Below, in pieces: positions 1 to 64,000 of a DNA stretch of 64,000 nt. How positions within the stretch are numbered: the first letter of the stretch is position 1; every line of letters begins with the position of its first letter. Made by a program: the position numbers and the translations under genes. Source of the DNA: an uncultured Verrucomicrobiota bacterium (lineage in GTDB: Bacteria; Verrucomicrobiota; Kiritimatiellia; JAAZAB01); contig CAZTWL010000006.1 of assembly GCA_964617825.1 (NCBI GenBank), positions 23,315-87,314 on the forward strand, in the 5' to 3' direction. The notes beneath the pieces are model-generated. The model did no database searches and was not told the DNA's origin. It saw nothing but the letters and a program-made list of their open reading frames with translations.

Positions 1-249
1 CCGCCGGCGTTCGCGCGCTTTTTTGGCGGAATAAGTCAATTCATTGTTCGCTCGCCCTGATCCCATGGTTCGCTTCCTTTCAATCCAAACGTTAGGTCCC
101 CGCTCTGCATCGGGGCATTCAACGGAAATGACGCCGCGCATACTATGCGATCGCGAGCGGGAAAGCAACACCGCACTGCGCCCAATCAACGCCTGCTGTC
201 CATGCCGATTGCGCAGCCCGGGGGAAGCCTGCGAACATCGACGCTTGCC

Positions 250-1395
250 TTACTTGGGCTGGGCCGGCGTCAAAAAATGCTGCTCAAAAGGCGCCCACAC
301 GATTTTCCTCTGCCACGTTCGAATCTGGGTGGCAACGTCCGGCGGCATGGGCTGGTCCGAATGCCGGGCTGCCCATTGCAGGACGTCGTTGGAAAGCATC
401 AGATAAGGTTCCAAACCGTAAGGCGCGGCGATGAGCGCGCGCCAGGCCTGCATGGCTTTCAAGCGCTGTTCATAGCCGGGTTTTGACCGGGGTCGTTTAA
501 TGAGGCGCGGGTGCAGTTCTTCCGGCGCCGTTTGACCCTGCCGGATCGCTTCCAGTAAACGCTGGGCGTTATGATCCCGGTACATGGCCGGATGCAGGCC
601 TTTGATCTGCCGGAATTCCTGGATGGTTTTGGGAGGCTGGTCGGCCATCCGCAGCAACAGGTCGTTACGCACAATAAAATGCACCGGCCGGTTGACGGAA
701 CGGGCCACTTCGTCGCGGAATCGGAAGAGCGTTCCCAGGATTGCCAGCTGACGCGGCGACAGCATGGAACTCTGCTTGATACGATGATGGGCCGGCGTAA
801 GATCGGGGACCGGTTCAAGCAGCTCCGCATAGCGGAACTCTTCCCGCGCCCAGTCCAGCCGGCCGAGCTTCACCAGCTTGGCGGTTAAAATCTCCTTAAG
901 TGCATGCAAGGAAGCCGTATCGCGCGCGGCGTAATCCAGCGCTTCCTTGGGGAGCGGACGCTTGAGCCAGTCGATTTTCTGGAATTTTTTGTCGGTCTGG
1001 ACGTTCAACAAATCCTGCAGGAGACTGGCCAGGCCGAATTTGCGAAACCCGCACAATTGGGCGGCGATTTTCGTGTCGAAAACATGACGCAGGTTCAAGC
1101 CATACACCTGGCGGCACGTGCGCCGGTCGAAATCGGCATCGTGCACGATCAATTCGACCTGACTGTCGCTGAAAATGGCGTTGAGCGGCGACAGGTCGAG
1201 GCCGGCCAGCGGATCGAAGATGAAATTGCGGTGTTCCGCCGTGGATATCTGGATCAGGGCGACATGCAGGCCGTAGTGGTGGCGCTGGTTTTCCATTTCC
1301 AAGTCCAACGCCAGGCAACGCTTCCCTTTCAAACAGGCCAGCGCATCCTGCAGGGTATTGGCGCGATCAATATATTCATAACTGAGTGCTTCCAT
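250..1395 (-). CDS. rnd: ribonuclease D (DEDD 3'-5' exonuclease + HRDC domain)
   Basis: 381-aa ORF. The N-terminal 3'-5' exonuclease motifs (LALDLE..., HDADFDRR) and the overall length with a C-terminal HRDC-like region are typical of RNase D. Confidence 0.75.
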   Translation of the reverse strand: MEALSYEYIDRANTLQDALACLKGKRCLALDLEMENQRHHYGLHVALIQISTAEHRNFIFDPLAGLDLSPLNAIFSDSQVELIVHDADFDRRTCRQVYGLNLRHVFDTKIAAQLCGFRKFGLASLLQDLLNVQTDKKFQKIDWLKRPLPKEALDYAARDTASLHALKEILTAKLVKLGRLDWAREEFRYAELLEPVPDLTPAHHRIKQSSMLSPRQLAILGTLFRFRDEVARSVNRPVHFIVRNDLLLRMADQPPKTIQEFRQIKGLHPAMYRDHNAQRLLEAIRQGQTAPEELHPRLIKRPRSKPGYEQRLKAMQAWRALIAAPYGLEPYLMLSNDVLQWAARHSDQPMPPDVATQIRTWQRKIVWAPFEQHFLTPAQPK

Positions 1396-1511
1396 TAGGT
1401 TTGAGCATACGCTCCCATGCGGCTTAATTCAATCCGATTTCTACGAAAGTGATTGCATGCCCGGCCCATGTTCGATAGGTTGATGCCAACCCATTAAGAG
1501 AAAGAGCCGCC

Positions 1512-2354
1512 ATGATTGACCTGCACACGCATTCGACATTTTCCGACGGCAGTCTGACGCCCGAACAGCTCGTGCGCGAAGCGGAGCGCGCCCAACTGGC
1601 CGCCCTGGCGCTCACGGACCATGACAGCATCGGCGGCCTGGAACGCTTTATGGCGGCCTGCTCCAAAAGCATCGTGCGTGGCGTGCCCGGCGTGGAAATC
1701 AGCGTCGATTGCAGTCCCAGCGACGCGACCATGCATATCCTGGGCTATTTCGTCGACACATCCAATGCGGAACTGATTGAACATGTCAACCGGCTTCGCG
1801 ACGGCCGCCAGCATCGCAACGAGGAAATTCTTAAGCGGCTGAATGCGATGGGCCTGGTCGTCAACATGCAGGAAATCGCCGCATATGCCGGCGAAAACAA
1901 CGTCGGGCGCTTGCACTTTGCCCTGGCTCTCGTGGCGCGCGGCTACGTCCGCACCACCCAGGAGGCCTTCGATAAATACCTGGCCAAGGGCAAGGCCGGT
2001 TATGCCAACCGGGTGCGTTTTACGCCCCTCGGAGGCGTGGAAATGATTCGCAAGGCCGGCGGCATCGCCGTGTTGGCCCATCCCTTCACCCTGAAACTTG
2101 GCAAACAGGCGCTGACCGATTGCGTGCGCGAGCTGGTGCAGGGCGGGCTGCAGGGCATCGAAATCTATTATCCCCAGCATGCGCCCAAACTGGTCCGGCA
2201 ATATCTCGATCTGGCCGAACAATTTCACCTGGTTGCCACGGGCGGCTCCGATTTCCACGGAACGTCCATGCCGGATGTCAAGCTCGGGCGCGGATTCGGC
2301 GTGCTCAACGTGCCCAATACGGTGCTGGAGCAATTGGATGCGCTCCGCGCGTAA
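1512..2354 (+). CDS. PHP-domain phosphoesterase (TrpH/YciV-like 3',5'-nucleoside bisphosphate phosphatase)
   Basis: The N-terminus MIDLHTHSTFSDGS plus an LTDHD motif are PHP metal-binding histidine motifs. The 280-aa length matches TrpH/YciV. Confidence 0.7.
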   Translation: MIDLHTHSTFSDGSLTPEQLVREAERAQLAALALTDHDSIGGLERFMAACSKSIVRGVPGVEISVDCSPSDATMHILGYFVDTSNAELIEHVNRLRDGRQHRNEEILKRLNAMGLVVNMQEIAAYAGENNVGRLHFALALVARGYVRTTQEAFDKYLAKGKAGYANRVRFTPLGGVEMIRKAGGIAVLAHPFTLKLGKQALTDCVRELVQGGLQGIEIYYPQHAPKLVRQYLDLAEQFHLVATGGSDFHGTSMPDVKLGRGFGVLNVPNTVLEQLDALRA

Positions 2355-3453
2355 CATCACCGGCCTTTACGTGCATGTCCCTTTCTGCGACGGCAAATGC
2401 GCCTACTGCGCGTTTTATTCCGTGCGCTTTCAGCCGGAGCTTGCCGACCGCTACCTGGATTGCCTGGAACGCGAGTTCGCGGCCGCATTGCCCCTGGCGC
2501 CGGAAACGATTTATATCGGCGGCGGCACACCCTCAATCCTTGCGGTGCGCCAGCTTGAGCGCCTGTGCCGCTTGCTGGCCGGCCAGGTTGACGACCGCCG
2601 GCTGGCGGAGTGGTCGGTTGAAATCAACCCCGGTTCGCTGGATGGCGCCAAGGCCGCGGTTTTGGCGGCGGCGGGCGTGAATCGGGTCAGCCTGGGAGCG
2701 CAGTCTTTCGATGATCGCATTCTGCAAACCCTGGGTCGCCGCCATGCGGCGGCGGACACGGTCGAGGCGGTTGCCATCCTGCGCGCCGCGGGCATTACGA
2801 ACATCGGGCTGGACCTGATTGCCTGCGTGCCGGGATGCACGCGCGCCCTTTGGCGCCAAACGCTCCGGCAAGCTCTGGCGCTGGCGCCGGCGCATTTGTC
2901 CATATATGCCCTGACCAACGAGGAAGGGACTCGTCTGCACCGGGCCGTCGGGCGGGGTGAGGCCGCTTTGCTTGCGGACGAAGACCAGCTGGCCATGCTG
3001 GATTTGGCCGAATCCGAATTGGCCCAAGCCGGGTTCGGGCGCTATGAAATTTCGAATTATGCGCGCCGTGGTTTCGAATGCCGCCATAACTTGGCCTGCT
3101 GGCGGGGCGAGGAATATATCGGGCTTGGACCGGCGGCCGCCTCGCATGTCGGCCTCGAACGCTGGACCAACCGGTCCGATATCGGCGCTTACCTGGCGGC
3201 GGTCGAAGCCGGTCGCAATCCTCCATGCGCAAGGGAAACCTTGACCCCGGCGCTCAAGCGGCAGGAGCTGGTGATTTTCGGCCTGCGCATGGCCGAGGGT
3301 GTGGACGCGGCGGGTTTTACGGAATATGCGCCTGCCTTGGAGCGGCTGCGGATGGAAGGGTTGGTGGCTTTGTGCGGTGGCCGTTGGCAATTGACCGCGC
3401 GCGGCCGCAATTTGGCCGATTACGTGGCTGTGGAATTGATGGCCGGGCAATAA
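2338..3453 (+). CDS. hemW: radical SAM heme chaperone HemW (oxygen-independent coproporphyrinogen-III oxidase-like)
   Basis: Carries the CxxxCxxC radical-SAM motif (VPFCDGKCAYCAF) right after an internal ATG at 2338. The HemN-like C-terminal domain is present. The six-frame ORF extends upstream to 2179, overlapping the previous gene, and that stretch is probably not coding. Confidence 0.75.
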   Translation: MRSARNITGLYVHVPFCDGKCAYCAFYSVRFQPELADRYLDCLEREFAAALPLAPETIYIGGGTPSILAVRQLERLCRLLAGQVDDRRLAEWSVEINPGSLDGAKAAVLAAAGVNRVSLGAQSFDDRILQTLGRRHAAADTVEAVAILRAAGITNIGLDLIACVPGCTRALWRQTLRQALALAPAHLSIYALTNEEGTRLHRAVGRGEAALLADEDQLAMLDLAESELAQAGFGRYEISNYARRGFECRHNLACWRGEEYIGLGPAAASHVGLERWTNRSDIGAYLAAVEAGRNPPCARETLTPALKRQELVIFGLRMAEGVDAAGFTEYAPALERLRMEGLVALCGGRWQLTARGRNLADYVAVELMAGQ

Positions 3454-3506
3454 AAAGGGCGCCCCAATGCAATTGGGACGCCCTTTATTATAATTTGATC
3501 CGCGCT

Positions 3507-6170
3507 TTACCAGGGCGAGGTCCAGCGGTACCACCCATAGGCGGAGAGCATAATCGTCCACTTCCCGGTGACGTAATTATAGATTGCCGGATCGTCCGTG
3601 CCATCCCCGTCATAATCCGCCGGCACCGGAATGCACCGGCCGCTGCCCAGGAAAACGCCATAAGCCGCCGAGTCATATTCCCAGGAACTGTATGCAGACA
3701 GTTTGATGCGCAACCGTCCGGTGCCGGGCTCGTAGATGGCCGGATCCGCGCAGCCGTCGCCATCGTAATCCGCCACGGCGGGAACATAAGCCTGGCCGCC
3801 AAAGGATACGAGCGTGACAACCGAGGCTCCGAACATGACTTTCCAAGTTCCGGTGGAAGGTTGGTAGGTTGCCATTTCCGCCGTGCCGTCGCCGTTATAA
3901 TCGGCCGATGCCGCCATCGAGCCTTCGCCGCCCATGGTCTTCAATATCGTTGCATACGCATTCTTCGACATGCGTAACCGCCATTCCGCGGTTCCATCCT
4001 TGTAAACCGTGGGATCGGCCAAGCCGTCCCCGTCATAATCGGCTGCGGACGGCAGGCATCCGGCCACATCGATCAAACCTGAGAATGTGGCGATATCGTA
4101 GTTGTAACGCGACAACGCGATTTGCCATTGGCCTGTGCATGCCTGATATGCCGCCGGATCGGCCAAGCCGTCCCCGTCAAAATCGGCGGTCACCAGCCGG
4201 TAGCCGGGTCCGCCGATCGTGAAATTGTAGGTCAGCAGGTCATAGAGCCTGGTCGACAAACGCACCGAAAATTTGGCGCTGGCGGCATCGTAAAGGGCAA
4301 AATCGGTCTGGCCGTCTCCGTCGTAATCGGCGCCGCCCGCGTCGTTGGCCGGAATTGTTGGCGCATAGCCCCAGGTAAAGCTGGACCCGACCTGAACCGG
4401 GACTAACGAAGCGCCATTGGCATTGCCTGACTGGCCATAATTATTGGCGCCCCAGGCCCAGAGCGAGCCATCCGCCTTGAGCGCCAGGCAATGCCAGACG
4501 CCGACGGAAATCGCCACCCAGTCATTATCTGTGCCGATGCGGATGGGTACGGCTTGAACATGTGCGGTTACAGTATATAAATCAAGGTCATAGTCTAACC
4601 AGCTGTAGCCCCAGGCCCAGAGCGAGCCATCCGCCTTGAGCGCCAGGCATTGCGGATTCACATCGGTTATTTGACACATGTATGACACTTGATTCACAAT
4701 TGTCTGGTTCCGCATGGAAACGGCAATCGCGGTCCAATTACTGTCTGTCCCCACGCGGGTGGGCACATCGGTCCTCATCACGTTGGTGCCCAGCCCCAGC
4801 CGGCCATAGGCAAAGGCATAATTGTCGGTATAAGCAATATCCTTGTAAACGCTGTAAACGAGGCCGGGCCACCAAACGTACCCATTGTCGCCCCAGGCCC
4901 AGAGCGAACCATCGGTTTTGATCGCAAAGCTGCATGCCGCCCCGGCGGCAACCTTGGCCCAATCGGAGTCGGCGCCCACACGGGTAGGCGTGTTAGTCGC
5001 GAGCAGCGTCGAGGCGCCCAAGCCCAGCACGCCGTAAAAATTAGTCCAAATCAAATCGTATTCTCCGTTGGTGTCGATGGCATAAACCTCTTTGGTCCAG
5101 GCGTTCTGGCCCCAGGCCCAGAGCGAGCCGTCCGACTTGACCGCCAAACTATGGTCGCACCCGGCCGCGGCGGTCACCCAATCCGTGGCGGTCCCGATTT
5201 GTGTGGGCGCCGTCACCGGTTGGATATAATCGTTGCAGACGTATTCGCTGGTTGAGCCGATTCCATTGGTTTCCGCCCAGGTTGTCACCAGCAGATCGAG
5301 CCCCAAGCCCAGGGCGCCCTTTGCATAATTGATCGTGCGATTGGTGGCGCTATTGATCGCGATGGTGCAGGTCCCTTTGCCGTCATAGCCCCAGCTCCAC
5401 AGGGAACCGTTTTGCTTCAGCGCCAGCGTGTGCTCGCTGCCGGGAGCGACATCCAGCCAGTCGGAATCCGTTCCGATGCGCGTGGGCGTCCCGACACTGG
5501 CGGAATAAATATTGGTGACGATGTTCGTGGTAACAGTTGATGTCAAATTCTTGGCCACGGTAAGCTTATAGGTATGGTTGGTATAAATAAACGTTTCGGC
5601 CACTATCCGGTTGCCCAGGCCGAGCGCGCCCCGGCCGACATACAACGTCGCTGGCTCATTGGTCGTATACACCTCGCAAAGATCGCCGTCGTAGCCCCAG
5701 GCCCAGAGCGACCCGTCTTTCTGCAAGCCGAAGGCATGATGGGCATTCGCGGGCAGGTAGCTGGTCAGATCGTATTCGTATTCGTAGCTTATCCCGGGAG
5801 CAGCATAAATGCCTACCCAATTTGCGCCGGAGCCGACCCGCGTGGGCGTGTTGGTTGAATACCCGGTGGTAATGTAATGGCCCTTGCGCACGGTGGCGGC
5901 TGCGAACAGGGCTTTGCTCAAACAGCGCGGCAGATTCAAGCCCAATTGATTGGCTTCCTGCATCAGGGACAGGTCATCGACAGTGTAGTCCGCTACAAGG
6001 AGAGTCTGGTTGCCGTTATAGCCCCAGGCCCAGAGCGAGCCGTCGGCTTGCAAACCGAAACTGCCGTCAAAGCCGGCGGAAATGACGCCGGCCTGCGCAG
6101 GGACCGAACCGCTGGAGAGGAACCCGGCGGCGATACCGATTGCACACCAAAATTTAAGTTTCACACTCAT
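3507..6170 (-). CDS. large secreted repeat protein: RCC1-like (DGSLWAWG) beta-propeller repeats + FG-GAP/VCBS (ADYDGDG) repeats
   Basis: The six-frame ORF is 916 aa. The probable start is at 6170 (MSVKLKF...), followed by a signal peptide. It has more than 8 'DGSLW(A/S)WG(Y/D/Q)' repeats and more than 5 'DxDGDG...D' calcium-binding-like FG-GAP repeats near the C-terminus. Confidence 0.7.
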   Translation of the reverse strand: MSVKLKFWCAIGIAAGFLSSGSVPAQAGVISAGFDGSFGLQADGSLWAWGYNGNQTLLVADYTVDDLSLMQEANQLGLNLPRCLSKALFAAATVRKGHYITTGYSTNTPTRVGSGANWVGIYAAPGISYEYEYDLTSYLPANAHHAFGLQKDGSLWAWGYDGDLCEVYTTNEPATLYVGRGALGLGNRIVAETFIYTNHTYKLTVAKNLTSTVTTNIVTNIYSASVGTPTRIGTDSDWLDVAPGSEHTLALKQNGSLWSWGYDGKGTCTIAINSATNRTINYAKGALGLGLDLLVTTWAETNGIGSTSEYVCNDYIQPVTAPTQIGTATDWVTAAAGCDHSLAVKSDGSLWAWGQNAWTKEVYAIDTNGEYDLIWTNFYGVLGLGASTLLATNTPTRVGADSDWAKVAAGAACSFAIKTDGSLWAWGDNGYVWWPGLVYSVYKDIAYTDNYAFAYGRLGLGTNVMRTDVPTRVGTDSNWTAIAVSMRNQTIVNQVSYMCQITDVNPQCLALKADGSLWAWGYSWLDYDLDLYTVTAHVQAVPIRIGTDNDWVAISVGVWHCLALKADGSLWAWGANNYGQSGNANGASLVPVQVGSSFTWGYAPTIPANDAGGADYDGDGQTDFALYDAASAKFSVRLSTRLYDLLTYNFTIGGPGYRLVTADFDGDGLADPAAYQACTGQWQIALSRYNYDIATFSGLIDVAGCLPSAADYDGDGLADPTVYKDGTAEWRLRMSKNAYATILKTMGGEGSMAASADYNGDGTAEMATYQPSTGTWKVMFGASVVTLVSFGGQAYVPAVADYDGDGCADPAIYEPGTGRLRIKLSAYSSWEYDSAAYGVFLGSGRCIPVPADYDGDGTDDPAIYNYVTGKWTIMLSAYGWYRWTSPW

Positions 6171-6395
6171 TGGCTTTGCCTCCGGACTGTTGATTGCCGT
6201 CTGTTCGAAAATCGCCTTGTTACCAGCAACACCTCGCCTTCCAATCCTCCTTTCCAAAACAGTTCCACCCTTTCCCGCAGGCGAGGAAGATTTTTACGCG
6301 CAGACCCTGCGGTCTTTCAATTTAATAAGATGGATTAATATACGTGACATTCCTGCAATACAAGAAAATACTTTGTTCTTTACCGGCAATGAATT

Positions 6396-7310
6396 ATGAT
6401 GCCCGCGGATTTTATGGGAGCAAGCATGCCGTCAAACTGGACCAAAGCGCTGATGGAACTGATTCGGCGGACCTCGGCGGACCTGCCGCAGGATGTGGAA
6501 GCGGCCCTGCGCAAGGCCCGACGGCATGAAAAGCCGCAGTCTTCTGCGCGCTGGGCGCTCGATACCATCCTGGCCAATATCCGGTTGGCGCGCGAACGCC
6601 GGGCGCCGCTCTGCCAGGACACGGGCACGCTGATGTTTTACTGCACAATCCCCCTGCGTTTCGACACCCGCCGGTTGACCGCCGCCATCAATGCGGCTGT
6701 GCGCCAGGCCACGGTTCTGGGCAGCCTGCGGCCTAATGCGATCGATCCGCTCACGGGGTGTTCCTGTAGCAATAATCTCGGACCCGGCGCGCCGGTGATC
6801 CATTTTGAGTTCGCTCCGTGCCGGAACGTGGCCGTCCGGCTTGTCATGAAGGGCGGCGGCAGCGAGAACGTGAGCACCCAGTTCAGCCTGCCGGATGTGC
6901 GCCTCAAGGCCGGGCGCGATTTGGAAGGCGTGCGCCGCTGTCTGCTTGCGGCCGTGGTGCAGGCCCAGGGCAACGGGTGCGCGCCCGGCGTCCTGGGCGT
7001 TTGCATCGGCGGCGACCGTGCCACCGGCGCCGCCTGCGCCAAGCGCCAGTTCCTGCGGCCCTTAAACGACCACGCCCCGGACAAGTCGCTGGCCGCGCTG
7101 GAGCGCCAGGCGCTGGCCGACGCGCAAAAGCTGGGCATCGGGCCCATGGGCTTTGGCGGCGCCACCACGCTTTTGGGCGTCAAGATCGGTGCCCTGACCC
7201 GTTTGCCGGCCTGTTATTTTGTGAGCGTGGCTTACATGTGCTGGGCGTTTCGCCGGCGGGGCATCGTGCTGGATGCCGCCGGCCGAGTTGTGCGCTCATT
7301 GTACGATTGA
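6396..7310 (+). CDS. Fe-S hydro-lyase alpha subunit (class I fumarate hydratase / L(+)-tartrate dehydratase alpha-type)
   Basis: A CQDTG motif and Cys residues conserved in the FumA N-terminal catalytic domain are present. It is followed directly by the beta-type subunit gene. The start may be at 6426. Confidence 0.7.
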   Translation: MMPADFMGASMPSNWTKALMELIRRTSADLPQDVEAALRKARRHEKPQSSARWALDTILANIRLARERRAPLCQDTGTLMFYCTIPLRFDTRRLTAAINAAVRQATVLGSLRPNAIDPLTGCSCSNNLGPGAPVIHFEFAPCRNVAVRLVMKGGGSENVSTQFSLPDVRLKAGRDLEGVRRCLLAAVVQAQGNGCAPGVLGVCIGGDRATGAACAKRQFLRPLNDHAPDKSLAALERQALADAQKLGIGPMGFGGATTLLGVKIGALTRLPACYFVSVAYMCWAFRRRGIVLDAAGRVVRSLYD

Positions 7311-7342
7311 AAAGTGGCCGCACCTGAGGGCTGTAGGTCGAT

Positions 7343-7942
7343 ATGCAGATGAGGCGGCCGATGACGGAAAATCGAAAATCAAAAATGCCCGTAATCCTGA
7401 CATATCCATTTACCCCGGCGGCCGTGCGCCGGCTGAAAGTTGGCCAACAGGTGCTCCTTTCCGGAAGGATTTTCACCGGTCGCGACCGGCTGCATAAATT
7501 TTTGGCGGAAGGCGGGCGCGCGCCGGTCTCCTTGAAGCATGGGGCCATCTACCATTGCGGGCCGGTGGTGATCAGGGAAAAGGGCCAGTGGCGCGTGCGC
7601 GCTGCCGGGCCGACCACTTCCATCCGCGAAGAGCCCTACATGCCGGCAATCATCGGGCAGCAGGGCCTGACGGTGATTATCGGCAAAGGCGGAATGGGCG
7701 CGGGCACGCTGCAGGCTTGCCGCCGCTACGGGTGCGTTTACCTCCATGCCGTGGGCGGAGCCGCCCAGGTCCTGGCCGATGCGGTCAAAAATGTCGGCGG
7801 GGTCCATTTCCGGGAAACCTTTGGGCCGACGGAAGCTTTGTGGGAGCTGGAAGTCGTCGATTTTCCCTGCCTGGTGACAATGGATGCGCACGGTCACAGT
7901 TTACATGCTGCGATTGCCCAGCGGTCGGCAAACCGAATATAA
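7343..7942 (+). CDS. Fe-S hydro-lyase beta subunit (class I fumarate hydratase C-terminal-type)
   Basis: The GKGGMG motif and its size match FumA C-terminal / TtdB-type subunits. It is adjacent to the alpha subunit. An alternative start is at 7361. Confidence 0.7.
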   Translation: MQMRRPMTENRKSKMPVILTYPFTPAAVRRLKVGQQVLLSGRIFTGRDRLHKFLAEGGRAPVSLKHGAIYHCGPVVIREKGQWRVRAAGPTTSIREEPYMPAIIGQQGLTVIIGKGGMGAGTLQACRRYGCVYLHAVGGAAQVLADAVKNVGGVHFRETFGPTEALWELEVVDFPCLVTMDAHGHSLHAAIAQRSANRI

Positions 7943-7979
7943 AGACAAGTAATGTCCGTGAATTGAGTTAAAAAACGCC

Positions 7980-8909
7980 ATGCGCATAATTTTCATGGGT
8001 TCAGCGGAGTTGGCTTGTCCCTGCCTTGATCGCCTGCTGGCCAATCCGGCGGACCGGGTTGTCGGCGTGGTGACCCAGCCGGATCGGCCCAAGGGGCGCG
8101 CGCTCCGGATGGCGCCCTGTCCGGTGCATGCGCATGTGGCGGGGCGGGGCATTCCCGTCATGACGCCTGATAATATCAACGCACCCGAAAGCGTGGCCGC
8201 GCTGCGGGCCTTGGCGCCGGACCTGATTGTTGTGGTGGCCTACGGCCAGTTCCTGAAGGCGGAGATCCTGACGATGGCCAGGCTCGGACCGGCCATCAAT
8301 GTGCATGCCTCGCTCCTGCCGAAATACCGCGGGGCGGCGCCCATCCAATGGGCGGTGGCCAACGGCGAATCGGAAACCGGCGTCACCACGATGTTTGTCA
8401 ATGCGCGCATGGATGCCGGCGACATGATCGATCGGCTGGTGGAACCGATCCGGCCGGAGGATACGGCCGGCAGTCTGCATGATCGCCTGGCCCGCTGCGG
8501 GGCGGACCTGCTGGCGCGAACGATCGAGGCCGCGCGGCAAGGGACGATCCGCGGCCAGCCGCAGAACGAGGCGGAGGCCACTTTTGCGCCGCGCATCAAA
8601 AAAGCCGATGGACATATCGATTGGCGCCTGCCGGCCATGCAGATCCATAATCGCGTGCGGGGCTTTAATCCCTGGCCGGGCTGCTCCTGCGAACTGCCCC
8701 CGGCGGGTATTGTCCGCGTTTTGAAAACGCGGGTGGAGCCCGGACGTAATGCGGCGGCGGGCGTCATCCTGGAAGCTGCCGGCGAGGGGCCCTTGATTCA
8801 GTCCGGAAAGGATGCCCTGCGCCTTCTGGAGGTCCAGCCGGAAGGCCGCAAAGTCATGACCGGCGCCGCCTTCCTCCGCGGCCATCCGCTGGCCGCCGGC
8901 AACCTTTAA
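7980..8909 (+). CDS. fmt: methionyl-tRNA formyltransferase
   Basis: A formyl-transferase N-domain with the SLLPKYRGAAPIQWA motif and a C-terminal Fmt domain are present. The 309-aa length fits Fmt. Confidence 0.85.
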   Translation: MRIIFMGSAELACPCLDRLLANPADRVVGVVTQPDRPKGRALRMAPCPVHAHVAGRGIPVMTPDNINAPESVAALRALAPDLIVVVAYGQFLKAEILTMARLGPAINVHASLLPKYRGAAPIQWAVANGESETGVTTMFVNARMDAGDMIDRLVEPIRPEDTAGSLHDRLARCGADLLARTIEAARQGTIRGQPQNEAEATFAPRIKKADGHIDWRLPAMQIHNRVRGFNPWPGCSCELPPAGIVRVLKTRVEPGRNAAAGVILEAAGEGPLIQSGKDALRLLEVQPEGRKVMTGAAFLRGHPLAAGNL

Positions 8910-9958
8910 TTGTTGACGGCGACGCGGCGGCCGGTGCGGTGCGACTTGTAGATTGCCAGCACGATTTCCACCGTGTGCCGCGCCGAAGCGGCGGGCACGA
9001 ACGGCGGCCGGTGCGACCGAATTGCATCGACAAAATCGGCGATTTGAGCCGGATGGCCCAGGCCATAATAGTCCTTGCCGACCGCCAGGGCGGGATCCTC
9101 GTTGAGCGCCGCCATTTCAGCCTGGATGCGTTCGGCCAGCGCCTTGTCGCCAAACACAATCTTGGCCGACTTGTTATTGCGCATTTCCACCGATCCGGCC
9201 GTGCCATGAATTGACAATGTTGAATCCCAGCCGAAGTGACTCGAGCTCGTGGCCTCGATTGTTCCCAACGCGCCTGACTTGAACTGGAGTGCGGCCGTGG
9301 CCGTGTCTTCCGTCTCGATTACGCCCTGGTGCGTCAGGTTGGTGCATGTGCCGCTGACTGACGCCACGCCGCCCATGATCCAGGCCAGGGAGTCGATAAA
9401 GTGGATGGCCTGGTTGATGAGGACCGAGCCGCCCTCCATTTCCCACGTGCCGCGCCACTTGTCAGCCCGGTAATATTCGTTGGTTCGCAGACAGAACACC
9501 TGGGTGTTGGCCGTCAGGATTGTCCCGAAGGTTCCTTCGTCAACCAGCCGCTTCATATAGCGGACAACCGGTTCGAACCGATGCTGGAACACGCCCTCGA
9601 ATACCAGTTCCGGGTGTTTGGCGTGCGCCGCCAGCATGGCCTGCATCTTGGCCGATGTTGCAGACAGGGCTTTTTCGCAAAGCACATGCTTGCCGGCCTT
9701 GAGCGCCGCCACCGCAATCGGAGAGTGGGACGCATGATCGGTGCAGATCGAAATGCCGGCAACCGACTTGTCTTTTAATACCTGGCGGAAGTCCGTCGTT
9801 GTTTTGGCGATGCCATAGGTCTCGGCCGCTTTTTTGGCCTTGGCTTCCACCAGGTCGCAGGCCCAAGCCAGTTCCACGTCCGGCAGTTTGCGATAGCTTG
9901 CCAAATGACTGGGCGAGACCACGCCGCAGCCGATGATTCCAATCCTGATTTTATTCAT
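8906..9958 (-). CDS. Gfo/Idh/MocA family NAD(P)-dependent oxidoreductase
   Basis: It has an N-terminal Rossmann fold (IGIIGCG) and an EKP/EKA motif (HVLCEKALS). The 350-aa length fits the family. Confidence 0.8.
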   Translation of the reverse strand: MNKIRIGIIGCGVVSPSHLASYRKLPDVELAWACDLVEAKAKKAAETYGIAKTTTDFRQVLKDKSVAGISICTDHASHSPIAVAALKAGKHVLCEKALSATSAKMQAMLAAHAKHPELVFEGVFQHRFEPVVRYMKRLVDEGTFGTILTANTQVFCLRTNEYYRADKWRGTWEMEGGSVLINQAIHFIDSLAWIMGGVASVSGTCTNLTHQGVIETEDTATAALQFKSGALGTIEATSSSHFGWDSTLSIHGTAGSVEMRNNKSAKIVFGDKALAERIQAEMAALNEDPALAVGKDYYGLGHPAQIADFVDAIRSHRPPFVPAASARHTVEIVLAIYKSHRTGRRVAVNN

Positions 9959-10075
9959 ATTTTCATTCTTGTGGATGCCTGCAGTTATGTGCGGAATCCA
10001 AGGTTAAGCAACGCGGTTACAAATCAATGTTATGCACTTCCGCCGGCGGCGGATAAAGTCATCATCAATCAGGTC

Positions 10076-10274
10076 CACTGGCGTCCTACAGGGGGGCGCC
10101 TCGGACTGTAGACTGCAGGCCGAAGGCTGTAGGTCGGAATCGAATAAATCCAAGTTGGAAAAACTGGAACTGAGGATTTTGAAGAGCTTTTCATAATCAT
10201 CGCTTTTCTTGGTGTTTTCCTACGGTCTACGGCCCACAGCCCTCAGCCAGAGCATCCTGTGGGATGCTAATGAA
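10076..10274. repeat. MITE-like intergenic repeat, family A (about 200 bp, about 45-bp terminal inverted repeats)
   Basis: It starts with CACTGGCGTCC... and ends with ...CATCCTGTGGGATGCTAATGAA. It is nearly identical, in reverse complement, to copies at 15814-15995 and 24695-24885. Confidence 0.8.
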
Positions 10275-10317
10275 TCAGGTCATAACGTTTTTGGCGCCAA
10301 ACGTTGCCATAAGATTT

Positions 10318-11322
10318 TCAGGCAAGTGTCTTGTAAAACGCCTTCTTGTTCGCTTGGCGCTCTTTTTCCTGGGCGGCATCCAGCAGATAAAGTTGCCATT
10401 CCTCCTGGAACCGGCAGGTTTGGCCGGGGGCCAGGTCGTATACGGGGCTCGTGGGCTCCAGTTCGACCATGAGCATGTGATCTTTGAATTTCGGGTCGCT
10501 GAGCCAAACGCTGACAGGCCAGTTGGCCAGGGGATACACCCCGGGAACAATGCTGTATCGCTTCATGTAAATCAAATTATCCTGGACGTAGGCCATCCAG
10601 CCGTCCGTGCCTTTCATGATGGTTTGGCAGACGGTCCCCAGCGGTTTTACCGTCAGGATGCCATCCGCATATTGAAATTGCTCGGCCGCGGCGGCGCGGC
10701 TCGATCTCGGCGAAGTAAACAATTCGCCGTCCTTCGAGCCGATGAATGCCCAGCCTTCCGGCCATTGCGCATCGGCGGTTACCGGAATGTCCAGGTTGCA
10801 TGGTCCGACTGTCCAGGTCCGATCCCAAATGCTCACTTTGTTTCTATGTTTTGACCGGTTCTGCACGGTTTGGGCAATGACGACCTTGCCGGTAGCGGGA
10901 TCGATCTCAATATCGCGCACAATTTGGAGGCCGGTTGTGGGGCCGACGGGACTGACCGCGGTCAGGTGATTCGGCGATTTGAGCTCCACGGTATATTCGC
11001 CGATCCATAAACATGGTTCCTTGACGCTGATATTTTCGCCGCCTTTTTCGTCCAACAGGTCGAATTGGCTGCCTCCGGGCATGAAAAAGCCCTTGGCGCG
11101 CAAAGTGGCGCCCCACAAGGCCGGATCCTGCCAGAAGATATTACGCCCGATGGGACCATATTCCATGATCCGCGCGCCGACATCTGCCACGACCACGATC
11201 TGCATGGATGGCGTTTGAAAGCAATAAACGTTTGACCAGCCTTTATAATCGATGCGTGTCCAGCCGTTCTGCATGTTTTCTCCAGTGGTTATTGTGTAGT
11301 TGCTTCTGTTTAGTTGTTCCAT
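10318..11322 (-). CDS. hypothetical protein (no recognisable domain)
   Basis: The six-frame ORF is 355 aa. The most likely start is at 11322 (MEQLNRS...), exactly at the terminus of the adjacent repeat. Coding-like codon usage is the only support. Confidence 0.45.
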   Translation of the reverse strand: MEQLNRSNYTITTGENMQNGWTRIDYKGWSNVYCFQTPSMQIVVVADVGARIMEYGPIGRNIFWQDPALWGATLRAKGFFMPGGSQFDLLDEKGGENISVKEPCLWIGEYTVELKSPNHLTAVSPVGPTTGLQIVRDIEIDPATGKVVIAQTVQNRSKHRNKVSIWDRTWTVGPCNLDIPVTADAQWPEGWAFIGSKDGELFTSPRSSRAAAAEQFQYADGILTVKPLGTVCQTIMKGTDGWMAYVQDNLIYMKRYSIVPGVYPLANWPVSVWLSDPKFKDHMLMVELEPTSPVYDLAPGQTCRFQEEWQLYLLDAAQEKERQANKKAFYKTLA

Positions 11323-11503
11323 TGGCGTCCCATAGGGCCGCCGAAGGGCTGAAGACTGCAGGCTGTAGTCCGTAGGTTCGAACACGCAAAATGCAGATCC
11401 ATAAAACCGAAACTATGGTTTTTGCATCTGGCTGATGATTGCCCGTTTTCCTACAGTCCACGGTCCACAGTCTACGTTCTGAGCATCCTATGGGATGCTC
11501 ATG
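11320..11503. repeat. MITE-like intergenic repeat, family B
   Basis: CATTGGCGTCCCATAGGGCCGCC...GAGCATCCTATGGGATGCTCATG. This copy is closely related to those at 37075-37270 and 38941-39128. Its termini are shared with family A. Confidence 0.8.
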
Positions 11504-11738
11504 TTGTTGTCCCTTTAATACCTGAAAATCAGATGAGTTTGTGGATTTCAGAATTCGAAGTCAATTATTATGTGGCCTTCCCGGGATAGGCGGCGGCCTT
11601 TCGGGATGGCGGATGGAGAAACGTGAGATGACATGTTCGTGATGACGAACGTGGCGAGGTGGTTGGACATTGCCGGGGATAAACGTAATACAAAATCCGA
11701 CGCTAAACCCGAAGGAGCCTATTCTGTGTAATCGGCTT

Positions 11739-13595
11739 TCAAAGCGGGATTTTGGGAGAGAAAAATATCCGCCAGTAACGGCCGGAGCGATTCCGGTTAT
11801 ACTCGAACAGACGCCAGACGAACGAAAAGTGCCTGGCATCCGTGGCGCTTGAATACATGAACAACGGCTGGAATTCGAAGTTGGTCGCATCGCCCTGGCG
11901 CTGATACTGAACCAGCCGCCACAAGAGCCGCCAGTCGGTCCCTTGCGCATCGCATTGATTGTATAGCAGGGGAAACAGCAGCTTTTTGTCGTTCCACTGC
12001 CAATAAAGGGGAAAGACGTGAAAATAATCCTGACCCCACCATACCGGGCCGACGCCCTTATTCCCGTCGACATTCCAAGCCAGGGGCAAAATCAGATTGT
12101 TGTTGGTCTTCCAGTGCCAGTAGAGCGGAAACACGTTAAGATAATCCTGGCCCCACCAGACTGGACCAATGCCCCGGTTGCCATGCACCGTCCAGGCCAG
12201 GGGCAGGAAAATGCTATTCTGATTCCAATGCCAGTAGAGCGGGAAGACGTGGCAATAATCCTTACCCCAGCAAACAGGCAAGACCCCTTTGTTATCGTTG
12301 ATGTTCCAAGCCAGGGGGACGAGCAGGCGGTTATCGCCCCATTGCCAATAGAACGGGAAGACATCGAAATAATCGTCGCCCCACCAGACCGGGCCGACCC
12401 CTTTATGATCATTGATGTTCCAGGCCAGGGGCAATAGCAGGCGGTTATCGCCCCACTGCCAGTAGAGCGGGAAGACATCGAAATAATCATCACCCCACCA
12501 GACCGGACCAATGCCCTTGTTATTGTCGATCTTCCAGGCCAGGGGCAATATAAGATGATTGTCGTCCCAGTGCCAGTAAACCGGGAAAATGTCGAAATAA
12601 TCCCGGCCCCACCAGACCGGGCCGATGCCCCGGTTATCGCGCACAGCCCAGGCGGCCGGGAATAAAATCGTATTATTGTTCCAATGCCAATATACCGGGA
12701 ATACATGGAAGTAATTGCGTCCCCACCAAACCGGGCCAACGGCCGCATTCGCATTGACCTTCCAGCCCAAGGGCAAAAGCCACCAATTCTTTCCGTGTTG
12801 CCAGTAGAACGGTACGACATGAAAATAATCTTTTCCCCAGCAGACTGGGCCAATGCCGTAATTTCCGTTGACTGTCCAGGCCAGCGGAGCCAGGATCAGA
12901 TTATTGTCCCAGTGCCAATAAACCGGAAAGATATCGAAGTAATTATCGCCCCAGAAGATGGGGCCGGCAATATTGTTGCCGCCTTCGAGCCATACCAGGG
13001 GTACCACATAAAAGTAGTTTTGGCCCCATAAAACTGGCCCAATGCCTTTATCGCCATTGAAATCCCAGGCCAGGGGCAATAGCAGGCGATTTTGACGCCA
13101 CTGCCAATAAAGGGGAAAAACGTGGAAATAATCCTGACCCCACCATACCGGGCCGACGCCTTGATTGCCGTTAATGTTCCAGGCGGCCGGAATGACCAGC
13201 CAATTTGCATCCCAATGCCAGAATAGCGGCGGCAGGCAGGCGTAATTATTGCCCCAGAAAACCAAACCGACGCCGTACGATGTGCCCACCTTGCCGCCGA
13301 TGGGAATAATTATGTAATTCTCGTTCCAGTGCCAGTAAAGGGGTATGAAGTGGAAATAATTTGTTCCCCAGAAAACGGGAACGATGTTGCCGGAAACCGC
13401 GCCCGTGGCGGTCTTCCGGCAGGCGGCCGCGCTGAATAGTATTTCACGGTCATACGAGCCGTCGGCCTGAACGGAGGAGTAGTAAAGCGGCCAAAGGGGG
13501 ATCGTGGCGGCCTGGTTCTCTGTTGCTGCGCCGGCCATGGCCATGAGACTCAGCCAGGAGGCAACCCAAGCGCAGGCAAAGCGACGTCTTAACAT
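11739..13595 (-). CDS. secreted tryptophan-rich tandem-repeat protein (about 13 copies of a 44-aa repeat GxGPVWWGxDYFxVFPLYWxWxxNxLLLPLAWNxNxNK)
   Basis: The probable start is at 13595 (MLRRRFACAWVASWLSLMAMAGAA, a signal peptide); the ORF extends to 13631. The repeats are near-perfect, with a DNA periodicity of about 132 bp. I do not recognise the family. Confidence 0.6.
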   Translation of the reverse strand: MLRRRFACAWVASWLSLMAMAGAATENQAATIPLWPLYYSSVQADGSYDREILFSAAACRKTATGAVSGNIVPVFWGTNYFHFIPLYWHWNENYIIIPIGGKVGTSYGVGLVFWGNNYACLPPLFWHWDANWLVIPAAWNINGNQGVGPVWWGQDYFHVFPLYWQWRQNRLLLPLAWDFNGDKGIGPVLWGQNYFYVVPLVWLEGGNNIAGPIFWGDNYFDIFPVYWHWDNNLILAPLAWTVNGNYGIGPVCWGKDYFHVVPFYWQHGKNWWLLPLGWKVNANAAVGPVWWGRNYFHVFPVYWHWNNNTILFPAAWAVRDNRGIGPVWWGRDYFDIFPVYWHWDDNHLILPLAWKIDNNKGIGPVWWGDDYFDVFPLYWQWGDNRLLLPLAWNINDHKGVGPVWWGDDYFDVFPFYWQWGDNRLLVPLAWNINDNKGVLPVCWGKDYCHVFPLYWHWNQNSIFLPLAWTVHGNRGIGPVWWGQDYLNVFPLYWHWKTNNNLILPLAWNVDGNKGVGPVWWGQDYFHVFPLYWQWNDKKLLFPLLYNQCDAQGTDWRLLWRLVQYQRQGDATNFEFQPLFMYSSATDARHFSFVWRLFEYNRNRSGRYWRIFFSPKIPL

Positions 13596-13646
13596 TATCT
13601 TGTCCAGTTTGAGCGGAGAATGCGACCGCAATGTGCAATGCGGCGC

Positions 13647-15821
13647 TCAACGTTTGATTGCGGGCTTCTTGGTGACGGTTTTTTGCTGCTCGATCAGGTT
13701 CATATAGGTCCGGTAGCGCAAGACGATCTGGCGCACGTAGTTGATCGGTTCCTCGCCGCGGACGAAGCCGCATTTTGCCCGGCGGGCGTATTGCGGCTTG
13801 GAAAGCAGACGCATGGCGTCCTCCACGTTGCCGAACCAGATATTCGGGTTGCGGCCCATTTGGCGGGCCAGGATGCGCGCATCCAGCACGTGGCCGGCGC
13901 CGGCGTTGTAAGAAGCCAGCGCGAAAAATACGCGGTTGCTGGCATCCAACTCCTGCGGCACGCGGTCCTGCATGACGTTCATGTATTTTACCCCGGCATG
14001 AATGCTGGTGGGCGGGTCCTTCAAATTGCGAAAGCCCATTTCTTTTGCCGTGCTCGGCAAAACCTGCATCAGTCCGCGCGCGCCGGATGGCGAGACCACG
14101 TTCGGATCGAACCGGCTTTCCTGGAACATCTGCGCCACGATCAGGCGCCAGTCGAAATTATACATGTCCGCGAACTTGCGGACCAGCGGGTCATATGGGG
14201 AAATACTGCCATCCGGATAAAGGCGCGCCTGTTCCTGCACGGCTTTCCGGATTTTAGACGGGCTGCGGAAGTAATAGTTATAAGCGATGTTGTAAGCGGT
14301 GCCGCGGTATTCTTTTTTCCAGAAGGCATTGATGGCCTGGAGCAATTGCTTATCCTTGGCGCGGACGACCCAGCCTTCCGGCTGGGGGGTCCCAATGGTC
14401 AGAACCGCCTTAATCCCGTCGAGCCAGCCCAGTGCCAGGGCTAATACTTCGTCATCCACCACCGTCAGGTCGATGGTTCCGTCGGCCACCCATTCGAGCA
14501 TATCGTCAGGTTGGGCGCCGGCCGGCGATGCCCGGCGCTTGACCTTGATGCCCTGGCTTTGCAGGTTGCCCAGCAGGGTCCAGGGATACGAGGAACGCGC
14601 CGCCATGATTTCGCGCCCGGCCAGGTCCTGGATGGTTTTGATGCGGCGCTCGGTCGTGCGGGCGACAACCGTTTCGGCCGCATCATTATACGGCACCGAA
14701 AATTCGACGCCCTGGCTCCGGCGTTCGTCGGTAACGGTCAGGAAGGCGGCAATGAAGTCGCCGTGTCCGGCTAAAAGCATGGGGATCAAAGCATCGTAAT
14801 CGGGCGCCACAACCACTTCCAGTTGCAGGTTGTTTTGTTTGGCGAACCGGCTGGCCATTTCGTATTCGAATCCGCGAAGTTCGCCTTTCCAGAGAAAATA
14901 GGTGGCGGCCGTATTGACCGTGAGCATGCGCAGAAGCTTGCGTTTCTTGATTTGCGGCCAGTCCTCCCGGTAGGCGGCGGCCGAGCGCGCGGCTATCGGC
15001 GTTTGCTTTAGATAACTGTTGAGCGAGGCCAGCAACTGCTTATTCCCCGGGCGCGCACCCCACACCAGGTTGCGGTCAATCCCCAGATCGAGCACGCGTT
15101 TGAAGTCGGAGCGATATTGCCGCACAATGTTCAGCGTAATGCTGTCGGTCAGGACCAGATCAAGCTTGCCGGCAGCGAGCCGGTCCAGCATGGCATCGTC
15201 CGAAAGCGTTTCCGGCAGAACCTGCGTACGGATTTCCGGGTAACGTCGATGCAATGCCTGGGCGGTTTCGCATTGGGCCGTATCCTTCTGCACCGCGAGC
15301 GTATGCCCTTTTAAGTCGGCAATCTGCTTCAGCGCGGGGGAACTGAGGCGCCCGGCAATAATTTCACGATAAGAAAAAAGCGGGGCTGAAAAGGCGATCT
15401 TCTTTTTCAGGGTCTCCGTGGGGGTCATGTAGCTGGCGATCAGGTCGCCTTTGCCGGCCAGCAGGGCGGCGGTCAGGTCGGCGCGGGTTTCAACGAAGAC
15501 CGCTGCCGGGCGTACGCCGATGGCGGCGCAGAATCCGATGGCCAGGTCCACTTCCCGATTGGGCGGGTCTCCGGCGCGGGGGAGATATTGCTCCGCCTGT
15601 TGTAAAACGAGAAACCGCAGGCATCCGCGTTTCTGGATGGCGGCCAGGTCGCCGGTTTCGATGTAGTCCGTGGCCGGGGCCGCGCTCTCCTCGGCGGATG
15701 GCGTGGTTTCCGGTATCGACGCGGCCGGCTCAGGCGCCTCCGGTTGCTTGCCGCAGCCGGTTGCCAGGAGCAGGAGCGCAACACCAAGCGCGATGGTTTT
15801 GTTGATCCAGTTCATTAGCAT
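13647..15821 (-). CDS. mltF: membrane-bound lytic murein transglycosylase F-like (2x SBP_bac_3 domains + C-terminal SLT domain), lipoprotein
   Basis: Signal peptide with lipobox (LLLLATGCGK). Two periplasmic solute-binding-like domains are present. A C-terminal lytic transglycosylase motif (ESRFDPNVVSPSGARGLMQV, AYNAG) is present. The start codon lies inside a repeat terminus. Confidence 0.8.
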   Translation of the reverse strand: MLMNWINKTIALGVALLLLATGCGKQPEAPEPAASIPETTPSAEESAAPATDYIETGDLAAIQKRGCLRFLVLQQAEQYLPRAGDPPNREVDLAIGFCAAIGVRPAAVFVETRADLTAALLAGKGDLIASYMTPTETLKKKIAFSAPLFSYREIIAGRLSSPALKQIADLKGHTLAVQKDTAQCETAQALHRRYPEIRTQVLPETLSDDAMLDRLAAGKLDLVLTDSITLNIVRQYRSDFKRVLDLGIDRNLVWGARPGNKQLLASLNSYLKQTPIAARSAAAYREDWPQIKKRKLLRMLTVNTAATYFLWKGELRGFEYEMASRFAKQNNLQLEVVVAPDYDALIPMLLAGHGDFIAAFLTVTDERRSQGVEFSVPYNDAAETVVARTTERRIKTIQDLAGREIMAARSSYPWTLLGNLQSQGIKVKRRASPAGAQPDDMLEWVADGTIDLTVVDDEVLALALGWLDGIKAVLTIGTPQPEGWVVRAKDKQLLQAINAFWKKEYRGTAYNIAYNYYFRSPSKIRKAVQEQARLYPDGSISPYDPLVRKFADMYNFDWRLIVAQMFQESRFDPNVVSPSGARGLMQVLPSTAKEMGFRNLKDPPTSIHAGVKYMNVMQDRVPQELDASNRVFFALASYNAGAGHVLDARILARQMGRNPNIWFGNVEDAMRLLSKPQYARRAKCGFVRGEEPINYVRQIVLRYRTYMNLIEQQKTVTKKPAIKR

Positions 15822-15995
15822 CCCACAGGATGGTCTGGCTGAGGGCTATGGGCCGTAGGAAAATACCAAGAAAAGCGATGATTATGCAAAGCCCTTCAAA
15901 ATCCTCAGTTCCGGTTTTTCCAACTTGGATTTATTCGCTTCCGACCTACAGTCTTTGGCCTGCAGTCCGAGGCGTCCCTGTGGGACGCCAGTGGA
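15814..15995. repeat. MITE-like intergenic repeat, family A (reverse orientation)
   Basis: CATTAGCATCCCACAGGATGGTCTGGCTGAGGGCT...GGCGTCCCTGTGGGACGCCAGTGG. This is the reverse complement of the copy at 10076-10274. Confidence 0.8.
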
Positions 15996-16205
15996 TCCAG
16001 TTCATTTGTCCTGAGCACGTTGCGCGTATGCTAATCACCCGCTAATTTGTAGATAAGTTTATGGTGAATGGCAAGCACGGTTTGCAGCGCCGCATGCTAT
16101 GAGGAACACAGGAGCGGATTGGACGCCAAACCTTTGCCGCCACTGGTCAATCAGGAGACTAAGTTAACGGTATCTTTTTCTGTAATCCGCGATAACCGTA
16201 ATTCC

Positions 16206-16916
16206 TTATCGGCCTAGTCTTCCCAAAATGAAGGGGATGGCGGATTCGACCCGCAAAATCCGTGCGCCGACTCGAACCGGCCGGCAACCGGCTTCAACCA
16301 TCTTGGTCACCTCGTAATTGATAAATCCGCCCTCCGGCCCGACCACGAGCGTCAGCGGCTGCGTCACGGCCTGCGGACAATCGTTTACGGCGCCGGGATG
16401 CGCAACGAGCGCCAAGGCGCCTTGGGCAAGTGCGGGCAGTTCGTCCTCGACGAACGGCTTGAAAAGCGGGCGCAAAAACACGTCCGGCAAAATAGTGTCG
16501 CGCGCCTGTTCCAGTCCGAGAAGCAGGGCTTCGCGGATGGCGTCCGGTTGCAACAGCGGGCTTTGCCAGTAGCTTTTTTCCACCCGGAACGCGTTGATCA
16601 AATACAGGCGTTTCACGCCCAGGCTGGCGATCGAAAGCAGCACCCGCTTGATGACCTTGGGCCGCGGCAGGGCCAGGACCAGCGTGATTGCCAAAGGCGC
16701 CGGCGGCGCCTCGTTCAAGACAACATCCATTTCCACGGCCGCGGCAGTCGCGGCGGTAACCCGCCCTTTGCCGATCGCGCCGCCGAGCCGCCCCACGGTC
16801 AATTTGTCGCCGACGGCCGGCCGCTGAACCTCGCAAATATGTTTCCGCCGGCGCCCCGTCAGCCGCACGGCGTTGCTGGAAATAAAATCGCCGTCATTCA
16901 GGAGAATCAGGTTCAT
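16206..16916 (-). CDS. rsmE: 16S rRNA (uracil1498-N3)-methyltransferase RsmE
   Basis: An N-terminal PUA-like region and a SPOUT methyltransferase C-terminus (LVVGPEGGF) are present. The 236-aa length fits RsmE. Confidence 0.75.
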   Translation of the reverse strand: MNLILLNDGDFISSNAVRLTGRRRKHICEVQRPAVGDKLTVGRLGGAIGKGRVTAATAAAVEMDVVLNEAPPAPLAITLVLALPRPKVIKRVLLSIASLGVKRLYLINAFRVEKSYWQSPLLQPDAIREALLLGLEQARDTILPDVFLRPLFKPFVEDELPALAQGALALVAHPGAVNDCPQAVTQPLTLVVGPEGGFINYEVTKMVEAGCRPVRVGARILRVESAIPFILGRLGR

Positions 16917-16982
16917 CGTCTTGACTTCCTGCCTTGGCCCGGCATCATCAAAGGCCGGCTTTGTGAATTTACAACATCGTGA

Positions 16983-17744
16983 TCAGGGGGCTTGCAGTTC
17001 CATGCTTTCAAGCACGTTGAGTACCTTGATCTTCTGTTTGGGCGCGATGCTTTTCATCTCCGCGTAGAATGCGGCCATGTCGATTTTTGCCCTGGGCGCT
17101 TCGATGGGGCAATTGACATAGTCATCCCAATGGGTGGGAATCAGCACTTTCGAGTTGACGCATTTAAGCAGGCGCGGCAGGTAGTCGGGCGCGCGCCCGG
17201 CGATCCCGGCCAGCAGATAGTCGCACTGGATTCCCCGGAGCTCTTCGTCGATCAAATTGGCGCTGCCAATGTTTAAGAAAGACAAGCCATCGCATTGCAC
17301 CAGCAAGGCCCAGGTCCCGCCTTCGCGATAATCGGCGACGCTATCGATTTTTGGCGGCGGTCGGCGATAATACCCCGGATAACCCATCGGTTCTTTATGT
17401 TTCGATTTCAAAGGCGTAACGGAAAAAGGTCCGAGCGTAATGGGCCGGTGGTTTTCGAATTGGCACAGGCGTGTTTCGGGCGTCTTGAAATGGCGGCAAA
17501 TATTGAGCATGGTCTCCGACCCGCCAATCATAGCCTTGGTATACCCGACAATGGCAGCCACATCCGCGGCATGGTCAAAGTGGGAATGGCCAAGGACAAT
17601 CATATCGGCGGCTTCAATATGTTTATGCACGATCGCCGGGACGGACATTCGCACACGATCACGGCTGACGTACGGATCGATCAACAATATTTTGCCATGC
17701 GATCCGAATTCAAACCCGTTTATACCCAGGAAACGAAGATGCAT
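16983..17744 (-). CDS. MBL-fold metallo-hydrolase
   Basis: The HxHxDH motif (LGHSHFDHAAD) of the metallo-beta-lactamase superfamily is present. Confidence 0.75.
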   Translation of the reverse strand: MHLRFLGINGFEFGSHGKILLIDPYVSRDRVRMSVPAIVHKHIEAADMIVLGHSHFDHAADVAAIVGYTKAMIGGSETMLNICRHFKTPETRLCQFENHRPITLGPFSVTPLKSKHKEPMGYPGYYRRPPPKIDSVADYREGGTWALLVQCDGLSFLNIGSANLIDEELRGIQCDYLLAGIAGRAPDYLPRLLKCVNSKVLIPTHWDDYVNCPIEAPRAKIDMAAFYAEMKSIAPKQKIKVLNVLESMELQAP

Positions 17745-17825
17745 ATAAACATTTATCCTTCCGTAAATAACGTGCGCCTGTTGGCGCCAATCTGCCCGTG
17801 ACCCGCTGTGAAAATGGCGGCGCGC

Positions 17826-18638
17826 TCAAACATAAAGTTCGCGCAGCATATCGGCGGTGTCGGGGTCCAATTGATCGGCGCGGCGCACCTCGTTGAATTG
17901 CTCCAGCAAATCCTCCGCATGCAGGCGTTTTTTGGCGGCGGCATCGATATCGCGGATGATCCGGCCCTGGTGCATCATGATCAGGCGGTCGCCCAGGTTG
18001 ACCGCCTGGTGCATGGAATGGGTAACCATCAGGGTCGTCAGCTGTTCGCCGGCCACGACGCCCCGGGTCAGGCGGATGACCTGGTCGGCTGTTTTCGGGT
18101 CCAGCGCCGCGGTATGCTCGTCCAGCAAAAGGAGCTGGGGCTTGTGCCAGGTGGCCATGAGGAGCGTCAGGGCCTGGCGCTGGCCGCCGGAAAGCGTCCC
18201 GATTTCGTTATCCAGCCGGTCCTCGAGGCCCATGTCCAGGGCGGCGATCCGCTCGCGGAACGCCTGGCGCAAGCGCCGCGAAAGCGCCCAGCCCAGTCCG
18301 TGGATTTGTCCGCGCCGCGTGGCCAGCGCCAGGTTTTCGGCAATCGTCATGTGCGGGGCTGTGCCGCTGAACGGATTCTGAAACACGCGCCCGATGAGTT
18401 TGGCCCGGCGATATTCCGGCCAGCGCGTGACGTTCCGGCCGGCCAGTTCGATTTTGCCGGCATCCGGCAGGAACCCGCCGGCCACCGCGGTCAGCAGCGT
18501 GGATTTTCCCGACCCGTTGGAGCCGATCACGATGACAAAAGAGCCCGCCTTAATATGCAGGTCCACGCCCCGCAGCGCCCGGACCTCGTCGGGCGACCCG
18601 GTGTTGAACGTTTTCTGTAATCCCCGGATGTCAAGCAT
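17826..18638 (-). CDS. ABC transporter ATP-binding protein
   Basis: Walker A (GSNGSGKST), signature (LSGGQRQ) and Walker B (LLLDE) motifs are all present. Confidence 0.85.
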   Translation of the reverse strand: MLDIRGLQKTFNTGSPDEVRALRGVDLHIKAGSFVIVIGSNGSGKSTLLTAVAGGFLPDAGKIELAGRNVTRWPEYRRAKLIGRVFQNPFSGTAPHMTIAENLALATRRGQIHGLGWALSRRLRQAFRERIAALDMGLEDRLDNEIGTLSGGQRQALTLLMATWHKPQLLLLDEHTAALDPKTADQVIRLTRGVVAGEQLTTLMVTHSMHQAVNLGDRLIMMHQGRIIRDIDAAAKKRLHAEDLLEQFNEVRRADQLDPDTADMLRELYV

Positions 18639-19569
18639 GGCTCGATGCCTCCTTGCGACGCTGAATTTTGGCGGTGAGCCCGGGCAGAATCAGCGCCACG
18701 AACACGAACACGGCGGTGATCAATTTCAAGTCGTTTGGATTCAGGCCCCGGCGCAAAGCGATGGCCACCATGAGGCGGAAGAGGATCGATCCCATCACCG
18801 CCCCGACGATGGTCATGGCCAGGCCGCGCGACCGGACCAGGGCTTCCCCGATGATCACGCTGGCCAGGCCCCAGACCAGCATGCCAATCCCCATCTGCAC
18901 GTCGGCAAATCCATGGTATTGAGCCAGGAGCGCGCCGGAGAGCGCAATCAGTCCGTTGGATAGTCCCAGGCCGATGACAATCATGGTGTCCGTGTTGGTG
19001 CCCAGGGCGCGAATCATCTGCGGGTTATCGCCCGTGGCCCGCATGGCCGTGCCCAGGTTCGTGCGGAAAAAAAGGTAAAGCCCGAGGCCGACGGCAAGGA
19101 CAACCAGGCCGGCCAGCGCCAGCATGGAGATATCGCCGATCGATATTTCCCAGCCGATGCAGTCAAGGCTGGTGCGCCCGCCCAGCACCCAGAGTCCGAT
19201 CGTTTCCGCCCCTTTGGCCAGGGTGGGGGCCGCGAGCAGCGGCACGTTGCTTTTACCCATGATGTGCAGGTTGATCGAGTAGAGCGCCGTCATGACCAGG
19301 ATGCCGGCCAGCAGGCCGTTGATCCGGAAGCGCGTATGCAGTATGCCCGTGACGATGCCGGAAACGGCGCCTGCCGCCGTGCCGGCCAGCGTTGCATTGA
19401 TCGGAGCGAACCCGTGAACCACCAGGATCGCGGCAACCGCAGCGCCAAGCGTGATGGAGCCGTCGGCGGTCATATCCGGGAAGTTGAAAATCCGGAAGGA
19501 AATATAAACTCCCAGGGCCAGGAGCGACATGATCAAGCCAATGGTTAAGGAAGCAATTAAAAGATTCAT
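18631..19569 (-). CDS. ABC transporter permease (BPD_transp_2 / branched-chain amino-acid-type)
   Basis: It is a polytopic membrane protein. The ORF extends to 19623, with a likely start at 19569 (MNLLIAS). It overlaps the ATPase gene by 8 nt. Confidence 0.7.
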   Translation of the reverse strand: MNLLIASLTIGLIMSLLALGVYISFRIFNFPDMTADGSITLGAAVAAILVVHGFAPINATLAGTAAGAVSGIVTGILHTRFRINGLLAGILVMTALYSINLHIMGKSNVPLLAAPTLAKGAETIGLWVLGGRTSLDCIGWEISIGDISMLALAGLVVLAVGLGLYLFFRTNLGTAMRATGDNPQMIRALGTNTDTMIVIGLGLSNGLIALSGALLAQYHGFADVQMGIGMLVWGLASVIIGEALVRSRGLAMTIVGAVMGSILFRLMVAIALRRGLNPNDLKLITAVFVFVALILPGLTAKIQRRKEASSHA

Positions 19570-19610
19570 ATAATCATACGTCCATAACGAAACGGAAACC
19601 AAAATATTTT

Positions 19611-19730
19611 GCCCGCGAAACACGCGAAAGGAACGCGAATCTGATTAATTTGAATTAGGCGGCAGAAGAAAATAAACTTTAGCTTTTTTAATCCTTATCT
19701 TTTTAGCGTCCATTCGCGTGTTTCGCGGGC
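19611..19730. repeat. perfect 18-bp inverted repeat (GCCCGCGAAACACGCGAA / TTCGCGTGTTTCGCGGGC) flanking an 84-bp AT-rich spacer
   Basis: Seen directly in the sequence, in the intergenic space between the permease gene and the STAS gene. It could form a long hairpin. Confidence 0.5.
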
Positions 19731-19736
19731 ACACAA

Positions 19737-20990
19737 CTACTTCTCAAAACTCTTCACCGGCGCCAGCCATAATGTGCCGCGGGTGAACAGGCTTTCGCCG
19801 ACTCCGCTGATTTCGCGATGGTCGCCGATCATATGCATGAGCCCCAGCAAGCGTTCTTCCTCGAATAAGGCGCTGACGGTGCTTTCCAGCGGCAAGGGCC
19901 CTTTAGGCAGAGCCTTGATGCTGAACACCGCGGCGTGAGCGTGCGCTGCCGGGTAGGGCGTTTGCCCAATTGGCCGGACAAATGGCCGTAATGCCGAATT
20001 TTCGGCGGCGGTGGCAAAGCCGACAACCAGAACCAAGGTTCGCGCAAATTCGCGCTCAGGCGTAAAGGCCAGCCAATCGCGAATGGCCGGATAGTCGAAA
20101 AGCGAGCCCGTGCCCGCAACCGGGCTGCTGCCCGCAACCGGGCCTGTACCTGTAGCCGGGGAGTGTTTCAAGGCGGCGCCGATCAGACCCGCCGATTCCG
20201 CCAGCATGACCCAGCCGATCGCGGGCGCGCCGGCAATGGAGAGGGCCGCGGTAACGATGTGCGAGAAAGTGGTGTGATCGGCATCTGCACCGGTTTCGAA
20301 GCGAACGCATTGGGCAAAGGCGCCTTCGCCCACCAGGGCATAAAGGACCTGCAGCTCCGGCACCATGGCAGCGCGGGTAACCAGATAATCCGGCGTCTTT
20401 GCGCCATCCGAAGGCAGACAGGCGGCGGCGCCGCCCGCCGCCAGAAATTCGCCGAACCGGATACGGCATTCGCCGAAACCATTGCCAAAGGCGCCCAATC
20501 CCACGGCGAGCGTTCCGCACGGAACCTTGATCCGGCGCGATTCCGATTCCGCAAACGACAGGGAACCAAGGCGCGTTGGATTGCCCACCAGCCGGCACTT
20601 GAGCTTGGCCTCCGGCGCGAGCGGGTAAATTGTGCATTTCAGGGAGCCGAATTTTTTTTCGAAGGTTTGCGGTGGAGTTGCCGGCGCCGAGTCCGCCGGC
20701 GCAACCGGCTGGTTGCCGACCACCAGGTTGATCAACCCGCTGAGTTCCAGTACCGATTGCGCTGCCGGGGATGGCGCCAGGATGCCGAACGAGCCGTTCA
20801 GCTTCCGCAGCATCTGGTGCGATTTCAGCAGGACGCGGATGCCGGCGGAACTTAAAAAAATCACCCGGCTCAGGTTCAGGCGGATATGGTACCGGCCGCC
20901 GCGAATCGCCTCTTCCACTTCTTTTTCCACCGGCCCGGCCTGGGTGGCATCCAGTCGGCCTTCAACCTGTATTTCACAAATATCGTTCAT
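19737..20990 (-). CDS. STAS-domain (anti-sigma-factor-antagonist-like) protein with about 330-aa C-terminal domain of unknown function
   Basis: The likely start is at 20990 (MNDICEIQVEG...). The N-terminal roughly 100 aa match the SpoIIAA/STAS fold pattern (a LNLSRVIFLSSAGIRVLL... helix). The rest is unassigned. Confidence 0.55.
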   Translation of the reverse strand: MNDICEIQVEGRLDATQAGPVEKEVEEAIRGGRYHIRLNLSRVIFLSSAGIRVLLKSHQMLRKLNGSFGILAPSPAAQSVLELSGLINLVVGNQPVAPADSAPATPPQTFEKKFGSLKCTIYPLAPEAKLKCRLVGNPTRLGSLSFAESESRRIKVPCGTLAVGLGAFGNGFGECRIRFGEFLAAGGAAACLPSDGAKTPDYLVTRAAMVPELQVLYALVGEGAFAQCVRFETGADADHTTFSHIVTAALSIAGAPAIGWVMLAESAGLIGAALKHSPATGTGPVAGSSPVAGTGSLFDYPAIRDWLAFTPEREFARTLVLVVGFATAAENSALRPFVRPIGQTPYPAAHAHAAVFSIKALPKGPLPLESTVSALFEEERLLGLMHMIGDHREISGVGESLFTRGTLWLAPVKSFEK

Positions 20991-21000
20991 ATGTCTTCCG

Positions 21001-23994
21001 TTATCGGGTGCTGCCGCGTACGCGCGCCGGCGCATGGCCGATGACTTCATCCGCCCGATCCAGCAGCGCTTGCGGGATAGTCAGTCCGCAGGCGGCGGCA
21101 TTATCCAAGTTAATCACCAGCTGCGTTTTGCTGACCAGCTGAATGGGAATATGCGCCGGCGATTCGCCCTGCAGGATGCGCGCAGCGAGCCGCGCCGTAT
21201 CGCGCCCGGACTGTTCATAGTCCCGCGCGACGGCCACCACGGCGCCGCCGTTGCGGGCCTGGTTGGCGGTAAACCCGAACAGCGGCATCTTGGTTTGGCG
21301 CACGACGCGGGTGATGCCCGCAAACGAAGCGTCAATAATATTGCCGACAACCTGGCAGAACCCGTCAACATTCTGGCTGGCGAGCGTCAGGGCCGCCTCC
21401 GAAATCTCCGCACTCGTGGTCACGGGTACAGCCAGCAGGTCGATATTCACTTTCCGCAGGGCGGCGGCCATGGCGTCTTTGTTGTAAATGCAGCTGTCTT
21501 CGCCGGAGGCGAAGAGCGTACCCATGCGCCGGGCGCCCGGCAGGCATTCCCGGATGACGCCGCCCATGGTTGCATAATCGCTCATCGTGCAGATGCCGGT
21601 GATGTTGGGCGCATGTTCTTCGAACGAAGAGCCGATCCCGGCCAGCATGGGGTTGGCCACGACGGAAAAAACGATCGGGATGTTTTTTATGCGCTGGGCG
21701 GCAGCCTGCAAAGTCGGCGTGGAGGTCAGCAAGATCAAATCGGCCTTGTCGCTTCTGGCGGCCTCCACCATGGCGACAAGATTTTCCATGGCGCCCTGGG
21801 CGTTGGCGACCTTGATCTCGAAGTCGCGTCCGCGCATCAATCCCAGCTTGGGAAATTCGTCCCGCAGGCCGCGTTCGAACTCCTCGACAAGCGAGGATTC
21901 GGCGTAATGCAGAAGATGGATTTTCCATTTGCGCGCGGGTGCGGCCGCCATGACGGTCGCGGCCGCGATGGCGGCTGAGGTTGGCGCGACCACGGAAATC
22001 GGGATGCCGGCGGTCGACGCTCGATTCGCGAGCAGGCTGGCGGGGATTTCGATTCCGAGCCGGAGGGCTTCCTCCTGATTGATGACGATGGCTTGAGCCG
22101 ATACGTTGGTCATCGGAATCGCGGCCGGGCTCTCGCCGCCCAGCACGCGGGCCAGCAGCGGAGCCGCGCCGCGCCCGCTTTCATAATAGCCGACGCCGAT
22201 GCCCGCAAGGGCTTTGTCGGCCCGGAGCGGATCGTCGGGAAACAGAGGCATCCGGGCTTTGCGGCAAGCCATGACCAAGGCATCGAAGCCTTGGTAAACC
22301 GTGTTGTCGCCGGGAATATAAACGGCTTGAATCGAGCGCCCGAGGAGCGCCTGTGCGGATTGGGCGATATCCGCCGTGGTGGTCAGGGTCACTTCCTCGA
22401 GCCGTATATTCCGCTGGCGGCACAAGTCGCGCAGGACGGTAACCACTTTGACGGAATTGGCTTCGCTGCTGTTATAGATGACGCCCAGCCCGGCCATGTT
22501 GGGAATCAAACTGCGCATGCAATCGAGAGTTTCCTTGAGCGGCGGGAACGAGCCCACGCCGGTTACGTTAGGCAGATGATCGTTCCAGGATTTACCGATG
22601 CCGGCGGAGATCGGATCGGTTACATAAGTGAAGACCACGGGCTTGTGTTTGGCTATGCCGGCGGCGGCCATGAGCACCGGCGTGGTAAAGGTGACAATCA
22701 CATCCACGTCGCTGTTGTCGAGGGTTTTGATGACCGTTGGAATCGTGGCGATTTCCGCCTGTGCGCCGAGCCGGCGTATGACCAGGTTGCGGCCTTCGAC
22801 ATAACCGAATTCGCGCAAGCCCTCGATCAGGCCACGGTCGGCGGTATCGTAGCCCTGTTCCGGGGCAAAAAAGGCGATGCCGATCCGGTACGTCCGGCCG
22901 GCTTCCGGAGGCTGGCATAGCGGCGTTTTGGGCGGCAATGCATTGGTCGCATGCGCGCCCTGGGCATCGATGACGATGGAAGCGGAGCGCATTATTTCCG
23001 CCGGGATTTTCCATGCGTCGCGCAAGTTGGCCAGGGCAAGCAGATTGACCGCCAGCTTTTGGGGCACGACATTATCGATCGGCACACTGCGCGGATCGCG
23101 CCCCTTGATGATTTCCACCGCCAGGTTGCCCGTGATCTGGCCCACTTCATAATAATTGGCGCCCAGCCCCAGCAAGGCCCCTGTTTTGGCGTGATCCGGG
23201 GCGTTGGCAAAAACGGGAATGCGCGCTTCCATGGCCGGCTTGATCACGGATCCGGCCGTCAATTCGACAACATTGTCGCCTCCGATCCAGAGGGCCTGGA
23301 CATTCTTGGCCACCAGCGATTGGGCCGCTTCCATGACCTCGACCGTGCTCTGCACGGTAGCCTCCAACAGCGTGATATCCAGTTCCCTGCAGACTTCGCG
23401 GGCCAGCGCGAGACAGGCTTCCGAACACGTTTCCGAAGCGCACCAGACCACGCCGACGCGTTTGAGTTCGGGATAGCACTGTTTGGCCAGGCGGAACACT
23501 TCCTTGACCGGCTGGAAGGTGCCGATCCCGGCCAGGTGCCCCGGCCGGATATCGGGATGCTTGCGATCCAACCCTATTCCGGACAGGTACGGATCCGTGA
23601 CCGTGCCGAACACATGACGAACCTTGCCGGCCTGGTTGGCGCCGGCCATGACTTGCATGGCCGGCGTGCTGAAAGTGACAACCATGTCGAAATCGCCGCC
23701 CGCGATGGCCTTGGCAATGGTGTTGGCGGTGGGCAGGTCGGATTCGGCATTGAAACGCTGGATCATAACCGTTTTATTCGGGATCAGGTTGTGCCTGGCA
23801 AAGGCGTCCAGGCAGCCGTTGACGCTGTCGTCCAGAATTTGACGGCTGGCGATCTGGAAGATCGCCACGCGCGGGATCTTGGCCTGGACCGCGGGCGCGG
23901 ACTTGCGGTTTTGCCGGTCGGATAGCAGCAGGATCGCCGCGGCGATGCCGATGAGCACAAAGCCAAGCGCCAAGCGTTTAAGAACGTATCCCAT
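21001..23994 (-). CDS. triple tandem ABC-transporter substrate-binding domain protein (3x ABC_sub_bind/PF04392-like)
   Basis: A 997-aa protein with a signal peptide or membrane anchor. It has three about 300-aa segments, each showing the hallmark pattern of this SBP family (IG(I/V)xxFA...G(L/I)xE..., V(V/T)FTTP...). Confidence 0.65.
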   Translation of the reverse strand: MGYVLKRLALGFVLIGIAAAILLLSDRQNRKSAPAVQAKIPRVAIFQIASRQILDDSVNGCLDAFARHNLIPNKTVMIQRFNAESDLPTANTIAKAIAGGDFDMVVTFSTPAMQVMAGANQAGKVRHVFGTVTDPYLSGIGLDRKHPDIRPGHLAGIGTFQPVKEVFRLAKQCYPELKRVGVVWCASETCSEACLALAREVCRELDITLLEATVQSTVEVMEAAQSLVAKNVQALWIGGDNVVELTAGSVIKPAMEARIPVFANAPDHAKTGALLGLGANYYEVGQITGNLAVEIIKGRDPRSVPIDNVVPQKLAVNLLALANLRDAWKIPAEIMRSASIVIDAQGAHATNALPPKTPLCQPPEAGRTYRIGIAFFAPEQGYDTADRGLIEGLREFGYVEGRNLVIRRLGAQAEIATIPTVIKTLDNSDVDVIVTFTTPVLMAAAGIAKHKPVVFTYVTDPISAGIGKSWNDHLPNVTGVGSFPPLKETLDCMRSLIPNMAGLGVIYNSSEANSVKVVTVLRDLCRQRNIRLEEVTLTTTADIAQSAQALLGRSIQAVYIPGDNTVYQGFDALVMACRKARMPLFPDDPLRADKALAGIGVGYYESGRGAAPLLARVLGGESPAAIPMTNVSAQAIVINQEEALRLGIEIPASLLANRASTAGIPISVVAPTSAAIAAATVMAAAPARKWKIHLLHYAESSLVEEFERGLRDEFPKLGLMRGRDFEIKVANAQGAMENLVAMVEAARSDKADLILLTSTPTLQAAAQRIKNIPIVFSVVANPMLAGIGSSFEEHAPNITGICTMSDYATMGGVIRECLPGARRMGTLFASGEDSCIYNKDAMAAALRKVNIDLLAVPVTTSAEISEAALTLASQNVDGFCQVVGNIIDASFAGITRVVRQTKMPLFGFTANQARNGGAVVAVARDYEQSGRDTARLAARILQGESPAHIPIQLVSKTQLVINLDNAAACGLTIPQALLDRADEVIGHAPARVRGSTR

Positions 23995-24025
23995 ACTTAA
24001 TTGACGCCCCTGGTTGCCTGCATTG

Positions 24026-24649
24026 CTATATGGCGTGCGCCAGCTTGCGCAAGCCGAAGGCCAGAACGATCATGCTGATGGCCATCACAACGGCAATGAC
24101 GCCGACGACTTGCATCAACAACACGGCCGAAACGAGCGGCTCGGAAATCAGGACGGCGGCAAAGCCGAGCGCGACGATGCCTTCCACGAGCAGCAGCCAT
24201 TTGTGCGCGCCTGTTTTCCACAGGCGGATGGCCGTTGCGAGGCGCATAATGCCGGCGATCAGGACAAAGCAGGCCATCAGGTAGATTATCAAGGTTTGGG
24301 TGACGATCGCGCTCAGCAATGGACTGCTGAAAATGGCAACGCCGGCCAGAAGATAACAAATGCCGCCCAGCAGCGCCAGCCAGCGGGATCGGCCCATATG
24401 CCCCGCGATGGCGCCAACGATCAGCAGGATGCCGTCCAGTATGAAGAAAAATCCCATGACTTGGACAAGGCCGAGGATCAAGCCGGCCGGCTGGAAAAAG
24501 GCAAACAGACCGAGAATGGCGGCCAGAATGCCGCGCAAAAGCATGACCCACCAGGCGCCATGCAGAATCTCCTTCAAAACTCCGCCGCCGGTTATTTCGA
24601 TCATAATGGCTTGCCTTTCGGTATGGTTGTTTTCAGCGCCATCAGTCAT
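24026..24649 (-). CDS. HdeD-family (DUF308) acid-resistance-type membrane protein
   Basis: It has six predicted TM helices with the repeated GILLIVGAIA / GIVALGFAAVL pattern typical of HdeD. Confidence 0.65.
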   Translation of the reverse strand: MTDGAENNHTERQAIMIEITGGGVLKEILHGAWWVMLLRGILAAILGLFAFFQPAGLILGLVQVMGFFFILDGILLIVGAIAGHMGRSRWLALLGGICYLLAGVAIFSSPLLSAIVTQTLIIYLMACFVLIAGIMRLATAIRLWKTGAHKWLLLVEGIVALGFAAVLISEPLVSAVLLMQVVGVIAVVMAISMIVLAFGLRKLAHAI

Positions 24650-24694
24650 GCCGTCATCCTACCGAATCGGGCGGAAATATTCATTAAATATTTC

Positions 24695-25057
24695 CACTGG
24701 CGTCCCACAGGATGGTCTGGCTGAGGGCTGTGGGCCGTAGACCGTGGGAAAACACCAGGAAAAGCGATGATTATGAAAAGCCCTTCAAAATCCTCAGTTC
24801 CGTTTTTTCCAACTTTGATTTATTCGATGCCGACCTACAGCCTACGGCCTACAGTCTGCAGTCCGAGGCGTCCCATAGGGACGCCGAGACTGTGGGCATT
24901 TGGGCCGTAGGCTGTAGGTCGGAAATAATAATACACATTGGCAAAAAACCGGAACTCAAGTTTATGGGAACATGAGAAACGTTTTCGCTTTTTCCGCGAT
25001 TTTACCTATGGTCTACAGTCTTCAGCCTACAGCCCGAGCATCCTGTGGGACGCCAAT
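24695..25057. repeat. tandem pair of MITE-like repeats (family A copy 24695-24885 + degenerate copy 24886-25057)
   Basis: CACTGGCGTCCCACAGGATGGTCTGGCTGAGGGCTGTGGGCCGTAGACC...GGCGTCCCATAGGGACGCC is followed by a second, diverged unit ending ...GAGCATCCTGTGGGACGCCAATCAA. Confidence 0.75.
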
Positions 25058-26988
25058 CAAATATTTCCATGCATGGGAGAACGGATCGAATAAGCTTTCG
25101 GTTTGCAGAAATGGTTGGGCGGCCGCATGGAATTGATGGCCAGCCACCTTGCTTTTTCAGCGTTAACCAGGACCATCTCGCCGGAAACCAGTTTCTGGTC
25201 GACGATCTGGAATGCTTCGTTCAAAAATAAAGCCCGGACCCGCGCCTCGTTGCAGCGTAACAGGCCGACATCGAGAACCGGCGGCAGCGTCAGGCGTGTT
25301 TTGAACCGATCGAGCCGGACGCTGTCGACGAGGTAGGCGTTATTAGTAATGCCGCACAGGCCGACCTGGTTGTTTAAGACGATTTCGACGCGCATGTCCG
25401 GCTTAACAATGTCTTCCGGAATGGGTATTTCCAGCGAGTCTTCCCAATGGTTCATTCCCCGGCAAAGCAGGGAACGGCCCTGGACGAGAATTTCGATCTC
25501 GCCGTCAATGCCGTTGAACAGGAGCGCGAGCCGGCGCCCCGCAGCGCGGTTTATTTTAACCCTGGTGCGGTAATAAAAAGTTCCCTGGAAGTCCTTGGGA
25601 GCGATTTGCTGGATTTGCAGGTTGGAAGCCGGGAAAACTTTTTTGAATTTTTTGTCATTTGCCCCGCGTATTTCCCAGTCGCCTAGCTCGCGGCCGTAAA
25701 GCAAACGCAGGCCGGCCCGTCCCGGATTGCCGAACTTGAAGGTCAAATCATTAACGCCGCCCTTTTTCAGGAGCGGCAGCACGTCCATGTCCAGGCCTGA
25801 AAAAGCCGTGATATCCTTGGAGACATTGTTGATGGCCAGCATGGTCCGGAAAGAATTTCCCAGTTTGATGGCCAGGGTCCGGCCGAAGGGGCGCAGATCA
25901 TAAGCCGTTTCCCGGCAACCGCAGCGGGCAAACCGGCAAAAAACCTTGCGGTCGAGGGTATGCGGTTTCAAGGGCACCCCGCCGGCCAGGGCGCTGATTT
26001 CCAGGCCGGGGTTGCCGCTATCATCCGCCGGCGGCACGAAGATTGTGCGCGGTGCGCCGGGCGGCAGGCAATAGGCGGAAGCTGCGCGGGGTCCTAAGAT
26101 AAAAGTTCGGCCGCCCGCATCGAACGTCAGGATGGCGCGCGCAATGTTCCGGAATATCCCGCAGCGCGGTATGTTCGGAATGGCGGCATAGGCTTCGCCG
26201 TCCAGGATTATTTTGGCGCGGCCATATTTTTCAAGCAGCGTCAGGCCGTAATAAGGGATTTTACCGAGAGGCAGAAGCTTGCCATCCAGCAAATTCGAAT
26301 GGGCGTAAATATATTTCAGGGCGTCGCACAGCGGCTGGGCGCCGGTGAAATAGCCCCGCCAGAAGGCAACGGTGGCGCCTTTCTTCAAGGCGGCCAGGAG
26401 GGCCTGCTCGCTGAAGACATCCAGGGCCGCAAAAGTCCTGGCTTTGCCGATATCTTCCGTCAGGTGCGCATCCGAATTGCCCAGGGCGGCAATGGCCAAT
26501 CCTTTTTTCAGGCAGCGATTGATATAGTCGCGGCCGAGCTGCGGCGCGCTGGAAAGGAAATTGTAGGCTTCGGCGCTGACGGCGCTTGTCCCGCCGGCCT
26601 GGAAATAGGCCTGATCCGTGGCATGCGCCTGCGAAATAAAAACATCGTTCCGGCGATTCAATGCGAGGACCTGCGCGCAGTCTTTCCCTTTTAATTCGTA
26701 ATTGGCGCCGATGATCAGCACGTGATTTTTACGGGAATCGGTGAATTCCTGGCCGGTCAGGATTGGAATGGGGCTCGGGCCCGCCAGCCGCGCTTGTTCC
26801 GCTCCCTGCCGGGAGTTATGGTCGGTGACCGCGCAGGCATCCAGCCTGGCGCCGCCCAGCGCGCATAACAAGTCTTCCGGCTTGGTCAGCCCGTCGCTGA
26901 CGGTCGTATGAATATGAAAATCCGCGGCAATCAGGTGTTTGGCAAACAGCAGCGCAAATATTTTTTTCATGAACAAGACCGTATCCAT
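25057..26988 (-). CDS. secreted PHP-domain metallohydrolase (CehA/McbA-like)
   Basis: The likely start is at 26970 or 26988 (MKKIFALLFAKHLIAADFHIHTTVSDG), i.e. a signal peptide followed by the PHP HxH motif, with DHN later. The ORF extends to 27321. Confidence 0.55.
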   Translation of the reverse strand: MDTVLFMKKIFALLFAKHLIAADFHIHTTVSDGLTKPEDLLCALGGARLDACAVTDHNSRQGAEQARLAGPSPIPILTGQEFTDSRKNHVLIIGANYELKGKDCAQVLALNRRNDVFISQAHATDQAYFQAGGTSAVSAEAYNFLSSAPQLGRDYINRCLKKGLAIAALGNSDAHLTEDIGKARTFAALDVFSEQALLAALKKGATVAFWRGYFTGAQPLCDALKYIYAHSNLLDGKLLPLGKIPYYGLTLLEKYGRAKIILDGEAYAAIPNIPRCGIFRNIARAILTFDAGGRTFILGPRAASAYCLPPGAPRTIFVPPADDSGNPGLEISALAGGVPLKPHTLDRKVFCRFARCGCRETAYDLRPFGRTLAIKLGNSFRTMLAINNVSKDITAFSGLDMDVLPLLKKGGVNDLTFKFGNPGRAGLRLLYGRELGDWEIRGANDKKFKKVFPASNLQIQQIAPKDFQGTFYYRTRVKINRAAGRRLALLFNGIDGEIEILVQGRSLLCRGMNHWEDSLEIPIPEDIVKPDMRVEIVLNNQVGLCGITNNAYLVDSVRLDRFKTRLTLPPVLDVGLLRCNEARVRALFLNEAFQIVDQKLVSGEMVLVNAEKARWLAINSMRPPNHFCKPKAYSIRSPMHGNI

Positions 26989-27360
26989 CAGGCCGGATTT
27001 TCCGCAGCCGCCGATCCAGATTTGCGGCCAGCAGGTGTCCGGCAATATGGATACGAAGGAAGCGGGCCGCGCGGCCTGTAACGCTTGCGGCAGCTGTCGC
27101 CAGTCAAGGTCGGATTTGATCCGGCCGATCCGGAAGGCGGCTGCTTGGCGGTTGCCGGAATTTATTTTCACCGGCGCCTGGAAAAAGTCCGCGAGCTGGC
27201 GGGCCAGCCGGACGCAGGCGGGCGCCGCATCCTCGAGCGAGATGCAGCGGTGCTTGACCGGAAAATGCTTCAGGATGTTTTGCGAGGGTAGAAATCGGAC
27301 ATACATATATGGCTCGTCCATGCTTTCCGCTCCGGCGCGGTCCGGCTCCGCGCGCCGGCA

Positions 27361-29487
27361 TCAATCTGGTTTTCCGGCCGTTATGCAAAGCACGGCATAA
27401 CGCTTGAGCGTATGCGCCGGGATCGTGATGCGGCATCCGCCGCCGGCGCGCTTGACCTTGGCCGGTTTGCGTCCTTTCCAGTCCGGCGAAATCAGGTATG
27501 CCTGTGCGATCGAATTCAGGCGCAGGGCCAGGTCGATGTCGTCGGCTTGCGCCGGATAGGTTGGCGGGGCATCGGCGGGGATCATGCCGCCGACGGCAAC
27601 CGAATCCCCGCGGCAATTGAGCAGATGCACAACCAGGTTGTTATCCGGCCGGCGAAAGGCCTTGATCAATAGCCCGGGTGGCGCCTGCACAACGGTCAGG
27701 GGCTGACCGGCGTCTTCCATCCAGCGGACGGCATCCATCATCAGGGATAGCTGCAATTGCAGATCTGCAGCGGAAGCGGCCGGCGCGCTCGGCACATTCC
27801 GGATGCGCGGTTTTCCCAGACTGTTGAACTCGCCAAACACGATCCGGCCCGGGCGATTGGCAAAATAGGCCCATTTCCCAAGGCCATACTTGCCGAAGCG
27901 GGCAACCTGCGGCCCGGAGAAGGCAGCCGAGCCATCGGCCGCGTCGGCGTTAAATCCCAATTTGGCCAGGCGGTATTCCGGCATCGATCTTTGCGCGCCG
28001 GTTTCGTCGCAGGTCCCCGCCTTATGCGTCACAATCAGATTGCCGCCCTGGGCCACGTAATCGACAATGGCCTGGCAGGCGTCGTCACTCATGCAGCTTG
28101 TATCCGGGAGAATGACCAGGGCATATTGCCGCAAACCGGACAGGGTCAATTCCGGCTCGATGATCGTTGCATATTGCCTGTAGGCATCCGTCAGCGTTTG
28201 GCACCAGCCCGCCCATTCCCTGACATAAGGATACCAGGCTTCCCCGATGGGACCCAGATGCGCAAGCTCCATGTTCCGCGTCGCGGCGGAGGAGAGGATC
28301 CCGATAGCGGCCAGCGGCCGGATCGCGCCGGTCAATTCGGCCTTATGTTTTTCCTCCCAGCCGAATAATTCCTCGAACTGCGCCAAATCTTTGGGGGAAT
28401 TCAACAATTGATGGCGCCGGGCCAGCGCGCCGCCGCCGGAGGTGGCCCAGACCCGCACGCCATGCGCCACCCGGATGGCCCAGCTGAGAAAGCTTTCCTG
28501 GGGCGCCGCGTACATGATCGTCATCGTCGGCGTGCCGTAATAATTGCTTAGCCCGTTATACGCCATAAAGGAAGCCGATAACCTGCGCCAGCTGTATAAG
28601 ATCGAGGTTGTGCCGCCGCATAATTCGGCGAACAGCAGGTTGACCCCCCGCATTCTTTCCTCGTTGCTGTCGCCATATAATGGAACGGATGCCGGGCATT
28701 CCGCCTGGTTCTTGCAGCCTAGCAACAGCGGATGGGCCCGCGCTTTCCTGATGGCGGCCTGCAAATCCGCGTAAAAATCGCCGACCGAAGCGGCCCGGAA
28801 TCGAATCCAGGCCCTGAACGCGGGATTGTCAAAACGCCCCCAAAAATAAGCCGCCTCGCCGGAAGGGACGGTTAATCCGGTTTGGCGGAGAAATTTTGCG
28901 CGGCAATGCGGGCAAACGCAATTGTGCCAGCCGGTGCGAAAGTAAACTTCGTCCGTCATGAGGCCGTCCACCCCGGTTTCCCGGACAACCTTGGCGGCCA
29001 GTCGAAAATATTCCGCGCGAAAATCGGGATTATTGATGCACCACAAATACCAGCCATTACCCGGCCAGTCATCGGCCCATTTGACGAACGCGCAGGCGCC
29101 GGTCTGCGCATCGATATTCAACCATTCCCGGCAGGCGGCGGGAATTTCGGCCAACTCGTGGCCGACGAATGTCGCGGTTGTATGATGGATCACCCTGATT
29201 CCCGCGCGCTGGCAGGCCTGCGTTGCCCGGCGGATGGCGGCAATCACCCGGTCGGTTTTGCCTTCATGTTCAAAGCGGATCAGGCCGCGCAGGCCCTCGG
29301 TCAAAACCGTGTTGATTCCGGCCCGTTTGAGCGTTTGCACGCCCTGCGCGATTTCGTCGTTATCGAGGGCGCCCGCAAAAGTGGGCTCCATGCACGATTC
29401 TTTGGCCGTTCCTGGCGCTCCGGCCTTAAGCCACCAGTGCGTCCAGCGCGAATTCCAAACCCATTCGTTATGACCGGCAAGATTCAT
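27361..29487 (-). CDS. putative glycoside-hydrolase-like protein (GHL-type TIM barrel + beta-galactosidase-trimerisation-like C-terminal region); function uncertain
   Basis: About 710 aa from the likely start at 29487 (MNLAGHNEW...). The pattern is weakly reminiscent of GH42/GHL6 families. No signal peptide is visible. Confidence 0.4.
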   Translation of the reverse strand: MNLAGHNEWVWNSRWTHWWLKAGAPGTAKESCMEPTFAGALDNDEIAQGVQTLKRAGINTVLTEGLRGLIRFEHEGKTDRVIAAIRRATQACQRAGIRVIHHTTATFVGHELAEIPAACREWLNIDAQTGACAFVKWADDWPGNGWYLWCINNPDFRAEYFRLAAKVVRETGVDGLMTDEVYFRTGWHNCVCPHCRAKFLRQTGLTVPSGEAAYFWGRFDNPAFRAWIRFRAASVGDFYADLQAAIRKARAHPLLLGCKNQAECPASVPLYGDSNEERMRGVNLLFAELCGGTTSILYSWRRLSASFMAYNGLSNYYGTPTMTIMYAAPQESFLSWAIRVAHGVRVWATSGGGALARRHQLLNSPKDLAQFEELFGWEEKHKAELTGAIRPLAAIGILSSAATRNMELAHLGPIGEAWYPYVREWAGWCQTLTDAYRQYATIIEPELTLSGLRQYALVILPDTSCMSDDACQAIVDYVAQGGNLIVTHKAGTCDETGAQRSMPEYRLAKLGFNADAADGSAAFSGPQVARFGKYGLGKWAYFANRPGRIVFGEFNSLGKPRIRNVPSAPAASAADLQLQLSLMMDAVRWMEDAGQPLTVVQAPPGLLIKAFRRPDNNLVVHLLNCRGDSVAVGGMIPADAPPTYPAQADDIDLALRLNSIAQAYLISPDWKGRKPAKVKRAGGGCRITIPAHTLKRYAVLCITAGKPD

Positions 29488-29810
29488 TTTAATGTTCCTT
29501 GACATGCGATTCCGGGCGAGTACCTTGTTGCAAAGAATGTCGGCAATGACCGTAATGAAACAGTTTTTGCGGTGGTTGTCCAATGCTTTATGCCATCGAC
29601 AAAACAGGCCTGAAAATAGTGGCCGGGGCGGGGGCATCCCGGCTCCAAGTATAAGTCTCCCCGCCTGGGGGCCTGACTTTAGCAAACGGCATTGCCGGGT
29701 TTTCAAGACGTTCTTGCCATATTTCATTCTTCAGCCTACAGTTTCGGTGTTCTTTGGGACGTCAATTCCGTTGGCGCGGTAACGACAAAACATAGAAAGG
29801 TGTAAAGCAT

Positions 29811-30827
29811 ATGGCAAAGCCGGTAAGGATCGGAGTGATCGGTTTGGGTTGGCCCGGCAACGAGCATTTGAAAGGCTGCGCATCGATACCCAATGCGCAG
29901 GTGGTAGCGCTCTGCGATCTCAAGGCCGACCTGCTTGCCCGGAAGGCCTCCGAGTTTGGCATCAAGCGCACGTTTGCCAATTACAGGCAGATGCTCCGGC
30001 AGGCCGACATCGACGCCATCGACGTCTGTCTGCCCAACGACTTGCATGCGAGGGTAACGATCGAGGCCCTGCAGGCAGGCAAGCACGTGCTGTGCGAGAA
30101 GCCCCCGGCCCGCACTTCGCGCGAGGCCCAGAAGATGGCCGACCAGGCGAAGAAATCCGCCAAGACGCTCATGTATGCCGTGTGCCTGCGATTCTCGTCG
30201 TCGGCGCAATATGTCAAATCGCACATCGAGGCCGGTGACTTTGGCGATGTCTATTGGGGCCGGACGGTCTATCATCGCCGGCGCGGCATCCCGGCGGGCA
30301 GCGACGGGTGGTTTACCCTGAAGGCCCGCTCCGGCGGCGGCGCACTGATCGACATCGGCGTCCACGCGCTGGACTGTGCATGGTGGCTGATGGGTTGCCC
30401 TACGCCCGTTGCCGTGTCGGGCGCTGCCTACGCCAAGTTCGGCCATACCGCCCCTGCCGGCGTGAAGTGCGATGTGGAGGACTCGGCCTTCGCGATGATC
30501 AAGTTCGCCAACGGCGCGACGCTGATGCTGGAGGCAAGCTGGGCTCTGAACCAGCGCGGCGGAAGCATCCTGCAACTGGCCGGCACGAAGGGCGGCGTCG
30601 AAATGCACCCGCTGACGATCTTCACCGAGCGCAAGGGCATAATGGTCGACAGCACTCCGCAGATACCCAACAATAACATCTATGCCGACGAAATCCGGCA
30701 CTTCGTAGACTGCGTCCAGCGCCACCGCGAGCCGATTGCATCGGCCAAACAAGGTGTCTTTCTGATGAAGATGCTCGAGGCGATTTATACATCGCAAAAT
30801 TCCGGTAAGGAAGTCCGGATTAGTTAG
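29811..30827 (+). CDS. Gfo/Idh/MocA family oxidoreductase
   Basis: IGVIGLG Rossmann motif and HVLCEKP motif are present. The 338-aa length fits the family. Confidence 0.8.
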   Translation: MAKPVRIGVIGLGWPGNEHLKGCASIPNAQVVALCDLKADLLARKASEFGIKRTFANYRQMLRQADIDAIDVCLPNDLHARVTIEALQAGKHVLCEKPPARTSREAQKMADQAKKSAKTLMYAVCLRFSSSAQYVKSHIEAGDFGDVYWGRTVYHRRRGIPAGSDGWFTLKARSGGGALIDIGVHALDCAWWLMGCPTPVAVSGAAYAKFGHTAPAGVKCDVEDSAFAMIKFANGATLMLEASWALNQRGGSILQLAGTKGGVEMHPLTIFTERKGIMVDSTPQIPNNNIYADEIRHFVDCVQRHREPIASAKQGVFLMKMLEAIYTSQNSGKEVRIS

Positions 30828-31001
30828 AAATTGCGGCGCGCCGGAACCGCTCCGCAGCAATCATGCCGGCCTGAACCTCGTCGTCATCATTATGATGTCT
30901 CCAGAGCAAAGCAGACTGCGCATCAAAAGATGGCTCTGCTCTATGAAGGTAAAAGAGGATAGTGTGATATCTGGTCAAACAACAGAAAGCCAGGGGATAT
31001 C

Positions 31002-32999
31002 ATGAATGCATTTGAGCTGATCATTATCGGTGGAGTGTGTTTGGCCGTATTGTGGTTTTTAGCGCTCGGTCTGCGACTTATCGGTGACGATGAGGTCGGC
31101 ATCCTCACCAAGAAGATGTTCGGCAGGAAGATGCCGCAGGGCCAAATCGTGGCACGCAATGGCGAAATCGGTGTCCAGGCCGATATCTTGATGCCGGGCC
31201 TCTATTGGAGGATCCCGATCATCTGGAAGATCACCAAGCTGGAGGTTACTGAAATCCTGCCATCGGAGGTTGGTATTGTGGAGTCCATCGACGGTAAGTC
31301 CATTCCCCAGGGCCGGCTTCTCGGCGATGCGGTTGAGTGCAACCATTTCCAGGATGCAAAGATGTTTCTGGAAAACGGGGGACAAAAAGGGCCGCAGGTG
31401 AGCATTCTCCGGCCTGGTTTCTACCGGATCAACAAGTATGCGTTCAAAATTCTTAAAGCGCCGGTAACTGAGATCGCGGCCGAGAAGATCGGTGTCGTAA
31501 TCGCGAACGACGGGCTCCCGCTTCCATCCGGAAATATAGTGTCGCCCAGGCCGCTCGAGGTTCCGACTAAAGAGTATCCAAACGTCAAGAACAGCCAGTA
31601 TTTCCAGGATGGCCAGGCTTTCCTTAATAGTGCGGGGCACCGCGGCCCGCAGTTGGATACCTTGCAGCCTGGAAAATATTACATCAACCCGTTGCTTTTT
31701 GCGGTCGAGAAGTATGATGTCGCCGAAGTTCCGCCGGGCTATGTGGCGGTCCTGCGGTCCAATGTTGGTTTGGATCTTGAGAAAAAACAAGGTGCGCCGG
31801 GCCCGGCGGCTTCGGGCACACAGGATAAGCAGAGCCTCGAATTGGGCCAGCCGGTGCACGAAGAGGTGGAGTCGCTATTGATCCTCGATAAAAACATGCG
31901 GGGCATCTGGAAAGAGCCCATTGCACCCGGCACGTACAACCTCAACCCCCTGGCCTTCACGGCCTATCTGGTTCCCACGAGTGCGGTTACGATCGACTGG
32001 GCTTCGGGCGTCGACCAGCGGGCGCAGCACACGATTCCCAATGTCTCCAAGAAAAACGGCATCCGGACGAGCAATGAATCCTACGATGCAGTCGACAGCA
32101 ACAAGGCAACGGAGTTCTTTAAATTTTCCCAGCTGCGGGTGACATCCATGGACGGTTTTCAACTTGAGGTTGACGTGCGCATGATCATCCGCATCCGGCC
32201 GCAGAATGCGGCGTTCATCATCGCGCGTTTCGGCTCGGTCAAGAACCTTATCGAACAAATCGTGCATCCATTGATCGACTCGTCCTTCCGCAACAAGGCC
32301 GGCGAGGAGAAGGCGATCAATTTCATTATGAGCCGGACGGAGTTGCAGCGCTCGGCGCTGGAAAAGGCCCAGCAGCAATTCGAAGTTTACCACGTCGAGG
32401 CCCAGAACCTTCTGATTGCCTACATCAAAGTGGACCAGGCGCTGCTGGACACGCAGACCAAGCGGGAAATCGCCCTGCAACAGCAGGCCCAGTATCAACA
32501 GGAGGCGATGGCGCAGGAGAAGCGGATCGAGGTGCAGTCCAAGGCGGCCAATGCCGATAAGCAGCCCGAAGTTGTTGCGGCCATGCTTTCGATTCAGATC
32601 GAAGACAACAAGGCCGAAGCCAAGCGTCGGCTGGCCGGAGGCGATCGCGACTTGAATAAGATCACGGCCGACGGCGAGAAATATAAGATCCAGGCCCTGG
32701 CGGAAGCCGAGACCTACCGGCTCAAAACGGTGGCGGACGGCAAGGCCTATGATCAGCGCGAGATCGGCAAGGGCATTGCCGATGCCTACAAAGCGCAGGC
32801 CCAGGTCATCGGGCCCACCGCCACGGCCGCAATCAAGTTGATGGACGAGGTCGGGATTAACAAGGTGAAGATCACCCCCGATATTCTGATCTCCGCCGCG
32901 GGCGGCGACCAGGGCGCGTCGGCCCTGCTATCCACCTGGTTGGCTCAGACCGTAGCCAAAGGCCTTCAGAACGGCAAAAAAGGCGAACCTGCCGTATAA
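31002..32999 (+). CDS. flotillin-like SPFH/band-7 domain protein (YqiK family)
   Basis: It has an N-terminal TM helix, an SPFH domain, and a long Ala/Gln/Glu-rich coiled-coil flotillin region. Confidence 0.7.
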   Translation: MNAFELIIIGGVCLAVLWFLALGLRLIGDDEVGILTKKMFGRKMPQGQIVARNGEIGVQADILMPGLYWRIPIIWKITKLEVTEILPSEVGIVESIDGKSIPQGRLLGDAVECNHFQDAKMFLENGGQKGPQVSILRPGFYRINKYAFKILKAPVTEIAAEKIGVVIANDGLPLPSGNIVSPRPLEVPTKEYPNVKNSQYFQDGQAFLNSAGHRGPQLDTLQPGKYYINPLLFAVEKYDVAEVPPGYVAVLRSNVGLDLEKKQGAPGPAASGTQDKQSLELGQPVHEEVESLLILDKNMRGIWKEPIAPGTYNLNPLAFTAYLVPTSAVTIDWASGVDQRAQHTIPNVSKKNGIRTSNESYDAVDSNKATEFFKFSQLRVTSMDGFQLEVDVRMIIRIRPQNAAFIIARFGSVKNLIEQIVHPLIDSSFRNKAGEEKAINFIMSRTELQRSALEKAQQQFEVYHVEAQNLLIAYIKVDQALLDTQTKREIALQQQAQYQQEAMAQEKRIEVQSKAANADKQPEVVAAMLSIQIEDNKAEAKRRLAGGDRDLNKITADGEKYKIQALAEAETYRLKTVADGKAYDQREIGKGIADAYKAQAQVIGPTATAAIKLMDEVGINKVKITPDILISAAGGDQGASALLSTWLAQTVAKGLQNGKKGEPAV

Positions 33000-33015
33000 T
33001 AAAAAAGGAAGGAAA

Positions 33016-33600
33016 ATGACAAAGCGATTGGCATCTGCTGCCGTGGGGCTGGCATTTGTATCTCTCGTGTGTTCAGCATCGGCGGGCTTGGCGGCGAATT
33101 CGAAGAACGACGTCAAAAACAGCGACGCTGCGGCCGCATTCCAGCCGAAAATCATCCAAGTCAAGGACGGTGTCAAATTCTTTCAAGATGGCGATTCCAT
33201 TGCCATTAACGAAGTCAGAGCGACATCACCCGAGCCGAAAACCGGTGACAAAGTGATTGTGACGGGGAGCTATGTTCTTTCGAGCCGTCTGGAAGCAAAG
33301 CTTTCTCTTTTTGTGACCGACGCAACAGGTTCCGGCAAAAGCAATATTCTGCCCGAACAGATCTTTCGCATCTCAAAAGGGCAGGGAACTTTTGAGCTTT
33401 CCACCACGCTGGAATACGAGGGCTATCTGCACGTTACCTTCTACTCCGTTCCTGATGGAAAGCCATTTGGTGGATCGTATTTCGGCACAGCCAAACAGAT
33501 GGAAGAAATTCAGCTCTGGGACTTAAAAAGTTGGTACACAGCAAATTTGGGAACATGTGGTGCAGACCAGGAATCGAAGACTTTGGGAAAGCCGGAGTAA
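33016..33600 (+). CDS. hypothetical secreted protein
   Basis: Signal peptide (MTKRLASAAVGLAFVSLVCSASA). No recognisable domain. Confidence 0.45.
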   Translation: MTKRLASAAVGLAFVSLVCSASAGLAANSKNDVKNSDAAAAFQPKIIQVKDGVKFFQDGDSIAINEVRATSPEPKTGDKVIVTGSYVLSSRLEAKLSLFVTDATGSGKSNILPEQIFRISKGQGTFELSTTLEYEGYLHVTFYSVPDGKPFGGSYFGTAKQMEEIQLWDLKSWYTANLGTCGADQESKTLGKPE

Positions 33601-33704
33601 CTTGATCTTAAATGCATGAGAGTAAAAGAGGGAAAATGGCATCAGTTAAAACATATTCCCAATATTTTTGCGCATGGTCAGGACGTTGGTCAATAACGAG
33701 TAAT

Positions 33705-34382
33705 ATGAAAACAATCAACCTTGGATTGTGCTGCCTGTTGCTTGTCTGCGGCATGGGATGCCGGACCGCCGCGCCTATCCGCCCCGCACCCGACAAAGCC
33801 TATGCAATCCGCGCGGTTTTCATTAATGCACCGTCAACCTTGCTCGAGGAACTGGGTTTGGCATGGATGCGCGACTCCTCGAAAGCGGCCTCGACCGTAG
33901 AATACGAGGAGGCGCTTGAAAAGCTCGGCGCCTCCCGTAAAGCGCGCACCACCGAGTTCCCCGTGGTGTATATTGACCCGGGGGAACATGCCAAAATCGA
34001 TAATCAAAGCCCGGTCAAATATCCGACGGCGTATACTGTGGACGGCAAACCGGCGAATTACATGACGCGCGGAGTCGGCCGCCTGATAGAGATCGACTTG
34101 AAGACGGTGACCAACGGTATCGCCCAGCTGGCCTGTCACATAGAGGATGTTGATGAGCCGGTCTGGACCTCCTATACCTACAAAATAGGCACATCCTCGC
34201 GTAAGCTTAAGTTGCCGAGTTTCCGGGTCCGTTCCCTGACTTCCGATTTGTCCCTGCCGCTGAATGGCTGGAAGATTGTGGGCGGCATCGCGACAACCTC
34301 GAAGGATGGCGAGAAGCGCAATCTGATCACCTGCATCCAGATGCAGGCAACCGCGAAAGTCCCGCCGGCGGCGGCCCATTAG
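33705..34382 (+). CDS. hypothetical secreted/lipoprotein
   Basis: Internal start MKTINLGLCCLLLVCGMGC (signal peptide). The six-frame ORF begins at 33612. Confidence 0.4.
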   Translation: MKTINLGLCCLLLVCGMGCRTAAPIRPAPDKAYAIRAVFINAPSTLLEELGLAWMRDSSKAASTVEYEEALEKLGASRKARTTEFPVVYIDPGEHAKIDNQSPVKYPTAYTVDGKPANYMTRGVGRLIEIDLKTVTNGIAQLACHIEDVDEPVWTSYTYKIGTSSRKLKLPSFRVRSLTSDLSLPLNGWKIVGGIATTSKDGEKRNLITCIQMQATAKVPPAAAH

Positions 34383-34521
34383 CCGGCAACTTGCCAATGC
34401 GAACGGCCCTTTTCACGATGCGCCGCAAGCCGGGTTGATTGACGGATACAGGCGGCTTTGCTTGCGGAGCGCTAGCGTGGCCGTCGCTTTTTTTAACCTA
34501 TAATTAAAAGGGAACCTGCGC

Positions 34522-35721
34522 ATGAAAAGCCATCGTTTCGCAGTTCAAGCTGCCGCCCTCCTGACGGCCACCGGCGTTGCCGGGGCATCACCCAGCGATA
34601 AGGTCGTTGACTCCATGGCCCTTGCTCTCGGCGCCATGAAGGCCAACTGGCAGCCGCGGGAAGCTGCCGCCTTCTCCGCTGCCGAACGCTTCATGCGCGG
34701 CGGCACACTCTGGGTGGCGGGCTCGATCCCGCGGTTCGACGCCGAATGGAGCGGCCGCGCCGGCGGCATCATGCCGGTCTCCGCGCTGAAATCGCCAGAC
34801 AGCCTGCGCGCCGGCGATGTGCTTGTCTATGGTTGTCTGGCGAGTTCCGCCGTGCCCGACGCGGCGCTTCTGGCCAAGGCGCGCGAGCGCAAGGCCCTGG
34901 TGATTGCATTCGGATCGGCGGCGCAGGCCGCCGGGTTGTGCCCGGCGTCGGTCGACCATTTCCTGGCAGTCGATATCCCCGCCGGAACGCCGCTGGCGGA
35001 GCCGGTCGCCGCCTCGGCTTGCCTGGCGCAGCTCTGGGCCTTCTCGGCCGACCTGGTCGGAGCTTGCACGCGCGCCGGCAAGATGCCGGCCATGTGGCAG
35101 AGCGTCATGGTCCCCGGCGCTCGCGAACGCAATGCGCGTTACCGCACTTTGCGGTTCCACGAAGATTGCGCCGTACCGCCCCAGGGGCCGGGCGCGCTGG
35201 GAAACCGTTATCTTGATGCGCTGACGCAGGCCGTGGGCGAACTCCGCAAAGAGACCGGGAAACTCCAGGCCGCCGGCCAAGTCATCCGCGAAGCGACTGG
35301 CGCGGGTCGCAAGATCTTCCATGCCAATTGCGGTCATTATGAACCGGCGCGTCTGCTGTCCCCGGCGTTTCCCATACCGCTTATAGTGCTTGGGGCCAAG
35401 GCGCCCGAGGCCGAACTGCGCGAGAAGGCCGTGGCCGGCGATGCGCTCCTCTGCATCTGGTACACGGAGTTGCCCTCCGCTTTGCTCGCTACGGCTAGGG
35501 AAAAGGGCGTCGCCTCGATCTGCTGCGCGGCCGGCAATCCGCCGCAACCGCATGCCCTGCGCCTGGTCGATGTCTTTGTGGATCCGCATTGGGTCTTTGG
35601 CGATGCGGTGGTGGATCTGCCCGGCTACGATATCCGCATCCTGCCACCTTCCGGGGTGCTCAATTCTCTCATTTTTAACGCAGTGCTCGCTGAAGCTCAG
35701 GCCAAGCCGGCCGCCCCCTGA
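34522..35721 (+). CDS. hypothetical protein with N-terminal signal peptide
   Basis: 399-aa ORF, Ala-rich. No confident domain. Confidence 0.4.
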   Translation: MKSHRFAVQAAALLTATGVAGASPSDKVVDSMALALGAMKANWQPREAAAFSAAERFMRGGTLWVAGSIPRFDAEWSGRAGGIMPVSALKSPDSLRAGDVLVYGCLASSAVPDAALLAKARERKALVIAFGSAAQAAGLCPASVDHFLAVDIPAGTPLAEPVAASACLAQLWAFSADLVGACTRAGKMPAMWQSVMVPGARERNARYRTLRFHEDCAVPPQGPGALGNRYLDALTQAVGELRKETGKLQAAGQVIREATGAGRKIFHANCGHYEPARLLSPAFPIPLIVLGAKAPEAELREKAVAGDALLCIWYTELPSALLATAREKGVASICCAAGNPPQPHALRLVDVFVDPHWVFGDAVVDLPGYDIRILPPSGVLNSLIFNAVLAEAQAKPAAP

Positions 35722-35741
35722 TCGTGCCGGCGCCTGTTTGA

Positions 35742-36965
35742 CTAGGGATGCTGCGGCGCCGGGGTGCCTGTTGTCCGGGGTCGCTGGCGAACCAGGAGCA
35801 GGCCGGCCGCGGCGAGGGCGGCGAAGGCCGCGCCGACGAGGAAGGTGGCGGATGGTCCGATGACGGTCCAAAGCGCGCCGGCAATCGCGCTGGCCAGCAG
35901 GAGCGCGACCCCGCTCACCAGGTTGAATACGCCGAAGGCGGTTCCGCGCAATTCGTCCGGCGCAGCGCCCGCAACCAGCTTGGCAAGCAGCCCCTGGGTG
36001 AATGCCATGTGCAAGCCCCAGAGTCCCGCGCCGGCGAACGTCAGCAGGGGCGAGCGGGCGGCGGCCAGCAGCGCATCGGCGGCAATCAGCATCATGAGCC
36101 CCGCGACCAGCAGTGTCCGCGGCGGCAGGCGATCGGCAGCCGCGCCCGCCGGGTAGGCGCAAGCCGCATAGACCACGTTCATCACGATCATGATCAAGGG
36201 GACGAAGCCGATGGCCAGGCCGACATTTTGAGCGCGCAGGATCAGGAATGCCTCGCTGAAGCGGGCGAGGGTGAAGACCGCGCCGAGGGCCACGATAAGC
36301 CAGTAGCGGCCTGACAGGCGCCGGGCGTCGGCGAAGGCCAGGGGCTTGTGCGTCCCGGCGGATGGCGCGTCATCGGGCTCGCGCACGCCGAAGACGATCA
36401 GGGCGACACAGATGAACGCGGGTATGACCGCAATCCACAGCACCGTCCGGATATTGTTTGCCAGCAGGGCCATGAACACCACGGCGAGCAGCGGACCGGC
36501 GAATGCGCCGATCGAGTCGAGCGCCTGTCGCAGGCCATAGGCCGCGCCGCGCATTTCCGGCGGCACGATGTCGGCTACCAGCGCATCGCGCGGCGCGCCG
36601 CGGATGCCCTTGCCGATGCGATCGATGAACCGCGCGGCAAACACCCAGCCGATGGATGACGCCAGCGGAAAGACAGGCTTGGTGAGGGCGGCAAGCCCGT
36701 AGCCCAGAAGAATGAGGCCCTTGCGCTTGCGGAAAAAGTCGCTGATCGCTCCGGAAAAAGCCTTGCTGATCGCGGCGGCGGCTTCGGCAATGCCTTCGAT
36801 CAAGCCGATCGTGACCACGGATGCGCCCAGGATGCTCGCCATCATGATCGGCAGGAGACTGTGGACCAGCTCCGAGGACATGTCCATGAAAAGCGACACG
36901 AAACCAAGCGCCCAGACGCCGCCCGGCAGCGCCCTGCGGCGGATGACAGAAGGTGGTTGTTTCAT
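35742..36965 (-). CDS. MFS transporter
   Basis: Twelve TM-like hydrophobic segments. A GxxxDRxGKG-like MFS motif (FIDRIGKGIRG) is present. Confidence 0.8.
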   Translation of the reverse strand: MKQPPSVIRRRALPGGVWALGFVSLFMDMSSELVHSLLPIMMASILGASVVTIGLIEGIAEAAAAISKAFSGAISDFFRKRKGLILLGYGLAALTKPVFPLASSIGWVFAARFIDRIGKGIRGAPRDALVADIVPPEMRGAAYGLRQALDSIGAFAGPLLAVVFMALLANNIRTVLWIAVIPAFICVALIVFGVREPDDAPSAGTHKPLAFADARRLSGRYWLIVALGAVFTLARFSEAFLILRAQNVGLAIGFVPLIMIVMNVVYAACAYPAGAAADRLPPRTLLVAGLMMLIAADALLAAARSPLLTFAGAGLWGLHMAFTQGLLAKLVAGAAPDELRGTAFGVFNLVSGVALLLASAIAGALWTVIGPSATFLVGAAFAALAAAGLLLVRQRPRTTGTPAPQHP

Positions 36966-37074
36966 GGCGGTAATCTATCGGAAAGCACCGGGATCGGCAA
37001 GGCCGGACGCCATATTGAGAAACACCTGCCGGCCGAGCGATGAAGTTTCACGGTTAGCAACAACCAAGGGGAAT

Positions 37075-37270
37075 CACTGGCGTCCCATAGGGCCGCCGAG
37101 GGCTGAAGGCTGTAGGCTGTAGTTCGTAGGTTGGAACAGGCAAAATGCAGATACACAAAACCGGAACTATGGTTTTTGCATCTGGCTGATTATTGCTCGT
37201 TTTTCGCCGGTTTTCCTACAGTCCACGGTCCACAGTCTATGGTCTGAGCATCCTGCGGGATGCTAATGAA
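37075..37270. repeat. MITE-like intergenic repeat, family B
   Basis: CACTGGCGTCCCATAGGGCCGCCGAGGGCTGAAGGCTGTAGG...GAGCATCCTGCGGGATGCTAATGAA. Confidence 0.8.
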
Positions 37271-37376
37271 AGGGGATCGTTTTTAACAAGCCGATCGGGG
37301 CATTTCGGATTGGTCTTGACAAAATATGCTCTGTATATCATTATGACTACAGTTTCACAATAAGAAATCTATCCAA

Positions 37377-38174
37377 ATGATTAAAGTGCTTAAAAAGGTG
37401 GACGCCATCTTGGGGTTTGTGGCTGCCAACAAGGACAAGGCGACGCTTGTGGAGCTGAGTCGCCAGCTTAAAATCCACAAGGCGACTTTGTCGCATATCC
37501 TGCAGACCCTGAGCGCGCTTGGCTATATCGATAAGAACATTGCCAAATGCTATTCGATCGGCCCCAGGGTAGTCGATCTGGCGGAGCCTTATCGGCGGCA
37601 GACGGTCCTCCAGGAAGTTGCCGCCGAGTATGCCCGCGCTTTGGCCGGCGAGCTGCGCGAATCGATCTCGGTCAGCATCCTGCATGACGGCGTTCGCTAC
37701 CGGATTGCCCGCGCCTCCGTCAACCGGAGCATTACCGTGGAATCACCCGAGGAAGCGCGCGGCTCGCTGTACGATGCCGCCACCGGGCGCCTGTTGATGG
37801 CGTATCTGGATCGGGATGCTCTGCGCCTGGCGCTGGAAAAGAACGGGTTTCCCGGCAAGCGCTGGAACGGGATGGAGCGCAGCGAAGCGCTGAACAAACA
37901 GCTGGCCGGGATCCGCCGCCTGGGATTGGCGTTCTGGCGTGCCGACGACGGACAGGTTGAAGCGGTGGCCGCGCCGGTTTTCGGTCCGGACAAAAAAGTC
38001 TGGGCGGCGATTGGCGTGGGCGTGCCGGCTTTCCGTTTCCGCGCGGCGGAACGCCGCAGGATCATCGGCGCCTTGAAGGCTGCCTGTGAACAGATGAGCT
38101 TTAATCTGACCCTGCGTTGCAGCGCGGCCGGTGGCGGCAAACCAAACAATGGAAAGGATGATGCCGATGAGTGA
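37377..38174 (+). CDS. IclR-family transcriptional regulator
   Basis: N-terminal wHTH and C-terminal IclR effector domain pattern. The 265-aa length fits the family. Confidence 0.75.
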   Translation: MIKVLKKVDAILGFVAANKDKATLVELSRQLKIHKATLSHILQTLSALGYIDKNIAKCYSIGPRVVDLAEPYRRQTVLQEVAAEYARALAGELRESISVSILHDGVRYRIARASVNRSITVESPEEARGSLYDAATGRLLMAYLDRDALRLALEKNGFPGKRWNGMERSEALNKQLAGIRRLGLAFWRADDGQVEAVAAPVFGPDKKVWAAIGVGVPAFRFRAAERRRIIGALKAACEQMSFNLTLRCSAAGGGKPNNGKDDADE

Positions 38175-38925
38175 ACTTATCAAAGAGTACACCGCTCGAA
38201 TTAACGGTCTTATCGCAACCATCGCGGAGCAGGAAAGTCAAAACATGCTGCTGGCGGCGGAATTGTTGTCCGACAAGGTGCTCGAAGGCCGCCTGATCAA
38301 TATTTTTGGCGCCGGCGGCCATTCCGCCATTGCCGCGATGGAAATCTTCTGGCGTGCCGGCGGCCTGGCCCAGGTTAACGCCATGTTCCCGTCTGGAACC
38401 AATATCGTTTCGGCCTGTCCGACCACGGCTAAGATTACCGGGTTGGCGCCGTACATCCTTAACTTTTACGATGTGAACAAGGACGATGTGCTGATCCTGG
38501 TAAACTTTTACGGGCTGAATATTATTTCGGTTGACGTTGCCCTGGAAGCGAAAGCGCGCGGCGTCAAGCTGATCACGGTCAATGCCCACCAATTTGCCCG
38601 GCAGGTTCCGGCCGATTTCGTCTGGCGGCACCCGAGCAAGAAAAATATAAACGACTGCGCCGATATCGCCATCGACAATCATGTTCCTTATCCCGATGCG
38701 TTGCTCGAAGTCGACGGCATCGAGGAACGGATTGCGCCCTCGGCCACGACGTTGACCTGTTTTGCGCTTAACTGCGTCATGGCCGAAACCATTCGCCTGA
38801 TCAAGGAGAAAGGCGGCAAGCCGGAGATCTGGGTCAGCAACAACATTCCCGGTTGCGATGAGCACAACAAACCGATTCATGACAAATATCGCCATCGGAT
38901 CCATCACCTGTATCCGGTCTGGTAA
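38167..38925 (+). CDS. SIS (sugar isomerase)-domain protein (SIS_2/UPF0309-like)
   Basis: Likely start MSELIKEY. It is a Rossmann-like protein with a GAGGHSA motif. The ORF extends to 38131. Confidence 0.5.
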   Translation: MSELIKEYTARINGLIATIAEQESQNMLLAAELLSDKVLEGRLINIFGAGGHSAIAAMEIFWRAGGLAQVNAMFPSGTNIVSACPTTAKITGLAPYILNFYDVNKDDVLILVNFYGLNIISVDVALEAKARGVKLITVNAHQFARQVPADFVWRHPSKKNINDCADIAIDNHVPYPDALLEVDGIEERIAPSATTLTCFALNCVMAETIRLIKEKGGKPEIWVSNNIPGCDEHNKPIHDKYRHRIHHLYPVW

Positions 38926-38940
38926 GCCATTAAAAGGAAG

Positions 38941-39128
38941 CATTAGCATCCCCCAGGATGCTCAGAACGTAGGCGATGGACCGTGGACTGTAGGAAAACG
39001 GGCAAGAAACGAGCAATGATCAGCCAGATGTAAAAACCATAGTTCCGGTTTTGTGTATTTGCATTTTGCCTGTTCGAACCTACGGACGACAGTCTTCAAC
39101 CCTCGGCGGCCCTATGGGACGCCAATGA
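38941..39128. repeat. MITE-like intergenic repeat, family B (reverse orientation)
   Basis: CATTAGCATCCCCCAGGATGCTCAGAACGTAGG...GGCGGCCCTATGGGACGCCAATGAA. It is inverted relative to 37075-37270, so the two copies flank the iclR and SIS genes. Confidence 0.8.
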
Positions 39129-39141
39129 AAAGGAAGCGAAT

Positions 39142-40164
39142 ATGCAATCGAACATAATCCTGGCGGCCTTGGTGATCCTGGCGGGTGTGCCGGCCCTGCA
39201 AGCGGAAGAAACGAAACTCGTTGACGGCTGGCCGCCGGAAGTGAGAGTGGTCCGCTTTCTTTCGCCGGCCGATAATACCATGCAACCCGCTTTGTTCTAC
39301 AATCCGGCAAAACCGGAGCCGGTTCCGCTCCTTGTCGCATTGCATCCCTGGTCGGCCAACTATTTGCGGAAAGAACCGGACTATGCTGTCTGGTGCATCA
39401 AGAAAGGGTGGGCCATGATCCACCCCGATTTTCGCGGTCGGTTCAACCGGCCCGAAGCCACCGGGTCGGAATCGGTCGTGCAGGATATCCTCGCTGCGGT
39501 CGAGTATGCCCGCAAACAGGCGCAGATCGATTCAGACCGCATTTATCTTGTCGGTGTTTCGGGCGGAGGGTACATATCGCTGCTGATGGCCGGGCGCCAT
39601 CCTGAAATCTGGGCGGGCGTTTCCGCCTGGGTGCCGATTTATGACCTTAAAGACTGGCACGCGGAATGCGCCACGCGCAAAGCGCATTATGCCAGGCAGC
39701 TTGAAAAGTCCTGCGGCGGAGCGCCCGGGACAAGCGCCGAGGTGGATCGGCAATACCGGGTCCGCTCCGCCTCCACGTATTTGACAAATGCCGCCGCCAT
39801 TTCCCTTGATATCAACGCGGGCATTCGTGACGGCAGCGTGCCGGTCAGTCAGTCCCTGAAGGCCTTCAACGCCTTGGCGAAGCCGGAGGATCGCATATCG
39901 GCCGATGACATCGGATTCATTGCGGACAAGGCCGAAATCCCCGGAAAATTTCCGGCGTCTGTTCCCGACAGCCTCTACGGCCGGCGTTCCGTCCTCTTGC
40001 GCCGGATATCTAACAATGCCCGGGTAACCATTTTCAACGGCGAGCACGAGATCATACCCGCGGCCGGGCTCGCCTGGCTGGAAAAACAAAGGAAAAATTC
40101 TGCGCCCGTATGGGATGTGAATTCTTCCGCGAACCGAACAGGAACGGGCAATCCTCAAAATTAG
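39142..40164 (+). CDS. secreted alpha/beta-hydrolase (S9 peptidase / esterase-like)
   Basis: Signal peptide. A GVSGGG nucleophile elbow is present. Confidence 0.6.
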   Translation: MQSNIILAALVILAGVPALQAEETKLVDGWPPEVRVVRFLSPADNTMQPALFYNPAKPEPVPLLVALHPWSANYLRKEPDYAVWCIKKGWAMIHPDFRGRFNRPEATGSESVVQDILAAVEYARKQAQIDSDRIYLVGVSGGGYISLLMAGRHPEIWAGVSAWVPIYDLKDWHAECATRKAHYARQLEKSCGGAPGTSAEVDRQYRVRSASTYLTNAAAISLDINAGIRDGSVPVSQSLKAFNALAKPEDRISADDIGFIADKAEIPGKFPASVPDSLYGRRSVLLRRISNNARVTIFNGEHEIIPAAGLAWLEKQRKNSAPVWDVNSSANRTGTGNPQN

Positions 40165-40194
40165 CGGGCGCTGAATCGTCACAGGAGCTGTTTC

Positions 40195-42105
40195 ATGAAA
40201 AGAATGCCATTGCGTGACCGAGGGGCTATGGAATTTCGCGCTGTGCAACTGGACATTGCCAACCAGCCCGAAAACCTGGAATACATCCGGTCGTTCATCA
40301 ACTTTGCCGCCAAATGCGGCTATAATTACCTGGCCTTGCATCTCAAGGGCCGGATAAGGACCCGGTCGTTCCCCTATAAAAGCCCAAGCGAGTCCTATTC
40401 CCCGGATGACATGCGCAAAATAGTCGATTATGCCGCCAAAAAGAAAATGGCGGTCTTGCCGATCGTGGAAACCTTCGGTCACGTGGAACAGTTCCTGGAA
40501 TGCCCGGAACTCGCGCATTTGGCGGAATTGCGGGATGGCCGCGAAGGAAGGTTTGCGAAAGCCCGGATGGCGTTTTGTCCCTCCCTTGAGGGAACTCGTG
40601 AATTCCTCGAGAATTACCTGGCGGAAATTGCCGAGCTTTTTCCCTCGGAATATTTTCACGCCGGGTGCGATGAGGTCTGGGACATCGGTTATTGCGACTT
40701 GTGCCGCAAGCGACTGGAGACCGAAACCCAGGCGGATATTTTCGGGAAACATCTGAATCTTGTTCATGGCATCGTTGCGCGCAAGCTGCAGAAGCGGATG
40801 ATAATCTGGGATGACTTGTTCGATCTTTATCCCCAGGCGCTCCGCGCGCTCCCGCGAGACATCATCATGTGCGCCTGGCATTACGATAAGTTGATCGAGA
40901 AGCCGTTTGGCCACTGCGGCGGTCCGCAGACCGACAAGCTGGCTCTCTACGCCAAGCTGGGCTTCAAGTCCATTTTTGCGCCGGCGGTCTTTTCCATCAG
41001 GAATGTCGAATCCTTCAGCGCCTATGCCATGAACCGGAATATTCTGGGCGGCCTGCTTACGGTCTGGGGGATGCAAAGGCTGTTTCTTTTTTCGGACTAT
41101 CCCACGATTGCCTACGCGGGCGCTCTCTGGAGCGGGAAGGAGCGGGATTCCCGCCAAAATCTCCAGGATAAAGCGGTACGCGCGACGACCGGATGCGTGC
41201 AAAAAGAGCAAATCAGCCTGATTAAAGTGATTCTCAATTCCCGGGATATTACCCTCCCGGCCGCGCCCCAGGCTTATTTGCGGGGACCGTTCAGCGATGA
41301 GGAATATGAGCGCAAACAGGTGATCGACGCCGCGCAGGCGGCGCTGGCGTCGTGCGGCCCTGGCGCATCGGGGGCTGTCCATCAGCATGTGCTTGAAGAC
41401 CTGGCCGTATGTGTTGAGGTGGAGTCGATTTATTTCGAGTTGCGGGAACTGCTGACGGCGCTGTATGTGCCCGCAAATTCTCCGCAGCAATGGGCGGAAC
41501 TAAAGCGGTGCATCGAGCGCTGCCGCGGCAGGCTGATAGCCGTCAAGGCCAAGCGGCGCCGCCAATGGGACCGGCATCGCCGCGGGATCAGCCCCTGCAA
41601 GACCGATCCTTATTTCGATTCCTTGATCGGCATGCTTGCCCAGGCGGCGGACGAGGCGAAGAAAACGAAAGCCCTTTTAAAGGTGACGTTCCCGTTCAGC
41701 ACGTCCGGCGTCGAGTTTTTAATAAAATATCGGCATGACCCAAAATGGCGCCGGGCCGCGTCCGGTTCTTTCAATCAAGCTCCGTTTAACGGGCCGTTCC
41801 GCGGTTACTTTCCGCTTTACACGGCAGGGACGCCGGAAGCTATCCGTGTGGAGTCCTGGGGATACTGCCTGACGGGCATCACTTTTCTGGAAGTCGATAC
41901 GGGAAAGTCCCGGTATGTGCCGGCATCCATCGTCGCTCTTGAAGGCCGTGTCATCGATCCCGCGGCGTTGCTGGAGGAAGGCCGGGACTGGTGCTCGATG
42001 GGCGAAGGGGAACAAGGCGCCCGCAGAAAGTTCTGCAATCCGAGCCTGGCCAAGGCGCGCAATGCGATCGAAATTGCCCTCAAGGAAGACGAATTCCCCG
42101 GGTGA
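40195..42105 (+). CDS. glycoside hydrolase family 20-like (beta-N-acetylhexosaminidase catalytic domain)
   Basis: TIM-barrel pattern with an H-x-G-x-D-E motif (FHAGCDEVW) like the GH20 catalytic Asp-Glu pair. Confidence 0.5.
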   Translation: MKRMPLRDRGAMEFRAVQLDIANQPENLEYIRSFINFAAKCGYNYLALHLKGRIRTRSFPYKSPSESYSPDDMRKIVDYAAKKKMAVLPIVETFGHVEQFLECPELAHLAELRDGREGRFAKARMAFCPSLEGTREFLENYLAEIAELFPSEYFHAGCDEVWDIGYCDLCRKRLETETQADIFGKHLNLVHGIVARKLQKRMIIWDDLFDLYPQALRALPRDIIMCAWHYDKLIEKPFGHCGGPQTDKLALYAKLGFKSIFAPAVFSIRNVESFSAYAMNRNILGGLLTVWGMQRLFLFSDYPTIAYAGALWSGKERDSRQNLQDKAVRATTGCVQKEQISLIKVILNSRDITLPAAPQAYLRGPFSDEEYERKQVIDAAQAALASCGPGASGAVHQHVLEDLAVCVEVESIYFELRELLTALYVPANSPQQWAELKRCIERCRGRLIAVKAKRRRQWDRHRRGISPCKTDPYFDSLIGMLAQAADEAKKTKALLKVTFPFSTSGVEFLIKYRHDPKWRRAASGSFNQAPFNGPFRGYFPLYTAGTPEAIRVESWGYCLTGITFLEVDTGKSRYVPASIVALEGRVIDPAALLEEGRDWCSMGEGEQGARRKFCNPSLAKARNAIEIALKEDEFPG

Positions 42106-42217
42106 TGAACGCGGACGAAATCCTTGCCCGGTTTTTATCCGGCCTTTGGGTGGATGCCCGCCGTCGGCGAGCTCCAGGATCGGAGCGCCGGCGAGGACCT
42201 CGGCGGGAACCAACGGC

Positions 42218-43234
42218 TTACCATTTGACGATTGTGCCGCCCCAGGAATAGCCGACCCCAAACCCTACCAGGCAGACAGACATTCCCCTGACGAGCTTGC
42301 CCTCGGTGGCCGCCTGGCTCATGGCGATGGGGATGGAAGCCGAAACGGTGTTTCCGATGTTCAATAAATTCACATAATACTTGTCTTTGGGAATGTTGAT
42401 TTTCACTCTCAATTTTTCAAGCAGGTAAGCGTTAGCCTGATGAAAGATGAACAAATCGACATCGCCGAATTTAATGTTGTTCTTGATCATTACCTGGTTG
42501 ACGAGTTCGGGAACCAGCTGATCGGTAAACTTGAAGAGGGAGGGCCCGTTCATGTAAAGATTGTTCTGCGAGCGGATATTGCCGAATTTATCCTGCACTT
42601 CGAGCGCCGTTGCTTTTGTGCGGGGGATTTTCATGCCGCCCGCCGGGATGCATAATTCGTTGGCGCCGGAGCCATCCGTGCCCAGAATAAATTCGCCGAT
42701 GAAACTGTCTCCGGAGCCCCGGCAGATGAGCGAAGCCGCCGCCCCATCGCCGAAAATGGTGCGGGTCGATTTGTCCCGGGCATTGATATGTTTGGTGTAC
42801 GTATCGGCCATGATTAAGAGCGTATGGCGCGACAAGCCGCTCTGCACCAGCGATTTGGCGAGCGCCAGTCCGTAGATATAGCCGGAACAGCCCAGATTGT
42901 AATCGAAGGCCGCGCAGCTTTTCGACAAACCCAGTCTTTCGTGGACGATGCAGGAAGTGGGCGGAAGCAGGTAATCGGGGCTTTCCGTGCAAAGAATCAG
43001 AAAATCGATTTCAGCGCGGGCGGCCGGATTTTTTTCGAATAACGCATTGGCGGCATTTACCGCCAGGTCCGAAACGAATTCGCCTTCCCCGCAAACCCGC
43101 CGGTTTTGAATTCCAGTTTTCGAAAGAATTTTATTGGTGGTCCATTCGCCGTAATCGCGGATCAACTCCTGGTTGGAACATGATTTCTCTGGCAGATGAA
43201 TTTCTATGGAATGAATATGTGCTGAATTTGGCAT
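42218..43234 (-). CDS. 3-oxoacyl-ACP synthase III (FabH-like KAS III)
   Basis: Active-site Cys context (CAAFDYNLGCSGYIYGL), His/Asn (FHQAN, GNTVSASIP) and a GFGVGYSWG C-terminus. Confidence 0.8.
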   Translation of the reverse strand: MPNSAHIHSIEIHLPEKSCSNQELIRDYGEWTTNKILSKTGIQNRRVCGEGEFVSDLAVNAANALFEKNPAARAEIDFLILCTESPDYLLPPTSCIVHERLGLSKSCAAFDYNLGCSGYIYGLALAKSLVQSGLSRHTLLIMADTYTKHINARDKSTRTIFGDGAAASLICRGSGDSFIGEFILGTDGSGANELCIPAGGMKIPRTKATALEVQDKFGNIRSQNNLYMNGPSLFKFTDQLVPELVNQVMIKNNIKFGDVDLFIFHQANAYLLEKLRVKINIPKDKYYVNLLNIGNTVSASIPIAMSQAATEGKLVRGMSVCLVGFGVGYSWGGTIVKW

Positions 43235-43241
43235 GCGTCTC

Positions 43242-43844
43242 CTAAGCCATCTCCGTCTTGCCCTGACCCCGCGGATATTGAGGAAGTCGCCGCGGCATCG
43301 TCGAGTTCGCCAAATCGTCGGCGAGCCGTAGAAGCGTATTTTTTATGCGCTTGCACTGGCTTTTGCTGAAAGGCGAAAGGCCAAGCAAAGCCGACATCCA
43401 AATGCCCTCGGTGGCCAGCGAAAGGAGCATCATGTGCTCGGGATTGGGCGATGTTTTGATAATTCTGGTTAAATTCTTCAGGTTCTTCTTGCGGATGGTC
43501 TGGAGCAATTGCGGCTCGCGGGTCAAAGCCGCCAGCAAAGCCATGGCCGCGCTGCGGTAATCTTCGCCGATAGCTGACCAGGTCAGGATATAGGCCTTGA
43601 TTTCGCGGACGGGGCTTGCCGGCAGCGACGACCGGATATTATCCAGGCGCTTTTCCATGCGGTCGACAAATCTCTTCAACATTGCCCGCAGAAAATCGCG
43701 CTGGCTTGGGAAATGATACATCAGCCCGCCCTTGCTGACGCCAGCCTTGGAAGCCACGGCATCCATGGTCATATGCTTTGCGCCCTTCTTCAGCACGATC
43801 TCTTCGGCTGCATCCAGTATGCGGTCGCGTGACGACGATTTCAT
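43242..43844 (-). CDS. TetR/AcrR-family transcriptional regulator
   Basis: It has the N-terminal TetR HTH (RDRILDAAEEIVLKKGAKHMTMDAVASKAGVSKGGLMYHFPSQ). Confidence 0.8.
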   Translation of the reverse strand: MKSSSRDRILDAAEEIVLKKGAKHMTMDAVASKAGVSKGGLMYHFPSQRDFLRAMLKRFVDRMEKRLDNIRSSLPASPVREIKAYILTWSAIGEDYRSAAMALLAALTREPQLLQTIRKKNLKNLTRIIKTSPNPEHMMLLSLATEGIWMSALLGLSPFSKSQCKRIKNTLLRLADDLANSTMPRRLPQYPRGQGKTEMA

Positions 43845-43869
43845 GCTAACTCCTCCCGTGTGGTTAAGG

Positions 43870-43891
43870 CTATACCAACTGGTCGGTATAG
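43870..43891. promoter_or_regulatory. palindromic putative TetR operator (CTATACCAACTGGTCGGTATAG)
   Basis: A near-perfect 22-bp palindrome 26 bp upstream of the tetR start codon. Confidence 0.4.
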
Positions 43892-44282
43892 TATCAATAT
43901 TATATTTGTCATCCGGAGGCCAGCATTACGCCGTTCTGGGAAGAATCCCGGCGCGACCAGTTCAACCGGCTTTCCGGCCCCTGGAACTGTGAGGGCCGCC
44001 AGCCCGAACCTGCTATGGAGTCGAGCGGCAGCCGCGCCAGACGCTTGGTATGACCATGCCGCCGGGGTGATCATCGTGCGGAAAACCTGTCGCCTGCCGG
44101 TTCCAAACCGGCGGCGGATGGGCCGGACCGCCGCCGAGAACGTGCCGTCACGGCCTGCAGTAGCGGTTCCTGTTGGAATTTGTCGGGTTTGCGCTAGCAT
44201 TCATGGACGCGACTTGCTACATTGACCGCCAACGTGTCTTGAACTGGTCGGATCGGCAAAGAGTCTGCCGGATCAGGCTATC

Positions 44283-44477
44283 GTGCAAGAACAAGAACGC
44301 TGGCTCTCGGTCGAGGAGATTGCCGTCCACCTAGGCGTCAATCGGGACACGATTTACAAGTGGATTGATCGGTGTCAGATGCCCGCCCACAAGCTCGGTA
44401 AGCTTTGGAAATTCAAGGCGACCGAGGTTGACGAGTGGATTCGAGAGGGCAAAGCAGGCGAAGGGGAACGCAAGTGA
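44283..44477 (+). CDS. small excisionase/AlpA-family HTH DNA-binding protein
   Basis: 64 aa. An LSVEEIAVHLGVNRDTIYKWI helix-turn-helix is present. This is the first gene of the lower-GC island. Confidence 0.6.
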   Translation: MQEQERWLSVEEIAVHLGVNRDTIYKWIDRCQMPAHKLGKLWKFKATEVDEWIREGKAGEGERK

Positions 44478-44511
44478 ACATGACCTCGATCATGGGAATG
44501 GGACGGACGTA

Positions 44512-47500
44512 ATGCCCCAGATATTCGACAACATCGAGAAGCACCTTCTGACGGCCCTCTCCGAAGCGATGGGACTCTCGAAGAGGTCTGATTTCTGCGT
44601 CGGCTACTTCAACCTTCGCGGATGGCGGCAGATTGATTCCTTCGTCGAGAAATGGCCTGGTGGGGACGGCAACTGTTGCCGGTTAATGGTCGGCATGCAG
44701 ACCCTTCCGGCCGAGGATCTCCACGCTGCCCTCAGTCTCGCCACAACACCAGCCCGCATGGACAACGCCACGGCGCTCCGTCTGAAGAAGGCGCTGGCGG
44801 AGGAGTTCCGTAACCAGCTCTGTATCGGCGCGCCTACCGAAGATGACGAACGTGGCCTCCGCCGATTGGCCGCCCAGATCAAAGCGCAGAAGGTCGTCGT
44901 CAAACTCTTCGTCAAGCACCCGCTGCATGCCAAGCTCTACCTCCTTTTTCGCCCAGACCCGATCAACCCCATCGTCAGTTATCTCGGCAGCAGCAATCTC
45001 ACCCTGGCGGGCCTGTCCAAACAGGGCGAGTTGAACGTGGACGTGCTCGACCATGATGCCACCCAGAAACTCGCAAGGTGGTTTGAAGACCGATGGAACG
45101 ATCACTGGTGCCTCGATATCTCGAAGGAGCTGGTCGAGATCATCGAAACGAGCTGGGCGCGAGAGACGCCCATCCCGCCGTATCACATCTACCTGAAGAT
45201 CGCCTATTGCCTCTCCCAAGAGGCCCGCGCTGGCCTCACCGAGTTCCGCATCCCCAAGGAGTTCGGGAACAAGCTCTTTGATTTCCAGAAAGCTGCGGTC
45301 AAGATCGCCGCTCATCATCTGAACAAGCGTCACGGCGTTATGATCGGCGACGTGGTCGGGCTGGGCAAGACCATCATGGCAACCGCCGTGGCCCGCATCT
45401 TCGAAGATGACCACGGTCTGGAGACCCTGATCATCTGCCCGAAGAACCTCGTTCGCATGTGGGAGGACTACAAGGAGCAGTACCGGCTGCATGCCAGGGT
45501 TCTCTCCATCACCCGGGCCATTGCCGAACTGCCCGAGTGTCGCCGTTACCGTCTCGTCGTGGTGGACGAGAGTCACAACCTCCGCAACCGCGAGGGCAAG
45601 CGCTACCACGCCATCCGCGACTACATAGAGAAGAACGAAAGCCGTGTTATCCTGCTGTCGGCCACGCCTTACAACAAGAGCTACCTCGACCTGGCCAGCC
45701 AACTCCGACTCTTCGTTGCCGAAGACCGTGACCTCGGCATCCGCCCGGAGCGCTTGCTTCAGGAAGTTGGCGAGACCGAGTTCATCCGACAGCACCAGTG
45801 CGCGGTCCGTTCGCTCGCTGCTTTCGAGCACAGCGAACACCCGGACGACTGGCGTGAACTCATGCGACTCTACCTTGTCCGTCGCACGCGCAGTTTCATT
45901 CAGGACAACTATGCGCAGTATGACCCCCAGCGGAAACAGAAGTTCCTGACCTTTGAAGACGGACGCCGTTCCTATTTCCCGACGCGCGTTCCCAAGACGC
46001 TCAAGTTCCGCGTGGACGAGTGCGACAAGAACGATCAGTACGGCCGCCTCTACTGCGAGGACGTGGTCAAGATCATAAACAAACTCGATCTGCCGCGCTA
46101 TGGTCTGGGTAACTACGTCGCGCCGTCGTCGGACAAGCCCCCATCACAACCCGAGGCCAAACAGATCGAGGACCTATCCCGCGCCGGCAAACGCCTCATG
46201 GGGTTCTGTCGGACGGGCCTTTTCAAGCGTCTGGAGAGTAGCGGTGCGGTCTTCCTGCAGTCCATCGAGCGCCATATCCTACGCAACTATGTCTACATAC
46301 ATGCCATCGAGAACGGTTTTCCGGTCCCCATCGGCACGCAGGATGTGGAAATGCTCGACTCGCGCGTGTACGACGAAGATGCCGACGACGTAAACGCCCG
46401 TCTCGATATTGAGGAGGACGCGACCGAGGAAGCGGCCAACGCCTGCCAGCAACCGCTGCGCACCCCAGAGCAATTCCGTGCCAAAGCCAAAGAGGTCTAT
46501 GAGTTCTACGACAAACACGCCAAGCGCCGCTTCAAGTGGCTGCGGTCCGGCCTGTTCATCGCCGAACTGCGTGATGACCTCGAAAACGATGCCAAAAGCC
46601 TGCTGAAAATTCTGAAGAGCGCCGGGCAGTGGGAACCAGCGGCCGACACAAAACTGCAGACCCTTGCCGCCACCCTCAAGAAGACGCACCCCGGCGACAA
46701 GGTTATAATCTTTACCCAGTTCGCCGACACCGCCCGCTACCTGGAGCGCCAACTTTCTGCCATGAGCGTGGACCGTATCGCGGGTGCGACCGGCGATTCC
46801 AGCGACCCGACCCTTATCGCCTGGCGGTTCAGCCCTGTGAGCAATGGCAAGTGCGCCAGTGTCGCTCCTCTCGATGAACTTCGCGTCCTCGTTGCTACCG
46901 ATGTCCTCAGCGAAGGCCAGAACCTCCAGGATTGTCACATCGTCGTCAACTACGACCTGCCCTGGGCCATCATTCGGCTCATTCAGCGTGCGGGCCGGGT
47001 GGACCGCATCGGTCAGGAGGCGGACACCATCGTCTGTTACTCGTTCCTGCCCGCAGAGGGCGTGGAGAAGATCATCCGCCTCCGCAGTCGGGTTCGCCAG
47101 CGGCTTCAACAGAACCAAGAGGTCGTCGGGGCTGACGAACTCTTCTTCGAAGACCAGCGCGACGAAGCCAAGGCACTCAACGATCTCTACACCGAGAAGG
47201 CCGGTATCCTTGACGGCGAGGCCGACAACGAAGTGGACCTTTCGTCCTACGCTTACCAAATATGGAAGAACGCCCTTGATGCCAATCCAGAACTGGAGAA
47301 GATCGTCCCCGAACTACCGCCGGTGGTGTACAGCTCGCGACCCTGGTCCCCAACTTCCGAAAAACCCGAGGGTGTCCTGGTCTACCTCAAGACAGCTGAC
47401 GGCAACGATGCCCTGGCCTGGATGAACAAAGCTGGTGAGAGCGTCACAGAATCCCAGTACGCTATCCTGCGCGCGGCCGAGTGCAAACCGGAAACGCCGC

Positions 47501-47895
47501 ACGTGTCCCGCCATGTTAACCATCATCAACTGGTGCAGGAGGGCGTCAAACTGATCGTGAAGGAGGAGCGCGCCATCGGCGGCCAGCTCGGGCGGCCATC
47601 CGGCGCGCGCTTCCGCACCTACGAACGCCTGAAAGCCCACGCCGAGGATATTGAGGGTACGCTCTTCGAGTCGACATTGCTGCACAAGGCCATAGAACAG
47701 ATCTACCGTTACCCGCTCCGCCAAACCGCCGTTGACACACTCAACCGTCAACTTCGGTCAGGCATCACCAACCAGGCGCTCGCCGATCTCGTCATGGCCC
47801 TGTACGAAGAAGACCGGCTTTGCATCGTCCATGAGAAGGAAGAAAGCCACGAGCCCCGTATCATCTGCTCTATGGGGTTGAGGGCAGGTGAGTAG
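44512..47895 (+). CDS. PLD-like (HKD) nuclease domain fused to SNF2-family helicase (DrmC+DrmD-like)
   Basis: About 1,128 aa from the ATG at 44512. Single HKD motif (HAKLYLL...GSSNLT). SNF2 motif I (GLGKT), motif II (DESH) and helicase-C (ATDVLSEGQNLQ, QRAGRVDRIGQ) are all present. Confidence 0.8.
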   Translation: MPQIFDNIEKHLLTALSEAMGLSKRSDFCVGYFNLRGWRQIDSFVEKWPGGDGNCCRLMVGMQTLPAEDLHAALSLATTPARMDNATALRLKKALAEEFRNQLCIGAPTEDDERGLRRLAAQIKAQKVVVKLFVKHPLHAKLYLLFRPDPINPIVSYLGSSNLTLAGLSKQGELNVDVLDHDATQKLARWFEDRWNDHWCLDISKELVEIIETSWARETPIPPYHIYLKIAYCLSQEARAGLTEFRIPKEFGNKLFDFQKAAVKIAAHHLNKRHGVMIGDVVGLGKTIMATAVARIFEDDHGLETLIICPKNLVRMWEDYKEQYRLHARVLSITRAIAELPECRRYRLVVVDESHNLRNREGKRYHAIRDYIEKNESRVILLSATPYNKSYLDLASQLRLFVAEDRDLGIRPERLLQEVGETEFIRQHQCAVRSLAAFEHSEHPDDWRELMRLYLVRRTRSFIQDNYAQYDPQRKQKFLTFEDGRRSYFPTRVPKTLKFRVDECDKNDQYGRLYCEDVVKIINKLDLPRYGLGNYVAPSSDKPPSQPEAKQIEDLSRAGKRLMGFCRTGLFKRLESSGAVFLQSIERHILRNYVYIHAIENGFPVPIGTQDVEMLDSRVYDEDADDVNARLDIEEDATEEAANACQQPLRTPEQFRAKAKEVYEFYDKHAKRRFKWLRSGLFIAELRDDLENDAKSLLKILKSAGQWEPAADTKLQTLAATLKKTHPGDKVIIFTQFADTARYLERQLSAMSVDRIAGATGDSSDPTLIAWRFSPVSNGKCASVAPLDELRVLVATDVLSEGQNLQDCHIVVNYDLPWAIIRLIQRAGRVDRIGQEADTIVCYSFLPAEGVEKIIRLRSRVRQRLQQNQEVVGADELFFEDQRDEAKALNDLYTEKAGILDGEADNEVDLSSYAYQIWKNALDANPELEKIVPELPPVVYSSRPWSPTSEKPEGVLVYLKTADGNDALAWMNKAGESVTESQYAILRAAECKPETPHVSRHVNHHQLVQEGVKLIVKEERAIGGQLGRPSGARFRTYERLKAHAEDIEGTLFESTLLHKAIEQIYRYPLRQTAVDTLNRQLRSGITNQALADLVMALYEEDRLCIVHEKEESHEPRIICSMGLRAGE

Positions 47896-47931
47896 TAATT
47901 AGACAATGCAGAAACAACAAGGAGGCTTCGT

Positions 47932-48270
47932 ATGGCGGAGAAATGGACGCAGGAATTACGAAGGATTGCTTTTGCGCGTTTAGCCATGGAGTTTGGCTCG
48001 CAATATTGGGATAAAAACAAGACAGAACTATCCTTCCCAAAACTTACGACTGAGGATGAGGTGTTGGAGCAGATTGCCCGGTACCTCACATGGTTCACTG
48101 GCGAGACGTTTACGGGCAAGAACGTCAACGCACAACTCGCATGGGCAAAGACTGAGCAAAAGCAGGTCATGAAGACCCAGACCAAACAGTTCGTCCTGTG
48201 CCAGGCGGCAGCCTATGAGGTTGGTTTGATTCGCAACCAACCCGCACGTGCGACGACTATTGGTGTATGA
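47932..48270 (+). CDS. hypothetical 112-aa protein between helicase and methyltransferase genes
   Basis: The ORF has a plausible RBS and sits inside the operon. No similarity recognised. Confidence 0.4.
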   Translation: MAEKWTQELRRIAFARLAMEFGSQYWDKNKTELSFPKLTTEDEVLEQIARYLTWFTGETFTGKNVNAQLAWAKTEQKQVMKTQTKQFVLCQAAAYEVGLIRNQPARATTIGV

Positions 48271-48312
48271 TGCTTTGGCAATATAAGCTTTCAGGATTTC
48301 TTCGAAATCGGA

Positions 48313-51300
48313 GTGGATACATTCATGAACAAAGCCACCGCCCGTGAACTCCTTCGCCAGTTTGACTTCAAAGCGCTCTTCCTCAACGAACTCGGCTGGG
48401 ACGATCACGACGGCTCGCTGCCCCTCAAGGTCGGCGAGGATACTGTCACATTGACCGCGGTCGCCGAGAAGCGCGGCATGGCGGCTTACCTTTGCGTCGT
48501 GCCCGGACAGAGGCGATCCTACGACTACCAGACGCGCTGCAAGATCGAAATCCAACTCGCCAAGAGCGTCCGCGAGCATCTGGTCATTTACGCCGATCCC
48601 AACCGTCGCTTCCAGACCTGGCAGTGGGTTAAACGTGAGCCCGGCAAACCTATCGCCCGCCGCGAGCACACGCTCACCGCCAACCAATCCGGTGAGGCTC
48701 TTCTCCAGAAAATTGAAGCCCTGGAGGTCAAGATCGAGGAAGAGGATCAACTCACTCTCGTCGGCATCACCGCGCGTGCACGCCAGGCATTCGACGTGGA
48801 CCGCGTCACCAAGCGCTTCTACGACCGCTTCAAGACCGAGCACGCCGCCTTCCTCAAACAGATTGAAGGCATTGGCGACGAAGACGAGTGCGAATGGTAC
48901 GCATCGATCATGCTCAATCGTCTCAAGTTTGTGTACTTCATTCAGAAGAAGGGTTTCCTCGACCAGGACAAGGACTACCTGCGCAACCGTCTTGCCATGG
49001 TCCAGAAGACCCGACCAAAGACGAAATTCCTCACTTTCTACCGAGCTTTTCTATTGAAGCTCTTCCACGACGGCCTCGGCCGCAAGGAACGCAGTCCCGA
49101 GCTGCACAAACTTCTCGGCACTGTGCCATATCTGAATGGCGGTATCTTTGCCGTCCACCCTCTGGAGGAGAAATACACCGGGATTGATATCCCGGACAAA
49201 GCCTTCGAAAAAGTTTTTGCTTTTTTTGACCAATACCGCTGGCATTTGGACGAGCGTCCCCTCCGTGCCGACGACGAGATCAACCCCGATGTTCTCGGCT
49301 ACATCTTCGAAAAGTACATCAACCAGAAGCAGATGGGGGCCTACTACACCAAGGAAGATATTACCGAGTACATCGCCAAGAACTGCATCGTTCCCTTCAT
49401 CCTCGACCGCGTCGAAACAGACCTCAAGAAGAAACCGGACGCCTTCCGCGCCCTTTTCCAACTGTTGGCCGCCGATCCTGACCGCTACATCTACGATCCC
49501 GTTAAACACGGCGTTGTGCTACCGCTACCGCCCGAGATCGAAAAGGGTGTGGATACGAAGAAGCCGAATCTTATGGAACGCCGCGCTGCCTGGAATAAAC
49601 CCGCCTCATCCGAGTATGCCCTTCCGACCGAGATCTGGCGTGAGGTCGTCGCCCGTCGTCAGCGCTGTGCCGAGTTGCGAACTCGCCTTTCCGCCATTAT
49701 GCCCGATGCCGCCCAATCATTCACAGCAAACGAACTGATCACCCTCAATCTGAACATTCGCCAGTTTGCCCAGGACTGCATCGAGAACGCCGCCACCCCG
49801 GACGTCCTCTGGGCGTTCTGGCAGGCCATCGAACAGATCACTGTCCTCGACCCCACCTGCGGATCAGGTGCATTTCTGTTTGCGGCTGTCAACGTGCTGG
49901 AACCGCTCTACGAAGCTTGCCTGGACCGTATGAAGGCGTTTATGCTCGAATGGCGCCAATCTATCAAGGCACCGTACCCCAACTTCTACAACAAATTCGA
50001 CGCCGTCATTGCGCGCGTCGAAAAACACGCCAACGAAAAGTATTTTATCTTCAAGTCCATTATCATTCGCAATCTCTACGGCGTCGACATCATGGATGAG
50101 GCTGTCGAGATCTGCAAACTACGTCTATTTCTTAAACTTGCTGCCCAGATCGAGCCTGATTATTCTCAAGAGAATCTTGGTATAGAGCCCCTGCCGGACA
50201 TTGATTTCAATGTCCGCGCTGGCAACACGCTAGTTGGCTTTGCCACGGAGAAACAAGCCGAGGAAGTCATCCGACAGGATCTGTTGGCCTACAACACCGT
50301 TTGGCCGGAGGTTCAGCGTGATGTCAAAGAGATCGCGGAGATGTTTGCCTTGTTTCGGCAGCAACAGACAGACCTGGGTGGTGCAGTATGCTCAGAAGAT
50401 AAAGCGCGTCTTCGCAAACGTATTACGCCTCTTGAGGCGCGACTCAATCAGTATCTAGCAGATGCTTACGACATCAACACGAAGGCTGCCGTCAAGGAGT
50501 GGGTTTCAAAGCACAAACCCTTCCACTGGTTTATCGAGTTTTATGCCATTATTTCGAGTGGTGGATTCTGTGTGGTCATAGGTAACCCTCCTTATGTGGA
50601 GTGCCATAAGAACACCAAAGGGACAATTGCCCTTGTGGATGAATACAAGACGCACGATACCGCGAACCTATATCCGTTTATAGTGGAGCGTTCCACGCAT
50701 CTCGTGCGGCCCCGCGGCAGTCTCGGTGTCATTCTACCCCTCAGCGCATTCTGTACTCAGAGAATGGAACCTCTCGTTTCGCTCATCGTCGAACTTCCTG
50801 GTGACAAGTGGATCTCCCACTTCGGGTGGCGACCGGCTACACTCTTTAGTGGTGTTAACATCCCCCTGTCAATTATACTCTGCTTACCGCACTCAGGTTC
50901 ACGGCTGTATACCACGACCTTCCAAAAATGGTACCAAGAAGCCCGTGATTACTTATTTTCACTGATCCAATACGCCGACACCGAAGGATTTGTTCAGAAC
51001 AAATACGTCATCCCTAAGATCGGCAACTCTACGGAACAGTCCATTCTTCGCAAGGCCTTCTCGCAAGGTAAGACTGTTGCCGCTTACCTCGCCGGTGGGA
51101 AACAAGGCGCGACATTATACTACCGGAATACAGGTGGGCTCTATTGGCGGATCATCACCGACTTCCAACCATTGTTTGAACTAGATCACACGAGAATGGC
51201 CTCAAGCACGGAGTCAACACTCATCCTCCGCGATACCAAAGCCCTTAGTGCAATAACCGCGGTCCTTAATACCAACTTCTTCTGGCTCTACTACGTAGTC

Positions 51301-51639
51301 TATTCCTCGTTCCACCACGTAAATCCTATCGACATTCTCACCGTACCGATCGATCTTGAAAGCGTTTCGCCAGATCTGTTGAAGAAGCTCTGTGACTGTG
51401 AGCGGAGACTCATGGATGACCTTAAGGCCAAAAGTCAGATACGACTCCGCTGCCACAAGGGTGGCAACGAGAGCAGTGCCCAGACGTTCTTCCCCTCCAG
51501 ATCCAAACCACTCGTCGACGCCACGGACATCGTCGTGGCTATGCACTATGGGTTTTCCCCGCACGAACTAGACTACATTCTCAACTACGACATCAAATAC
51601 AGGACGGTAGGCACGGCCGACGAGGAGGAAGACGAATGA
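48313..51639 (+). CDS. large N6-adenine DNA methyltransferase (Eco57I/DrmMI/PglX-like, gamma-class)
   Basis: 1,108 aa. SAM motif I (VLDPTCGSGAFL) and catalytic NPPY (VIGNPPYV) are present, with long N- and C-terminal extensions. Confidence 0.8.
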   Translation: MDTFMNKATARELLRQFDFKALFLNELGWDDHDGSLPLKVGEDTVTLTAVAEKRGMAAYLCVVPGQRRSYDYQTRCKIEIQLAKSVREHLVIYADPNRRFQTWQWVKREPGKPIARREHTLTANQSGEALLQKIEALEVKIEEEDQLTLVGITARARQAFDVDRVTKRFYDRFKTEHAAFLKQIEGIGDEDECEWYASIMLNRLKFVYFIQKKGFLDQDKDYLRNRLAMVQKTRPKTKFLTFYRAFLLKLFHDGLGRKERSPELHKLLGTVPYLNGGIFAVHPLEEKYTGIDIPDKAFEKVFAFFDQYRWHLDERPLRADDEINPDVLGYIFEKYINQKQMGAYYTKEDITEYIAKNCIVPFILDRVETDLKKKPDAFRALFQLLAADPDRYIYDPVKHGVVLPLPPEIEKGVDTKKPNLMERRAAWNKPASSEYALPTEIWREVVARRQRCAELRTRLSAIMPDAAQSFTANELITLNLNIRQFAQDCIENAATPDVLWAFWQAIEQITVLDPTCGSGAFLFAAVNVLEPLYEACLDRMKAFMLEWRQSIKAPYPNFYNKFDAVIARVEKHANEKYFIFKSIIIRNLYGVDIMDEAVEICKLRLFLKLAAQIEPDYSQENLGIEPLPDIDFNVRAGNTLVGFATEKQAEEVIRQDLLAYNTVWPEVQRDVKEIAEMFALFRQQQTDLGGAVCSEDKARLRKRITPLEARLNQYLADAYDINTKAAVKEWVSKHKPFHWFIEFYAIISSGGFCVVIGNPPYVECHKNTKGTIALVDEYKTHDTANLYPFIVERSTHLVRPRGSLGVILPLSAFCTQRMEPLVSLIVELPGDKWISHFGWRPATLFSGVNIPLSIILCLPHSGSRLYTTTFQKWYQEARDYLFSLIQYADTEGFVQNKYVIPKIGNSTEQSILRKAFSQGKTVAAYLAGGKQGATLYYRNTGGLYWRIITDFQPLFELDHTRMASSTESTLILRDTKALSAITAVLNTNFFWLYYVVYSSFHHVNPIDILTVPIDLESVSPDLLKKLCDCERRLMDDLKAKSQIRLRCHKGGNESSAQTFFPSRSKPLVDATDIVVAMHYGFSPHELDYILNYDIKYRTVGTADEEEDE

Positions 51640-52412
51640 AAAAGGCACTGTGGAAAGCACTTGCAGCGGTTACTGCGAAGAAGAAGACAAACTACACCGA
51701 ATCAGAACTGATTCTCCCAGCCTTGAGGCTCTTGGCTGGTCGCACTACCCCCGTTACGACATCCGACTTGATCGCCCAACTGGAGGCCGATCTTCGTCCC
51801 AAAGGTCACGACGCAGAACTGATCCAAGGCCGCAATGACACCTACTTTAGTCAGAAGGTACGGAACCTCAAGTCACACGATTCATTGAAGCGCCTGAGAC
51901 TCGCGAAACACCATGCAGGGAAGTGGCAGATTACAGAAAGCGGTAGGGACTTCCTTGCAAACAGCACATTGCATGTTGAAAGCATGCTGAATCAAGGCTT
52001 TAGACCCCGGTGCCTGAGCAGACGTGATCAGTTTGACTACTCCAAGCTTGTCATAGAGGAGGGAGCAAGCATTCCTACTTTAGGTCAGGCACGCAAGAGA
52101 AGCGACAGATTGAAGGCTATCGCCATTTCATCTTTCAAAAGAGACAACAAAGGGCGCGTATTCTGCACCGTGTGCGACTTTGACTTCGCCCGCAAGTACG
52201 GTTCTCACGGACGAGGCTTCATCGAAGTACATCATCTGGATCCCATCTTTGAGAAAGATGTGCGGGGAGAAAAGGTTCAACTGCTAAAGGCTCTGACCAG
52301 AGTCACACTTGTCTGCTCTAATTGTCATCGTATGATTCACCGCCGCAAAGGACACATGCTTGGGATAACAGCATTGAAGAAGCTTGTCTTGGCGCATAAG
52401 TGCAAGTCGTAG
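51636..52412 (+). CDS. HNH endonuclease with N-terminal winged-helix-like domain
   Basis: The C-terminal CxxC...HH...CxxCH HNH motif (CTVCDF...EVHHLDPI...CSNCHRMIH) is present. The start codon overlaps the MTase stop (ATGA). Confidence 0.75.
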   Translation: MKKALWKALAAVTAKKKTNYTESELILPALRLLAGRTTPVTTSDLIAQLEADLRPKGHDAELIQGRNDTYFSQKVRNLKSHDSLKRLRLAKHHAGKWQITESGRDFLANSTLHVESMLNQGFRPRCLSRRDQFDYSKLVIEEGASIPTLGQARKRSDRLKAIAISSFKRDNKGRVFCTVCDFDFARKYGSHGRGFIEVHHLDPIFEKDVRGEKVQLLKALTRVTLVCSNCHRMIHRRKGHMLGITALKKLVLAHKCKS

Positions 52413-52461
52413 CCGAACGCAGGTATCCTCACTGAAAATAGGAAAGCGGACTAGCCAACGC

Positions 52462-53058
52462 ATGAAGACACTGCGCACAGCCGGGAACTATATCCTTCTC
52501 AACCGTCCCAAGATCGCCCTGTACTGTTCCGCCAAGTGCCCGGGCAAACTGATCCTGGACACTTACGACCTCGCCAAGCAGTGCCGGGAAAAGGGTGTCA
52601 CGGTCATTAGCGGCTTTCATTCCCCGATGGAGGAGGAGTGCCTCCGTATCTTGCTCCGCTCGACGCATCCGGTAATCTGGTGCCTTGCCCGCAGCATGCT
52701 TAAACGCATTCCCACAAAGCCCGTTGATTGCCGCGCCGCAGTCGCCGAAGGTCGCCTCTTGATCGTATCACCATTTAAAGATACCGTTCGCCATATCACG
52801 GCCAAAACCGCTATGGCCCGTAACCGATTCGTCGCTGAAAAGGCATCTGCTGTTGTTGTCGCCCACGCTGCCCCCGGCAGCAAGATCGAAGCCCTCAGCC
52901 TGGAACTACTTGCCGTTGGCAAGCCTCTCTACACCTTTGACCACCCCGCCAATGCAGTCCTTCTCACTCAAGGCGCAAGAGATATACGTCAACTTAACCT
53001 CGCGGAATTTGCATACATGAGAGGTAAGGTGACCTGCTCCCCAAAAACTGATCCATGA
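52462..53058 (+). CDS. DprA/Smf-like (SLOG superfamily) Rossmann-fold protein
   Basis: The ALYCSAKCPGKLILDTYDLAKQCREKGVTVISGFHSPMEEECLRILL pattern parallels the DprA Rossmann core (xxGSR...vvSGlArGiD..ah). The six-frame ORF starts at 52384. Confidence 0.45.
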   Translation: MKTLRTAGNYILLNRPKIALYCSAKCPGKLILDTYDLAKQCREKGVTVISGFHSPMEEECLRILLRSTHPVIWCLARSMLKRIPTKPVDCRAAVAEGRLLIVSPFKDTVRHITAKTAMARNRFVAEKASAVVVAHAAPGSKIEALSLELLAVGKPLYTFDHPANAVLLTQGARDIRQLNLAEFAYMRGKVTCSPKTDP

Positions 53059-53294
53059 CAGAAGAGAGTCCTCCGGTACCGCGTTGTCAAAGATCGGGAG
53101 CCGTGGTTTCAGATCATAATGAGCCAGAAGTTCGAGTTTGACGAAAAGACCGCAGCGGATCTGGCCCGTCGGGTTCCGCTACCAGAAGCCCTGGCCCGGT
53201 CGCTTGTCTTTGACCTTCGGCGATTTTGGTAGCGGTCAGGTCTTAAGCCGGGATTTCAATGGGGACACTCGGCAGGGCATAAGCCTGCCATAGC

Positions 53295-54758
53295 CTAACT
53301 ATTCAAGTCAGAGGCCGTTTTCAACCTGCGCAAAATATCAATCAATCCCCCGGTGTCCTGCCCGCAATACTTTAACAGTTGTTTCCGCACCTTCTGCCTT
53401 TCCTGTTGGGGCACGTCGCCGAACGTCACCCGCATGAATTCATCGGCGGCAACGGAACCGCCGGCAATTTCCATGTTGGCATAAGATCGGTCCGTTATGG
53501 CTGGCATTACCCGCTTTAGTGAATTGCTGCCATACTGATTAGGATGATGATAGTCCGCTTTTCTAAAGGGCGCAATCAAATCCTTAATGCGTGGCAGAGC
53601 CCGGTTGATCCACGGGCGATGTTCAGGAAACGCCTGGGCCATTTGATCCAGCATGGATTTCTCGAATGCCATATTAAACGCCAAGATGGTGGCGGAATTG
53701 CCAATATGCTGCTTCAAGTTCGACAGCAATGCCGGCCGGGGATCGTGCCTGCCTTCCGCTAGAAATTCATGATGGACCGGTTGCGCTTTAAGTCCCGATA
53801 GGATGTGCAGCGAATACTGGAAGGGGATCTGCTGAAAAGGCTTGGTGCCGTCGTAGAGGGGGATTGCCGTATTGAATGACTCAAAATCCAGAAACCGGAT
53901 CGGATATTCAAGATCAGCCAGGAACTCCCTGATTGCTTCGGGATTAATATGCGGCTTGCGGGTCTTCACGCATTTGATCTGGATGCGCTGGTAAAGGCTT
54001 AATGTTGTGTTGGCGGGAATATCCCGGATATGAAGAATGCCTTTTTCCATAAATTCAAAGGCCCTGGCGCCGATCCGGTGTAAGTCAAAAACGTTATGTT
54101 TAGGGAGAAAGGCCCAGCATTGATCCTGGAACGGGCAGGCATAAGGCGAACTACAATGCGGGCCGACACGAATGTTAGGACATTTGGTATCCAGAGCCTT
54201 GATCATGACCGCAACCGATTTGGGCACGTCGCGAATCAACTCAGATACCTCCTTGGATATCAGGTTTACGTTGAATAGTTTGCTAACCTTGATCGGTCCA
54301 TTCTTGACATAATCACTGTTTATTGTGGCAATCCGACATTGACGGACAGGCAGGCCGGATTTGTCGCAAACGTATTTCTGAAACGCAACGTCCTGATAAT
54401 AGCAGTCTTTTATTTTTGCCGATGATTTGACCTCCACTATATCCCATCCACCCCGGACTGGTGCCAGGATGTCGATCTGGGCATACAGGTTGCCCGAGCC
54501 AATCGCCGCCTCATAAATGGGCTTCCGTTGAGTTAATGCGGCCTGGGTAGCTTTGATCCGGTCCGATATGCTCGATGTCGTATCAATCGCTATGCCGTCG
54601 GGGAATAGATTGCGGGCGCATAGGCCGACTTCCTGGCCGGCCATAAGGATTTTCTGGCGGGCAGCATCATAGACTATCAGCTCGGGCCGATGGATCCGAT
54701 TCCACAGGTATTTGAGACACTGTAATCCGGCCATGTAGCTGCTTTTGGATATATGCAT
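53295..54758 (-). CDS. DUF2779-like protein with N-terminal PD-(D/E)xK (Cas4/RecB-like) nuclease motif
   Basis: The N-terminus MHISKSSYMAGLQCLKYLW, a DIVEVKSS motif and conserved Cys residues match DUF2779. Confidence 0.5.
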   Translation of the reverse strand: MHISKSSYMAGLQCLKYLWNRIHRPELIVYDAARQKILMAGQEVGLCARNLFPDGIAIDTTSSISDRIKATQAALTQRKPIYEAAIGSGNLYAQIDILAPVRGGWDIVEVKSSAKIKDCYYQDVAFQKYVCDKSGLPVRQCRIATINSDYVKNGPIKVSKLFNVNLISKEVSELIRDVPKSVAVMIKALDTKCPNIRVGPHCSSPYACPFQDQCWAFLPKHNVFDLHRIGARAFEFMEKGILHIRDIPANTTLSLYQRIQIKCVKTRKPHINPEAIREFLADLEYPIRFLDFESFNTAIPLYDGTKPFQQIPFQYSLHILSGLKAQPVHHEFLAEGRHDPRPALLSNLKQHIGNSATILAFNMAFEKSMLDQMAQAFPEHRPWINRALPRIKDLIAPFRKADYHHPNQYGSNSLKRVMPAITDRSYANMEIAGGSVAADEFMRVTFGDVPQQERQKVRKQLLKYCGQDTGGLIDILRRLKTASDLNS

Positions 54759-54891
54759 ATCAGGATTCCTTTATGCTTTTAGCATGGTGTTACCTCCGAT
54801 TCAATTACAGCTTAACGGAGTTGATCTGTCTTCTTCAGAATACGAAGATTTTATCCGGATATCCTCCTGGCCTTGATTATTATTTCTTAAA

Positions 54892-55434
54892 CTACAAGCA
54901 TCCATTTATAACCCTGAGAATAACCCATCGCTCTTGCATGTCATCCCAGTAATGCAGGCTGAAACGCAACGCCGGATATTGCTTTGAGACCTGTTGTAAC
55001 CATGGATATGGCGGACTCCACGGCGTTTTGAATTTATAAAATAACCGACGCTTGGATTCGCGAACAAGCTTGGATTCAGACGTGTCCCATTTGCAACCCC
55101 AATGCTTTATGCACCAGGGAATAATCGGATCCTCATAATCATTGTCGCCCACTTTAACGTATGGCTTTTTGGTAACCGCCAAGGGAACCGGCACCAATCG
55201 GTCAAAACTCAGGTCAACGACCACAGGCTTGGATCCCTTTCTCCCAGACTGATGATTGTCATCTCTTTCTTTTATTTGGTAAAAAGAATTGCTTGTCCAA
55301 GCCGCCTTGGTTGTTTTGAGACGATTATAATTTGTTTTTGCAGAGAAATATGAATCCCTGTTTTGGGCCCTAAACGTTGCAATATCTTGTGCAGGCCCAA
55401 CAATATATAATTTATTACGCACCCAGTTTGGCAT
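54892..55434 (-). CDS. hypothetical protein (possibly DUF1281/Api92-like)
   Basis: Likely start MPNWVRNKLYIVGP. Trp/Pro-rich. Low-GC. Confidence 0.3.
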   Translation of the reverse strand: MPNWVRNKLYIVGPAQDIATFRAQNRDSYFSAKTNYNRLKTTKAAWTSNSFYQIKERDDNHQSGRKGSKPVVVDLSFDRLVPVPLAVTKKPYVKVGDNDYEDPIIPWCIKHWGCKWDTSESKLVRESKRRLFYKFKTPWSPPYPWLQQVSKQYPALRFSLHYWDDMQERWVILRVINGCL

Positions 55435-55438
55435 GATG

Positions 55439-55801
55439 TTATTCATCCTGCTTTTCATCTTCGATCCTTGCAACAGGCACGTCGACAATCGTTATTGTGT
55501 CGGTGCCAAAAGTGGACAGAATCGGGACGAACATCGGCGCTACACGCCATTCTTCTATAACAGGGTCGGCAGCCTGGATCATTGCACGCACCTGCATGCG
55601 CTTGAGCAGCCACCTGCTATGGCACCTGGCACATTCAATCACTTTCCCGACAGCCTCCGATGCCGTATCAGCCTCCTCGCAATTAGAAACCTGGTATTCC
55701 TGATTGCTGGGGCATTGCTTGCATCCTATGGCTATGACCACGATGTTACCGCTCAGTTCTTCCTGCTCTTCCTTTGCCGGTTGCAGCCTGTTCGTTTGCA
55801 T
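55439..55801 (-). CDS. small Cys-rich (zinc-ribbon-like) hypothetical protein
   Basis: CxxC...CxxCH pattern (CKQCP, CARCHS). Likely start MQTNRLQP. Confidence 0.3.
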   Translation of the reverse strand: MQTNRLQPAKEEQEELSGNIVVIAIGCKQCPSNQEYQVSNCEEADTASEAVGKVIECARCHSRWLLKRMQVRAMIQAADPVIEEWRVAPMFVPILSTFGTDTITIVDVPVARIEDEKQDE

Positions 55802-55891
55802 AATACCTCCCCTCATTTATTGGTTTTATTTTCGGTTAATTCATGCTTACATCGCCGAATAATGAGTATTTCTTTTTTTCTGCGGCCAATG

Positions 55892-55924
55892 TAGCATGGG
55901 ACATAGGACAAACATCGTCCTAAG
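55892..55924. promoter_or_regulatory. conserved 33-bp motif TAGCATGGGACATAGGACAAACATCGTCCTAAG containing palindrome GGAC-N7-GTCC; second copy at 57774-57806
   Basis: Seen directly. Copy 1 lies in the divergent promoter of the WYL regulator gene. Copy 2 lies between the Sel1 gene and the 57891 gene. The copies are 29/33 identical. Confidence 0.5.
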
Positions 55925-55948
55925 CAAATAATAATTGGATTTATTTTT

Positions 55949-56929
55949 ATGTCGGATCCCAAGTTCAAACCCCAGTTTCGAAGACTTCAATTCATCGATG
56001 AGCAGATCCGGGCGGGTAAATACCCCAATTGCTTCCAGATGGGCAAAGAGCAGGAGGTCAGCTATAAGACCATCCAGCGGGATATTGATTACATGAAATA
56101 TGAGCTGGGGGCGCCCATTGAATACGACAAGGTCAAACGCGGCTTCCGTTACACCGATAACACCTGGTTTCTTAAATCTGTTCTACTGTCAGAAGGTGAG
56201 CTTTTTGCCATGCTGGTGGGCTCCCAGGCCATGACGATGTACCGGGGTATGCCGGTAGCCAAGGAGCTGGAGGCGATATTCGGTAAGTTGGCGGCCTGTC
56301 TGCCAGATAAATTGACCGTTTCGCCCGAGCTGATCTATTCACGGTTCACGTTCAGTGGGCCGCCGGCCAAGGTAATCCGCGAGGATGTCTGGAAAGGGGT
56401 AGTGCGGGGCTTGATGAACCAGCGCGAACTGGAAATACGCTATCAATCACTCCACGCGCAACAGCCCAAAACGCATGCAGTCCAGCCCTGCCACCTGGCC
56501 AATCTGGATGGTGAATGGTATTTGTTCGCCTATGACCCCAAGCACAAGGAAATTGTCCAGTATTCCGTCGGACGGATTGAATCGGTCACGGTGAGCGAAC
56601 GCACGTTCACGCTTCCGGCAACCGTCAACATGGGAAAGTTGCTGGCCGATCGTTTTGGCCGGTTTATACACAGCGAGAAATATAAGCCGATTGTCGTCCG
56701 GCTGCTTTTTGATGCGAAGCTGGCCGCCTATATTTCGGAAAAGACCTGGCATCCCGGGCAAACACTCAAGCCCCGGCGCGGAGGCGCGGTAGAATTATGC
56801 CTGCCGGTGCCGGCTGTCCGGGACGTGAGGCCCTGGATTATGAGTTTTGGTTCGAAGGTCAAGGTCCTGGCGCCGAAATCACTGGCCGAAGCGATCAGGC
56901 AGGAACATTATCAGGCTGCAAAGGTATAA
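55949..56929 (+). CDS. WYL-domain transcriptional regulator (BrxR/CapW-like: N-terminal wHTH + WYL + C-terminal domain)
   Basis: A literal WYL motif (DGEWYLFAYDP) is present with an N-terminal HTH. The 326-aa length is typical of BrxR-family regulators in defence islands. Confidence 0.7.
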   Translation: MSDPKFKPQFRRLQFIDEQIRAGKYPNCFQMGKEQEVSYKTIQRDIDYMKYELGAPIEYDKVKRGFRYTDNTWFLKSVLLSEGELFAMLVGSQAMTMYRGMPVAKELEAIFGKLAACLPDKLTVSPELIYSRFTFSGPPAKVIREDVWKGVVRGLMNQRELEIRYQSLHAQQPKTHAVQPCHLANLDGEWYLFAYDPKHKEIVQYSVGRIESVTVSERTFTLPATVNMGKLLADRFGRFIHSEKYKPIVVRLLFDAKLAAYISEKTWHPGQTLKPRRGGAVELCLPVPAVRDVRPWIMSFGSKVKVLAPKSLAEAIRQEHYQAAKV

Positions 56930-57017
56930 TAAATCTAGTGAGAAATAGCATTAAGAGCTTTCTGAGCCTCTGCTTCTCCCTGCTTGGCTGCCTTTTGAAA
57001 CTATTTCACGACCTTGG

Positions 57018-57659
57018 CTATATCCTGAAGTATCCCGTCGCCGTTCGCATAACATAACCCAGGATTATTTTGCACTCCTGCATCTCCCTGCTTGGCCACC
57101 ACGCTATGGCCTTGGTTAAATCCTTGGGCACACCATTGCCGTTCGCATAAGATAAACCAAGATTAATTTGAGCCTCTGCAACACCCTGCTCGGCTGCTTT
57201 CTGCCACCACTCTGTTGCCTTGGTTAAATCCTTGGGCACGCCTTCGCCATCTAAATAACATACCCCAAGATTAAATTGAGCATCTGCATCTCCCTGATCG
57301 GCGGCCTTCTGATACAATTCTACGGCCTTGGTTATATCCTTTGAAACGCTAGTACCGTTTTCATAAAAGACTCCAAGGCAACATTGAGCCGCTGCATTTC
57401 CCTGATCCGCTGCTTTCTGAAACCATTCTGCTGCCTTGGTTAAATCCTCGGGTACACCTTCGCCCTTCGCATAACATAGACCAAGATTAAATTGAGCGTC
57501 TGCATCTCCCTGACCGGCGGCCTTCTGATACAATTCTACGGCCTTGGCTATATCCTTGGAAACGCCATTGCCGTTTTCATAACATACCCCAAGATTAAAG
57601 CGGGCAGCTGCATCTCCCTGATCGGCTGATTCGGCTAATTTGTTGAGATTTTTACGCAT
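57018..57659 (-). CDS. Sel1-like repeat (TPR-like) protein
   Basis: Six repeats of A(Q/A)xNLGxCYxxGxGVxKDxxKAxEWxQKAA. Confidence 0.75.
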   Translation of the reverse strand: MRKNLNKLAESADQGDAAARFNLGVCYENGNGVSKDIAKAVELYQKAAGQGDADAQFNLGLCYAKGEGVPEDLTKAAEWFQKAADQGNAAAQCCLGVFYENGTSVSKDITKAVELYQKAADQGDADAQFNLGVCYLDGEGVPKDLTKATEWWQKAAEQGVAEAQINLGLSYANGNGVPKDLTKAIAWWPSREMQECKIILGYVMRTATGYFRI

Positions 57660-57773
57660 ATGGCGTTCTCCTATTAGAGCCCTGTAATATGGGCTGCATC
57701 TACAGTAAGTATTTTTAGCCACGACATTCCTTTATTGTGAACCTCTTTAGTTTCCTTATTTTTGCTCCCACGA

Positions 57774-57806
57774 TAGCATGGGGCATAGGACAAACAGCGT
57801 CCCAAG
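57774..57806. promoter_or_regulatory. second copy of GGAC-N7-GTCC-containing motif (TAGCATGGGGCATAGGACAAACAGCGTCCCAAG)
   Basis: See 55892-55924. Confidence 0.5.
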
Positions 57807-57890
57807 AAAAAATTATTAGGATTGTTTTATGACGGTTCGCGAGTTTAATCTGTAACAGGAGACATAAAATCACATAGAGGCCTATCATCT

Positions 57891-58457
57891 ATGATCGACA
57901 GCGAAACAGCCAAAGTTATAGCCCGACTGTTAAGCGAGAGACTGGTTCAGCTTGGCAAGGAGGGCAAACAATGGGCTCCTGATCCATTTGAACCCAAGCC
58001 AGCCGTGACGCTTCGGAAAGGGATTGATATGCTGGAGGACGCGCTGAACAATCTGATTCAGTCAACAAGCGCAATTGAAAGGGAGTGCAATAAAAGCCTG
58101 AATAATATGCCGTGTGAATCAACAGGTATGGCCGATATGTCCGCCATCGAAGAGGCCGTGGCCAGAATCTTGGCGCATGTTCGGGCCATCTATCGCGTCG
58201 AGTTTCGTCTCGCCCAGGTAACGCCGCCACGGCTTCTGGAAAACTGTTTTCGTCTATTTCAGGGGATCGGACACCGGTTCGCCGGCAAACTAAACAATGC
58301 GGCCCTTGACATTAACCAAAAAGCAGAAGGTCCTTTTAAAACCGGCGTAATCTATACAACATACACCTTAGGCTTTGAACCAAACGAGGAGCAACTCGTT
58401 GCCGAATTCAACCGCGTTAGGGATGTTATTCGGGAGGTTGGGCAGCTGAAGCGCTAG
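57891..58457 (+). CDS. hypothetical protein
   Basis: 188-aa ORF downstream of the conserved motif. No domain recognised. Confidence 0.4.
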   Translation: MIDSETAKVIARLLSERLVQLGKEGKQWAPDPFEPKPAVTLRKGIDMLEDALNNLIQSTSAIERECNKSLNNMPCESTGMADMSAIEEAVARILAHVRAIYRVEFRLAQVTPPRLLENCFRLFQGIGHRFAGKLNNAALDINQKAEGPFKTGVIYTTYTLGFEPNEEQLVAEFNRVRDVIREVGQLKR

Positions 58458-58774
58458 CGCCGGCACATAAGGGGTAAGTCCGAGATTCTTGGTATTTGAT
58501 ATAGTTTTCTTCGCAGGCGATGGAATTCGGGTCTTTGCCGCGCTCAACAAGCCCTGCTGTTTTGGACACAGAGGTCCGATGCCCCATCGCCAAGCGCCCT
58601 GCGATCCACTCCGCGCCAACACACGTTCGACGACTTAACCACCACCCCAGAATTTGTTTCCGCTTGGCCCCTTCCTTCAGCGTCGTTACCGCATGCTTTG
58701 CGCTTGTTCCGCTTTTATCCGCATTGTATCCTCGCCGTGTACCGGATGGAATTCTTCCCCTTCGAGTTGCAGAT

Positions 58775-59383
58775 ATGAAAGCAATCCTGTCCGCCGTCAT
58801 GTTATCTGCCCTTGTTTTTTTTCAAGGGTGTGGCCGGCAGCCCCGGATTGCAAAGCTGTCTGCGGCGTCGGTGGTTGTTGCTTTTGGAGATAGCCTGACT
58901 GCGGGGACGGGCGCCAGCCTTGCCGAGAGCTACCCTGCGGTTCTCGCGGAAATGCTCGGCTGCCGGGTGATCAATGCCGGGGTGCCCGGCGAAGTCAGTT
59001 CCGCAGCCCTCAAGCGGCTGCCGACCGTGTTGCAAGACCAGAAAGCCGATCTCGTCATTCTCTGTGAGGGCGGGAACGACCTGCTCGGCAAAGAGGATGA
59101 CGATGTTATCCGCAAAAATATCGATGCCATGGTCGCCGTGGCGCGCGATGCAGGCGCCAATGTTGTTTTGATCGGTGTTCCGCGCCCCGGCCTGCGCTTG
59201 AAGGTCCCTCAGTTCTACCGGCAGGTCGCCGACAAGCACGGCATCCCGTACGATTCAAAAACTATTGCGCAAATTCTGTCGTCGCGCTCTCTCAAGAGCG
59301 ATTATGTGCACCCGAATGCCGCCGGCTACCGGCGAATGGCCGAATCAATTGCAGGCCTGATCCGAGCGAGCCAGCAAGAATAG
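58775..59383 (+). CDS. SGNH/GDSL-family arylesterase-like hydrolase (TesA-like), secreted
   Basis: Signal peptide MKAILSAVMLSALVFFQGCG followed by a GDSL block (VVAFGDSLTAG) and a DxxH-like C-terminus (DYVHPNAAGY). Confidence 0.75.
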   Translation: MKAILSAVMLSALVFFQGCGRQPRIAKLSAASVVVAFGDSLTAGTGASLAESYPAVLAEMLGCRVINAGVPGEVSSAALKRLPTVLQDQKADLVILCEGGNDLLGKEDDDVIRKNIDAMVAVARDAGANVVLIGVPRPGLRLKVPQFYRQVADKHGIPYDSKTIAQILSSRSLKSDYVHPNAAGYRRMAESIAGLIRASQQE

Positions 59384-59664
59384 AACCATCGAACAAGCGC
59401 GGCCGCCGCTCGCTCATCGTGCGCTCGTTTCTCCGCGCCGCCGTATGTCTCGCGTCGCTTCCCCTCCATTTTCACCCTAACCGATTCTAAAAGTTTCTCG
59501 CGATACTCGTCTCCCCTTGGGACAGCAGCCGCCATGAGGAAGTGCAGCATAGATAGCGGCATCAAGGCCGCCACGGTCTGCGCCAGTCTGGACACCGGAG
59601 ACTATTTTGGCTATGGGCACGGGATTTCCAGACTACGGTAATTAAAAGGCGATTGGGAATAAGA

Positions 59665-60234
59665 TCATTTATACTGGTTGGCAATTTCTTTTGCTTTATT
59701 CACCATATCGTCTTTCGTAACATTTTTGGCCCTTACATAGAAAGACGACACAACCTTGCCGCCTTTTTGCGTTACCTTTTCGGTCATGGTTTTTATGGCC
59801 TTGTCGGGACTACCCCCTCCCAAGGTGACAAAAACAACAACTGACTTGCCTTTGAAGTCTACCTGTTCAATAAACGCATTGAACTCCGGCGTGGGCATGC
59901 TGAACCAGACCGGGCAACCCACAAAAATACGGTCGTAACCGGATAAATCCTTGTTGAAAGGCTTTACCGGCCAGGATTTCCCCTTTATTGATGCCTCTCT
60001 TCCGGCGCCATAGGCCATCTCTTTTGACGGCTTGGTGACATCTTCCAATTTGATTACATCGGCTTTAATCATTTCTGCCAGGGTTTTTGAGACCAGCTCT
60101 GTATTCCCGGACCAGGAATAATATACGATGAGATTTTTCATCGTTGCCTGGTTTTCTTCAGCCTTGGCAGCCATCACGGTAAATAAGCCAATCATAACTG
60201 TCAGCATGACCAATCCGATAATCAGTTTCTTCAT
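59665..60234 (-). CDS. flavodoxin-like protein with signal peptide
   Basis: Likely start MKKLIIGLVMLTVMIG. The LIVYYSWSGNTE flavodoxin phosphate-binding loop is present. GC is about 45%. Confidence 0.55.
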   Translation of the reverse strand: MKKLIIGLVMLTVMIGLFTVMAAKAEENQATMKNLIVYYSWSGNTELVSKTLAEMIKADVIKLEDVTKPSKEMAYGAGREASIKGKSWPVKPFNKDLSGYDRIFVGCPVWFSMPTPEFNAFIEQVDFKGKSVVVFVTLGGGSPDKAIKTMTEKVTQKGGKVVSSFYVRAKNVTKDDMVNKAKEIANQYK

Positions 60235-60298
60235 TTGTTGCCCTTTCATTGTATGTTTCCGAATGTCTTTCGTGTGGTTTCCGGTTGGCAGCATTATT

Positions 60299-60487
60299 TT
60301 ACAACTTTCTTTGGCCTTTAACATGAATTTTAATATTTCGTCGTTTGAATGTCGGACTGTCCAGGTTCTTGTTTTCCGCCACTGTTTCTTCCACATCCTT
60401 GACCCCGAACAATGCCTTTGTCCTGATTAAAGTCTTCAATTCTTCCATCTCACGTTCCAGCTTTGTCAGGCGTTCTTCAATCGTCAT
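60299..60487 (-). CDS. possible small coiled-coil protein
   Basis: 62-aa ORF (MTIEERLTKLEREMEELK...). The only support is the ORF itself. Confidence 0.2.
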   Translation of the reverse strand: MTIEERLTKLEREMEELKTLIRTKALFGVKDVEETVAENKNLDSPTFKRRNIKIHVKGQRKL

Positions 60488-60537
60488 GGCAGTTCCTATT
60501 GTTCCGGCAAGCGCTATCGCCTCAAATCTATTTTCAT

Positions 60538-61188
60538 CTAATCCTGCTTTCTGACAAGCCTTACGCCCATTTCATAAGCTTTTTGACAATCCTTTGGAAA
60601 TATCTCTTTCTTCCTTTTCAACTTCTCGCCAAGATTAAACCGGGACGCAACATACTTCGAATAATCATCAAACTGATAGGTGTCAAAACACAAGAGCCTT
60701 TCGCTTGGTCCAAAGATTCTTGCGAGAAAGCGTTCCGTATTTGCGAAACGCTGCTCATAACCGAATTCTTTCATCAGCCTTTCGGGAAGACCCATGGTAT
60801 AAATAAACCCGGTAGATATTTTCTTGGGAAAAAGAGTCTCGGGAGGATCAGTATATGTCAGGTATGGGAAAACTAACCGCTCGATAAATGACTGCATCTC
60901 CCCGGTAATGCTTCCTAAATATATAGGCGAGCCGAAGATAATGGCATCGGACTCCTCAACTCTCTTAAAGATGGGCTTAAGAGCGTCTTTTATTGCACAT
61001 TTGCCATAGCTCTTGCCGCCTTTTTCCTTGCAGGCAAAACAACTGATGCAGCCTTGATATTTCAAATCATATAGATGGATAAGCTCTGTTGTTGCGCCTT
61101 GCGATGATGCACCTTCGAGGGCTTTTTTAAGCAGGGTTGCCGTGTTCCATTCTTTTCTCGGACTGCCGTTAAATGCGATAATATTCAT
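60538..61188 (-). CDS. flavodoxin-family NADPH-dependent FMN reductase-like protein with CxxC pair
   Basis: The MNIIAFNGSPRKEWNT start and SPIYLGSITG match the flavodoxin-like fold (NADPH-dep FMN reductase). A CISCFAC motif is present. Confidence 0.6.
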   Translation of the reverse strand: MNIIAFNGSPRKEWNTATLLKKALEGASSQGATTELIHLYDLKYQGCISCFACKEKGGKSYGKCAIKDALKPIFKRVEESDAIIFGSPIYLGSITGEMQSFIERLVFPYLTYTDPPETLFPKKISTGFIYTMGLPERLMKEFGYEQRFANTERFLARIFGPSERLLCFDTYQFDDYSKYVASRFNLGEKLKRKKEIFPKDCQKAYEMGVRLVRKQD

Positions 61189-61387
61189 TGGGATACCTCC
61201 TTTACAAATCAGTTTAATATGAGGAACACTTCAGCATATTACATCCTGACTCACGGCCTGTCTTTAGGCCGTTTCCGAAAATCCCATGGCGGCTCCGGGT
61301 TCTTGTCTGCCCAAAGTCCCTTTTACCAGCCTTGGCTTCATCCTAGGCCTCAGCCAACCGCTTGTCATCCGAGTATTTTTTGTAGTG

Positions 61388-61576
61388 TCAGGCAAACCCG
61401 TCCTGGACCATCTCAATATTTATCCCGCGCTCGCCGAGGTAAATATCGCCCAGGATGCGGTTGTAGAGATCCCGTTTAGCCCATTTTATCTCGACCTGCT
61501 GGCCGAATAAAGCCCAAATACAAGTCGCCGTCGTGCAGGGAGAGGAGGATGTCAACACAGTATTGGAGTTTGGCAG
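61388..61576 (-). pseudogene. remnant of a thermonuclease (SNase-like) gene
   Basis: The C-terminal peptide ...KRDLYNRILGDIYLGERGINIEMVQDGFA resembles the SNase C-terminus (...YGRLLAYVY.DG...N.ELV.QGLA). It is preceded by a duplicated leader but lacks the N-terminal two-thirds. Confidence 0.3.
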
Positions 61577-61826
61577 GCACCCGCGAAGTAGAGCATAGCG
61601 CACTTCGGGGTTCAAGGCGGAATCTTTGTTTCTCTCTGAAGGGGAAGAAACATTAAGCCGTCGCCGGTGCGGACGCGGATGTGCGCGAGGGAGGAGAGCG
61701 TCTTGATCTTGGACGCGCCGTAGCCGTGCAGGGGTTTCGCCATAAGTTCCGGTCGGGAAATAAAATAAGCGGTGATATATCAGACGGGGGAAGGCATGCA
61801 AGCGGGGGATTCCCGCCAACGGCCGG

Positions 61827-63152
61827 TCAGGGCTGCCAGTATTTGACGCGGAGAGCGGGAGTGGTTCCCTGCGTTTCCTTGAGCTGGGCGACCGCGGCGG
61901 CCGCGTTGGTGCCGCCGGCGAGCGCCTGAAGCAGCAGGGCCCCTTCCTTTTTGCAGACCGCATTCTGTCGGGGGTAGAAATTCTTGAGGAGGAAGATGGC
62001 GTAGCGGGAGAACCGGAACTCGCCGATCACGTTCTGACGCCCGGAGACGGGATCCACGGCCGCGCAGTTGCGGAGCCGGATGTTTTTGGCGATCGCGGGG
62101 AAGTCCGGCGTTTCGGCGAGCACCAGCGTATAGGCGTTCGACAGCGCGGCGGATGAGTGCGCGTCGGTGTTCCCGATGCTGGCGATCTTCAGCCCCTCCG
62201 CGCGCAGTTCGTGGTACATCAGAATGCCGAGATCGCTGCTGTCGGTGTTCAGGACTTCCAGGGCATCGAATTTGCCGCTGTGGAGGATATAATCGGACTC
62301 GGCGGCCGGGATGTATTGCCGGTAATTGGGCCGCCAGTAGGGGTGGCAGAAGACGGCAAGCCCCCCGCGGGAGCGGATCCTATCCCACATCACGAACGAA
62401 GCCGCGATCGGTGTCTGGATTCTGGCGGGCAGGCTGTCCGGGAGCGCAGCTTTCGCCGCGGCGACGGCTGCTTTGTACTCGTTGGATTGGGTGTTGCACC
62501 AATCCGTCATGCTCTCGGACGCGCCGAGCGAGAGGATGTGGACGTTGTTCCCGGGGCTATGCACCTCCTCGCCGGGGAAGGTTTTCATGTCCGTGGGAAG
62601 CGCGGCGAAGGTCTCGACCGCCGCGACCGAGGCGGTGTAACAGCGGTGGTCCGTCTCGATGGCAAAGTCGAAACCGAGTGTGCGGCAGGTGGCGACCATC
62701 ATGGCCGGCGTTTCGTTCTTGCGGCCGTCCGAGAACTTGCTGTGCATGTGCAGGTTGCCGCGGTACGGCCGGAGCGCGAAATAGTCCGGCGCCAGCGAAT
62801 AGAGCCGGGCGACCCCGAGCAGTCTGGGCTTCTTTTTGGAGCCGGGGAACTTCTGGTTGACGGTCAGAGTCTGCTCGGTTTCCCCGTGGAAGAAGGGGGT
62901 CACGGTCAGGCTGTTGTCGGCGATAGTGGCGGGCACGACCACGCTGTGGGAGGGCTCGCCATCCGCGCAGGTGGAGACGACCTCGAGGACGCTGGTCGCG
63001 GCGAGCGCGGGTTCGTTGGTGAAGACCAGCGTCACGGTCGCTTCCCGATCCGCCCGGACGATCATGGGATAGTAGTCGGCGAGTTCAGCCCGGGCCGAGA
63101 GCGCGGCCAGGGCGAAGAGAACGTAGAAACAGTACTGTAGTTTAGAATGCAT
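61827..63152 (-). CDS. secreted PHP-domain metallohydrolase (CehA/McbA-like), paralogue of 25057-26988
   Basis: Likely start at 63152 (MHSKLQYCFYVLFALAALSARAE, a signal peptide); the ORF extends to 63236. A PHP HMHSKFSDG motif is present. Confidence 0.55.
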   Translation of the reverse strand: MHSKLQYCFYVLFALAALSARAELADYYPMIVRADREATVTLVFTNEPALAATSVLEVVSTCADGEPSHSVVVPATIADNSLTVTPFFHGETEQTLTVNQKFPGSKKKPRLLGVARLYSLAPDYFALRPYRGNLHMHSKFSDGRKNETPAMMVATCRTLGFDFAIETDHRCYTASVAAVETFAALPTDMKTFPGEEVHSPGNNVHILSLGASESMTDWCNTQSNEYKAAVAAAKAALPDSLPARIQTPIAASFVMWDRIRSRGGLAVFCHPYWRPNYRQYIPAAESDYILHSGKFDALEVLNTDSSDLGILMYHELRAEGLKIASIGNTDAHSSAALSNAYTLVLAETPDFPAIAKNIRLRNCAAVDPVSGRQNVIGEFRFSRYAIFLLKNFYPRQNAVCKKEGALLLQALAGGTNAAAAVAQLKETQGTTPALRVKYWQP

Positions 63153-63505
63153 CCCGCGGAGTAAAGCATAGCACACTTCGGGGTTCAAGACGGAAAATGG
63201 AACCCTTGATTCTCGCTGAAGGGGAAGAAACATCAAGGGGAATGAAGTAGAACCAAGTTCATTTCATTTTAGTATGGGCGCGTTGTAAATGGGGTGCAAG
63301 TCCCCTGTAGGAGGATCGCACGCGGGTAATTCGTGAAACACTGCTACCCGAAGCCAACGTCATAAGGATAACCGAACAACGGGAGAAAGGTTAGATGAAA
63401 CCCGCGGTCGACCTTTCGAATTGCGAACAACCATCTTTTTGTTACATTGCATCTAAAGGGTATGCACAAAGAGCAAAGAGTTGAATTATTTATATCTCCA
63501 ATCTC

Positions 63506-64000
63506 ATGTTTCACAATGCCAAAAAGGCCGCCATTTTCGCAATCCTGCTCCTGGCCCTGGCGGGAATAGTTTCGGCGCGGATGTTTGAATCGTTCGAAGT
63601 CAATGTGCCCCCGCCAGGCTGGATCAAAACCAACCTTCTGTGCGGCTCGGGCTGGTACCAGCTTCCGTCCGGGTGTATGCCGATGCCCGGCTGGGGCAAC
63701 GGCACCAGCAGCGTGCCGCCCGTGGCAGGCGCGGGGAGTCATGACGCCTACTGTTCATGGACTACCGGCGGCGGCGCCGGCGAGGGCTATCACAACGACC
63801 AGTGGCTGATTTCGCCCCGCCTTACGGGGCTGACGTCCACCTCCACGGTGAGCTACTGGACGCGGTTCATGTTCACGAACTTCCCGGATACGCTGTATGT
63901 TTGCATCTCCACCAACACCGCCAAACCCAGCGATTTCACCTTTGTAATCCAAACCAACATCTGGACTAGGGGCGGGCAAATCGGGCAATTCGGTCCCTGG
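63506..64000 (+). CDS. secreted hypothetical protein, 3'-truncated by window end
   Basis: ATG at 63506 with signal peptide MFHNAKKAAIFAILLLALAGIVSA. The frame is open through the end of the window. It is absent from the ORF track because it is incomplete. Confidence 0.4.
   Translation, partial: MFHNAKKAAIFAILLLALAGIVSARMFESFEVNVPPPGWIKTNLLCGSGWYQLPSGCMPMPGWGNGTSSVPPVAGAGSHDAYCSWTTGGGAGEGYHNDQWLISPRLTGLTSTSTVSYWTRFMFTNFPDTLYVCISTNTAKPSDFTFVIQTNIWTRGGQIGQFGPW

Follow-up and report, generated by a model that had tools for sequence, protein, structure and literature searches.

A repeat family, very probably a MITE, in a Kiritimatiellia genome and its relatives

Repeat copies at the locus and their ends

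The window (the whole 64-kb stretch of DNA that was analysed) carries seven units of a 181-197 bp repeat at six sites, all of them between 10 and 39 kb. An nhmmer search of the 64 kb matched these seven units and nothing further, the remaining 35 kb of the window holding none, and the positions given in the initial annotation proved accurate to within 1-2 nt. Chance is excluded as the source of the similarity: the 17-mer terminus CAYTRGCRTCCCAYAGG occurs 12 times with up to 2 mismatches, against 0.06 occurrences expected.

The first copy, c1 (subfamily A, 197 bp, 10076-10272, + strand; nhmmer E 1.7e-59), is flanked by a perfect 9-bp target-site duplication (TSD; AATCAGGTC, 10067-10075 and 10273-10281) and lies 46 nt downstream of the stop of a DUF4380-like gene (10318) and 118 nt upstream of the start of a GFO/IDH/MocA gene (9958). 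Copy c2 (subfamily B, 184 bp, 11320-11503, +; E 1.7e-51) sits 46 nt upstream of the point where the DUF4380-like gene is annotated to start (11274) and 236 nt downstream of where a repeat-protein gene stops (11739), and has a degraded TSD that matches at 7/9 positions (TAGTTGTTC and TTGTTGTCC). Copy c3 (subfamily A, 181 bp, 15813-15993, -; E 3.8e-52) follows directly on the original ATG of an mltF-like lipoprotein gene, while c4 is a 364-bp head-to-head dimer (24695-25058) composed of c4a (24695-24885, -) and c4b (24867-25058, +). Copy c5 (subfamily B, 194 bp, 37075-37268, +; E 2.9e-59), again with a degraded 7/9 TSD (AAGGGGAAT and AAAGGGGAT), occupies the divergent region between the starts of an MFS transporter gene (36965, -) and iclR (37377, +), both assigned from Pfam. 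Finally, c6 (subfamily B, 187 bp, 38941-39127, -; E 8.3e-53) is inserted in a 20-nt spacer between the stop of a SIS gene (38925) and the start of a Peptidase_S9/esterase gene (39142), between perfect TSDs (AAAAGGAAG, 38932-38940 and 39128-39136). A stretch at 29725-29766 (+), 74% identical to the right end of c4b and below nhmmer significance, could be an eighth, decayed copy reduced to a solo right end. The copies had been placed exactly at gene boundaries: this is true of c3, c4 and c6 and untrue of c1, c2 and c5, which are 46-236 nt away from the closest start or stop. Relative to transcription, both orientations occur.

Pairwise identities bear out the proposed subfamilies A (c1, c3 and c4a, 90-94%) and B (c2, c5 and c6, 90-91%), which are 61-70% identical to each other, and add one divergent unit, c4b (61-66% to all others). 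The core differs between the subfamilies; a central motif, AAAACCGGAACT, is kept across both. Two readings of the centre were rejected: a sigma-54 promoter (judged by eye, GG...GC are spaced by 13 where such a promoter would have 10) and an AAAACCG...CGGTTTT mini-hairpin, which is not maintained in subfamily A. The elements have a GC content of ~51% in a genome of 57%. They end in 5'-CAYTGG...CTAATG-3', with an imperfect terminal inverted repeat (TIR) of ~17 nt (12-14/17 terminal nt complementary in every copy) followed by looser inverted CTGTAGG-like heptamers. The ~45-bp TIRs first described are only ~60-65% complementary even with gaps. The termini are conserved beyond this locus: they are invariant across genomes, conservation peaking at the DNA termini and falling in the core. 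Each forms a short palindrome; the left one reads GCGTCCC-nnn-GGGACGC and the right one GCATCC-nnnn-GGATGC. The arms co-vary (42 G..C, 7 A..T, 1 hybrid), and in the alignment pairing holds in 90% of cells, with one of the pairs changed on both sides. The longest Met-initiated ORF fragments span 14-54 aa in single units and 87 aa in the dimer, and no element holds a transposase-sized ORF (none above 87 aa). Prokaryotic miniature inverted-repeat elements (MITEs) measure less than about 500-600 bp (PMC10969869, PMC6382973), and both the single units (181-197 bp) and the dimer (364 bp) fall below that size.

Insertion at gene starts, gene stops and ribosome-binding sites

The target-site duplications that the initial annotation had proposed looking for are present and 9 bp long. 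Of the 15 full-length copies in the window and four metagenome-assembled genomes (MAGs), 12 have a perfect duplication, two match at 7/9 positions and one has none, the degraded cases accounting for two of the six sites in the window (c2 and c5). A random 9/9 match would be expected at ~4e-6 to 2e-5 per element. The targets follow a 15-bp consensus, ATG|AW(N5)WT|CAT, which is AT-rich and roughly palindromic, and the TSDs have a GC content of 28% compared to 57% in the genome. In a logo of 46 ends, 32/46 have T at -11 (p 4e-6) and 22/46 have G at -10 (p 2e-7), while the TG dinucleotide gives p 1e-9. We link the tendency of the copies to hug gene boundaries to this target consensus, acting together with purifying selection.

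One case is c3, which lies between perfect TSDs (GATCCAGTT, 15804-15812 and 15994-16002, given on the + strand). Its terminal ATG (15813-15815, -) is the current start codon of mltF and restores MNWINKTIALGVALLLLATGC, a lipoprotein signal peptide; the gene has no other Met before the lipobox, and its orthologs begin MNWINKT or MTWINKT. The repeat had indeed been credited with the mltF start, albeit at the wrong codon: the ATG at 15821-15819, also in frame, lies two codons further upstream, and it is 15815-15813 that restores the ancestral N-terminus. The orphaned original ATG (16005-16003), together with its TSD copy, now opens a 19-codon uORF (15946-16005, -; MNWIHWRPTGTPRTAGQRL) whose stop lies inside c3. 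Further upstream, a promoter-like block (TTGCCA-17-TACAAA) is conserved with two relatives, L130 and L126, and these same relatives read an uninterrupted ACAAATGAACTGGATAAATAAAACC where the window has c3 and its TSD; the reconstructed empty site is GACAAATGAACTGGATCAACAAAACC. Thus, an element that ends in ...ATG regenerates a start codon when it inserts right after one. Nature supplies a clean instance in mltF, where a MITE insertion has swapped the start codon base for base and orthologs verify the empty site.

At c4, a stop codon is affected. The dimer turns its two right ends outward and fuses its two left ends in a 19-nt palindrome (GGCGTCCCATAGGGACGCC, 24867-24885); the outer arms are complementary at 45/60 positions, and a single perfect TSD (AAATATTTC, 24686-24694 and 25059-25067) surrounds the whole. 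The TGA stop of a PHP-domain gene (ORF 25057-27321, -; Pfam PHP/PHP_C) is made of 2 nt of element end and 1 nt of TSD (25057-25059, -). Before the insertion the stop was TAA; TGA arises because the last base of c4 is C in place of the canonical G, a change that may have been fixed by selection. At c6, the TSD constitutes the ribosome-binding site (RBS) of the downstream Peptidase_S9/esterase gene, which thereby retains its RBS.

Start-codon donation is not a general property of the family: open reading frames running outward from 60 ends are mostly short, and donation is real only for c3 and for a copy in another relative, L129. As for the ATG at 11322 that c2 was thought to supply to a hypothetical gene, a public record has the 318-aa protein start at 11274 instead, with GGAG 5 nt upstream; a start supplied by c2 (CAT, 11320-11322) is possible but unnecessary. 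Nor do inverted copies bracket gene cassettes as had been suggested. The c5/c6 pair is inverted and the c1/c2 pair is in direct orientation, and a composite transposon was rejected for both: each of the four copies is flanked by a 9-bp duplication of its own, and the outer flanks differ (AATCAGGTC and TTGTTGTCC, AAGGGGAAT and AAAAGGAAG).

Distribution in other genomes and search for a parent transposase

The family is not restricted to this locus, a point that the initial annotation had singled out for checking. Among the matches listed, members occur only in MAGs of Verrucomicrobiota/Kiritimatiellia (PVC), at least eight besides the window (JBDRJR01, CAZOZF01, JBAXJV01, CAYQNY01, CAZTAJ01, JBBQNS01, JBAZEM01 and JBIKMI01); genome-scan matches in other phyla were coding or tRNA coincidences. 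JBDRJR01 carries at least 19 pattern-bearing copies, many of them at contig ends, and short-read contigs from the source sample break inside copies. Besides the empty mltF site, a reciprocal filled site is seen in L129, where a copy lies between two genes and the same site is without a copy in the window and in L124. L124, syntenic over ~20 kb, has zero copies, none were found in ~78 kb from other relatives, and two species (L089, L101) have in common an orthologous solo end that is decaying. For c1 and c2 no empty sites were found, the DUF4380 homolog loci (63% identity) not being syntenic; the syntenic relatives L124 and L131 have different genes between GFO and mltF, a variable region that is hence uninformative for these copies. 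This patchy spread in Kiritimatiellia/Verrucomicrobiota fits lineage-specific bursts followed by decay.

No transposase gene is present in the 64-kb window, and no autonomous element with matching ends was detected in the window, ~135 loci, viral contigs or plasmids, among the matches listed. No candidate parent held up. The ORFs beside 12 solo or atypical termini encode housekeeping functions (TruA, RtcB, fucosidase and others), and the terminus pairs with a spacing of 0.4-7 kb are either two MITEs or a yebC coincidence. Multi-copy ORFs in the fetched loci (all-vs-all blastp) are syntenic orthologs, the viral-contig scan gave two chance matches in coding DNA, blastn against plasmids gave nothing, and the IS66 transposase of L090 is unrelated, with a GTAAGCG end of its own. 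IS copies are seldom assembled in short-read MAGs. In the ISfinder tables, IS4/IS4Sa, ISAs1, IS5/IS903, IS256, IS1 and ISLre2 all give 8-10 bp TSDs, and the combination of 5'-CA ends with a 9-bp TSD is compatible with several IS families. The element had also been called potentially active; the evidence extends to past mobility alone, and no transposase was found in the window or in the loci searched.

Interpretation and relation to known systems

The TSDs, the conserved termini and the copies beyond the locus all support the non-autonomous transposable element that the initial annotation had offered as one of two readings, and we are highly confident that the repeats are copies of a non-coding MITE of 181-197 bp. 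A DDE-type transposase would act in trans on the ~17-nt termini (5'-CAYTRGCRTCCCAYAGG) and make 9-bp staggered cuts. The enzyme would prefer AT-rich, roughly palindromic targets of the form ATG|AW(N5)WT|CAT, a preference that is statistically shown; in a genome of 57% GC whose spacers are short, targets of this kind are concentrated at start codons, stop codons and RBSs, and purifying selection would then retain only insertions that leave genes intact. Self-repair, where the terminal ATG restores the start after insertion behind a start codon, is shown for c3.

The second reading, a promoter/terminator cassette, or more broadly a cassette specific to the lineage that the host retains for its regulatory function (as promoter, terminator or mRNA-stabilising hairpin) and not as selfish DNA, seems improbable to us. 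Copies do occupy 5' regions and the spacers of operons, both subfamilies keep AAAACCGGAACT, Correia elements and MITEAba12 carry promoters (PMC10969869, PMC6382973), and mltF must be translated from a MITE-derived ATG. The predicted RNA folds are also more stable than shuffles (MFE -65.2 and -61.6 kcal/mol; z -3.4 and -2.8), as the initial annotation had anticipated; stable folds are usual for MITEs (PMC10969869). Against a host function, sigma-70-type promoters and intrinsic terminators are not in excess (for promoters a weak test, since those of the PVC group may differ from the sigma-70 consensus), the sole terminator-like match is on the non-transcribed strand, copies stand in both orientations relative to transcription, and the same genes lack copies in syntenic relatives; perfect TSDs alongside decaying remnants rather fit selfish spread. 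REPIN-like elements, paired REP hairpins moved by a RAYT (an HUH tyrosine transposase), are more improbable still. Each terminus is a short palindrome with co-varying arms, GTAG-containing heptamers are present, and REPs have been reported in the PVC group (PMC3733652), but REP/REPIN elements move without duplicating their target, whereas 12 of 15 copies here have perfect 9-bp TSDs; neither a RAYT nor an IS200-like gene was seen in the window or beside solo termini, and the units are 180-200 bp long with a unique core instead of two abutting 20-40 nt hairpins. We give even less credence to a repeated gene family for a structured small RNA: the stable predicted folds and the sRNAs known from MITEs in Coxiella (PMC10969869) speak for it, but no copy contains an Rfam match at gathering threshold or at E<=1, orientation varies with respect to neighbouring genes, the best-conserved parts are the DNA termini and not the core, and the TSDs would be left unexplained. 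No evidence emerged that the copies act as promoters, terminators or sRNAs. Least credible of all is a segmental duplication limited to this locus: all seven units do cluster within 29 kb, with none in the other 35 kb, but the reading is refuted by unrelated flanks, a separate TSD for each copy and related copies in at least eight other MAGs.

Within the MITE interpretation, a bolder proposal that we consider rather doubtful is that the family is a "self-repairing" start-codon hopper: the transposase might prefer ATG followed by A-rich 9-mers, and the outward terminal ATG (GTG at the other end) might regenerate the start, so that first codons could be colonised without killing the gene. Two independent cases argue for it, one at mltF in the window and one at a gene for a branched-chain amino acid permease in L129, as does the statistically strong ATG|A target logo. 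If this is true, a uORF and a 180-nt hairpin would be set between a native promoter and its coding sequence, making the element a mobile translational-control module, more than tolerated junk. Regardless of this proposal, the family breaks short-read assemblies of Kiritimatiellia/Verrucomicrobiota MAGs, whose contigs end inside copies, and it creates spurious ORF extensions and shifts real start and stop codons, so that gene callers should account for its copies. The 15-bp target consensus could help identify the transposase, and the presence or absence of copies could be used to type strains in a phylum that has been little studied.

The family appears to be undescribed; its kind, the MITE, is well known, and no new kind of system is revealed. 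Among its closest counterparts is MITEAba12 of Acinetobacter (parent ISAba12), which is likewise non-coding, has TIRs that are short and imperfect, duplicates 9 bp at AT-rich targets, is patchy across a family, and has terminal start codons proposed to permit fusion to neighbouring genes (PMC6382973). However, MITEAba12 measures 113 bp, is 78% AT and has 16-bp TIRs of unrelated sequence and a known parent IS (PMC6382973), whereas the element described here is 181-197 bp long and ~51% GC, has palindromic termini and heptamer arrays, resides in a PVC host and has yielded no parent. QMITE2 of Coxiella burnetii is built very similarly, with direct repeats of 7-9 bp, TIRs of 23-29 bp and a core of 113-145 bp, and gives a stable hairpin transcript (PMC10969869), but its sequence and host are unrelated. 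The Correia elements of Neisseria (CREE) are abundant 100-155 bp sequences with TIRs that lie immediately upstream of genes or inside operons, can be co-transcribed and fold into hairpins, traits that are shared here; they differ by a TA duplication, defined promoters, an IHF site and RNase III cleavage (see also PMC10969869), in contrast to a 9-bp TSD, no detected promoter or IHF site and termini unrelated to the 26-bp Correia TIR. REP/REPIN sequences resemble the family in their short G+C-rich terminal palindromes, their head-to-head dimers (compare c4) and their intergenic position, but have no TSD and depend on RAYT (PMC3733652). Finally, Rickettsia palindromic elements also make insertions that are compatible with the host reading frame (PMC10969869); these insert inside ORFs and add peptide segments, while the element described here replaces the start or stop at the edge of an ORF and adds no residues.

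Repeat units and their anatomy

Seven units are recovered in the 64-kb window, the same ones by repeat detection, by a seven-sequence alignment and by an nhmmer profile, and no others; the coordinates of the initial annotation prove correct to within 2 nt. Subfamily A comprises c1 (10076-10272, +), c3 (15813-15993, -) and c4a (24695-24885, -), which are 90-94% identical; subfamily B comprises c2 (11320-11503, +), c5 (37075-37268, +) and c6 (38941-39127, -), at 90-91%. Identity between A and B is 61-70%, and the remaining unit, c4b (24867-25058, +), is divergent and fused head-to-head with c4a. With up to 2 mismatches allowed, the degenerate terminus CAYTRGCRTCCCAYAGG is found 12 times where 0.06 would be expected, and the central block AAAACCGGAACT is common to the subfamilies. 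The elements have ~51% GC (window, 57%), no single unit contains an ORF longer than 54 aa, and an Rfam search of the elements gave no match.

The ends read 5'-CAYTGG...CTAATG-3'. The terminal inverted repeats (TIRs) of the initial annotation are real over ~17 terminal nt (12-14/17), but their length of 45 bp was overstated: inward lie ~40 nt of loosely inverted arrays of CTGTAGG-like heptamers, ~60-65% complementary, which co-vary between the arms across genomes (CTGTAGG/CCTACAG versus CTGAAGG/CCTTCAG). Each terminus is also palindromic over a short stretch (left, GCGTCCC-nnn-GGGACGC; right, GCATCC-nnnn-GGATGC), and where the ends differ by G/A the partner arm differs by C/T to match (42 G..C, 7 A..T, 1 hybrid). 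In a 17-sequence alignment, 90% of the cells of the terminal palindrome are paired and one pair is altered on both sides, which could hint at selection for palindromy, weakly so because only this position covaries. Predicted RNA folds exceed shuffles in stability (z -3.4 and -2.8).

Other repeats are present in the window: a 916-aa RCC1/FG-GAP repeat protein (3507-6257, -) whose repeats are the DNA repeat families D5 and D6; tandem 108-nt (36-aa) repeats within an ORF (56963-57643); near-identical 78-nt upstream blocks (55869-55946 and 57751-57828); and, on either side of a PHP_C-like gene (61827-63236), two ~80-nt direct repeats (61580-61657 and 63153-63237) that are 87-91% identical and 1.57 kb apart. 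Some 12 tandem repeats of 114 nt (38 aa) make up a 630-aa protein (11739-13631, -) for which Pfam gives no convincing match; the syntenic relatives L124 and L131 lack both its gene and the DUF4380-like gene next to it, making this region variable. The segment 44365-54758, encoding an SNF2/PLD helicase-nuclease (1176 aa), an Eco57I/MmeI-type methylase (1108 aa) and a DUF2779 protein, is likely a restriction/defence island and carries no copies.

Target-site duplications and mobility

With element ends fixed by the nhmmer profile, the target-site duplications (TSDs) that the initial annotation had proposed to look for are found: perfect 9-bp direct repeats flank c1, c3, c4 (the dimer as one) and c6, and those of c2 and c5 match at 7/9 positions each. 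Among full-length copies from five genomes, 12/15 have a perfect TSD (chance match ~1e-5 per element), 2/15 a 7/9 match and 1/15 none; a 100-bp mini-element in another retrieved locus (L017) likewise has a perfect 9-bp TSD. These duplications settle the mechanism class as cut-and-paste or copy-in by an enzyme with 9-bp staggered cuts, and they exclude REPIN/RAYT-type movement.

Orthologous filled and empty sites show that the family has been mobile. Scanning metagenomes with the MltF protein retrieved seven orthologous loci (76-85% identity), and in two of them (L130 and L126) the mltF 5' region is uninterrupted, reading ...GGGACAA ATG AAC TGG ATA AAT AAA ACC...; in the window, 190 nt made up of c3 and one copy of the TSD are inserted exactly after ATG AAC TGG ATC. 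At another locus (L129), a 5'-truncated copy lies between a STAS-domain gene and a BPD_transp_2 permease gene, a site that is empty in the window (19624-19736) and in L124. Two species-level MAGs carry a solo left end, one intact and one mutated, at the same intergenic position (L089:3879-3949 and L101:2849-2906), direct evidence of an old insertion, inherited vertically and decaying.

No transposase was found in the window, in ORFs by solo termini, at terminus pairs, or in retrieved loci, viral contigs and plasmids. Among IS families, 5'-CA ends with 8-10 bp TSDs offer a lead, presumably fitting IS4 (IS4Sa group) or ISAs1-type elements; a 9-bp TSD alone would also fit IS903-group IS5, IS256, IS1 and ISLre2. 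The C-terminus of an IS66-family transposase (L090:1700-2240), situated 110 nt away from a 17-mer resembling the MITE terminus, has its own GTAAGCG end and is unrelated.

The copies had also been read as a promoter/terminator cassette; no sigma-70 promoter or intrinsic terminator cassette is detectable, bearing in mind that PVC promoters may escape a sigma-70 scan. Nor do they bracket gene cassettes: c1 and c2, taken initially as an inverted pair, are in direct orientation, and a composite transposon is ruled out by the separate TSDs and unlike outer flanks of c1, c2, c5 and c6. A gene in L104 likewise lies between two direct copies, again with separate TSDs.

Target preference and gene boundaries

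The target logo derived from the sequence next to 46 distinct element ends has A at -12 (23/46), T at -11 (32/46, p 4e-6), G at -10 (22/46, p 2e-7), A at -9 (26/46), A or T at -2 (41/46) and T at -1 (28/46), corresponding to the consensus ATG|AW(N5)WT|CAT; TSD GC is 28%. In a gene-dense genome of 57% GC, sites of this kind are concentrated at starts (ATGA...), stops and ribosome-binding sites, and gene-breaking insertions are presumably purged.

Start-codon donation, proposed for two genes, holds for mltF. Directly behind its ATG, c3 has turned the original start into that of a 19-codon uORF (15946-16005, -) ending within c3, and the element's terminal ATG (15815-15813) restores MNWINKTIALGVALLLLATGC, a lipoprotein signal peptide without an alternative Met, so that mltF depends on the MITE-derived start. 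The ORF is intact, with 82% identity to orthologs across 717 aa, and the uORF could couple or attenuate its translation. At 11322, by contrast, no donation need be assumed: the public record has the protein beginning at 11274, preceded by GGAG, and the extension upstream of that start does not align with the N-termini of homologs. In L129 the element's ATG is again the permease start (MSLLLGS versus MNLLLGS in relatives). Insertion of c4 struck the PHP gene's stop codon, replacing TAA with TGA (T from the TSD, GA from the end of the element), which requires a non-canonical last base present in the c4 copy only, and c6 lies within a 20-nt operon spacer, its TSD AAAAGGAAG duplicating the downstream ribosome-binding site. 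Apart from start-codon replacement and the target logo, the family is of routine interest.

Distribution and known systems

A genome-collection scan with CAYTGGCGTCCCAYAGG matched at least 115 stretches. About half of the matches listed are coincidence (coding DNA of many phyla, a gammaproteobacterial tRNA, a yebC-like gene start), and those listed that extend into the element all belong to Verrucomicrobiota/Kiritimatiellia/PVC MAGs, so that copies do exist beyond the locus; local duplication is rejected. JBDRJR01 has the most among the matches listed (at least 19, about half at contig ends). The window lies on a 127-kb NCBI contig, and contigs of the SRR8925806 short-read assembly in Logan terminate within the copies. 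The distribution is patchy, with no copy in the 21.7 kb of syntenic L124 or in ~78 kb of sequence from four other relatives. The window HemW shares 78-80% identity with proteins of Kiritimatiellae/Kiritimatiellia MAGs, which identifies the host as an uncultured bacterium of the Kiritimatiellia type.

In Opitutaceae and other Verrucomicrobiota (L009, L029, L034, L038, L048, L061, L063, L076, L107, L112) the reverse complement of the terminus 17-mer falls on the opening codons (MGRQWLHAKR) of a conserved yebC-like gene, judged a coincidence amplified by gene conservation. A repeat in MAG ELA573 has only its outer 17 nt (CACTGGCGTCCCATAGG) in common with the MITE terminus and continues as GAGACAAGCCGATCTTGATAACAGG...; its three copies (L006:3413-3466, L030:4339-4577, L072:1-52) are all found at contig ends, the position expected of a longer repeat, and it may be a relative, perhaps a longer or parent-type element.

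A literature search found no paper on MITEs in Kiritimatiellota, and the family represents a new addition to an already known type of element. Correia elements have a similar genomic location but are defined by a TA duplication, unlike the 9-bp one here. Closest by architecture are QMITE2, with 7-9 bp direct repeats and 23-29 bp TIRs (PMC10969869), and MITEAba12, with a 9-bp TSD, AT-rich targets and terminal start codons (PMC6382973).

Follow-up and report, generated by a model that had tools for sequence, protein, structure and literature searches.

The clostridial toxin CROPs and the choline-binding repeats are β-hairpin solenoids in which each superhelical turn is made up of three hairpins. 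Both families are known from Gram-positive bacteria, and their hairpin repeats use aromatic residues to bind by stacking. A different arrangement is found in MORN repeats, the TCP (G-box) domain of CPAP/SAS-4, and OspA, all of which are single-layer antiparallel meander sheets. Designed tryptophan-zipper hairpins are synthetic 12-residue peptides of the form W-x-W / turn / W-x-W. Short strands are also a feature of the β-flower or Tubby-like clan (PF21784-PF21786), a small closed barrel of 8 to 12 short strands (PMC10584680).

In this study, we analyzed a Trp-rich tandem-repeat protein encoded within a 64,000-nucleotide stretch of DNA from an uncultured Verrucomicrobiota bacterium (this whole stretch is referred to as the window). 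The likeness to the CROP and choline-binding repeats lies in a predicted array of aromatic-rich β-hairpins, and TcsH was the top Foldseek match, with a TM of 0.14 and a model pTM of 0.31. The modules of those families, however, have about 20 to 30 aa, compared with 12 or 13 aa in the window protein, and CW_binding_1, an aromatic repeat of ∼20 aa, gave no Pfam match to either the whole protein or a three-unit segment. The fold likeness of the window model to the meander sheets was weak, and the Pfam models MORN and MORN_2 did not match the protein. Tryptophan zippers resemble the predicted hairpin of 12 or 13 residues in the window protein, with alternate Trp residues flanking a G/N/D turn, as in Y-W-x-W-(G/N/D)(D/N/G)-N-x-L-L, but have Trp on the second strand, where the window modules carry Leu, Ile, or Gly. 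The β-flower clan, compared through sequence models and the family description, was set aside, as no Pfam match was obtained.

The repeat gene and its putative export signal

A minus-strand ORF occupies positions 11739..13631 when opened at TTG, and its first ATG is at 13595. This ATG is likely to be the start of the gene, because the alignment with an ortholog from a Kiritimatiellae MAG (locus L003) begins at residue 1 and the upstream residues of the TTG-extended form are unconserved. The gene and the parts of its product are as follows.

11739..13595, minus strand: coding sequence for the 618-aa repeat protein, with the ATG at 13595 and the stop codon at 11739-11741
13527..13595, minus strand: putative signal peptide MLRRRFACAWVASWLSLMAMAGA, aa 1-23, in which an A-x-A-type cleavage site precedes ATENQ
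13389..13526, minus strand: degenerate N-terminal region, aa 24-69, containing IPLWPLYY
11943..13388, minus strand: 13-unit tandem array, aa 70-551, delimited from a unit table, a unit-HMM, and autocorrelation
12972..13046, minus strand: truncated fourth unit of 25 aa, aa 184-208, GIGPVLWGQNYFYVVPLVWLEGGNN; the L003 ortholog has its truncated unit at the equivalent position
11742..11942, minus strand: C-terminal domain of 67 aa, aa 552-618, ...WRLLWRLVQYQR...FEFQPLFMY...HFSFVWRLFEYNR...YWRIFFSPKIPL

At the N-terminus, a basic n-region is combined with a hydrophobic core whose mean Kyte-Doolittle value is 1.55. Judged by eye and by hydropathy, the protein appears to carry a typical Sec signal peptide, MLRRRFACAWVASWLSLMAMAGA followed by A; inspection of the same sequence detected no lipobox. 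We infer that the protein, of which 10.2% of the residues are Trp, is exported to the periplasm or the outer membrane. Both the extent of the gene (11739-13595) and the secretion of its product had been put forward in an earlier note made from the sequence of the window, and the start codon and the signal peptide-like N-terminus are in agreement with them. Other long ORFs overlap the gene (e.g., 12092..12853 on the minus strand and 12018..12437 on the plus strand); these were set aside as shadows of the repeat array, because homologs and purifying selection were seen for the 618-aa frame only.

Organization of the repeat array

The array consists of units of 38 aa (114 bp), with the exceptions of one unit of 25 aa and one of 39 aa. 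TRF reported a period of 114 with 72% matches. The self-match of the array DNA was 0.578 at a lag of 114 and 0.52 at 228, relative to a background of 0.266 ± 0.044, and was at the background level (0.236) at a lag of 132. Each unit contains 5 Trp residues. A consensus was drawn from 69 units of six proteins and reads G-[VI]-G-P-V-W-W-G-x-D-Y-F-x-V-F-P-L-Y-W-x-W-x-x-N-x-L-L-[LF]-P-L-A-W-x-[IV]-x-G-x-K; W7, P16, W19, and P29 were invariant among these units. The unit can be divided into three modules of 12, 13, and 13 aa, each starting with P-h-x-W.

Module 1: PVWWGxDYFxVF
Module 2: PLYWxWxxNxLLL
Module 3: PLAWxIxGxKGIG

Secondary autocorrelation peaks at 39 and 75 nt (13 and 25 aa) reflected this sub-period.

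The units of the window protein exhibited a mean pairwise identity of 53% at the amino acid level and 63% at the nucleotide level, with the closest pair having identities of 89% and 86%, respectively. Units 8 to 10 were mutually somewhat closer than expected. These values do not bear out the description of the repeats in the earlier note as near identical, and the unit of 44 aa (132 bp) with 7 Trp residues given there has to be replaced by one of 38 aa (114 bp) with 5. The number of Trp-rich tandem repeats, put at about 13, was accurate, and the consensus string was essentially right and itself counts to 38 residues.

Orthologs and evolution of the array

When a single genome from each species was scanned, three loci encoding homologs of the repeat protein were found. 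The L003 ortholog was 74% identical at the amino acid level over residues 1-618, while L004 and L005, both from MAGs of "Candidatus Brocadiia" (Planctomycetota), encoded proteins with 54% and 47% identity to the window protein. Kiritimatiellae and "Candidatus Brocadiia" both belong to the PVC group, and the window itself most likely derives from a bacterium of the Kiritimatiellae. The L003 protein also has 618 aa, its 13 units are arranged identically, down to the truncated one, and its gene aligned with the window gene without gaps. The dN/dS ratio for this pair was about 0.14 (pS, 0.58; pN, 0.14). Orthologous units were 76% identical between the two proteins, compared with 47% for nonorthologous units. 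The gapless alignment of the same layout, the low dN/dS ratio, and the unit identities together indicated that the array is older than the split between these lineages and has been maintained by purifying selection. The repeat-protein gene is, hence, a real gene under purifying selection.

The unit counts across relatives were 13, 13, 15, 16, 19, and 19, the higher numbers being those of L005 (15), the metagenome locus L011 (16), and L004 and the metagenome locus L010 (19 each). A few unit pairs in the more distant relatives shared 90 to 94% nucleotide identity. These sequences suggest that occasional duplication or conversion of units does occur in relatives, but point to no recent event in the window gene. 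A survey of copy number had been advocated along with the proposal that the repeats reflect recent expansion or ongoing recombination. The proposal is contradicted by the gapless L003 alignment, the unit identities, and the dN/dS ratio; the number of units was unchanged in the L003 ortholog and was 15 to 19 in more distant relatives.

Superfamily membership

Searches of Pfam (E ≤ 1 for the whole protein and E ≤ 10 for a three-unit segment) and NCBIfam matched no family, and a PDB sequence search with the protein or with a profile of the close family gave no match. These results agreed with the earlier view of the family as an unrecognized one. A word-indexed search of 5.8 billion proteins returned 33 matches, of which six were close (32 to 41% identity); none contained a Pfam domain. 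Among 1.84 billion cluster representatives, an exhaustive search with a profile detected 604 matches at E ≤ 1e-3; of these, 294 reached ≤ 1e-10 and 32 reached ≤ 1e-30. Most of the listed matches had lengths of 450 to 1300 aa. A profile was then built from 50 distant members and contained no sequence of the close subgroup. The window protein matched this profile in hmmsearch with an E value of 4.2e-62 and was the only ORF in the window to do so.

The superfamily members have in common an LWPLxY motif near the N-terminus, repeats punctuated by Pro and aromatic residues, and the C-terminal domain. IPLWPLYY, in aa 24-69 of the window protein, is a motif that opens most members, the superfamily consensus there being NLWPLxY. 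The C-terminal domain was retained in alignments of distant members and serves as the signature of the superfamily; HFSFVWRLFEYNRNRSGRYWRIFFSPKIPL in the window protein aligned with the C-terminal motif of these members. A regular expression for this signature (F-S-h-h-W-R-h-F-x-Y-x-R/K ... h-h-F/Y-x-P, also written FSFLWRLFEYxR...FFxP) matched 96 of the 212 fetched proteins, many of which were fragments. The window protein ends in ...SPKIPL, and relatives carry variable extensions. A lipobox-like motif was present in 101 of the 175 fetched proteins that appeared to be full length, and the L004 and L005 proteins carry an LIGC lipobox. Source names were "hypothetical protein" throughout, with members originating from, for example, Victivallis lenta, Bacteroidales, Hydrogenedentota, and MAGs of Planctomycetota and Kiritimatiellae.

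By its sequence, the repeat protein is assigned to a small uncharacterized superfamily of putative bacterial envelope proteins that are often lipoproteins. With this superfamily, recognizable by LWPL / FPLYW hairpin repeats and a FSFLWRLFEYER C-terminus, it shares an export signal, the LWPLxY motif, short Pro/Trp repeats, and the C-terminal domain. Most members, however, have 500 to 1300 aa and irregular, less Trp-rich repeats, in contrast to the regular array of the window protein. The regular 38-aa unit with 5 Trp residues was confined to a rare subgroup, represented by the six close matches, the loci L003 to L005, and five loci from metagenomes.

Some members showed a weak resemblance to the curated model NCBIfam NF047486 (C-terminal domain of the likewise uncharacterized LA_1737 family, Leptospira), which matched 20 of the 50 superfamily members at E ≤ 0.01 (best, 6e-17). 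The scores in six inspected members were 23 to 35 bits, against a curated cutoff of 60 bits, and fell within their repeat regions; the window protein did not match this model at E ≤ 1. Literature searches found nothing on the NF047486/LA_1737 family, and one on tryptophan-rich repeats and the β-flower found nothing on this superfamily. Two further candidates were rejected. A match to Pfam Ig_GlcNase (19.4 bits relative to a cutoff of 26.3, over 14 residues) was considered spurious. Ankyrin-repeat PDB chains were matched by the superfamily profile (E value of 8e-7), but ankyrin is all helical and the close-family profile found nothing; this match was probably driven by the periodic Pro-Leu.

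Structure prediction

Two AlphaFold2 models were generated. The full-length model, from an alignment of 34 rows, had a mean pLDDT of 59.9 and a pTM of 0.31, with values of about 50 to 78 in the repeats and 84 to 92 in the C-terminal domain. A second model, of three units plus the C-terminus, utilized an in-register alignment of nonoverlapping three-unit windows as input and had a mean pLDDT of 69.2 and a pTM of 0.43 (repeats, about 50 to 70; C-terminal domain, 91 to 97). The full-length model was all β, with six strands of 3 or 4 residues, forming three hairpins, per 38-aa unit. In the DSSP majority assignment, the three Pro residues lay in loops between hairpins, and the G/N/D-rich positions 8-10, 22-23, and 35-36 lay in hairpin turns, so that the sequence as well as the model points to three tight hairpins in each unit. 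The C-terminal domain was predicted to form three hairpins with six strands of 6 residues. For the repeat protein, these models thus predict a succession of short β-hairpins, with moderate to low model confidence in the repeats.

The hairpins could pack either as a single meander sheet or as a solenoid in which each turn holds three of them, and the presence of three distinct hairpin types per super-repeat would fit well with the latter. When the DSSP assignment was mapped onto the consensus, rather than read from coordinates, L17/W19/W21/L26/L28 and L30/W32/I34 of the two hairpins with two-residue turns appeared to share one face. By the same reasoning on register, which likewise fits the solenoid well, these hairpins would be strongly hydrophobic and rich in Trp on one face and mixed on the other.

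Foldseek was utilized to compare the models with the PDB. The full-length model gave one match with an E value of <1e-3, to the large clostridial toxin TcsH (8jhz_A; probability of 0.97, E value of 2.6e-5), of which the aligned part is presumably the C-terminal repeat region; its other matches were at noise level. The second model gave no match with an E value of <0.19, and CROP structures of TcdB and TcdA were at 0.55 to 0.69. Fold matches as a whole (TcsH, MORN, CPAP G-box, OspA) were weak and generic, and no clear match to a known repeat family of established function was obtained by sequence. An aromatic-rich β-solenoid or propeller had been suggested for this protein, with AlphaFold modeling as a check. 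Modeling provided all-β hairpins and a confident C-terminal domain, but a pLDDT of only about 50 to 78 in the repeats. The highly aromatic, all-β part of the suggestion was retained. A β-propeller is unlikely, albeit at moderate model confidence, as the units contain six very short strands rather than four-stranded blades of ∼40 to 50 aa; the propeller protein DDB1 had a Foldseek probability of ≤0.2, and WD40, Kelch, and PQQ gave no Pfam match in the repeat protein.

Genomic neighborhood

An mltF-like gene ends 51 nt upstream of the repeat gene on the same strand; the earlier note had reported colocation with mltF.

13596..13646, minus strand: gap of 51 nt that separates the stop codon of mltF from the repeat-gene ATG, measured on the sequence
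13647..15821, minus strand: mltF-like gene for a lytic transglycosylase of 724 aa, with lipobox LLLATGC and Pfam domains SBP_bac_3 and SLT

SBP_bac_3 was matched in two stretches (7.4e-28) and SLT with a value of 8.5e-25. No promoter-like or terminator-like sites were found in the 51-nt gap, the scan counts being equal to the shuffled expectation. Such a site-free gap is compatible with, but does not demonstrate, cotranscription of mltF and the repeat gene.

In L003, mltF (whose product is 84% identical to the window MltF) is located upstream of the repeat gene with a DUF2585 gene intervening. The planctomycete loci L004 and L005 have a gene for an Rce1-like protease-PDZ protein upstream and no Pfam-annotated mltF nearby, and tblastn with the window MltF gave no match in any fetched locus other than L003. 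Among the homologs, P0005 adjoins rnpA, yidD, and PMT-type glycosyltransferases; GH43 and His_Phos_1 genes lie no more than 3 kb from P0004; P0007 is downstream of a large HEAT-repeat gene; P0022 lies amid GH4 and GH36 genes; and P0018 lies amid Glycos_transf_4, Glycos_transf_N, and Amidase_3 genes. The neighborhoods have a loose envelope or glycan flavor without a conserved partner. Because carbohydrate-active enzymes are abundant in these lineages, glycan-related neighbors are expected by chance. Adjacency to mltF was limited to Kiritimatiellae among the examined loci and may be an accident of that lineage.

Discussion

On balance, we consider the repeat protein to be probably an exported, nonenzymatic hairpin-repeat protein that acts as a scaffold or binding protein of the envelope and has a conserved C-terminal cap, the descriptive parts of this reading being the more secure. 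Binding to glycans or the cell wall, as raised in the earlier note, would be plausible for such a protein. Following the signal peptide, the chain would form the 13-unit hairpin array and then the conserved C-terminal block. Each module would fold as a tight, Trp-stabilized β-hairpin, giving an array of ∼39 hairpins, and the block of three longer hairpins at the C-terminus probably caps or nucleates this array. Extending the analogy with the aromatic stacking of choline-binding and clostridial toxin repeats, we tentatively suggest that an aromatic ladder on such a scaffold might bind a periodic envelope polymer, such as the glycan strands of peptidoglycan or another polysaccharide; Pfam scans detected no sequence link to glycan-, choline-, or lipid-binding repeat families. 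A more ambitious version, which we regard as improbable, would make the protein a naturally occurring series of mini-hairpins resembling tryptophan zippers, shorter than the modules of about 20 to 30 aa considered above, which forms a previously undescribed solenoid with three hairpins per turn and represents a new class of PVC/diderm envelope protein that binds a periodic polymer (peptidoglycan or another polysaccharide), here together with MltF.

The Trp-rich face predicted for the hairpins could also indicate an amphipathic sheet that binds lipid or lies on or in the interface of the outer or inner membrane, with a lipid anchor in those relatives that are lipoproteins. This reading is unlikely, as the window protein has no lipobox, its predicted strands are only 3 to 6 residues long, there was no sequence match to MORN or lipid-binding families, and the hydrophobic face might just as well be buried in a core. 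Insertion into the outer membrane as an integral β-barrel, with the repeats supplying the strands, is a very poor prospect: membrane-spanning strands have about 9 or more residues, compared with the 3 to 6 predicted here, and the ...SPKIPL C-terminus does not show an aromatic β-signal. Open sheet edges might instead join molecules end to end or side by side, as in the CPAP G-box, making the protein a self-assembling structural element (a fiber or layer) or a docking platform for a protein such as MltF. The structural matches behind this idea were weak, with Foldseek E values of ≥0.19, and no partner gene is conserved across the family, so that we consider it to be rather improbable.

A genetic explanation of the repeats, in which the gene is a fast-evolving contingency or surface-variation locus whose units expand and contract by recombination, might draw on the variation in unit number among distant relatives (13 to 19), the few pairs of units in relatives with 90 to 94% nucleotide identity, and the slight clustering of window units 8 to 10. 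The window gene itself argues strongly in the other direction, as its closest pair of units is only 86% identical at the nucleotide level (mean, 63%) and the 74%-identical ortholog aligns without gaps, with equal length and layout and a dN/dS ratio of about 0.14. We, therefore, give this explanation hardly any credence. An exported hairpin-repeat protein of the envelope, with a scaffolding or binding role, is the reading that we prefer.

The repeat gene exhibits no sign of an unusual genetic mechanism and bears on no long-standing question. If the structural reading is true, the protein would exemplify an uncurated type of repeat without a Pfam model, in which a very short, Pro-delimited, Trp-stabilized hairpin is repeated ∼39 times. 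The superfamily accounts for several hundred clusters, with putative exported proteins as well as lipoproteins, from the poorly studied phyla Kiritimatiellota, Planctomycetota, Lentisphaerota, Bacteroidota, and Hydrogenedentota. Such a long, naturally occurring series of minimal hairpins would make the window protein a sensible choice for structural work and perhaps also for protein design.

Ankyrin matches of the superfamily profile

A search of the PDB with profile A6, built from 50 distant members of the superfamily, detected ankyrin-repeat chains (4rlv_A, E = 8e-7). Since ankyrins are helical proteins and A2, the profile of the close family, had no match in the PDB search, the A6 match was judged to be a periodic Pro-Leu artefact and rejected.

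Neighbours of the repeat gene and its homologs

On the downstream side of the repeat gene, the window contains:

11574-11612, intergenic: short tandem repeat, period 20, 1.9 copies, GGCCTTCCGGGATGGCGGC
10318-11385, minus strand: 355-aa protein, the downstream neighbour
8906-9958: Gfo/Idh/MocA oxidoreductase, next after the 355-aa protein

The 355-aa protein has a sub-threshold match to DUF4380 (27.8 bits versus a cut-off of 29.4), and no counterpart was detected by tblastn in any fetched locus, including L003, the Kiritimatiellae locus carrying the ortholog. In L003, mltF and the repeat gene are separated by an inserted DUF2585 gene (7142-7720, plus strand; match 2e-66), whereas the window has no DUF2585 gene at this position. 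In the planctomycete loci L004 and L005, the homolog is a lipoprotein with the lipobox LIGC, and an Rce1-like CAAX protease with a fused PDZ domain lies upstream (L004 3445-4476; L005 4627-5628). A 1,267-aa BlaR1/M56-type protein (10657-14460) adjoins the homolog in L004.

Other proteins in the window

Further proteins are encoded elsewhere in the window:

3507-6257, minus strand: 916-aa protein combining RCC1-like (RCC1_2, 1.7e-35) and FG-GAP repeats
21001-23994, minus strand: 997-aa protein with matches to ABC_sub_bind (PF04392) in three stretches (E = 1.2e-142)
44365-47895, plus strand: 1,176-aa SNF2-helicase protein with a PLD-like domain
48313-51639, plus strand: 1,108-aa Eco57I/MmeI-type methyltransferase

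Among substrate-binding proteins, one of the size of the ABC_sub_bind protein would be unusually large. The methyltransferase gene follows that of the SNF2 helicase, and this plus-strand region (44365-51639) has the look of a defence cluster, either restriction-like or DISARM/BREX-like.

Follow-up and report, generated by a model that had tools for sequence, protein, structure and literature searches.

A widespread ABC importer cassette with fused PF04392 binding domains and a candidate STAS-type regulatory subunit

What is a STAS-domain protein doing among the genes of an ABC importer, and does the long palindrome beside its gene belong to the system? Both questions are raised by a locus in the window (the whole 64-kb stretch of DNA that was analysed), in which the genes for a substrate-binding protein (SBP), a STAS-domain protein with a large C-terminal domain (STAS-X), a permease and an ATPase follow one another, minus strand throughout, with the palindrome between the second and third. 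A sequence-only reading had regarded STAS as unexpected in the operons of this SBP family and had proposed a sensing or regulatory role rather than simple nutrient uptake. The account we prefer, to which we give about an even chance, is that of a conserved four-component ABC importer in which STAS-X senses a ligand and serves as a subunit for regulation or signalling, the palindrome being an independent repeat insertion.

A conserved importer cassette

We examined about 85 loci from Kiritimatiellae, Verrucomicrobiota, Lentisphaerae, Planctomycetota, Acidobacteriota, Binatia, Desulfobacterota, Myxococcota, Hydrogenedentes and Methylococcus. In essentially all of them the four genes share a strand and follow one another as SBP, STAS-X, permease and ATPase, and start and stop codons of adjacent cassette genes often overlap. 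STAS-X is encoded in 280 GTDB species, which span about ten phyla, so that the STAS protein, far from unexpected, is part of a fixed cassette. The number of binding domains per cassette ranges from one to five, with single-domain cassettes in Terriglobia. In two loci (L006 and L209) the permease and ATPase genes have been displaced from the SBP/STAS-X pair, which itself stays intact. Among bacterial ABC importers the cassette represents a type that is widespread yet undescribed, and an extra cytoplasmic protein is always encoded with it.

The SBP gene (21001-23994, minus strand) encodes 997 aa with three tandem PF04392 domains, which Pfam finds as three separate stretches (E 1.2e-142); an N-terminal hydrophobic segment (residues 7-25, 23920-23976) could be a signal peptide or an anchor, and the protein has no lipobox cysteine. 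Its PDB relatives are 3lkv (2.7e-43), 3lft and 6hni, and with the NCBIfam TrpX equivalog (cut-off 390) the protein reaches 512 bits, a sum over three divergent domains. Pairwise identity among domain 1 (22960-23880), domain 2 (22000-22908) and domain 3 (21025-21918) is only 23-30%; domain 1 shares 30% with domain 2 and 23% with domain 3. Orthologues of type 1 from other phyla score 240-550 bits against domain 1 and 120-160 bits against domain 2. Type 2 is the sole binding-domain type in the single-domain Terriglobia cassettes, and domain 2 is the nearest of the three to solved PF04392 structures. The domains fall into three ancient types, always in the order 1-2-3. The three domains on one polypeptide are real: the worry that they reflect frameshift-joined genes or misassembly is ruled out, because an identical 997-aa protein is recorded from an NCBI assembly (127-kb contig), the same locus is recovered on an independent Logan contig, and many SBP homologues are 970-1000 aa long.

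The permease and ATPase genes do follow the palindrome, just outside the coordinates that the sequence-only reading had given. The permease gene (18631-19569, minus strand) encodes 312 aa from the ATG at 19567-19569 and matches PF02653 (BPD_transp_2, E 5.6e-24); a longer GTG-started frame reaching into the repeat arm probably does not mark the true start. The ATPase gene (17826-18638, minus strand, 270 aa) overlaps the permease stop with its start (ATGCTTGA), matches PF00005 (ABC_tran, E 1.2e-27) and has intact motifs, with Walker A, LSGGQ, Walker B and the H-loop at positions 39, 149, 169 and 205 of the protein. Judged from its genes, the cassette thus encodes a complete and apparently competent importer, and a role set apart from simple nutrient uptake is not borne out.

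The closest described systems are TrpXYZ-type importers (PF04392 / COG2984-COG4120-COG1101; examples are C. difficile CD0873 and the tryptophan transporter of streptococci), which share the SBP family, the BPD_transp_2 permease and a single ATPase gene. Known ligands of the PF04392 family are only the aromatic amino acids L-Trp, L-Tyr and L-Phe (PMC10443332). In contrast to these importers, the cassette has its binding domains fused, three in the window and one to five elsewhere, with the three ancient types in fixed order, and adds a fourth, cytoplasmic STAS-X component not reported for characterised systems. Several covalently linked binding domains of differing specificity serving one translocator are described for GlnPQ-type importers (PMC8025302). 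In GlnPQ, the permease itself carries two binding domains, which belong to another family, whereas the three to five PF04392 domains of the cassette make up a polypeptide of their own that starts with an N-terminal hydrophobic segment.

The STAS-X protein

The STAS-X open reading frame spans 19737-21050 (minus strand); the likely start at M21 gives 417 aa (19737-20990), 10 nt beyond the SBP stop codon. The protein is 100% identical to P0001, its homologues are uniformly about 405-435 aa, and it is predicted to be cytoplasmic, without a signal peptide. The STAS assignment of residues 1-93 (20712-20990) is upheld by PF01740 (E 2.8e-11) and PF13466 (E 3.9e-10) and by a match to SpoIIAA in a PDB profile search (1.6e-17); TIGR00377 scores 52.2 bits, just below its cut-off of 53.45. 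The domain has the fold of RsbV/SpoIIAA at 25-27% identity, and in structure searches with Foldseek it is closer to SpoIIAA/RsbV (E ~1e-5) than to MlaB (E ~1e-2). At the N-terminus of helix 2, Ser48 (20847-20849) lines up with Ser58, the phospho-serine of SpoIIAA, and does not vary among 39 aligned sequences.

The C-terminal X domain (residues 110-417, 19740-20663) is, as the sequence-only reading had it, unassigned: no Pfam or NCBIfam model matches residues ~110-417, and none of 26 family members scanned has a Pfam match in this domain at E <= 10. It is new to both collections, at about 310 rather than 330 aa. The AF2 model is confident (pLDDT 89.6, pTM 0.86), and the fold is not a new one: the top fold matches are alpha-acetolactate decarboxylase (ALDC) and PTD012, and the modelled X domain resembles the ALDC fold. 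His350 (19941-19943), His352 (19935-19937) and His386 (19833-19835) are invariant in both alignments, as are Glu181, Asp201 and Glu265, while Arg339 is invariant in one (A2) and at least 90% conserved in the other (A1). The zinc of ALDC is held by HxH-x10-H plus a Glu (PMC9090609). His386 lies on the next strand, 33 residues past His350-x-His352; because this spacing is 33 and not 10, the equivalence of the two metal sites is one of fold and motif resemblance only. X is also about 80 residues larger than ALDC (PF03306) and human PTD012/C11orf54, is fused to STAS, and has no detectable sequence similarity to them (hhalign probability 0.1 against ALDC; the PDB profile search was empty). The domain occurs in 758 clusters at 50% identity; among the best 150 of these, nearly all proteins are about 400-490 aa with X C-terminal, that is, in the STAS+X layout. 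The domain assignments of the earlier reading passed both HMM scans and fold tests.

Partner-switching genes recur around the cassette in other genomes. Genes for RsbW-like kinases (HATPase_c_2) adjoin it in 13 of 85 loci, 12 of them on the same strand, and their density at cassette borders is 12-fold that of the farther flanks; SpoIIE (PP2C) phosphatase genes adjoin it in several loci, and small STAS genes do so recurrently. The cassette-linked kinases look like one orthologous group (mean identity 43.5%), and several loci have such a kinase without another STAS gene nearby. Kinase and STAS-X pairwise identities correlate (r = 0.58), which shared species phylogeny alone could explain. No sigma factor gene lies beside the eight cassette-linked kinases whose neighbouring frames were scanned. 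Within the 64-kb window there is no RsbW/SpoIIAB-type kinase or PP2C phosphatase gene, and none of the single-domain Terriglobia loci has one adjacent; partner switching is therefore not the core function of the cassette unless the partners are encoded elsewhere.

Regulator, enzyme or structural subunit

In the model we prefer, in which we infer every physical interaction and all ligand and metal binding, the periplasm-facing chain of three divergent PF04392 domains would capture solutes, and a permease and an ATPase, both presumably homodimeric, would translocate them. The X domain would bind the imported solute or its product at the putative His-x-His...His metal site, and may also convert it. 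The STAS domain would relay the state of X through partner binding, with two candidate partners: the transporter ATPase, as MlaB binds MlaF, and, alternatively or additionally, an RsbW-type serine kinase acting on Ser48. In this way the cell would gate transport or receive a report of it. This would resemble, in function only and without homology, the part played by PhoU in the Pst system (PstSCAB-PhoU). PhoU is a metal-binding cytoplasmic accessory encoded in an ABC importer operon that couples transporter state to signalling; unlike STAS-X it is all-helical, and it talks to a histidine kinase. The proposed sensing or regulatory role is thus plausible, given the RsbV/SpoIIAA-type STAS domain with its invariant Ser48 and the kinase, SpoIIE and small STAS neighbours. 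STAS-X shares the STAS fold and the phospho-serine with RsbV/SpoIIAA of the RsbV/SpoIIAA-RsbW/SpoIIAB-RsbU/SpoIIE modules, whose kinase, phosphatase and small STAS genes adjoin the cassette in many relatives, but differs from RsbV/SpoIIAA in its large extra domain and its place inside a transporter operon.

Many invariant polar residues in X would fit an enzyme as well as a sensor. STAS-X could be mainly a Zn-dependent decarboxylase or hydrolase of ALDC/PTD012 type that converts the solute leaving the transporter, with STAS only holding it to the transporter in a transport metabolon, or causing it to oligomerise, outside any signalling, which we regard as possible though unlikely. The two enzymes head the fold matches of X, the invariant His triad with its invariant or near-invariant Glu, Asp and Arg looks like an active site, and co-transcription with the transporter is strict, with codons often overlapping. 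Enzymes are known to dock on the STAS domains of SLC26/SulP carriers, and the YchM STAS domain bound to ACP (3ny7) is among the structure matches. However, catalysis leaves unexplained both the invariant phospho-serine position and the genes that border the cassette (the enriched RsbW-like kinases and the recurrent SpoIIE and small STAS proteins), and no conserved downstream catabolic genes were found around the cassette. A purely structural part, with STAS-X stabilising the ATPase on the permease in the manner of MlaB and X as an accessory or oligomerisation module without a ligand-dependent role, is improbable. A STAS protein has a precedent among ABC transporters only in MlaB: encoded in the MlaFEDB operon, MlaB contacts MlaF at its helical subdomain, and the complex depends on it for stability; the Ser/Thr that it shares with STAS-X at the N-terminus of helix 2 lies at the centre of the MlaF interface (PMC7367683). 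The cassette, by contrast, is an SBP-dependent importer with a BPD_transp_2 permease and no MlaE, MlaD or MCE component. MlaB consists of nothing but a STAS domain of 97 aa, whereas STAS-X has a further 310 aa with a conserved metal-site motif, unlikely to be inert, and the STAS domain of STAS-X is clearly closer to SpoIIAA/RsbV. Moreover, where the permease and ATPase genes are displaced the SBP/STAS-X pair is retained, which argues that the tightest link of STAS-X is not with the ATPase. Apparent natural fusions bearing on a STAS/ATPase contact turned out to be artefacts.

The palindromic repeat

The palindromic element (19610-19731, 122 bp, with no strand assigned) has arms at 19610-19632 and 19709-19731 that pair perfectly over 19 bp, or over 23 bp with one mismatch. 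The loop is 84 nt between the perfect arms (33% GC) and 76 nt between the 23-nt arms, so that the inverted repeat with an 84-bp AT-rich loop was seen correctly, and only the perfect arm length, given as 18 bp, needs amending. Lying exactly between the two operon halves (STAS-X gene / permease gene), with a very stable predicted RNA fold (dG -58.2 kcal/mol, z = -4.9) around an AT-rich loop, it could be taken for an integral regulator, acting as attenuator or terminator, as paired operators or as an internal promoter region, that controls the permease and ATPase separately. We consider this very improbable. The element is missing at this junction in L006, L007, L008 and all other cassette loci; L008 has a stop/start overlap instead, L007 an unrelated 110-nt spacer and L006 a 3.9-kb insertion. 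Scans found no sigma-70-like promoter or terminator pattern at the palindrome, and it matches no Rfam family. Intrinsic terminators are short GC-rich hairpins with loops of 3-8 nt followed by a U-run; that identity is ruled out by the loop of 76-84 nt and the empty terminator scan.

Unrelated metagenome contigs, at least 120 of them, carry the exact 19-mer arm, and the genes on either side are of every kind. We found 63 complete units of 64-349 nt with conserved inverted termini of about 30 nt; the window holds a single copy. Of 29 scorable units, 20 do not overlap a long open reading frame, and gaps to neighbouring frames are mostly 2-60 nt. The palindrome, which had been taken as part of the system, is thus a lineage-specific insertion from a family of dispersed intergenic repeats. 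No direct repeats flank the units as target-site duplications, and no transposase or RAYT gene was found linked to them; distant arm pairs enclose a restriction-modification methylase or AbiEii gene and no transposase. Like REP/BIME, ERIC and Correia repeats, these are short palindromic units with conserved inverted termini that sit in very short intergenic gaps, often inside operons, and form stable RNA hairpins. They differ from those repeats in that no target-site duplication, transposase or RAYT gene was found with them, and their sequence is unrelated to the described families and had no match in the literature searched. The RNA hairpin probably only uncouples the operon halves or sets their relative expression, as does the REP between malE and malF, which is also positioned after a binding-protein gene.

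The cassette and its triple binding protein

The cassette consists of four minus-strand genes. A substrate-binding protein (SBP) of 997 aa with three separate PF04392 stretches (21001-23994; Pfam E 1.2e-142) is followed after 10 nt, from stop codon to start, by the STAS-X gene (19737-20990), which encodes 417 aa from the likely start M21 in a longest ORF reaching up to 21050. The permease gene (18631-19569; 312 aa from ATG; BPD_transp_2 in Pfam) and the ATPase gene (17826-18638; 270 aa; ABC_tran in Pfam) come next, with the permease stop codon overlapped by the ATPase start (ATGCTTGA). The ATPase has Walker A, LSGGQ, Walker B and H-loop motifs, and the core of the transporter is a member of the PF04392/BPD_transp_2/ABC family. 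The STAS domain proposed by the sequence-only reading was recovered in a Pfam HMM scan (PF01740, PF13466) at residues ~22-110 of the second ORF. The cassette is a complete SBP-dependent importer with an invariably co-encoded cytoplasmic STAS/ALDC-like protein, and a Logan contig of run SRR8925806 carries an identical locus.

The earlier suggestion of a triple SBP fusion also holds. The three PF04392 domains share a pairwise identity of only 23-30% and hence stem from old duplications, not from frameshift-joined genes or another assembly artefact; an NCBI assembly contains the identical 997-aa sequence, and homologues of ~970-1000 aa are numerous, with longer ones of up to 1692 aa (five domains). 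Scoring every binding domain in 85 related loci against the three domains of the window gave three conserved types, invariably in the order 1, 2, 3. Type 2 stands alone in 37 loci (Terriglobia), the order 1-3 is found in 19, 1-2 in four, 1-2-3 in three and the window, 2-3 in two, and 1-2-3-3 in one (L006, a Kiritimatiellae relative). The remaining loci have 3-3, 2-3-3, fragments, or a single type-1 or type-3 domain on ORFs that were called separately. By sequence, the SBP begins with a hydrophobic segment that has no lipobox cysteine. For PF04392 proteins, solved ligands are confined to L-Trp, L-Tyr and L-Phe (PMC10443332). The linker between domains 2 and 3 (21919-21999, SBP residues ~666-692) is an Ala-rich hydrophobic stretch (IPISVVAPTSAAIAAATVMAAAPA) that a topology predictor could take for a membrane helix.

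Conservation and structure of STAS-X

A protein search returned more than 560 STAS-X homologues, of which the best 120 are mostly ~400-435 aa long, and the closest named relatives (77%) come from Kiritimatiellae and Verrucomicrobia MAGs. Scanning one genome per species placed STAS-X in 280 GTDB species. When only the C-terminal 313 residues, which cover the X domain, served as query against the full library, 758 clusters at 50% identity were obtained; among the best 150 listed, nearly all are ~400-490 aa and match at the C-terminus, suggesting that the X domain is essentially found only behind a STAS domain.

The 85 loci comprise 80 kept from the locus set and five found otherwise. Wherever the contig is long enough, SBP, STAS-X, permease and ATPase follow in this order on one strand, with the genes mostly abutting or overlapping, and STAS-X belongs to the cassette as its constant fourth component. 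There are three exceptions: in L006, 3.9 kb of opposite-strand, glycosidase-like genes are inserted between STAS-X and permease (9284-13173), L209 has no permease or ATPase gene in the available downstream flank (10050-13735), and in L073 the SBP gene comes after the ATPase gene. The SBP/STAS-X pair is intact in both L006 and L209, the two genes remaining side by side despite encoding an extracytoplasmic and a cytoplasmic product, respectively. Two apparent fusions were discarded as evidence of interaction: the STAS-X-permease ORF of L064 is a run of N, and the SBP-STAS-X ORF of L028 is a read-through of overlapping frames. The literature searched contained no description of the cassette, and no paper combined a STAS domain with acetolactate decarboxylase or with the PF04392 family.

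An AF2 model of STAS-X built from 39 homologues (pLDDT 89.6, pTM 0.86) has low confidence only at the inter-domain linker (residues 94-103) and one loop. Ser48 of the STAS domain does not vary within the family and lines up with Ser58 of Bacillus subtilis SpoIIAA, the residue that is phosphorylated there. In MlaB, the structurally equivalent regulatory position is described as Thr52, at the centre of the MlaF interface (PMC7367683). The curated anti-sigma-antagonist score of STAS-X is 52.2, narrowly under the threshold of 53.45.

The X domain has an alpha-acetolactate-decarboxylase (ALDC)-like fold in the model. ALDC holds its zinc with a Glu and three His, two in a His-x-His and one ten residues further along (PMC9090609); its motif is GYHLHF...GGHVFDY. 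The X domain has an invariant His350-x-His352 on a late strand and an invariant His386 on the next; Glu181, Asp201 and Glu265 are invariant too, and Arg339 shows no variation in one of the two alignments and at least 90% conservation in the second. By eye, the X motifs VVGxA...GHFHAAAF...LHLLxD resemble those of ALDC. By sequence, STAS-X is not a member of the ALDC family: Pfam and NCBIfam gave no match to X in the window protein, Pfam gave none in 26 relatives, a PDB profile search returned a chance match only (E 0.89), and hhalign against an ALDC alignment gave a probability of 0.1. Given that these profile searches were all blank, a metal site common to X and ALDC is suggested by fold and motif.

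Partner-switching neighbours and the role of STAS-X

In two of four extra loci retrieved via SBP homologues, an RsbW-like (HATPase_c_2) gene and a small STAS gene adjoin the cassette, and one of the two (L208) has a SpoIIE phosphatase gene as well. A targeted search of the 85 loci found RsbW-like genes inside the cassette or at most 250 nt from its ends in 13, on the same strand in 12, and in two further cases a small STAS gene separates the RsbW-like gene from the cassette. Beside the cassette, the density of RsbW-like genes is 0.124 per kb, versus 0.0099 per kb further out. Pfam confirms the neighbour assignments, including GAF-SpoIIE-HATPase_c_2 fusions and dCache-HAMP-SpoIIE proteins; RsbW-STAS fusions also occur among the neighbours, and at several loci STAS-X is the sole STAS protein near the kinase. 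Fifteen cassette-linked kinases have a mean identity of 43.5%, and their pairwise identities correlate with those of STAS-X (r = 0.58), which is compatible with co-inheritance and no proof of it, because both proteins follow the species phylogeny. The neighbours of the eight kinases scanned include no sigma factor gene, and neither the window nor the single-domain Terriglobia loci have RsbW-like, SpoIIE or small STAS neighbours.

We see about an even chance that STAS-X is a regulatory or signalling subunit of the importer. The X domain would bind, and possibly convert, the imported solute at its metal site, and the STAS domain would relay the state of X by binding a partner, either the ATPase, for which MlaB is the precedent, an RsbW-type kinase acting on Ser48, or both. 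This would feed back on transport or inform the cell of import, comparable to the role that PhoU plays in the Pst system. That STAS-X is instead a tethered enzyme with no part in signalling seems unlikely. A purely structural role like that of MlaB is improbable. STAS-X falls outside the MlaB system, given that it has no MlaE or MCE partners.

Within the regulatory reading, the cassette may be a transporter-coupled partner-switching sensor, although this is rather unlikely. With a new sensor domain built around a zinc site, STAS-X would read the imported solute and toggle between the importer ATPase and a dedicated RsbW-like kinase, as set by ligand and Ser48 phosphorylation. ABC import would then be wired straight to a phospho-partner-switch output, a PhoU-like logic built from STAS parts, with three ancient binding-domain types feeding different signals into one translocator.

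To our knowledge, separate accessory proteins control ABC importers post-translationally in a handful of systems only. In a 2020 PDB survey, no STAS protein other than MlaB was seen with an ABC domain (PMC7367683). The cassette, spread over ~280 GTDB species of mostly uncultured Acidobacteriota and the Planctomycetes-Verrucomicrobia-Chlamydiae (PVC) group, would be a second, far more widespread STAS-containing transporter family and could provide a new model of how uptake is gated or reported. It would allow a link between nutrient import and signalling by partner switching to be tested, X would be a new ligand-binding or enzyme domain family outside Pfam and NCBIfam coverage, and the modular, order-keeping binding domains are a clean system for several domains sharing one translocator.

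Other genes were seen around the cassettes. In L071 (3462-6331), a Peripla_BP_5 binding protein and then a HAMP-MCP signalling protein (Pfam) adjoin the cassette-linked kinase; L028 (2057-4929) has an ORF pair alike in size and order, by these two features alone, and L016 (11599-12597) has a Peripla_BP_5 gene beside its kinase. A Phenol_MetA_deg outer-membrane-type gene lies downstream of the cassette or its kinase in L070 (11395-13044), L034 (12029-13500) and L002 (14023-14949), with a DUF4154/YfiR-like gene also in L070 and L034. The Phenol_MetA_deg and DUF4154/YfiR-like genes hint at links to aromatic-compound uptake or c-di-GMP signalling.

The palindrome and the surrounding window

The palindrome between the STAS-X and permease genes (19610-19731) had been read as a perfect 18-bp inverted repeat around an 84-bp AT-rich loop; the loop is as described, and the arms are perfect over 19 nt (23 nt with one mismatch; 84-nt loop, 33% GC). 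Its predicted RNA fold has -58 kcal/mol (z = -4.9). At the same junction, stop and start codons overlap in L008, L007 has an unrelated 110-nt spacer and L006 has the 3.9-kb insertion. The palindrome sequence is absent from all other cassette loci, which rules out a conserved element of the operon. At least 120 metagenome contigs (L086-L205), from soils, lakes and polar sites, contain the 19-mer exactly. Complete units number 63 (64-349 nt, median 105), with ~30-nt common termini TGCCCGCGAAACACGCGAAA(nn)ACGCGAAA, arms that always face each other, and ACGCGAAA units ~10 nt apart in the termini. They are often preceded by a T-run and followed by an A-run, and occupy very short gaps between genes, in many cases co-directional ones. 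Given its absence from the relatives' junctions and the dispersed intergenic copies, the palindrome is a lineage-specific insertion of a REP/MITE-like repeat, from a large family of intergenic palindromic repeats that appears to be undescribed, and at most shifts the expression of one operon half relative to the other.

A known RNA was rejected (sub-threshold miRNA match in Rfam only, 22 versus 130 bits), as was a promoter or terminator (none by a scan for both), and the repeat's sequence was not found in the literature searched. No transposase or target-site duplication was seen at the units. A MITE with a parent transposon was likewise rejected, given that distant arm pairs enclose no transposase: that of L135 (692-4732) encloses a Type IIG/Eco57I-like restriction-modification methylase gene and that of L198 (12020-13592) an AbiEii toxin gene. 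On occasion, the repeats may flank genes for defence or toxin-antitoxin systems. L170 differs from the usual facing pairs in having three direct arm copies in tandem on one strand, 105 and 119 nt apart (minus-strand offsets 29, 134 and 253; complement of about 2688-2929).

The cassette's neighbours in the window are unrelated to it. On the same strand, 31 nt separate the SBP gene from the end of an upstream DUF308/HdeD-like membrane protein gene (24026-24649), and because L006 has such a gene in the same position (3213-3842), the DUF308/HdeD-like gene may be co-transcribed with the cassette in this lineage only. Downstream lie genes for an MBL-fold (metallo-beta-lactamase-fold) hydrolase and RsmE, and beyond the latter, on the same strand, one for a 724-aa MltF-like protein (13647-15821) with two SBP_bac_3 domains and an SLT lytic transglycosylase domain. 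Further genes encode GFO/IDH/MocA oxidoreductases and glycosidase-like proteins. Cumulative GC skew reaches its maximum near 44 kb and declines thereafter (~44000-64000), and GC content beyond 48 kb is 0.47-0.55, down from ~0.58-0.62; this shift past ~44-48 kb could reflect a strand-bias switch or a differently derived region.

Follow-up and report, generated by a model that had tools for sequence, protein, structure and literature searches.

In MANTIS, the N6-adenine methylase MtsC recognises the site and hemimethylates an asymmetric 6-bp sequence, and the effector MtsD joins an N-terminal HKD/PLD nuclease to an SF2 helicase-like ATPase and forms a single PLD site on dimerisation (bioRxiv 10.64898/2026.09.23.753747). 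In the Type ISP enzymes LlaGI and LlaBIII, a gamma-class adenine methylase and a target-recognition domain occur together with a nuclease and an SF2 translocase; their sites are asymmetric, and cleavage takes place when translocating enzymes converge (PMC7049714). In addition, the DprA-like antitoxin ShosA binds ssDNA and RecA (PMC11961720, PMC12961424), and the Synechocystis methylase Slr6050, the knockout of which could not be segregated, has been tentatively identified as M.Ssp6803IV with the motif GA(m6A)GGC (PMC6105098). The locus described here occupies positions 44283-53058 of the window, that is, the whole stretch of 64,000 nucleotides that was analysed. We propose, with a probability of about 0.65, that it encodes a three-gene, ATP-dependent restriction-modification-like system distinct from DISARM, in which a motor-nuclease and a methylase/specificity subunit are separate proteins.

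The locus consists, as the initial annotation had claimed, of six co-directional open reading frames on the forward strand (Table 1), all of which agree with the NCBI gene calls on the 127,053-bp contig. Profile searches against Pfam, PADLOC and NCBIfam confirmed its domain calls, and the locus does look like the restriction-modification-like defence operon that had been suggested. A tetR gene (43242-43844, minus strand) diverges from the operon at a distance of 438 bp. The description of a lower-GC block holds for the block as a whole (0.554 versus 0.586 upstream), but not for the helicase gene (0.595); the drop in GC begins at about 47.9 kb and runs to about 58.5 kb, reaching 0.49.

Table 1. 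Features of the locus, in positions of the window
Feature	Position	Strand	Remarks
HTH_17, excisionase-type HTH, 64 aa	44283..44477	+	Pfam E 4.6e-15
PLD(HKD)-SNF2 helicase-nuclease, 1127 aa	44512..47895	+	PLDc_2, SNF2-rel_dom, Helicase_C; core gene 1
Single HKD-type nuclease motif, H139-A-K141 ... G159-S-S-N162	44926..45003	+	Invariant in 12-sequence alignment
112-aa ORF, variable slot 1, guest gene	47932..48270	+	AAGGAGG Shine-Dalgarno upstream
Eco57I/MmeI-like gamma-class N6-adenine methylase, 1104 aa	48325..51639	+	Eco57I/MmeI_Mtase; core gene 2
Winged-helix (Mrr_N-like) + HNH nuclease, 258 aa, variable slot 2	51636..52412	+	Guest gene
DprA-fold (SLOG superfamily) protein, 198 aa	52462..53058	+	Core gene 3, last in operon

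The helicase-nuclease, whose longest reading frame (44365-47895) is shortened in the gene call to the ATG at 44512, bears the motifs HAK (residue 139), GSSN (159), GLGKT (283), DESH (352) and QRAGRVDRIGQ (825), and almost all of these residues are invariant or nearly so in an alignment of 12 family members. It matches the PADLOC "HKD+Snf2" model C3a139 with an E-value of 3.9e-51, and is predicted to act as both restriction motor and nuclease. As only one HKD motif is present, the active site would be formed by dimerisation, the arrangement found in Nuc, BfiI and MtsD. The homologues number more than 8000, and identities are 63-70% over a range of more than 20 phyla. At least 561 genome loci could be confirmed; the unit that the PLD-SNF2 protein forms with the methylase and the DprA-like protein is not rare.

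The methylase gene call begins at the ATG 48325 within a reading frame of 48313-51639. Its catalytic motifs (DPTCGSGAF at residue 513 and NPPY at 758) are intact and conserved, like those of the PLD and SNF2 domains, and a C-terminal segment (residues 761-1040) is variable, as a target-recognition domain should be; the protein is predicted to supply both modification and specificity. The closest solved structures by sequence profile are PglX/BrxX (E ~1e-9), and a REBASE-derived "Type IIG" model gives 1015 bits, far above the fit to DrmMI. The methylase shares its catalytic-core class and C-terminal target-recognition region with the Type IIG/IIL enzymes Eco57I, MmeI, DrdV and BpuSI, but differs from them in lacking a conserved N-terminal nuclease motif and in its obligate linkage to a separate motor-nuclease. 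Its N-terminus has no conserved canonical nuclease motif and matches no Pfam nuclease family; the N-terminal domain nevertheless shows a weak fold likeness to Type IIG nuclease domains, which leaves room for a nuclease within the methylase itself. The locus might then comprise two adjacent, independent systems, a self-contained Type IIG methylase-nuclease and a SauUSI-type nuclease-helicase that either works alone or depends on modification, a reading that we regard as unlikely.

The gene neighbourhood was compared over 80 loci, with open reading frames called by a simple custom script. As these loci are those of the best-scoring helicase relatives, the frequencies hold for that clade only: the methylase gene comes next after the helicase-nuclease gene on the same strand in 76 of the 79 informative loci, from more than 20 phyla, and the two genes often overlap or lie less than 70 nt apart. 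A DprA-like gene of about 200 aa is terminal and on the same strand in 26 of the 35 loci with enough downstream DNA, which bears out its assignment to the operon. Beyond it, the flanking DNA varies between loci, indicating that the DprA-like gene travels with the system. Compared to the window, locus L081 shows 87% identity in the helicase and 73% in the DprA-like protein, and distant loci show 65-70% and 35-55%, respectively, so that the three core genes diverge together. In the decayed locus L092, most of the helicase and methylase is gone, and the HTH, the guest genes and the DprA-like gene are kept. The window itself carries a helicase-nuclease, a methylase of about 1,100 aa and a DprA-fold gene in this order. 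Judged from synteny, the conserved unit is a widespread set of three genes without a name, with swappable guests inside the operon.

Two positions within the operon, slot 1 between the helicase and methylase genes and slot 2 between the methylase and DprA-like genes, are variable. Elsewhere they hold PIN, MazE, DUF1016, AAA_21, RhuM, kinase and other HNH genes, with DUF1016, PDDEXK_3, MazE, PIN or AAA_21 genes in slot 1; such genes, of defence and toxin-antitoxin kinds, are usual guests. The 112-aa protein of slot 1 has no homologue in any helicase-anchored locus searched, and 36 representatives, mostly of 100-130 aa, among 1.84 billion proteins; one relative also bears an Mrr_N domain. The slot 2 protein contains the motifs CTVC, EVHH and CSNCH, together with a weak Mrr_N match (E 0.0018). 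Among 85 helicase-anchored loci, only L085 and, as a weak match, L040 contain a homologue, as do only two of 80 HNH-anchored loci; the same position is occupied only in L085, L095 and L147. In 46 other loci, the gene upstream of this HNH family encodes a D12-class (Dam-like) methylase (40/46) or an N6_N4_Mtase (6/46). The HNH protein probably acts as an additional nuclease, either independent or auxiliary. Seven of 76 loci (~9%) have an HTH homologue upstream of the helicase, and one is also present in L083 (92% identity) and in L092; the HTH protein is predicted to be an optional upstream regulator. As the small ORF, the HNH gene and the HTH gene are rare or absent in related loci, they are best described as optional or guest genes.

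These observations bear on the earlier view of all six genes as one conserved system, which does not stand, since synteny covers only the helicase-nuclease, methylase and DprA-like genes. An obligatory, integrated and lineage-specific six-gene system would agree with the shared direction, the tight spacing and the ATGA overlap of the methylase stop with the HNH start, which is indeed present in the sequence; in L085 the HNH gene (59% identity) is coupled to the methylase by the same 4-nt overlap. However, the closest relatives, with helicases 84-94% identical, hold other slot contents (DUF1016; a kinase and an unknown gene; Mrr_N and RhuM; GmrSD_N), the small ORF is without homologues in related loci, and the HNH family mostly accompanies Dam-like methylases, which together make such a system very improbable.

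The locus was then compared with named systems, and membership failed for DISARM and BREX, in agreement with the initial annotation, and also for MANTIS, Type ISP, MADS and ShosTA/PsyrTA. A PADLOC scan of the 41 other open reading frames of the window (E <= 1e-5) gave only WYL, Cas3c-like, BrxHI-like and PtuA-like matches. Class 1 DISARM shares parts with the locus, namely the SNF2 helicase DrmD, the PLD nuclease DrmC and the large adenine methylase DrmMI. A pared-down or variant form of DISARM, with fused DrmD and DrmC, DrmMI, and HNH and DprA-like proteins in place of DrmA and DrmB, would account for these shared parts and for the matches of the helicase to DrmD (PADLOC E 3.8e-34) and of the methylase to DrmMI (E 1.9e-20). 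The homology is detectable but weak, with all scores on the DrmD and DrmMI models below the family cut-offs; on NCBIfam DISARM_DrmD the helicase reaches 153.3 bits, far under the curated cut-off of 610, and the bit score of the methylase on another model is about 50-fold higher. The correspondence to DISARM that had been drawn is thus shallow. Moreover, PLD and SNF2 are fused here, and the defining DrmA (YprA helicase) and DrmB (DUF1998), already noted as missing, are absent from the locus and from every other open reading frame of the window, over 44 kb on the upstream and 11 kb on the downstream side; neither was seen in the gene tables of related loci, which were read rather than screened with models. 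The HNH protein is a rare guest and not a replacement. The DISARM-variant reading is therefore largely refuted, and retains very little probability.

Similarly, BREX types 1-6 were rejected, as the window contains no match to PglZ or BrxC. The methylase resembles BREX PglX in its catalytic-core class and C-terminal target-recognition region, and REBASE-derived models place both under "Type IIG"; the NCBIfam PglX models, however, give at most 64 bits against cut-offs of 400-900. MANTIS, also known as Gao_RL (BR type 2), shows a division of labour equal to that proposed for the window locus, but has no DprA-like gene and requires MtsA (DUF499 AAA+) and MtsB (DUF3870); neither had a PADLOC match in the rest of the window, nor was such a Pfam domain found in the six genes and ten flanking open reading frames. 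The helicase scores 148 bits on the NCBIfam PLD anti-phage model, which we take to represent the MtsD family, against a cut-off of 1100. Type ISP was rejected because its functions reside in one polypeptide with an Mrr-type PD-(D/E)xK nuclease, whereas here they are split over core genes 1 and 2, with an SNF2-type motor and an HKD/PLD nuclease. For MADS (methylation-associated defence system), which calls for MAD2-8 besides MAD1, the NCBIfam MAD1 model gives 70.8 bits on the HTH protein, under the cut-off of 80, and mad1, on this protein, is the only mad model among the best 25 PADLOC families for each protein.

The DprA-like protein matches the PADLOC PsyrA model with an E-value of 1.8e-18. 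A ShosTA or PsyrTA toxin-antitoxin pair was nevertheless rejected, as the toxin partner, a PRTase (ShosT) or a RecQ-like protein (PsyrT), is absent; PADLOC found no homologue of either in the locus or the window. Compared to these antitoxins, the protein of the window is only about 200 aa long and has the Rossmann domain alone, without a SAM domain, and its partners are the PLD-SNF2 protein and the methylase. About one quarter of the close loci are without a DprA-like gene; it is also absent from the plasmid loci of pSYSX and pPRO1, both examined from end to end, and the PLSDB plasmid records contain no orthologue with an E-value of 1e-15 or lower. The DprA-like gene is thus not essential for the helicase-methylase pair.

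The pSYSX pair of Synechocystis PCC 6803 is orthologous over its full length, with identities of 52% for the helicase and 44% for the methylase Slr6050. The gene order is the same, and slot 1 holds two guests, VapC and a hypothetical gene, but the DprA-like, HNH and HTH_17 genes are missing. This orthologous methylase has already been studied, albeit as an orphan and with no mention of the helicase (PMC6105098). The failure to segregate the Slr6050 knockout is what an active, separate cognate nuclease would lead one to expect, but it could also result from polar effects or plasmid copy number, and both the motif assignment and the "essentiality" are indirect. The apparent essentiality would also suit a module that is not primarily for defence, an epigenetic or DNA-uptake/repair unit with the methylase placing marks on DNA, and with the DprA-like protein and the SNF2 motor processing incoming or damaged ssDNA; the canonical role of DprA lies in natural transformation, and SNF2 proteins remodel protein-DNA complexes. 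By contrast, the conserved HKD nuclease, the hypervariable target-recognition segment, the patchy distribution at about 65-70% identity between phyla, the presence on plasmids and the many toxin-antitoxin and defence genes in the guest slots all count as hallmarks of restriction-modification-type conflict systems. We consider a non-defensive role quite improbable.

For the restriction-modification-like system that we favour, the methylase would use its variable C-terminal region to recognise a short, asymmetric site and would methylate the host DNA, thereby defining self, a step suggested by its family, its pattern of variability and the tentative motif of Slr6050. The PLD-SNF2 protein would be the restriction subunit, a DNA translocase carrying one HKD half-site, two copies of which must meet to complete the nuclease centre. 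It would probably be active when the methylase/specificity subunit occupies unmethylated sites, in a mode likened to that of Type ISP, Type III and MANTIS enzymes. With low confidence, the DprA-fold partner is, judging from ShosA and PsyrA, most likely a protein that binds ssDNA and/or RecA, and might either limit self-damage or gate the motor-nuclease. More tentatively, and with the odds rather against it, the trio may represent a distinct, widespread class of ATP-dependent restriction-modification in which a DprA-fold protein that binds ssDNA/RecA is a working part and the operon serves as a two-slot scaffold. The DprA-fold protein would then link restriction to the repair, by recombination, of breaks that the system itself inflicts, or else detect invading ssDNA and license the motor-nuclease, and the two recombination-prone slots would swap auxiliary cassettes for defence, for example HNH, PIN, AAA_21 or kinase genes.

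If true, the locus would represent a minimal, two- or three-protein form of the logic by which a methylase picks the site and a motor-nuclease cuts. The same logic is being worked out in the much larger MANTIS, BREX and DISARM, so that this form would offer a simpler setting in which to study the licensing of a PLD-helicase effector by a specificity/methylase subunit. The PLD-SNF2/methylase system is very common in environmental bacteria; since "Type IIG" methylase is the only label that current tools would give it, inventories of defence systems miss the nuclease partner, and the methylase risks being taken for an orphan, as Slr6050 was. Moreover, the two internal guest slots would add a further case of defence genes nested in restriction-modification operons, and the conserved DprA-fold partner would tie restriction to ssDNA/RecA biology.

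Judged by its gene content, the operon is a member of a very common, putatively restriction-modification (RM)-like system that has three conserved genes, and carries here an HTH gene, which is optional, as well as two guests. The six co-directional ORFs that the initial annotation had placed at 44283–53058 are present and all agree with the NCBI gene calls for a contig of 127 kb; the domain assignments hold as well (by Pfam, and by motif signature for the HNH protein, which gave no Pfam match above threshold), and the ATGA overlap between the methylase and HNH genes is real. The operon had also been described as a lower-GC block, which applies only in part: GC content drops from the small ORF to ~58.5 kb, whereas the helicase gene (0.595) equals the flank (0.586) in GC richness. 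A scan of 43700–53500 yielded no more promoters or terminators than shuffled sequence. No tRNA was found in the window, no Rfam family within 42–60 kb, and neither flanking direct repeats nor shufflon-like inverted repeats were detected. The gap that separates the divergent tetR from the HTH gene contains only two mutually overlapping ORFs, and a consensus promoter was not found in it.

Coordinates of the operon genes, neighbouring features and related loci (L handles, each numbered on its own sequence)
Sequence	Feature	Position	Strand	Evidence or remark
Window	HTH_17	44283 (start)	+	Pfam E 4.6e-15
Window	helicase-nuclease	44512 (likely start ATG, NCBI gene call)	+	PLDc_2, SNF2-rel_dom, Helicase_C
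Window	small ORF, 112 aa	47932–48270	+	strong Shine-Dalgarno sequence
Window	methylase	48325 (likely start ATG, NCBI gene call)	+	Eco57I, MmeI_Mtase
Window	HNH protein	overlaps methylase stop	+	CxxC...HH...CxxCH signature clear; Mrr_N-like winged helix weak
Window	DprA-like, last gene	52462 (likely start ATG, NCBI gene call)	+	DNA_processg_A
Window	tetR-HTH gap	43845–44282		438 bp, GC-rich
Window	ORF in gap	43841–44200	-	probably spurious
Window	ORF in gap	43860–44225	+	probably spurious
Window	AT-rich patch	~43885–43915		adjoins tetR start
Window	low-GC stretch	53295–58457		GC 0.49, extends beyond operon
Window	GDSL-lipase gene	58520–59383		5.5 kb downstream of operon
Window	flanking ORF	250–1392	-	PADLOC BrxHI helicase model, C-terminal part, E 2.4e-17
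L082	GDSL-lipase gene	8415–9425		directly upstream of helicase
L086 (pSYSX)	ubiquitin-like conjugation cluster	16924–19545	opposite to pair	DUF6527, ThiF-family E1, E2/UBC, multiubiquitin
L089	34-aa ORF	5265–5369		amid guests
L090	34-aa ORF	2060–2164		amid guests
L091	34-aa ORF	474–578		amid guests
L092	decayed copy of system	6887–10897

Homology search revealed more than 8000 matches to the helicase-nuclease family, many at ~69% identity in unrelated phyla, and a one-genome-per-species scan confirmed at least 561 loci. In phage genomes the family is essentially absent, with three weak partial matches only. Synteny was counted in the best 80 of these at least 561 loci, that is, around the best-scoring helicase relatives, with ORFs called by a simple custom script. 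The 80 loci belong to Verrucomicrobiota, Nitrospirota, Acidobacteriota, Planctomycetota, Chloroflexota, Latescibacterota, Desulfobacterota, Alpha- and Gammaproteobacteria, Bacillota, Gemmatimonadota and others. A same-strand homologue of the window methylase starts within 2.5 kb downstream of the helicase in 76 of 79 informative loci, and in about two thirds its start lies at most 70 nt from the helicase gene or overlaps it. The largest ORF cluster just 3' of the methylase consists of DNA_processg_A proteins. An HMM of these downstream ORFs and a tblastn search detected DprA-like orthologues (35–73% identity) in 46 of 85 loci. Each shares the strand of the operon and, with a single exception, they lie 0–5.6 kb downstream of the methylase. 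The gene is present in 26 of the 35 loci in which the methylase is complete and the sequence beyond it extends for 6 kb or more. In the loci anchored on DprA-like homologues, it is the last gene of the operon and is followed by unrelated housekeeping genes. As the helicase- and DprA-anchored surveys agree, the conserved unit comprises three genes and not the six initially proposed as one system. The DprA-like gene is not strictly required: it is missing from roughly a quarter of the close loci and from the plasmid loci pSYSX and pPRO1, and PLSDB plasmid records gave no orthologue at E 1e-15 or better.

The HNH gene, which the initial annotation included in its six-gene set, does not define the system. 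The family of its product is likewise widespread (at least 540 relatives). Another same-strand gene precedes the HNH gene in 64 of 68 loci, and the 46 preceding genes scanned encode 40 D12-class (Dam-like) methylases and six N6_N4_Mtase proteins. Only two of 80 HNH loci show the context of a big methylase and a DprA-like gene. The HNH protein is thus a methylase-associated nuclease module that was recruited into the position between methylase and DprA-like gene (slot 2). In the HNH-anchored metagenome loci (L093–L172), a winged-helix HNH gene of this family and, directly upstream, a gene for a ~395-aa D12-class (Dam-like) methylase form a very regular two-gene unit (40/46 scanned), which looks like a widespread Type II-like RM pair.

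The position between helicase and methylase (slot 1) is filled in ~23 of 69 loci, in the window by the 112-aa ORF and elsewhere by DUF1016/YhcG, PDDEXK_3, MazE, PIN or AAA_21 genes. Slot 2 holds PIN (7), HNH_2 (4), AAA_21/AAA_15 (3) and nucleotidyltransferase (3) genes, in addition to Schlafen-like, DUF3800, SMODS, UvrD, RhuM and kinase genes; three of the four HNH_2 genes bear a “methylase-associated X1” domain. Even the closest relatives (helicase 84–94% identical) differ in slot content. L081 carries a kinase and an unknown gene, L083 a GmrSD_N gene between HTH and helicase, and L085 an HNH gene whose product is 59% identical to that of the window, with the same 4-nt methylase overlap. L082 and L088, which carry DUF1016 and Mrr_N plus RhuM, respectively, both come from GCA_964463985.1 and appear to be halves of a single locus split within the methylase gene; joined, they read helicase, DUF1016, methylase, Mrr_N protein, RhuM and DprA-like, with the C-terminal end of the methylase on the second half. 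An HTH_17 gene precedes the helicase gene in seven of 76 loci and is optional; the small ORF and the HNH gene are guests in the window. No homologue of the small ORF was found in any helicase-anchored locus searched, and its family has 36 representatives among 1.84 billion proteins. Two longer relatives (260 and 424 aa) have its 112-aa domain embedded in them, and of the family members scanned, one has an Mrr_N winged helix and one DUF6508; a DNA- or restriction-related role is hinted at.

A 34-aa ORF amid the guests of three loci (L089–L091) is a copy of the last ~30–35 methylase residues, with 51–60% identity to window residues 1074–1108. Such duplication of the methylase terminus suggests recombination at the conserved 3' end of that gene as the route by which cassettes reach slot 2. 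In L092 the system has decayed: its HTH_17 is 66% identical, its helicase is reduced to residues 1–49 fused to 1057–1124, and of its methylase just an N-terminal remnant survives, with the guests DUF1016, 23S_rRNA_IVP and AbiEii and an intact DprA-like gene retained.

The helicase-nuclease combines a single HKD motif (H139, K141, GSSN) with a full SNF2 motor (GLGKT, DESH, QRAGRVDRIGQ) and, at the C-terminus, a conserved stretch of ~250 aa that matches nothing; among solved structures, RapA and other SNF2 proteins are closest to it in sequence. Motifs I and IV of the methylase read DPTCGSGAF and NPPY, respectively. Its residues 1–760 and the tail are conserved, whereas residues 761–1040 are markedly variable, which is the pattern of a putative C-terminal target-recognition domain. 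Sequence search of the methylase against the PDB gave no match, and profile search identified BREX PglX/BrxX as the nearest solved relatives, over the catalytic core only. Pfam at a permissive threshold returned neither a nuclease family nor HSDR_N for residues 1–200 of ten methylases.

An orthologous pair is present on plasmid pSYSX of Synechocystis PCC 6803 (helicase 52%, methylase 44% identity, each along its entire length); slot 1 of this locus holds a hypothetical gene and VapC. Other cultured bacteria with two-gene versions are Pelobacter propionicus (pPRO1), Pseudaminobacter salicylatoxidans DSM 6986 and Mesorhizobium sp. M0587. The ubiquitin-like conjugation cluster lies immediately downstream of the pSYSX pair and is followed by an HTH/ImmA pair; the pSYSX pair sits in a defence-island context. 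Asymmetric 6-bp m6A sites are recognised by Type IIG, Type ISP, Type III, BREX and MANTIS methylases, and a methylase that is impossible to lose is expected with a separate active cognate nuclease. The 1100-aa pSYSX methylase fits, by plasmid and length, the published Slr6050, tentatively M.Ssp6803IV with the site GA(m6A)GGC, the knockout of which could not be segregated; the neighbouring helicase is absent from the text of that study (PMC6105098). Among the papers searched, none names or tests the gene set, and an earlier in-silico description is possible; the sole mention in them is a table note, “Type II RM CDS with an upstream PLD+SNF CDS” (PMC9881135).

Comparison with named systems excluded DISARM, as the window lacks DrmA and DrmB, in line with the initial annotation, and the helicase scored 153 bits with the DrmD model against a cut-off of 610. 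BREX, MANTIS/Gao_RL, MADS, Hma (DUF3883/DUF1156/DUF499; PMC11232893) and ARMADA (YprA; bioRxiv 10.1101/2025.09.15.676423) were rejected because the core genes of each are missing, and Type ISP because the functions are split over two genes and a PLD nuclease is present. The helicase matches the PADLOC “HKD+Snf2” model (E 3.9e-51) and the methylase the “Type IIG” model; therefore, both proteins are already catalogued, separately. Altogether, the earlier reading of an RM-like operon outside DISARM and BREX is partly supported, with its domain calls but not with its six-gene unit.

The low-GC stretch beyond the operon encodes DUF2779 (-), a DUF1281_C/Api92-like protein (-), a WYL+WCX regulator (+; PADLOC WYL E 9.8e-29), a Sel1-repeat protein (-) and a 188-aa ORF without a family. 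This stretch resembles another block of a defence or mobile island, although neither an integrase nor a tRNA nor flanking repeats were detected. The BrxHI match, together with a Cas3c-like match (E 1.3e-20) and a PtuA-like AAA match (E 1.1e-10) among 41 flanking ORFs, probably reflects generic helicase/ATPase similarity. A GDSL-lipase gene is found near the operon both in the window and in L082, a 90%-identical relative, which may represent a shared insertion neighbourhood with rearrangement, or coincidence.

Observed directly are the conserved order and coupling of the trio, the intact catalytic motifs, the variable recognition segment of the methylase and the DprA fold. In the mechanism we propose, the methylase would act as the modification and specificity subunit, and the PLD-SNF2 protein as an ATP-driven translocase. 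As its single HKD half-site would require dimerisation, cleavage would come after recruitment to unmethylated sites, possibly upon convergence of two motors, for which Type ISP enzymes provide a precedent (PMC7049714); a comparable scheme has been proposed for MANTIS MtsD (bioRxiv 10.64898/2026.09.23.753747). For the DprA-like protein, the weakest step of the scheme, we favour a possible role in self-protection or gating by analogy with ShosA and PsyrA. PsyrA pairs with a helicase toxin. ShosA neutralises the toxicity of DNA damage and is able to bind both ssDNA and RecA (PMC11961720, PMC12961424). The working mode, read here from the genes, would be nearest to that of a MANTIS-like system with two genes or of a split Type ISP-like one. 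The interest of the family lies in a minimal motor-nuclease/methylase system with a conserved DprA-fold partner and cassette slots inside the operon.
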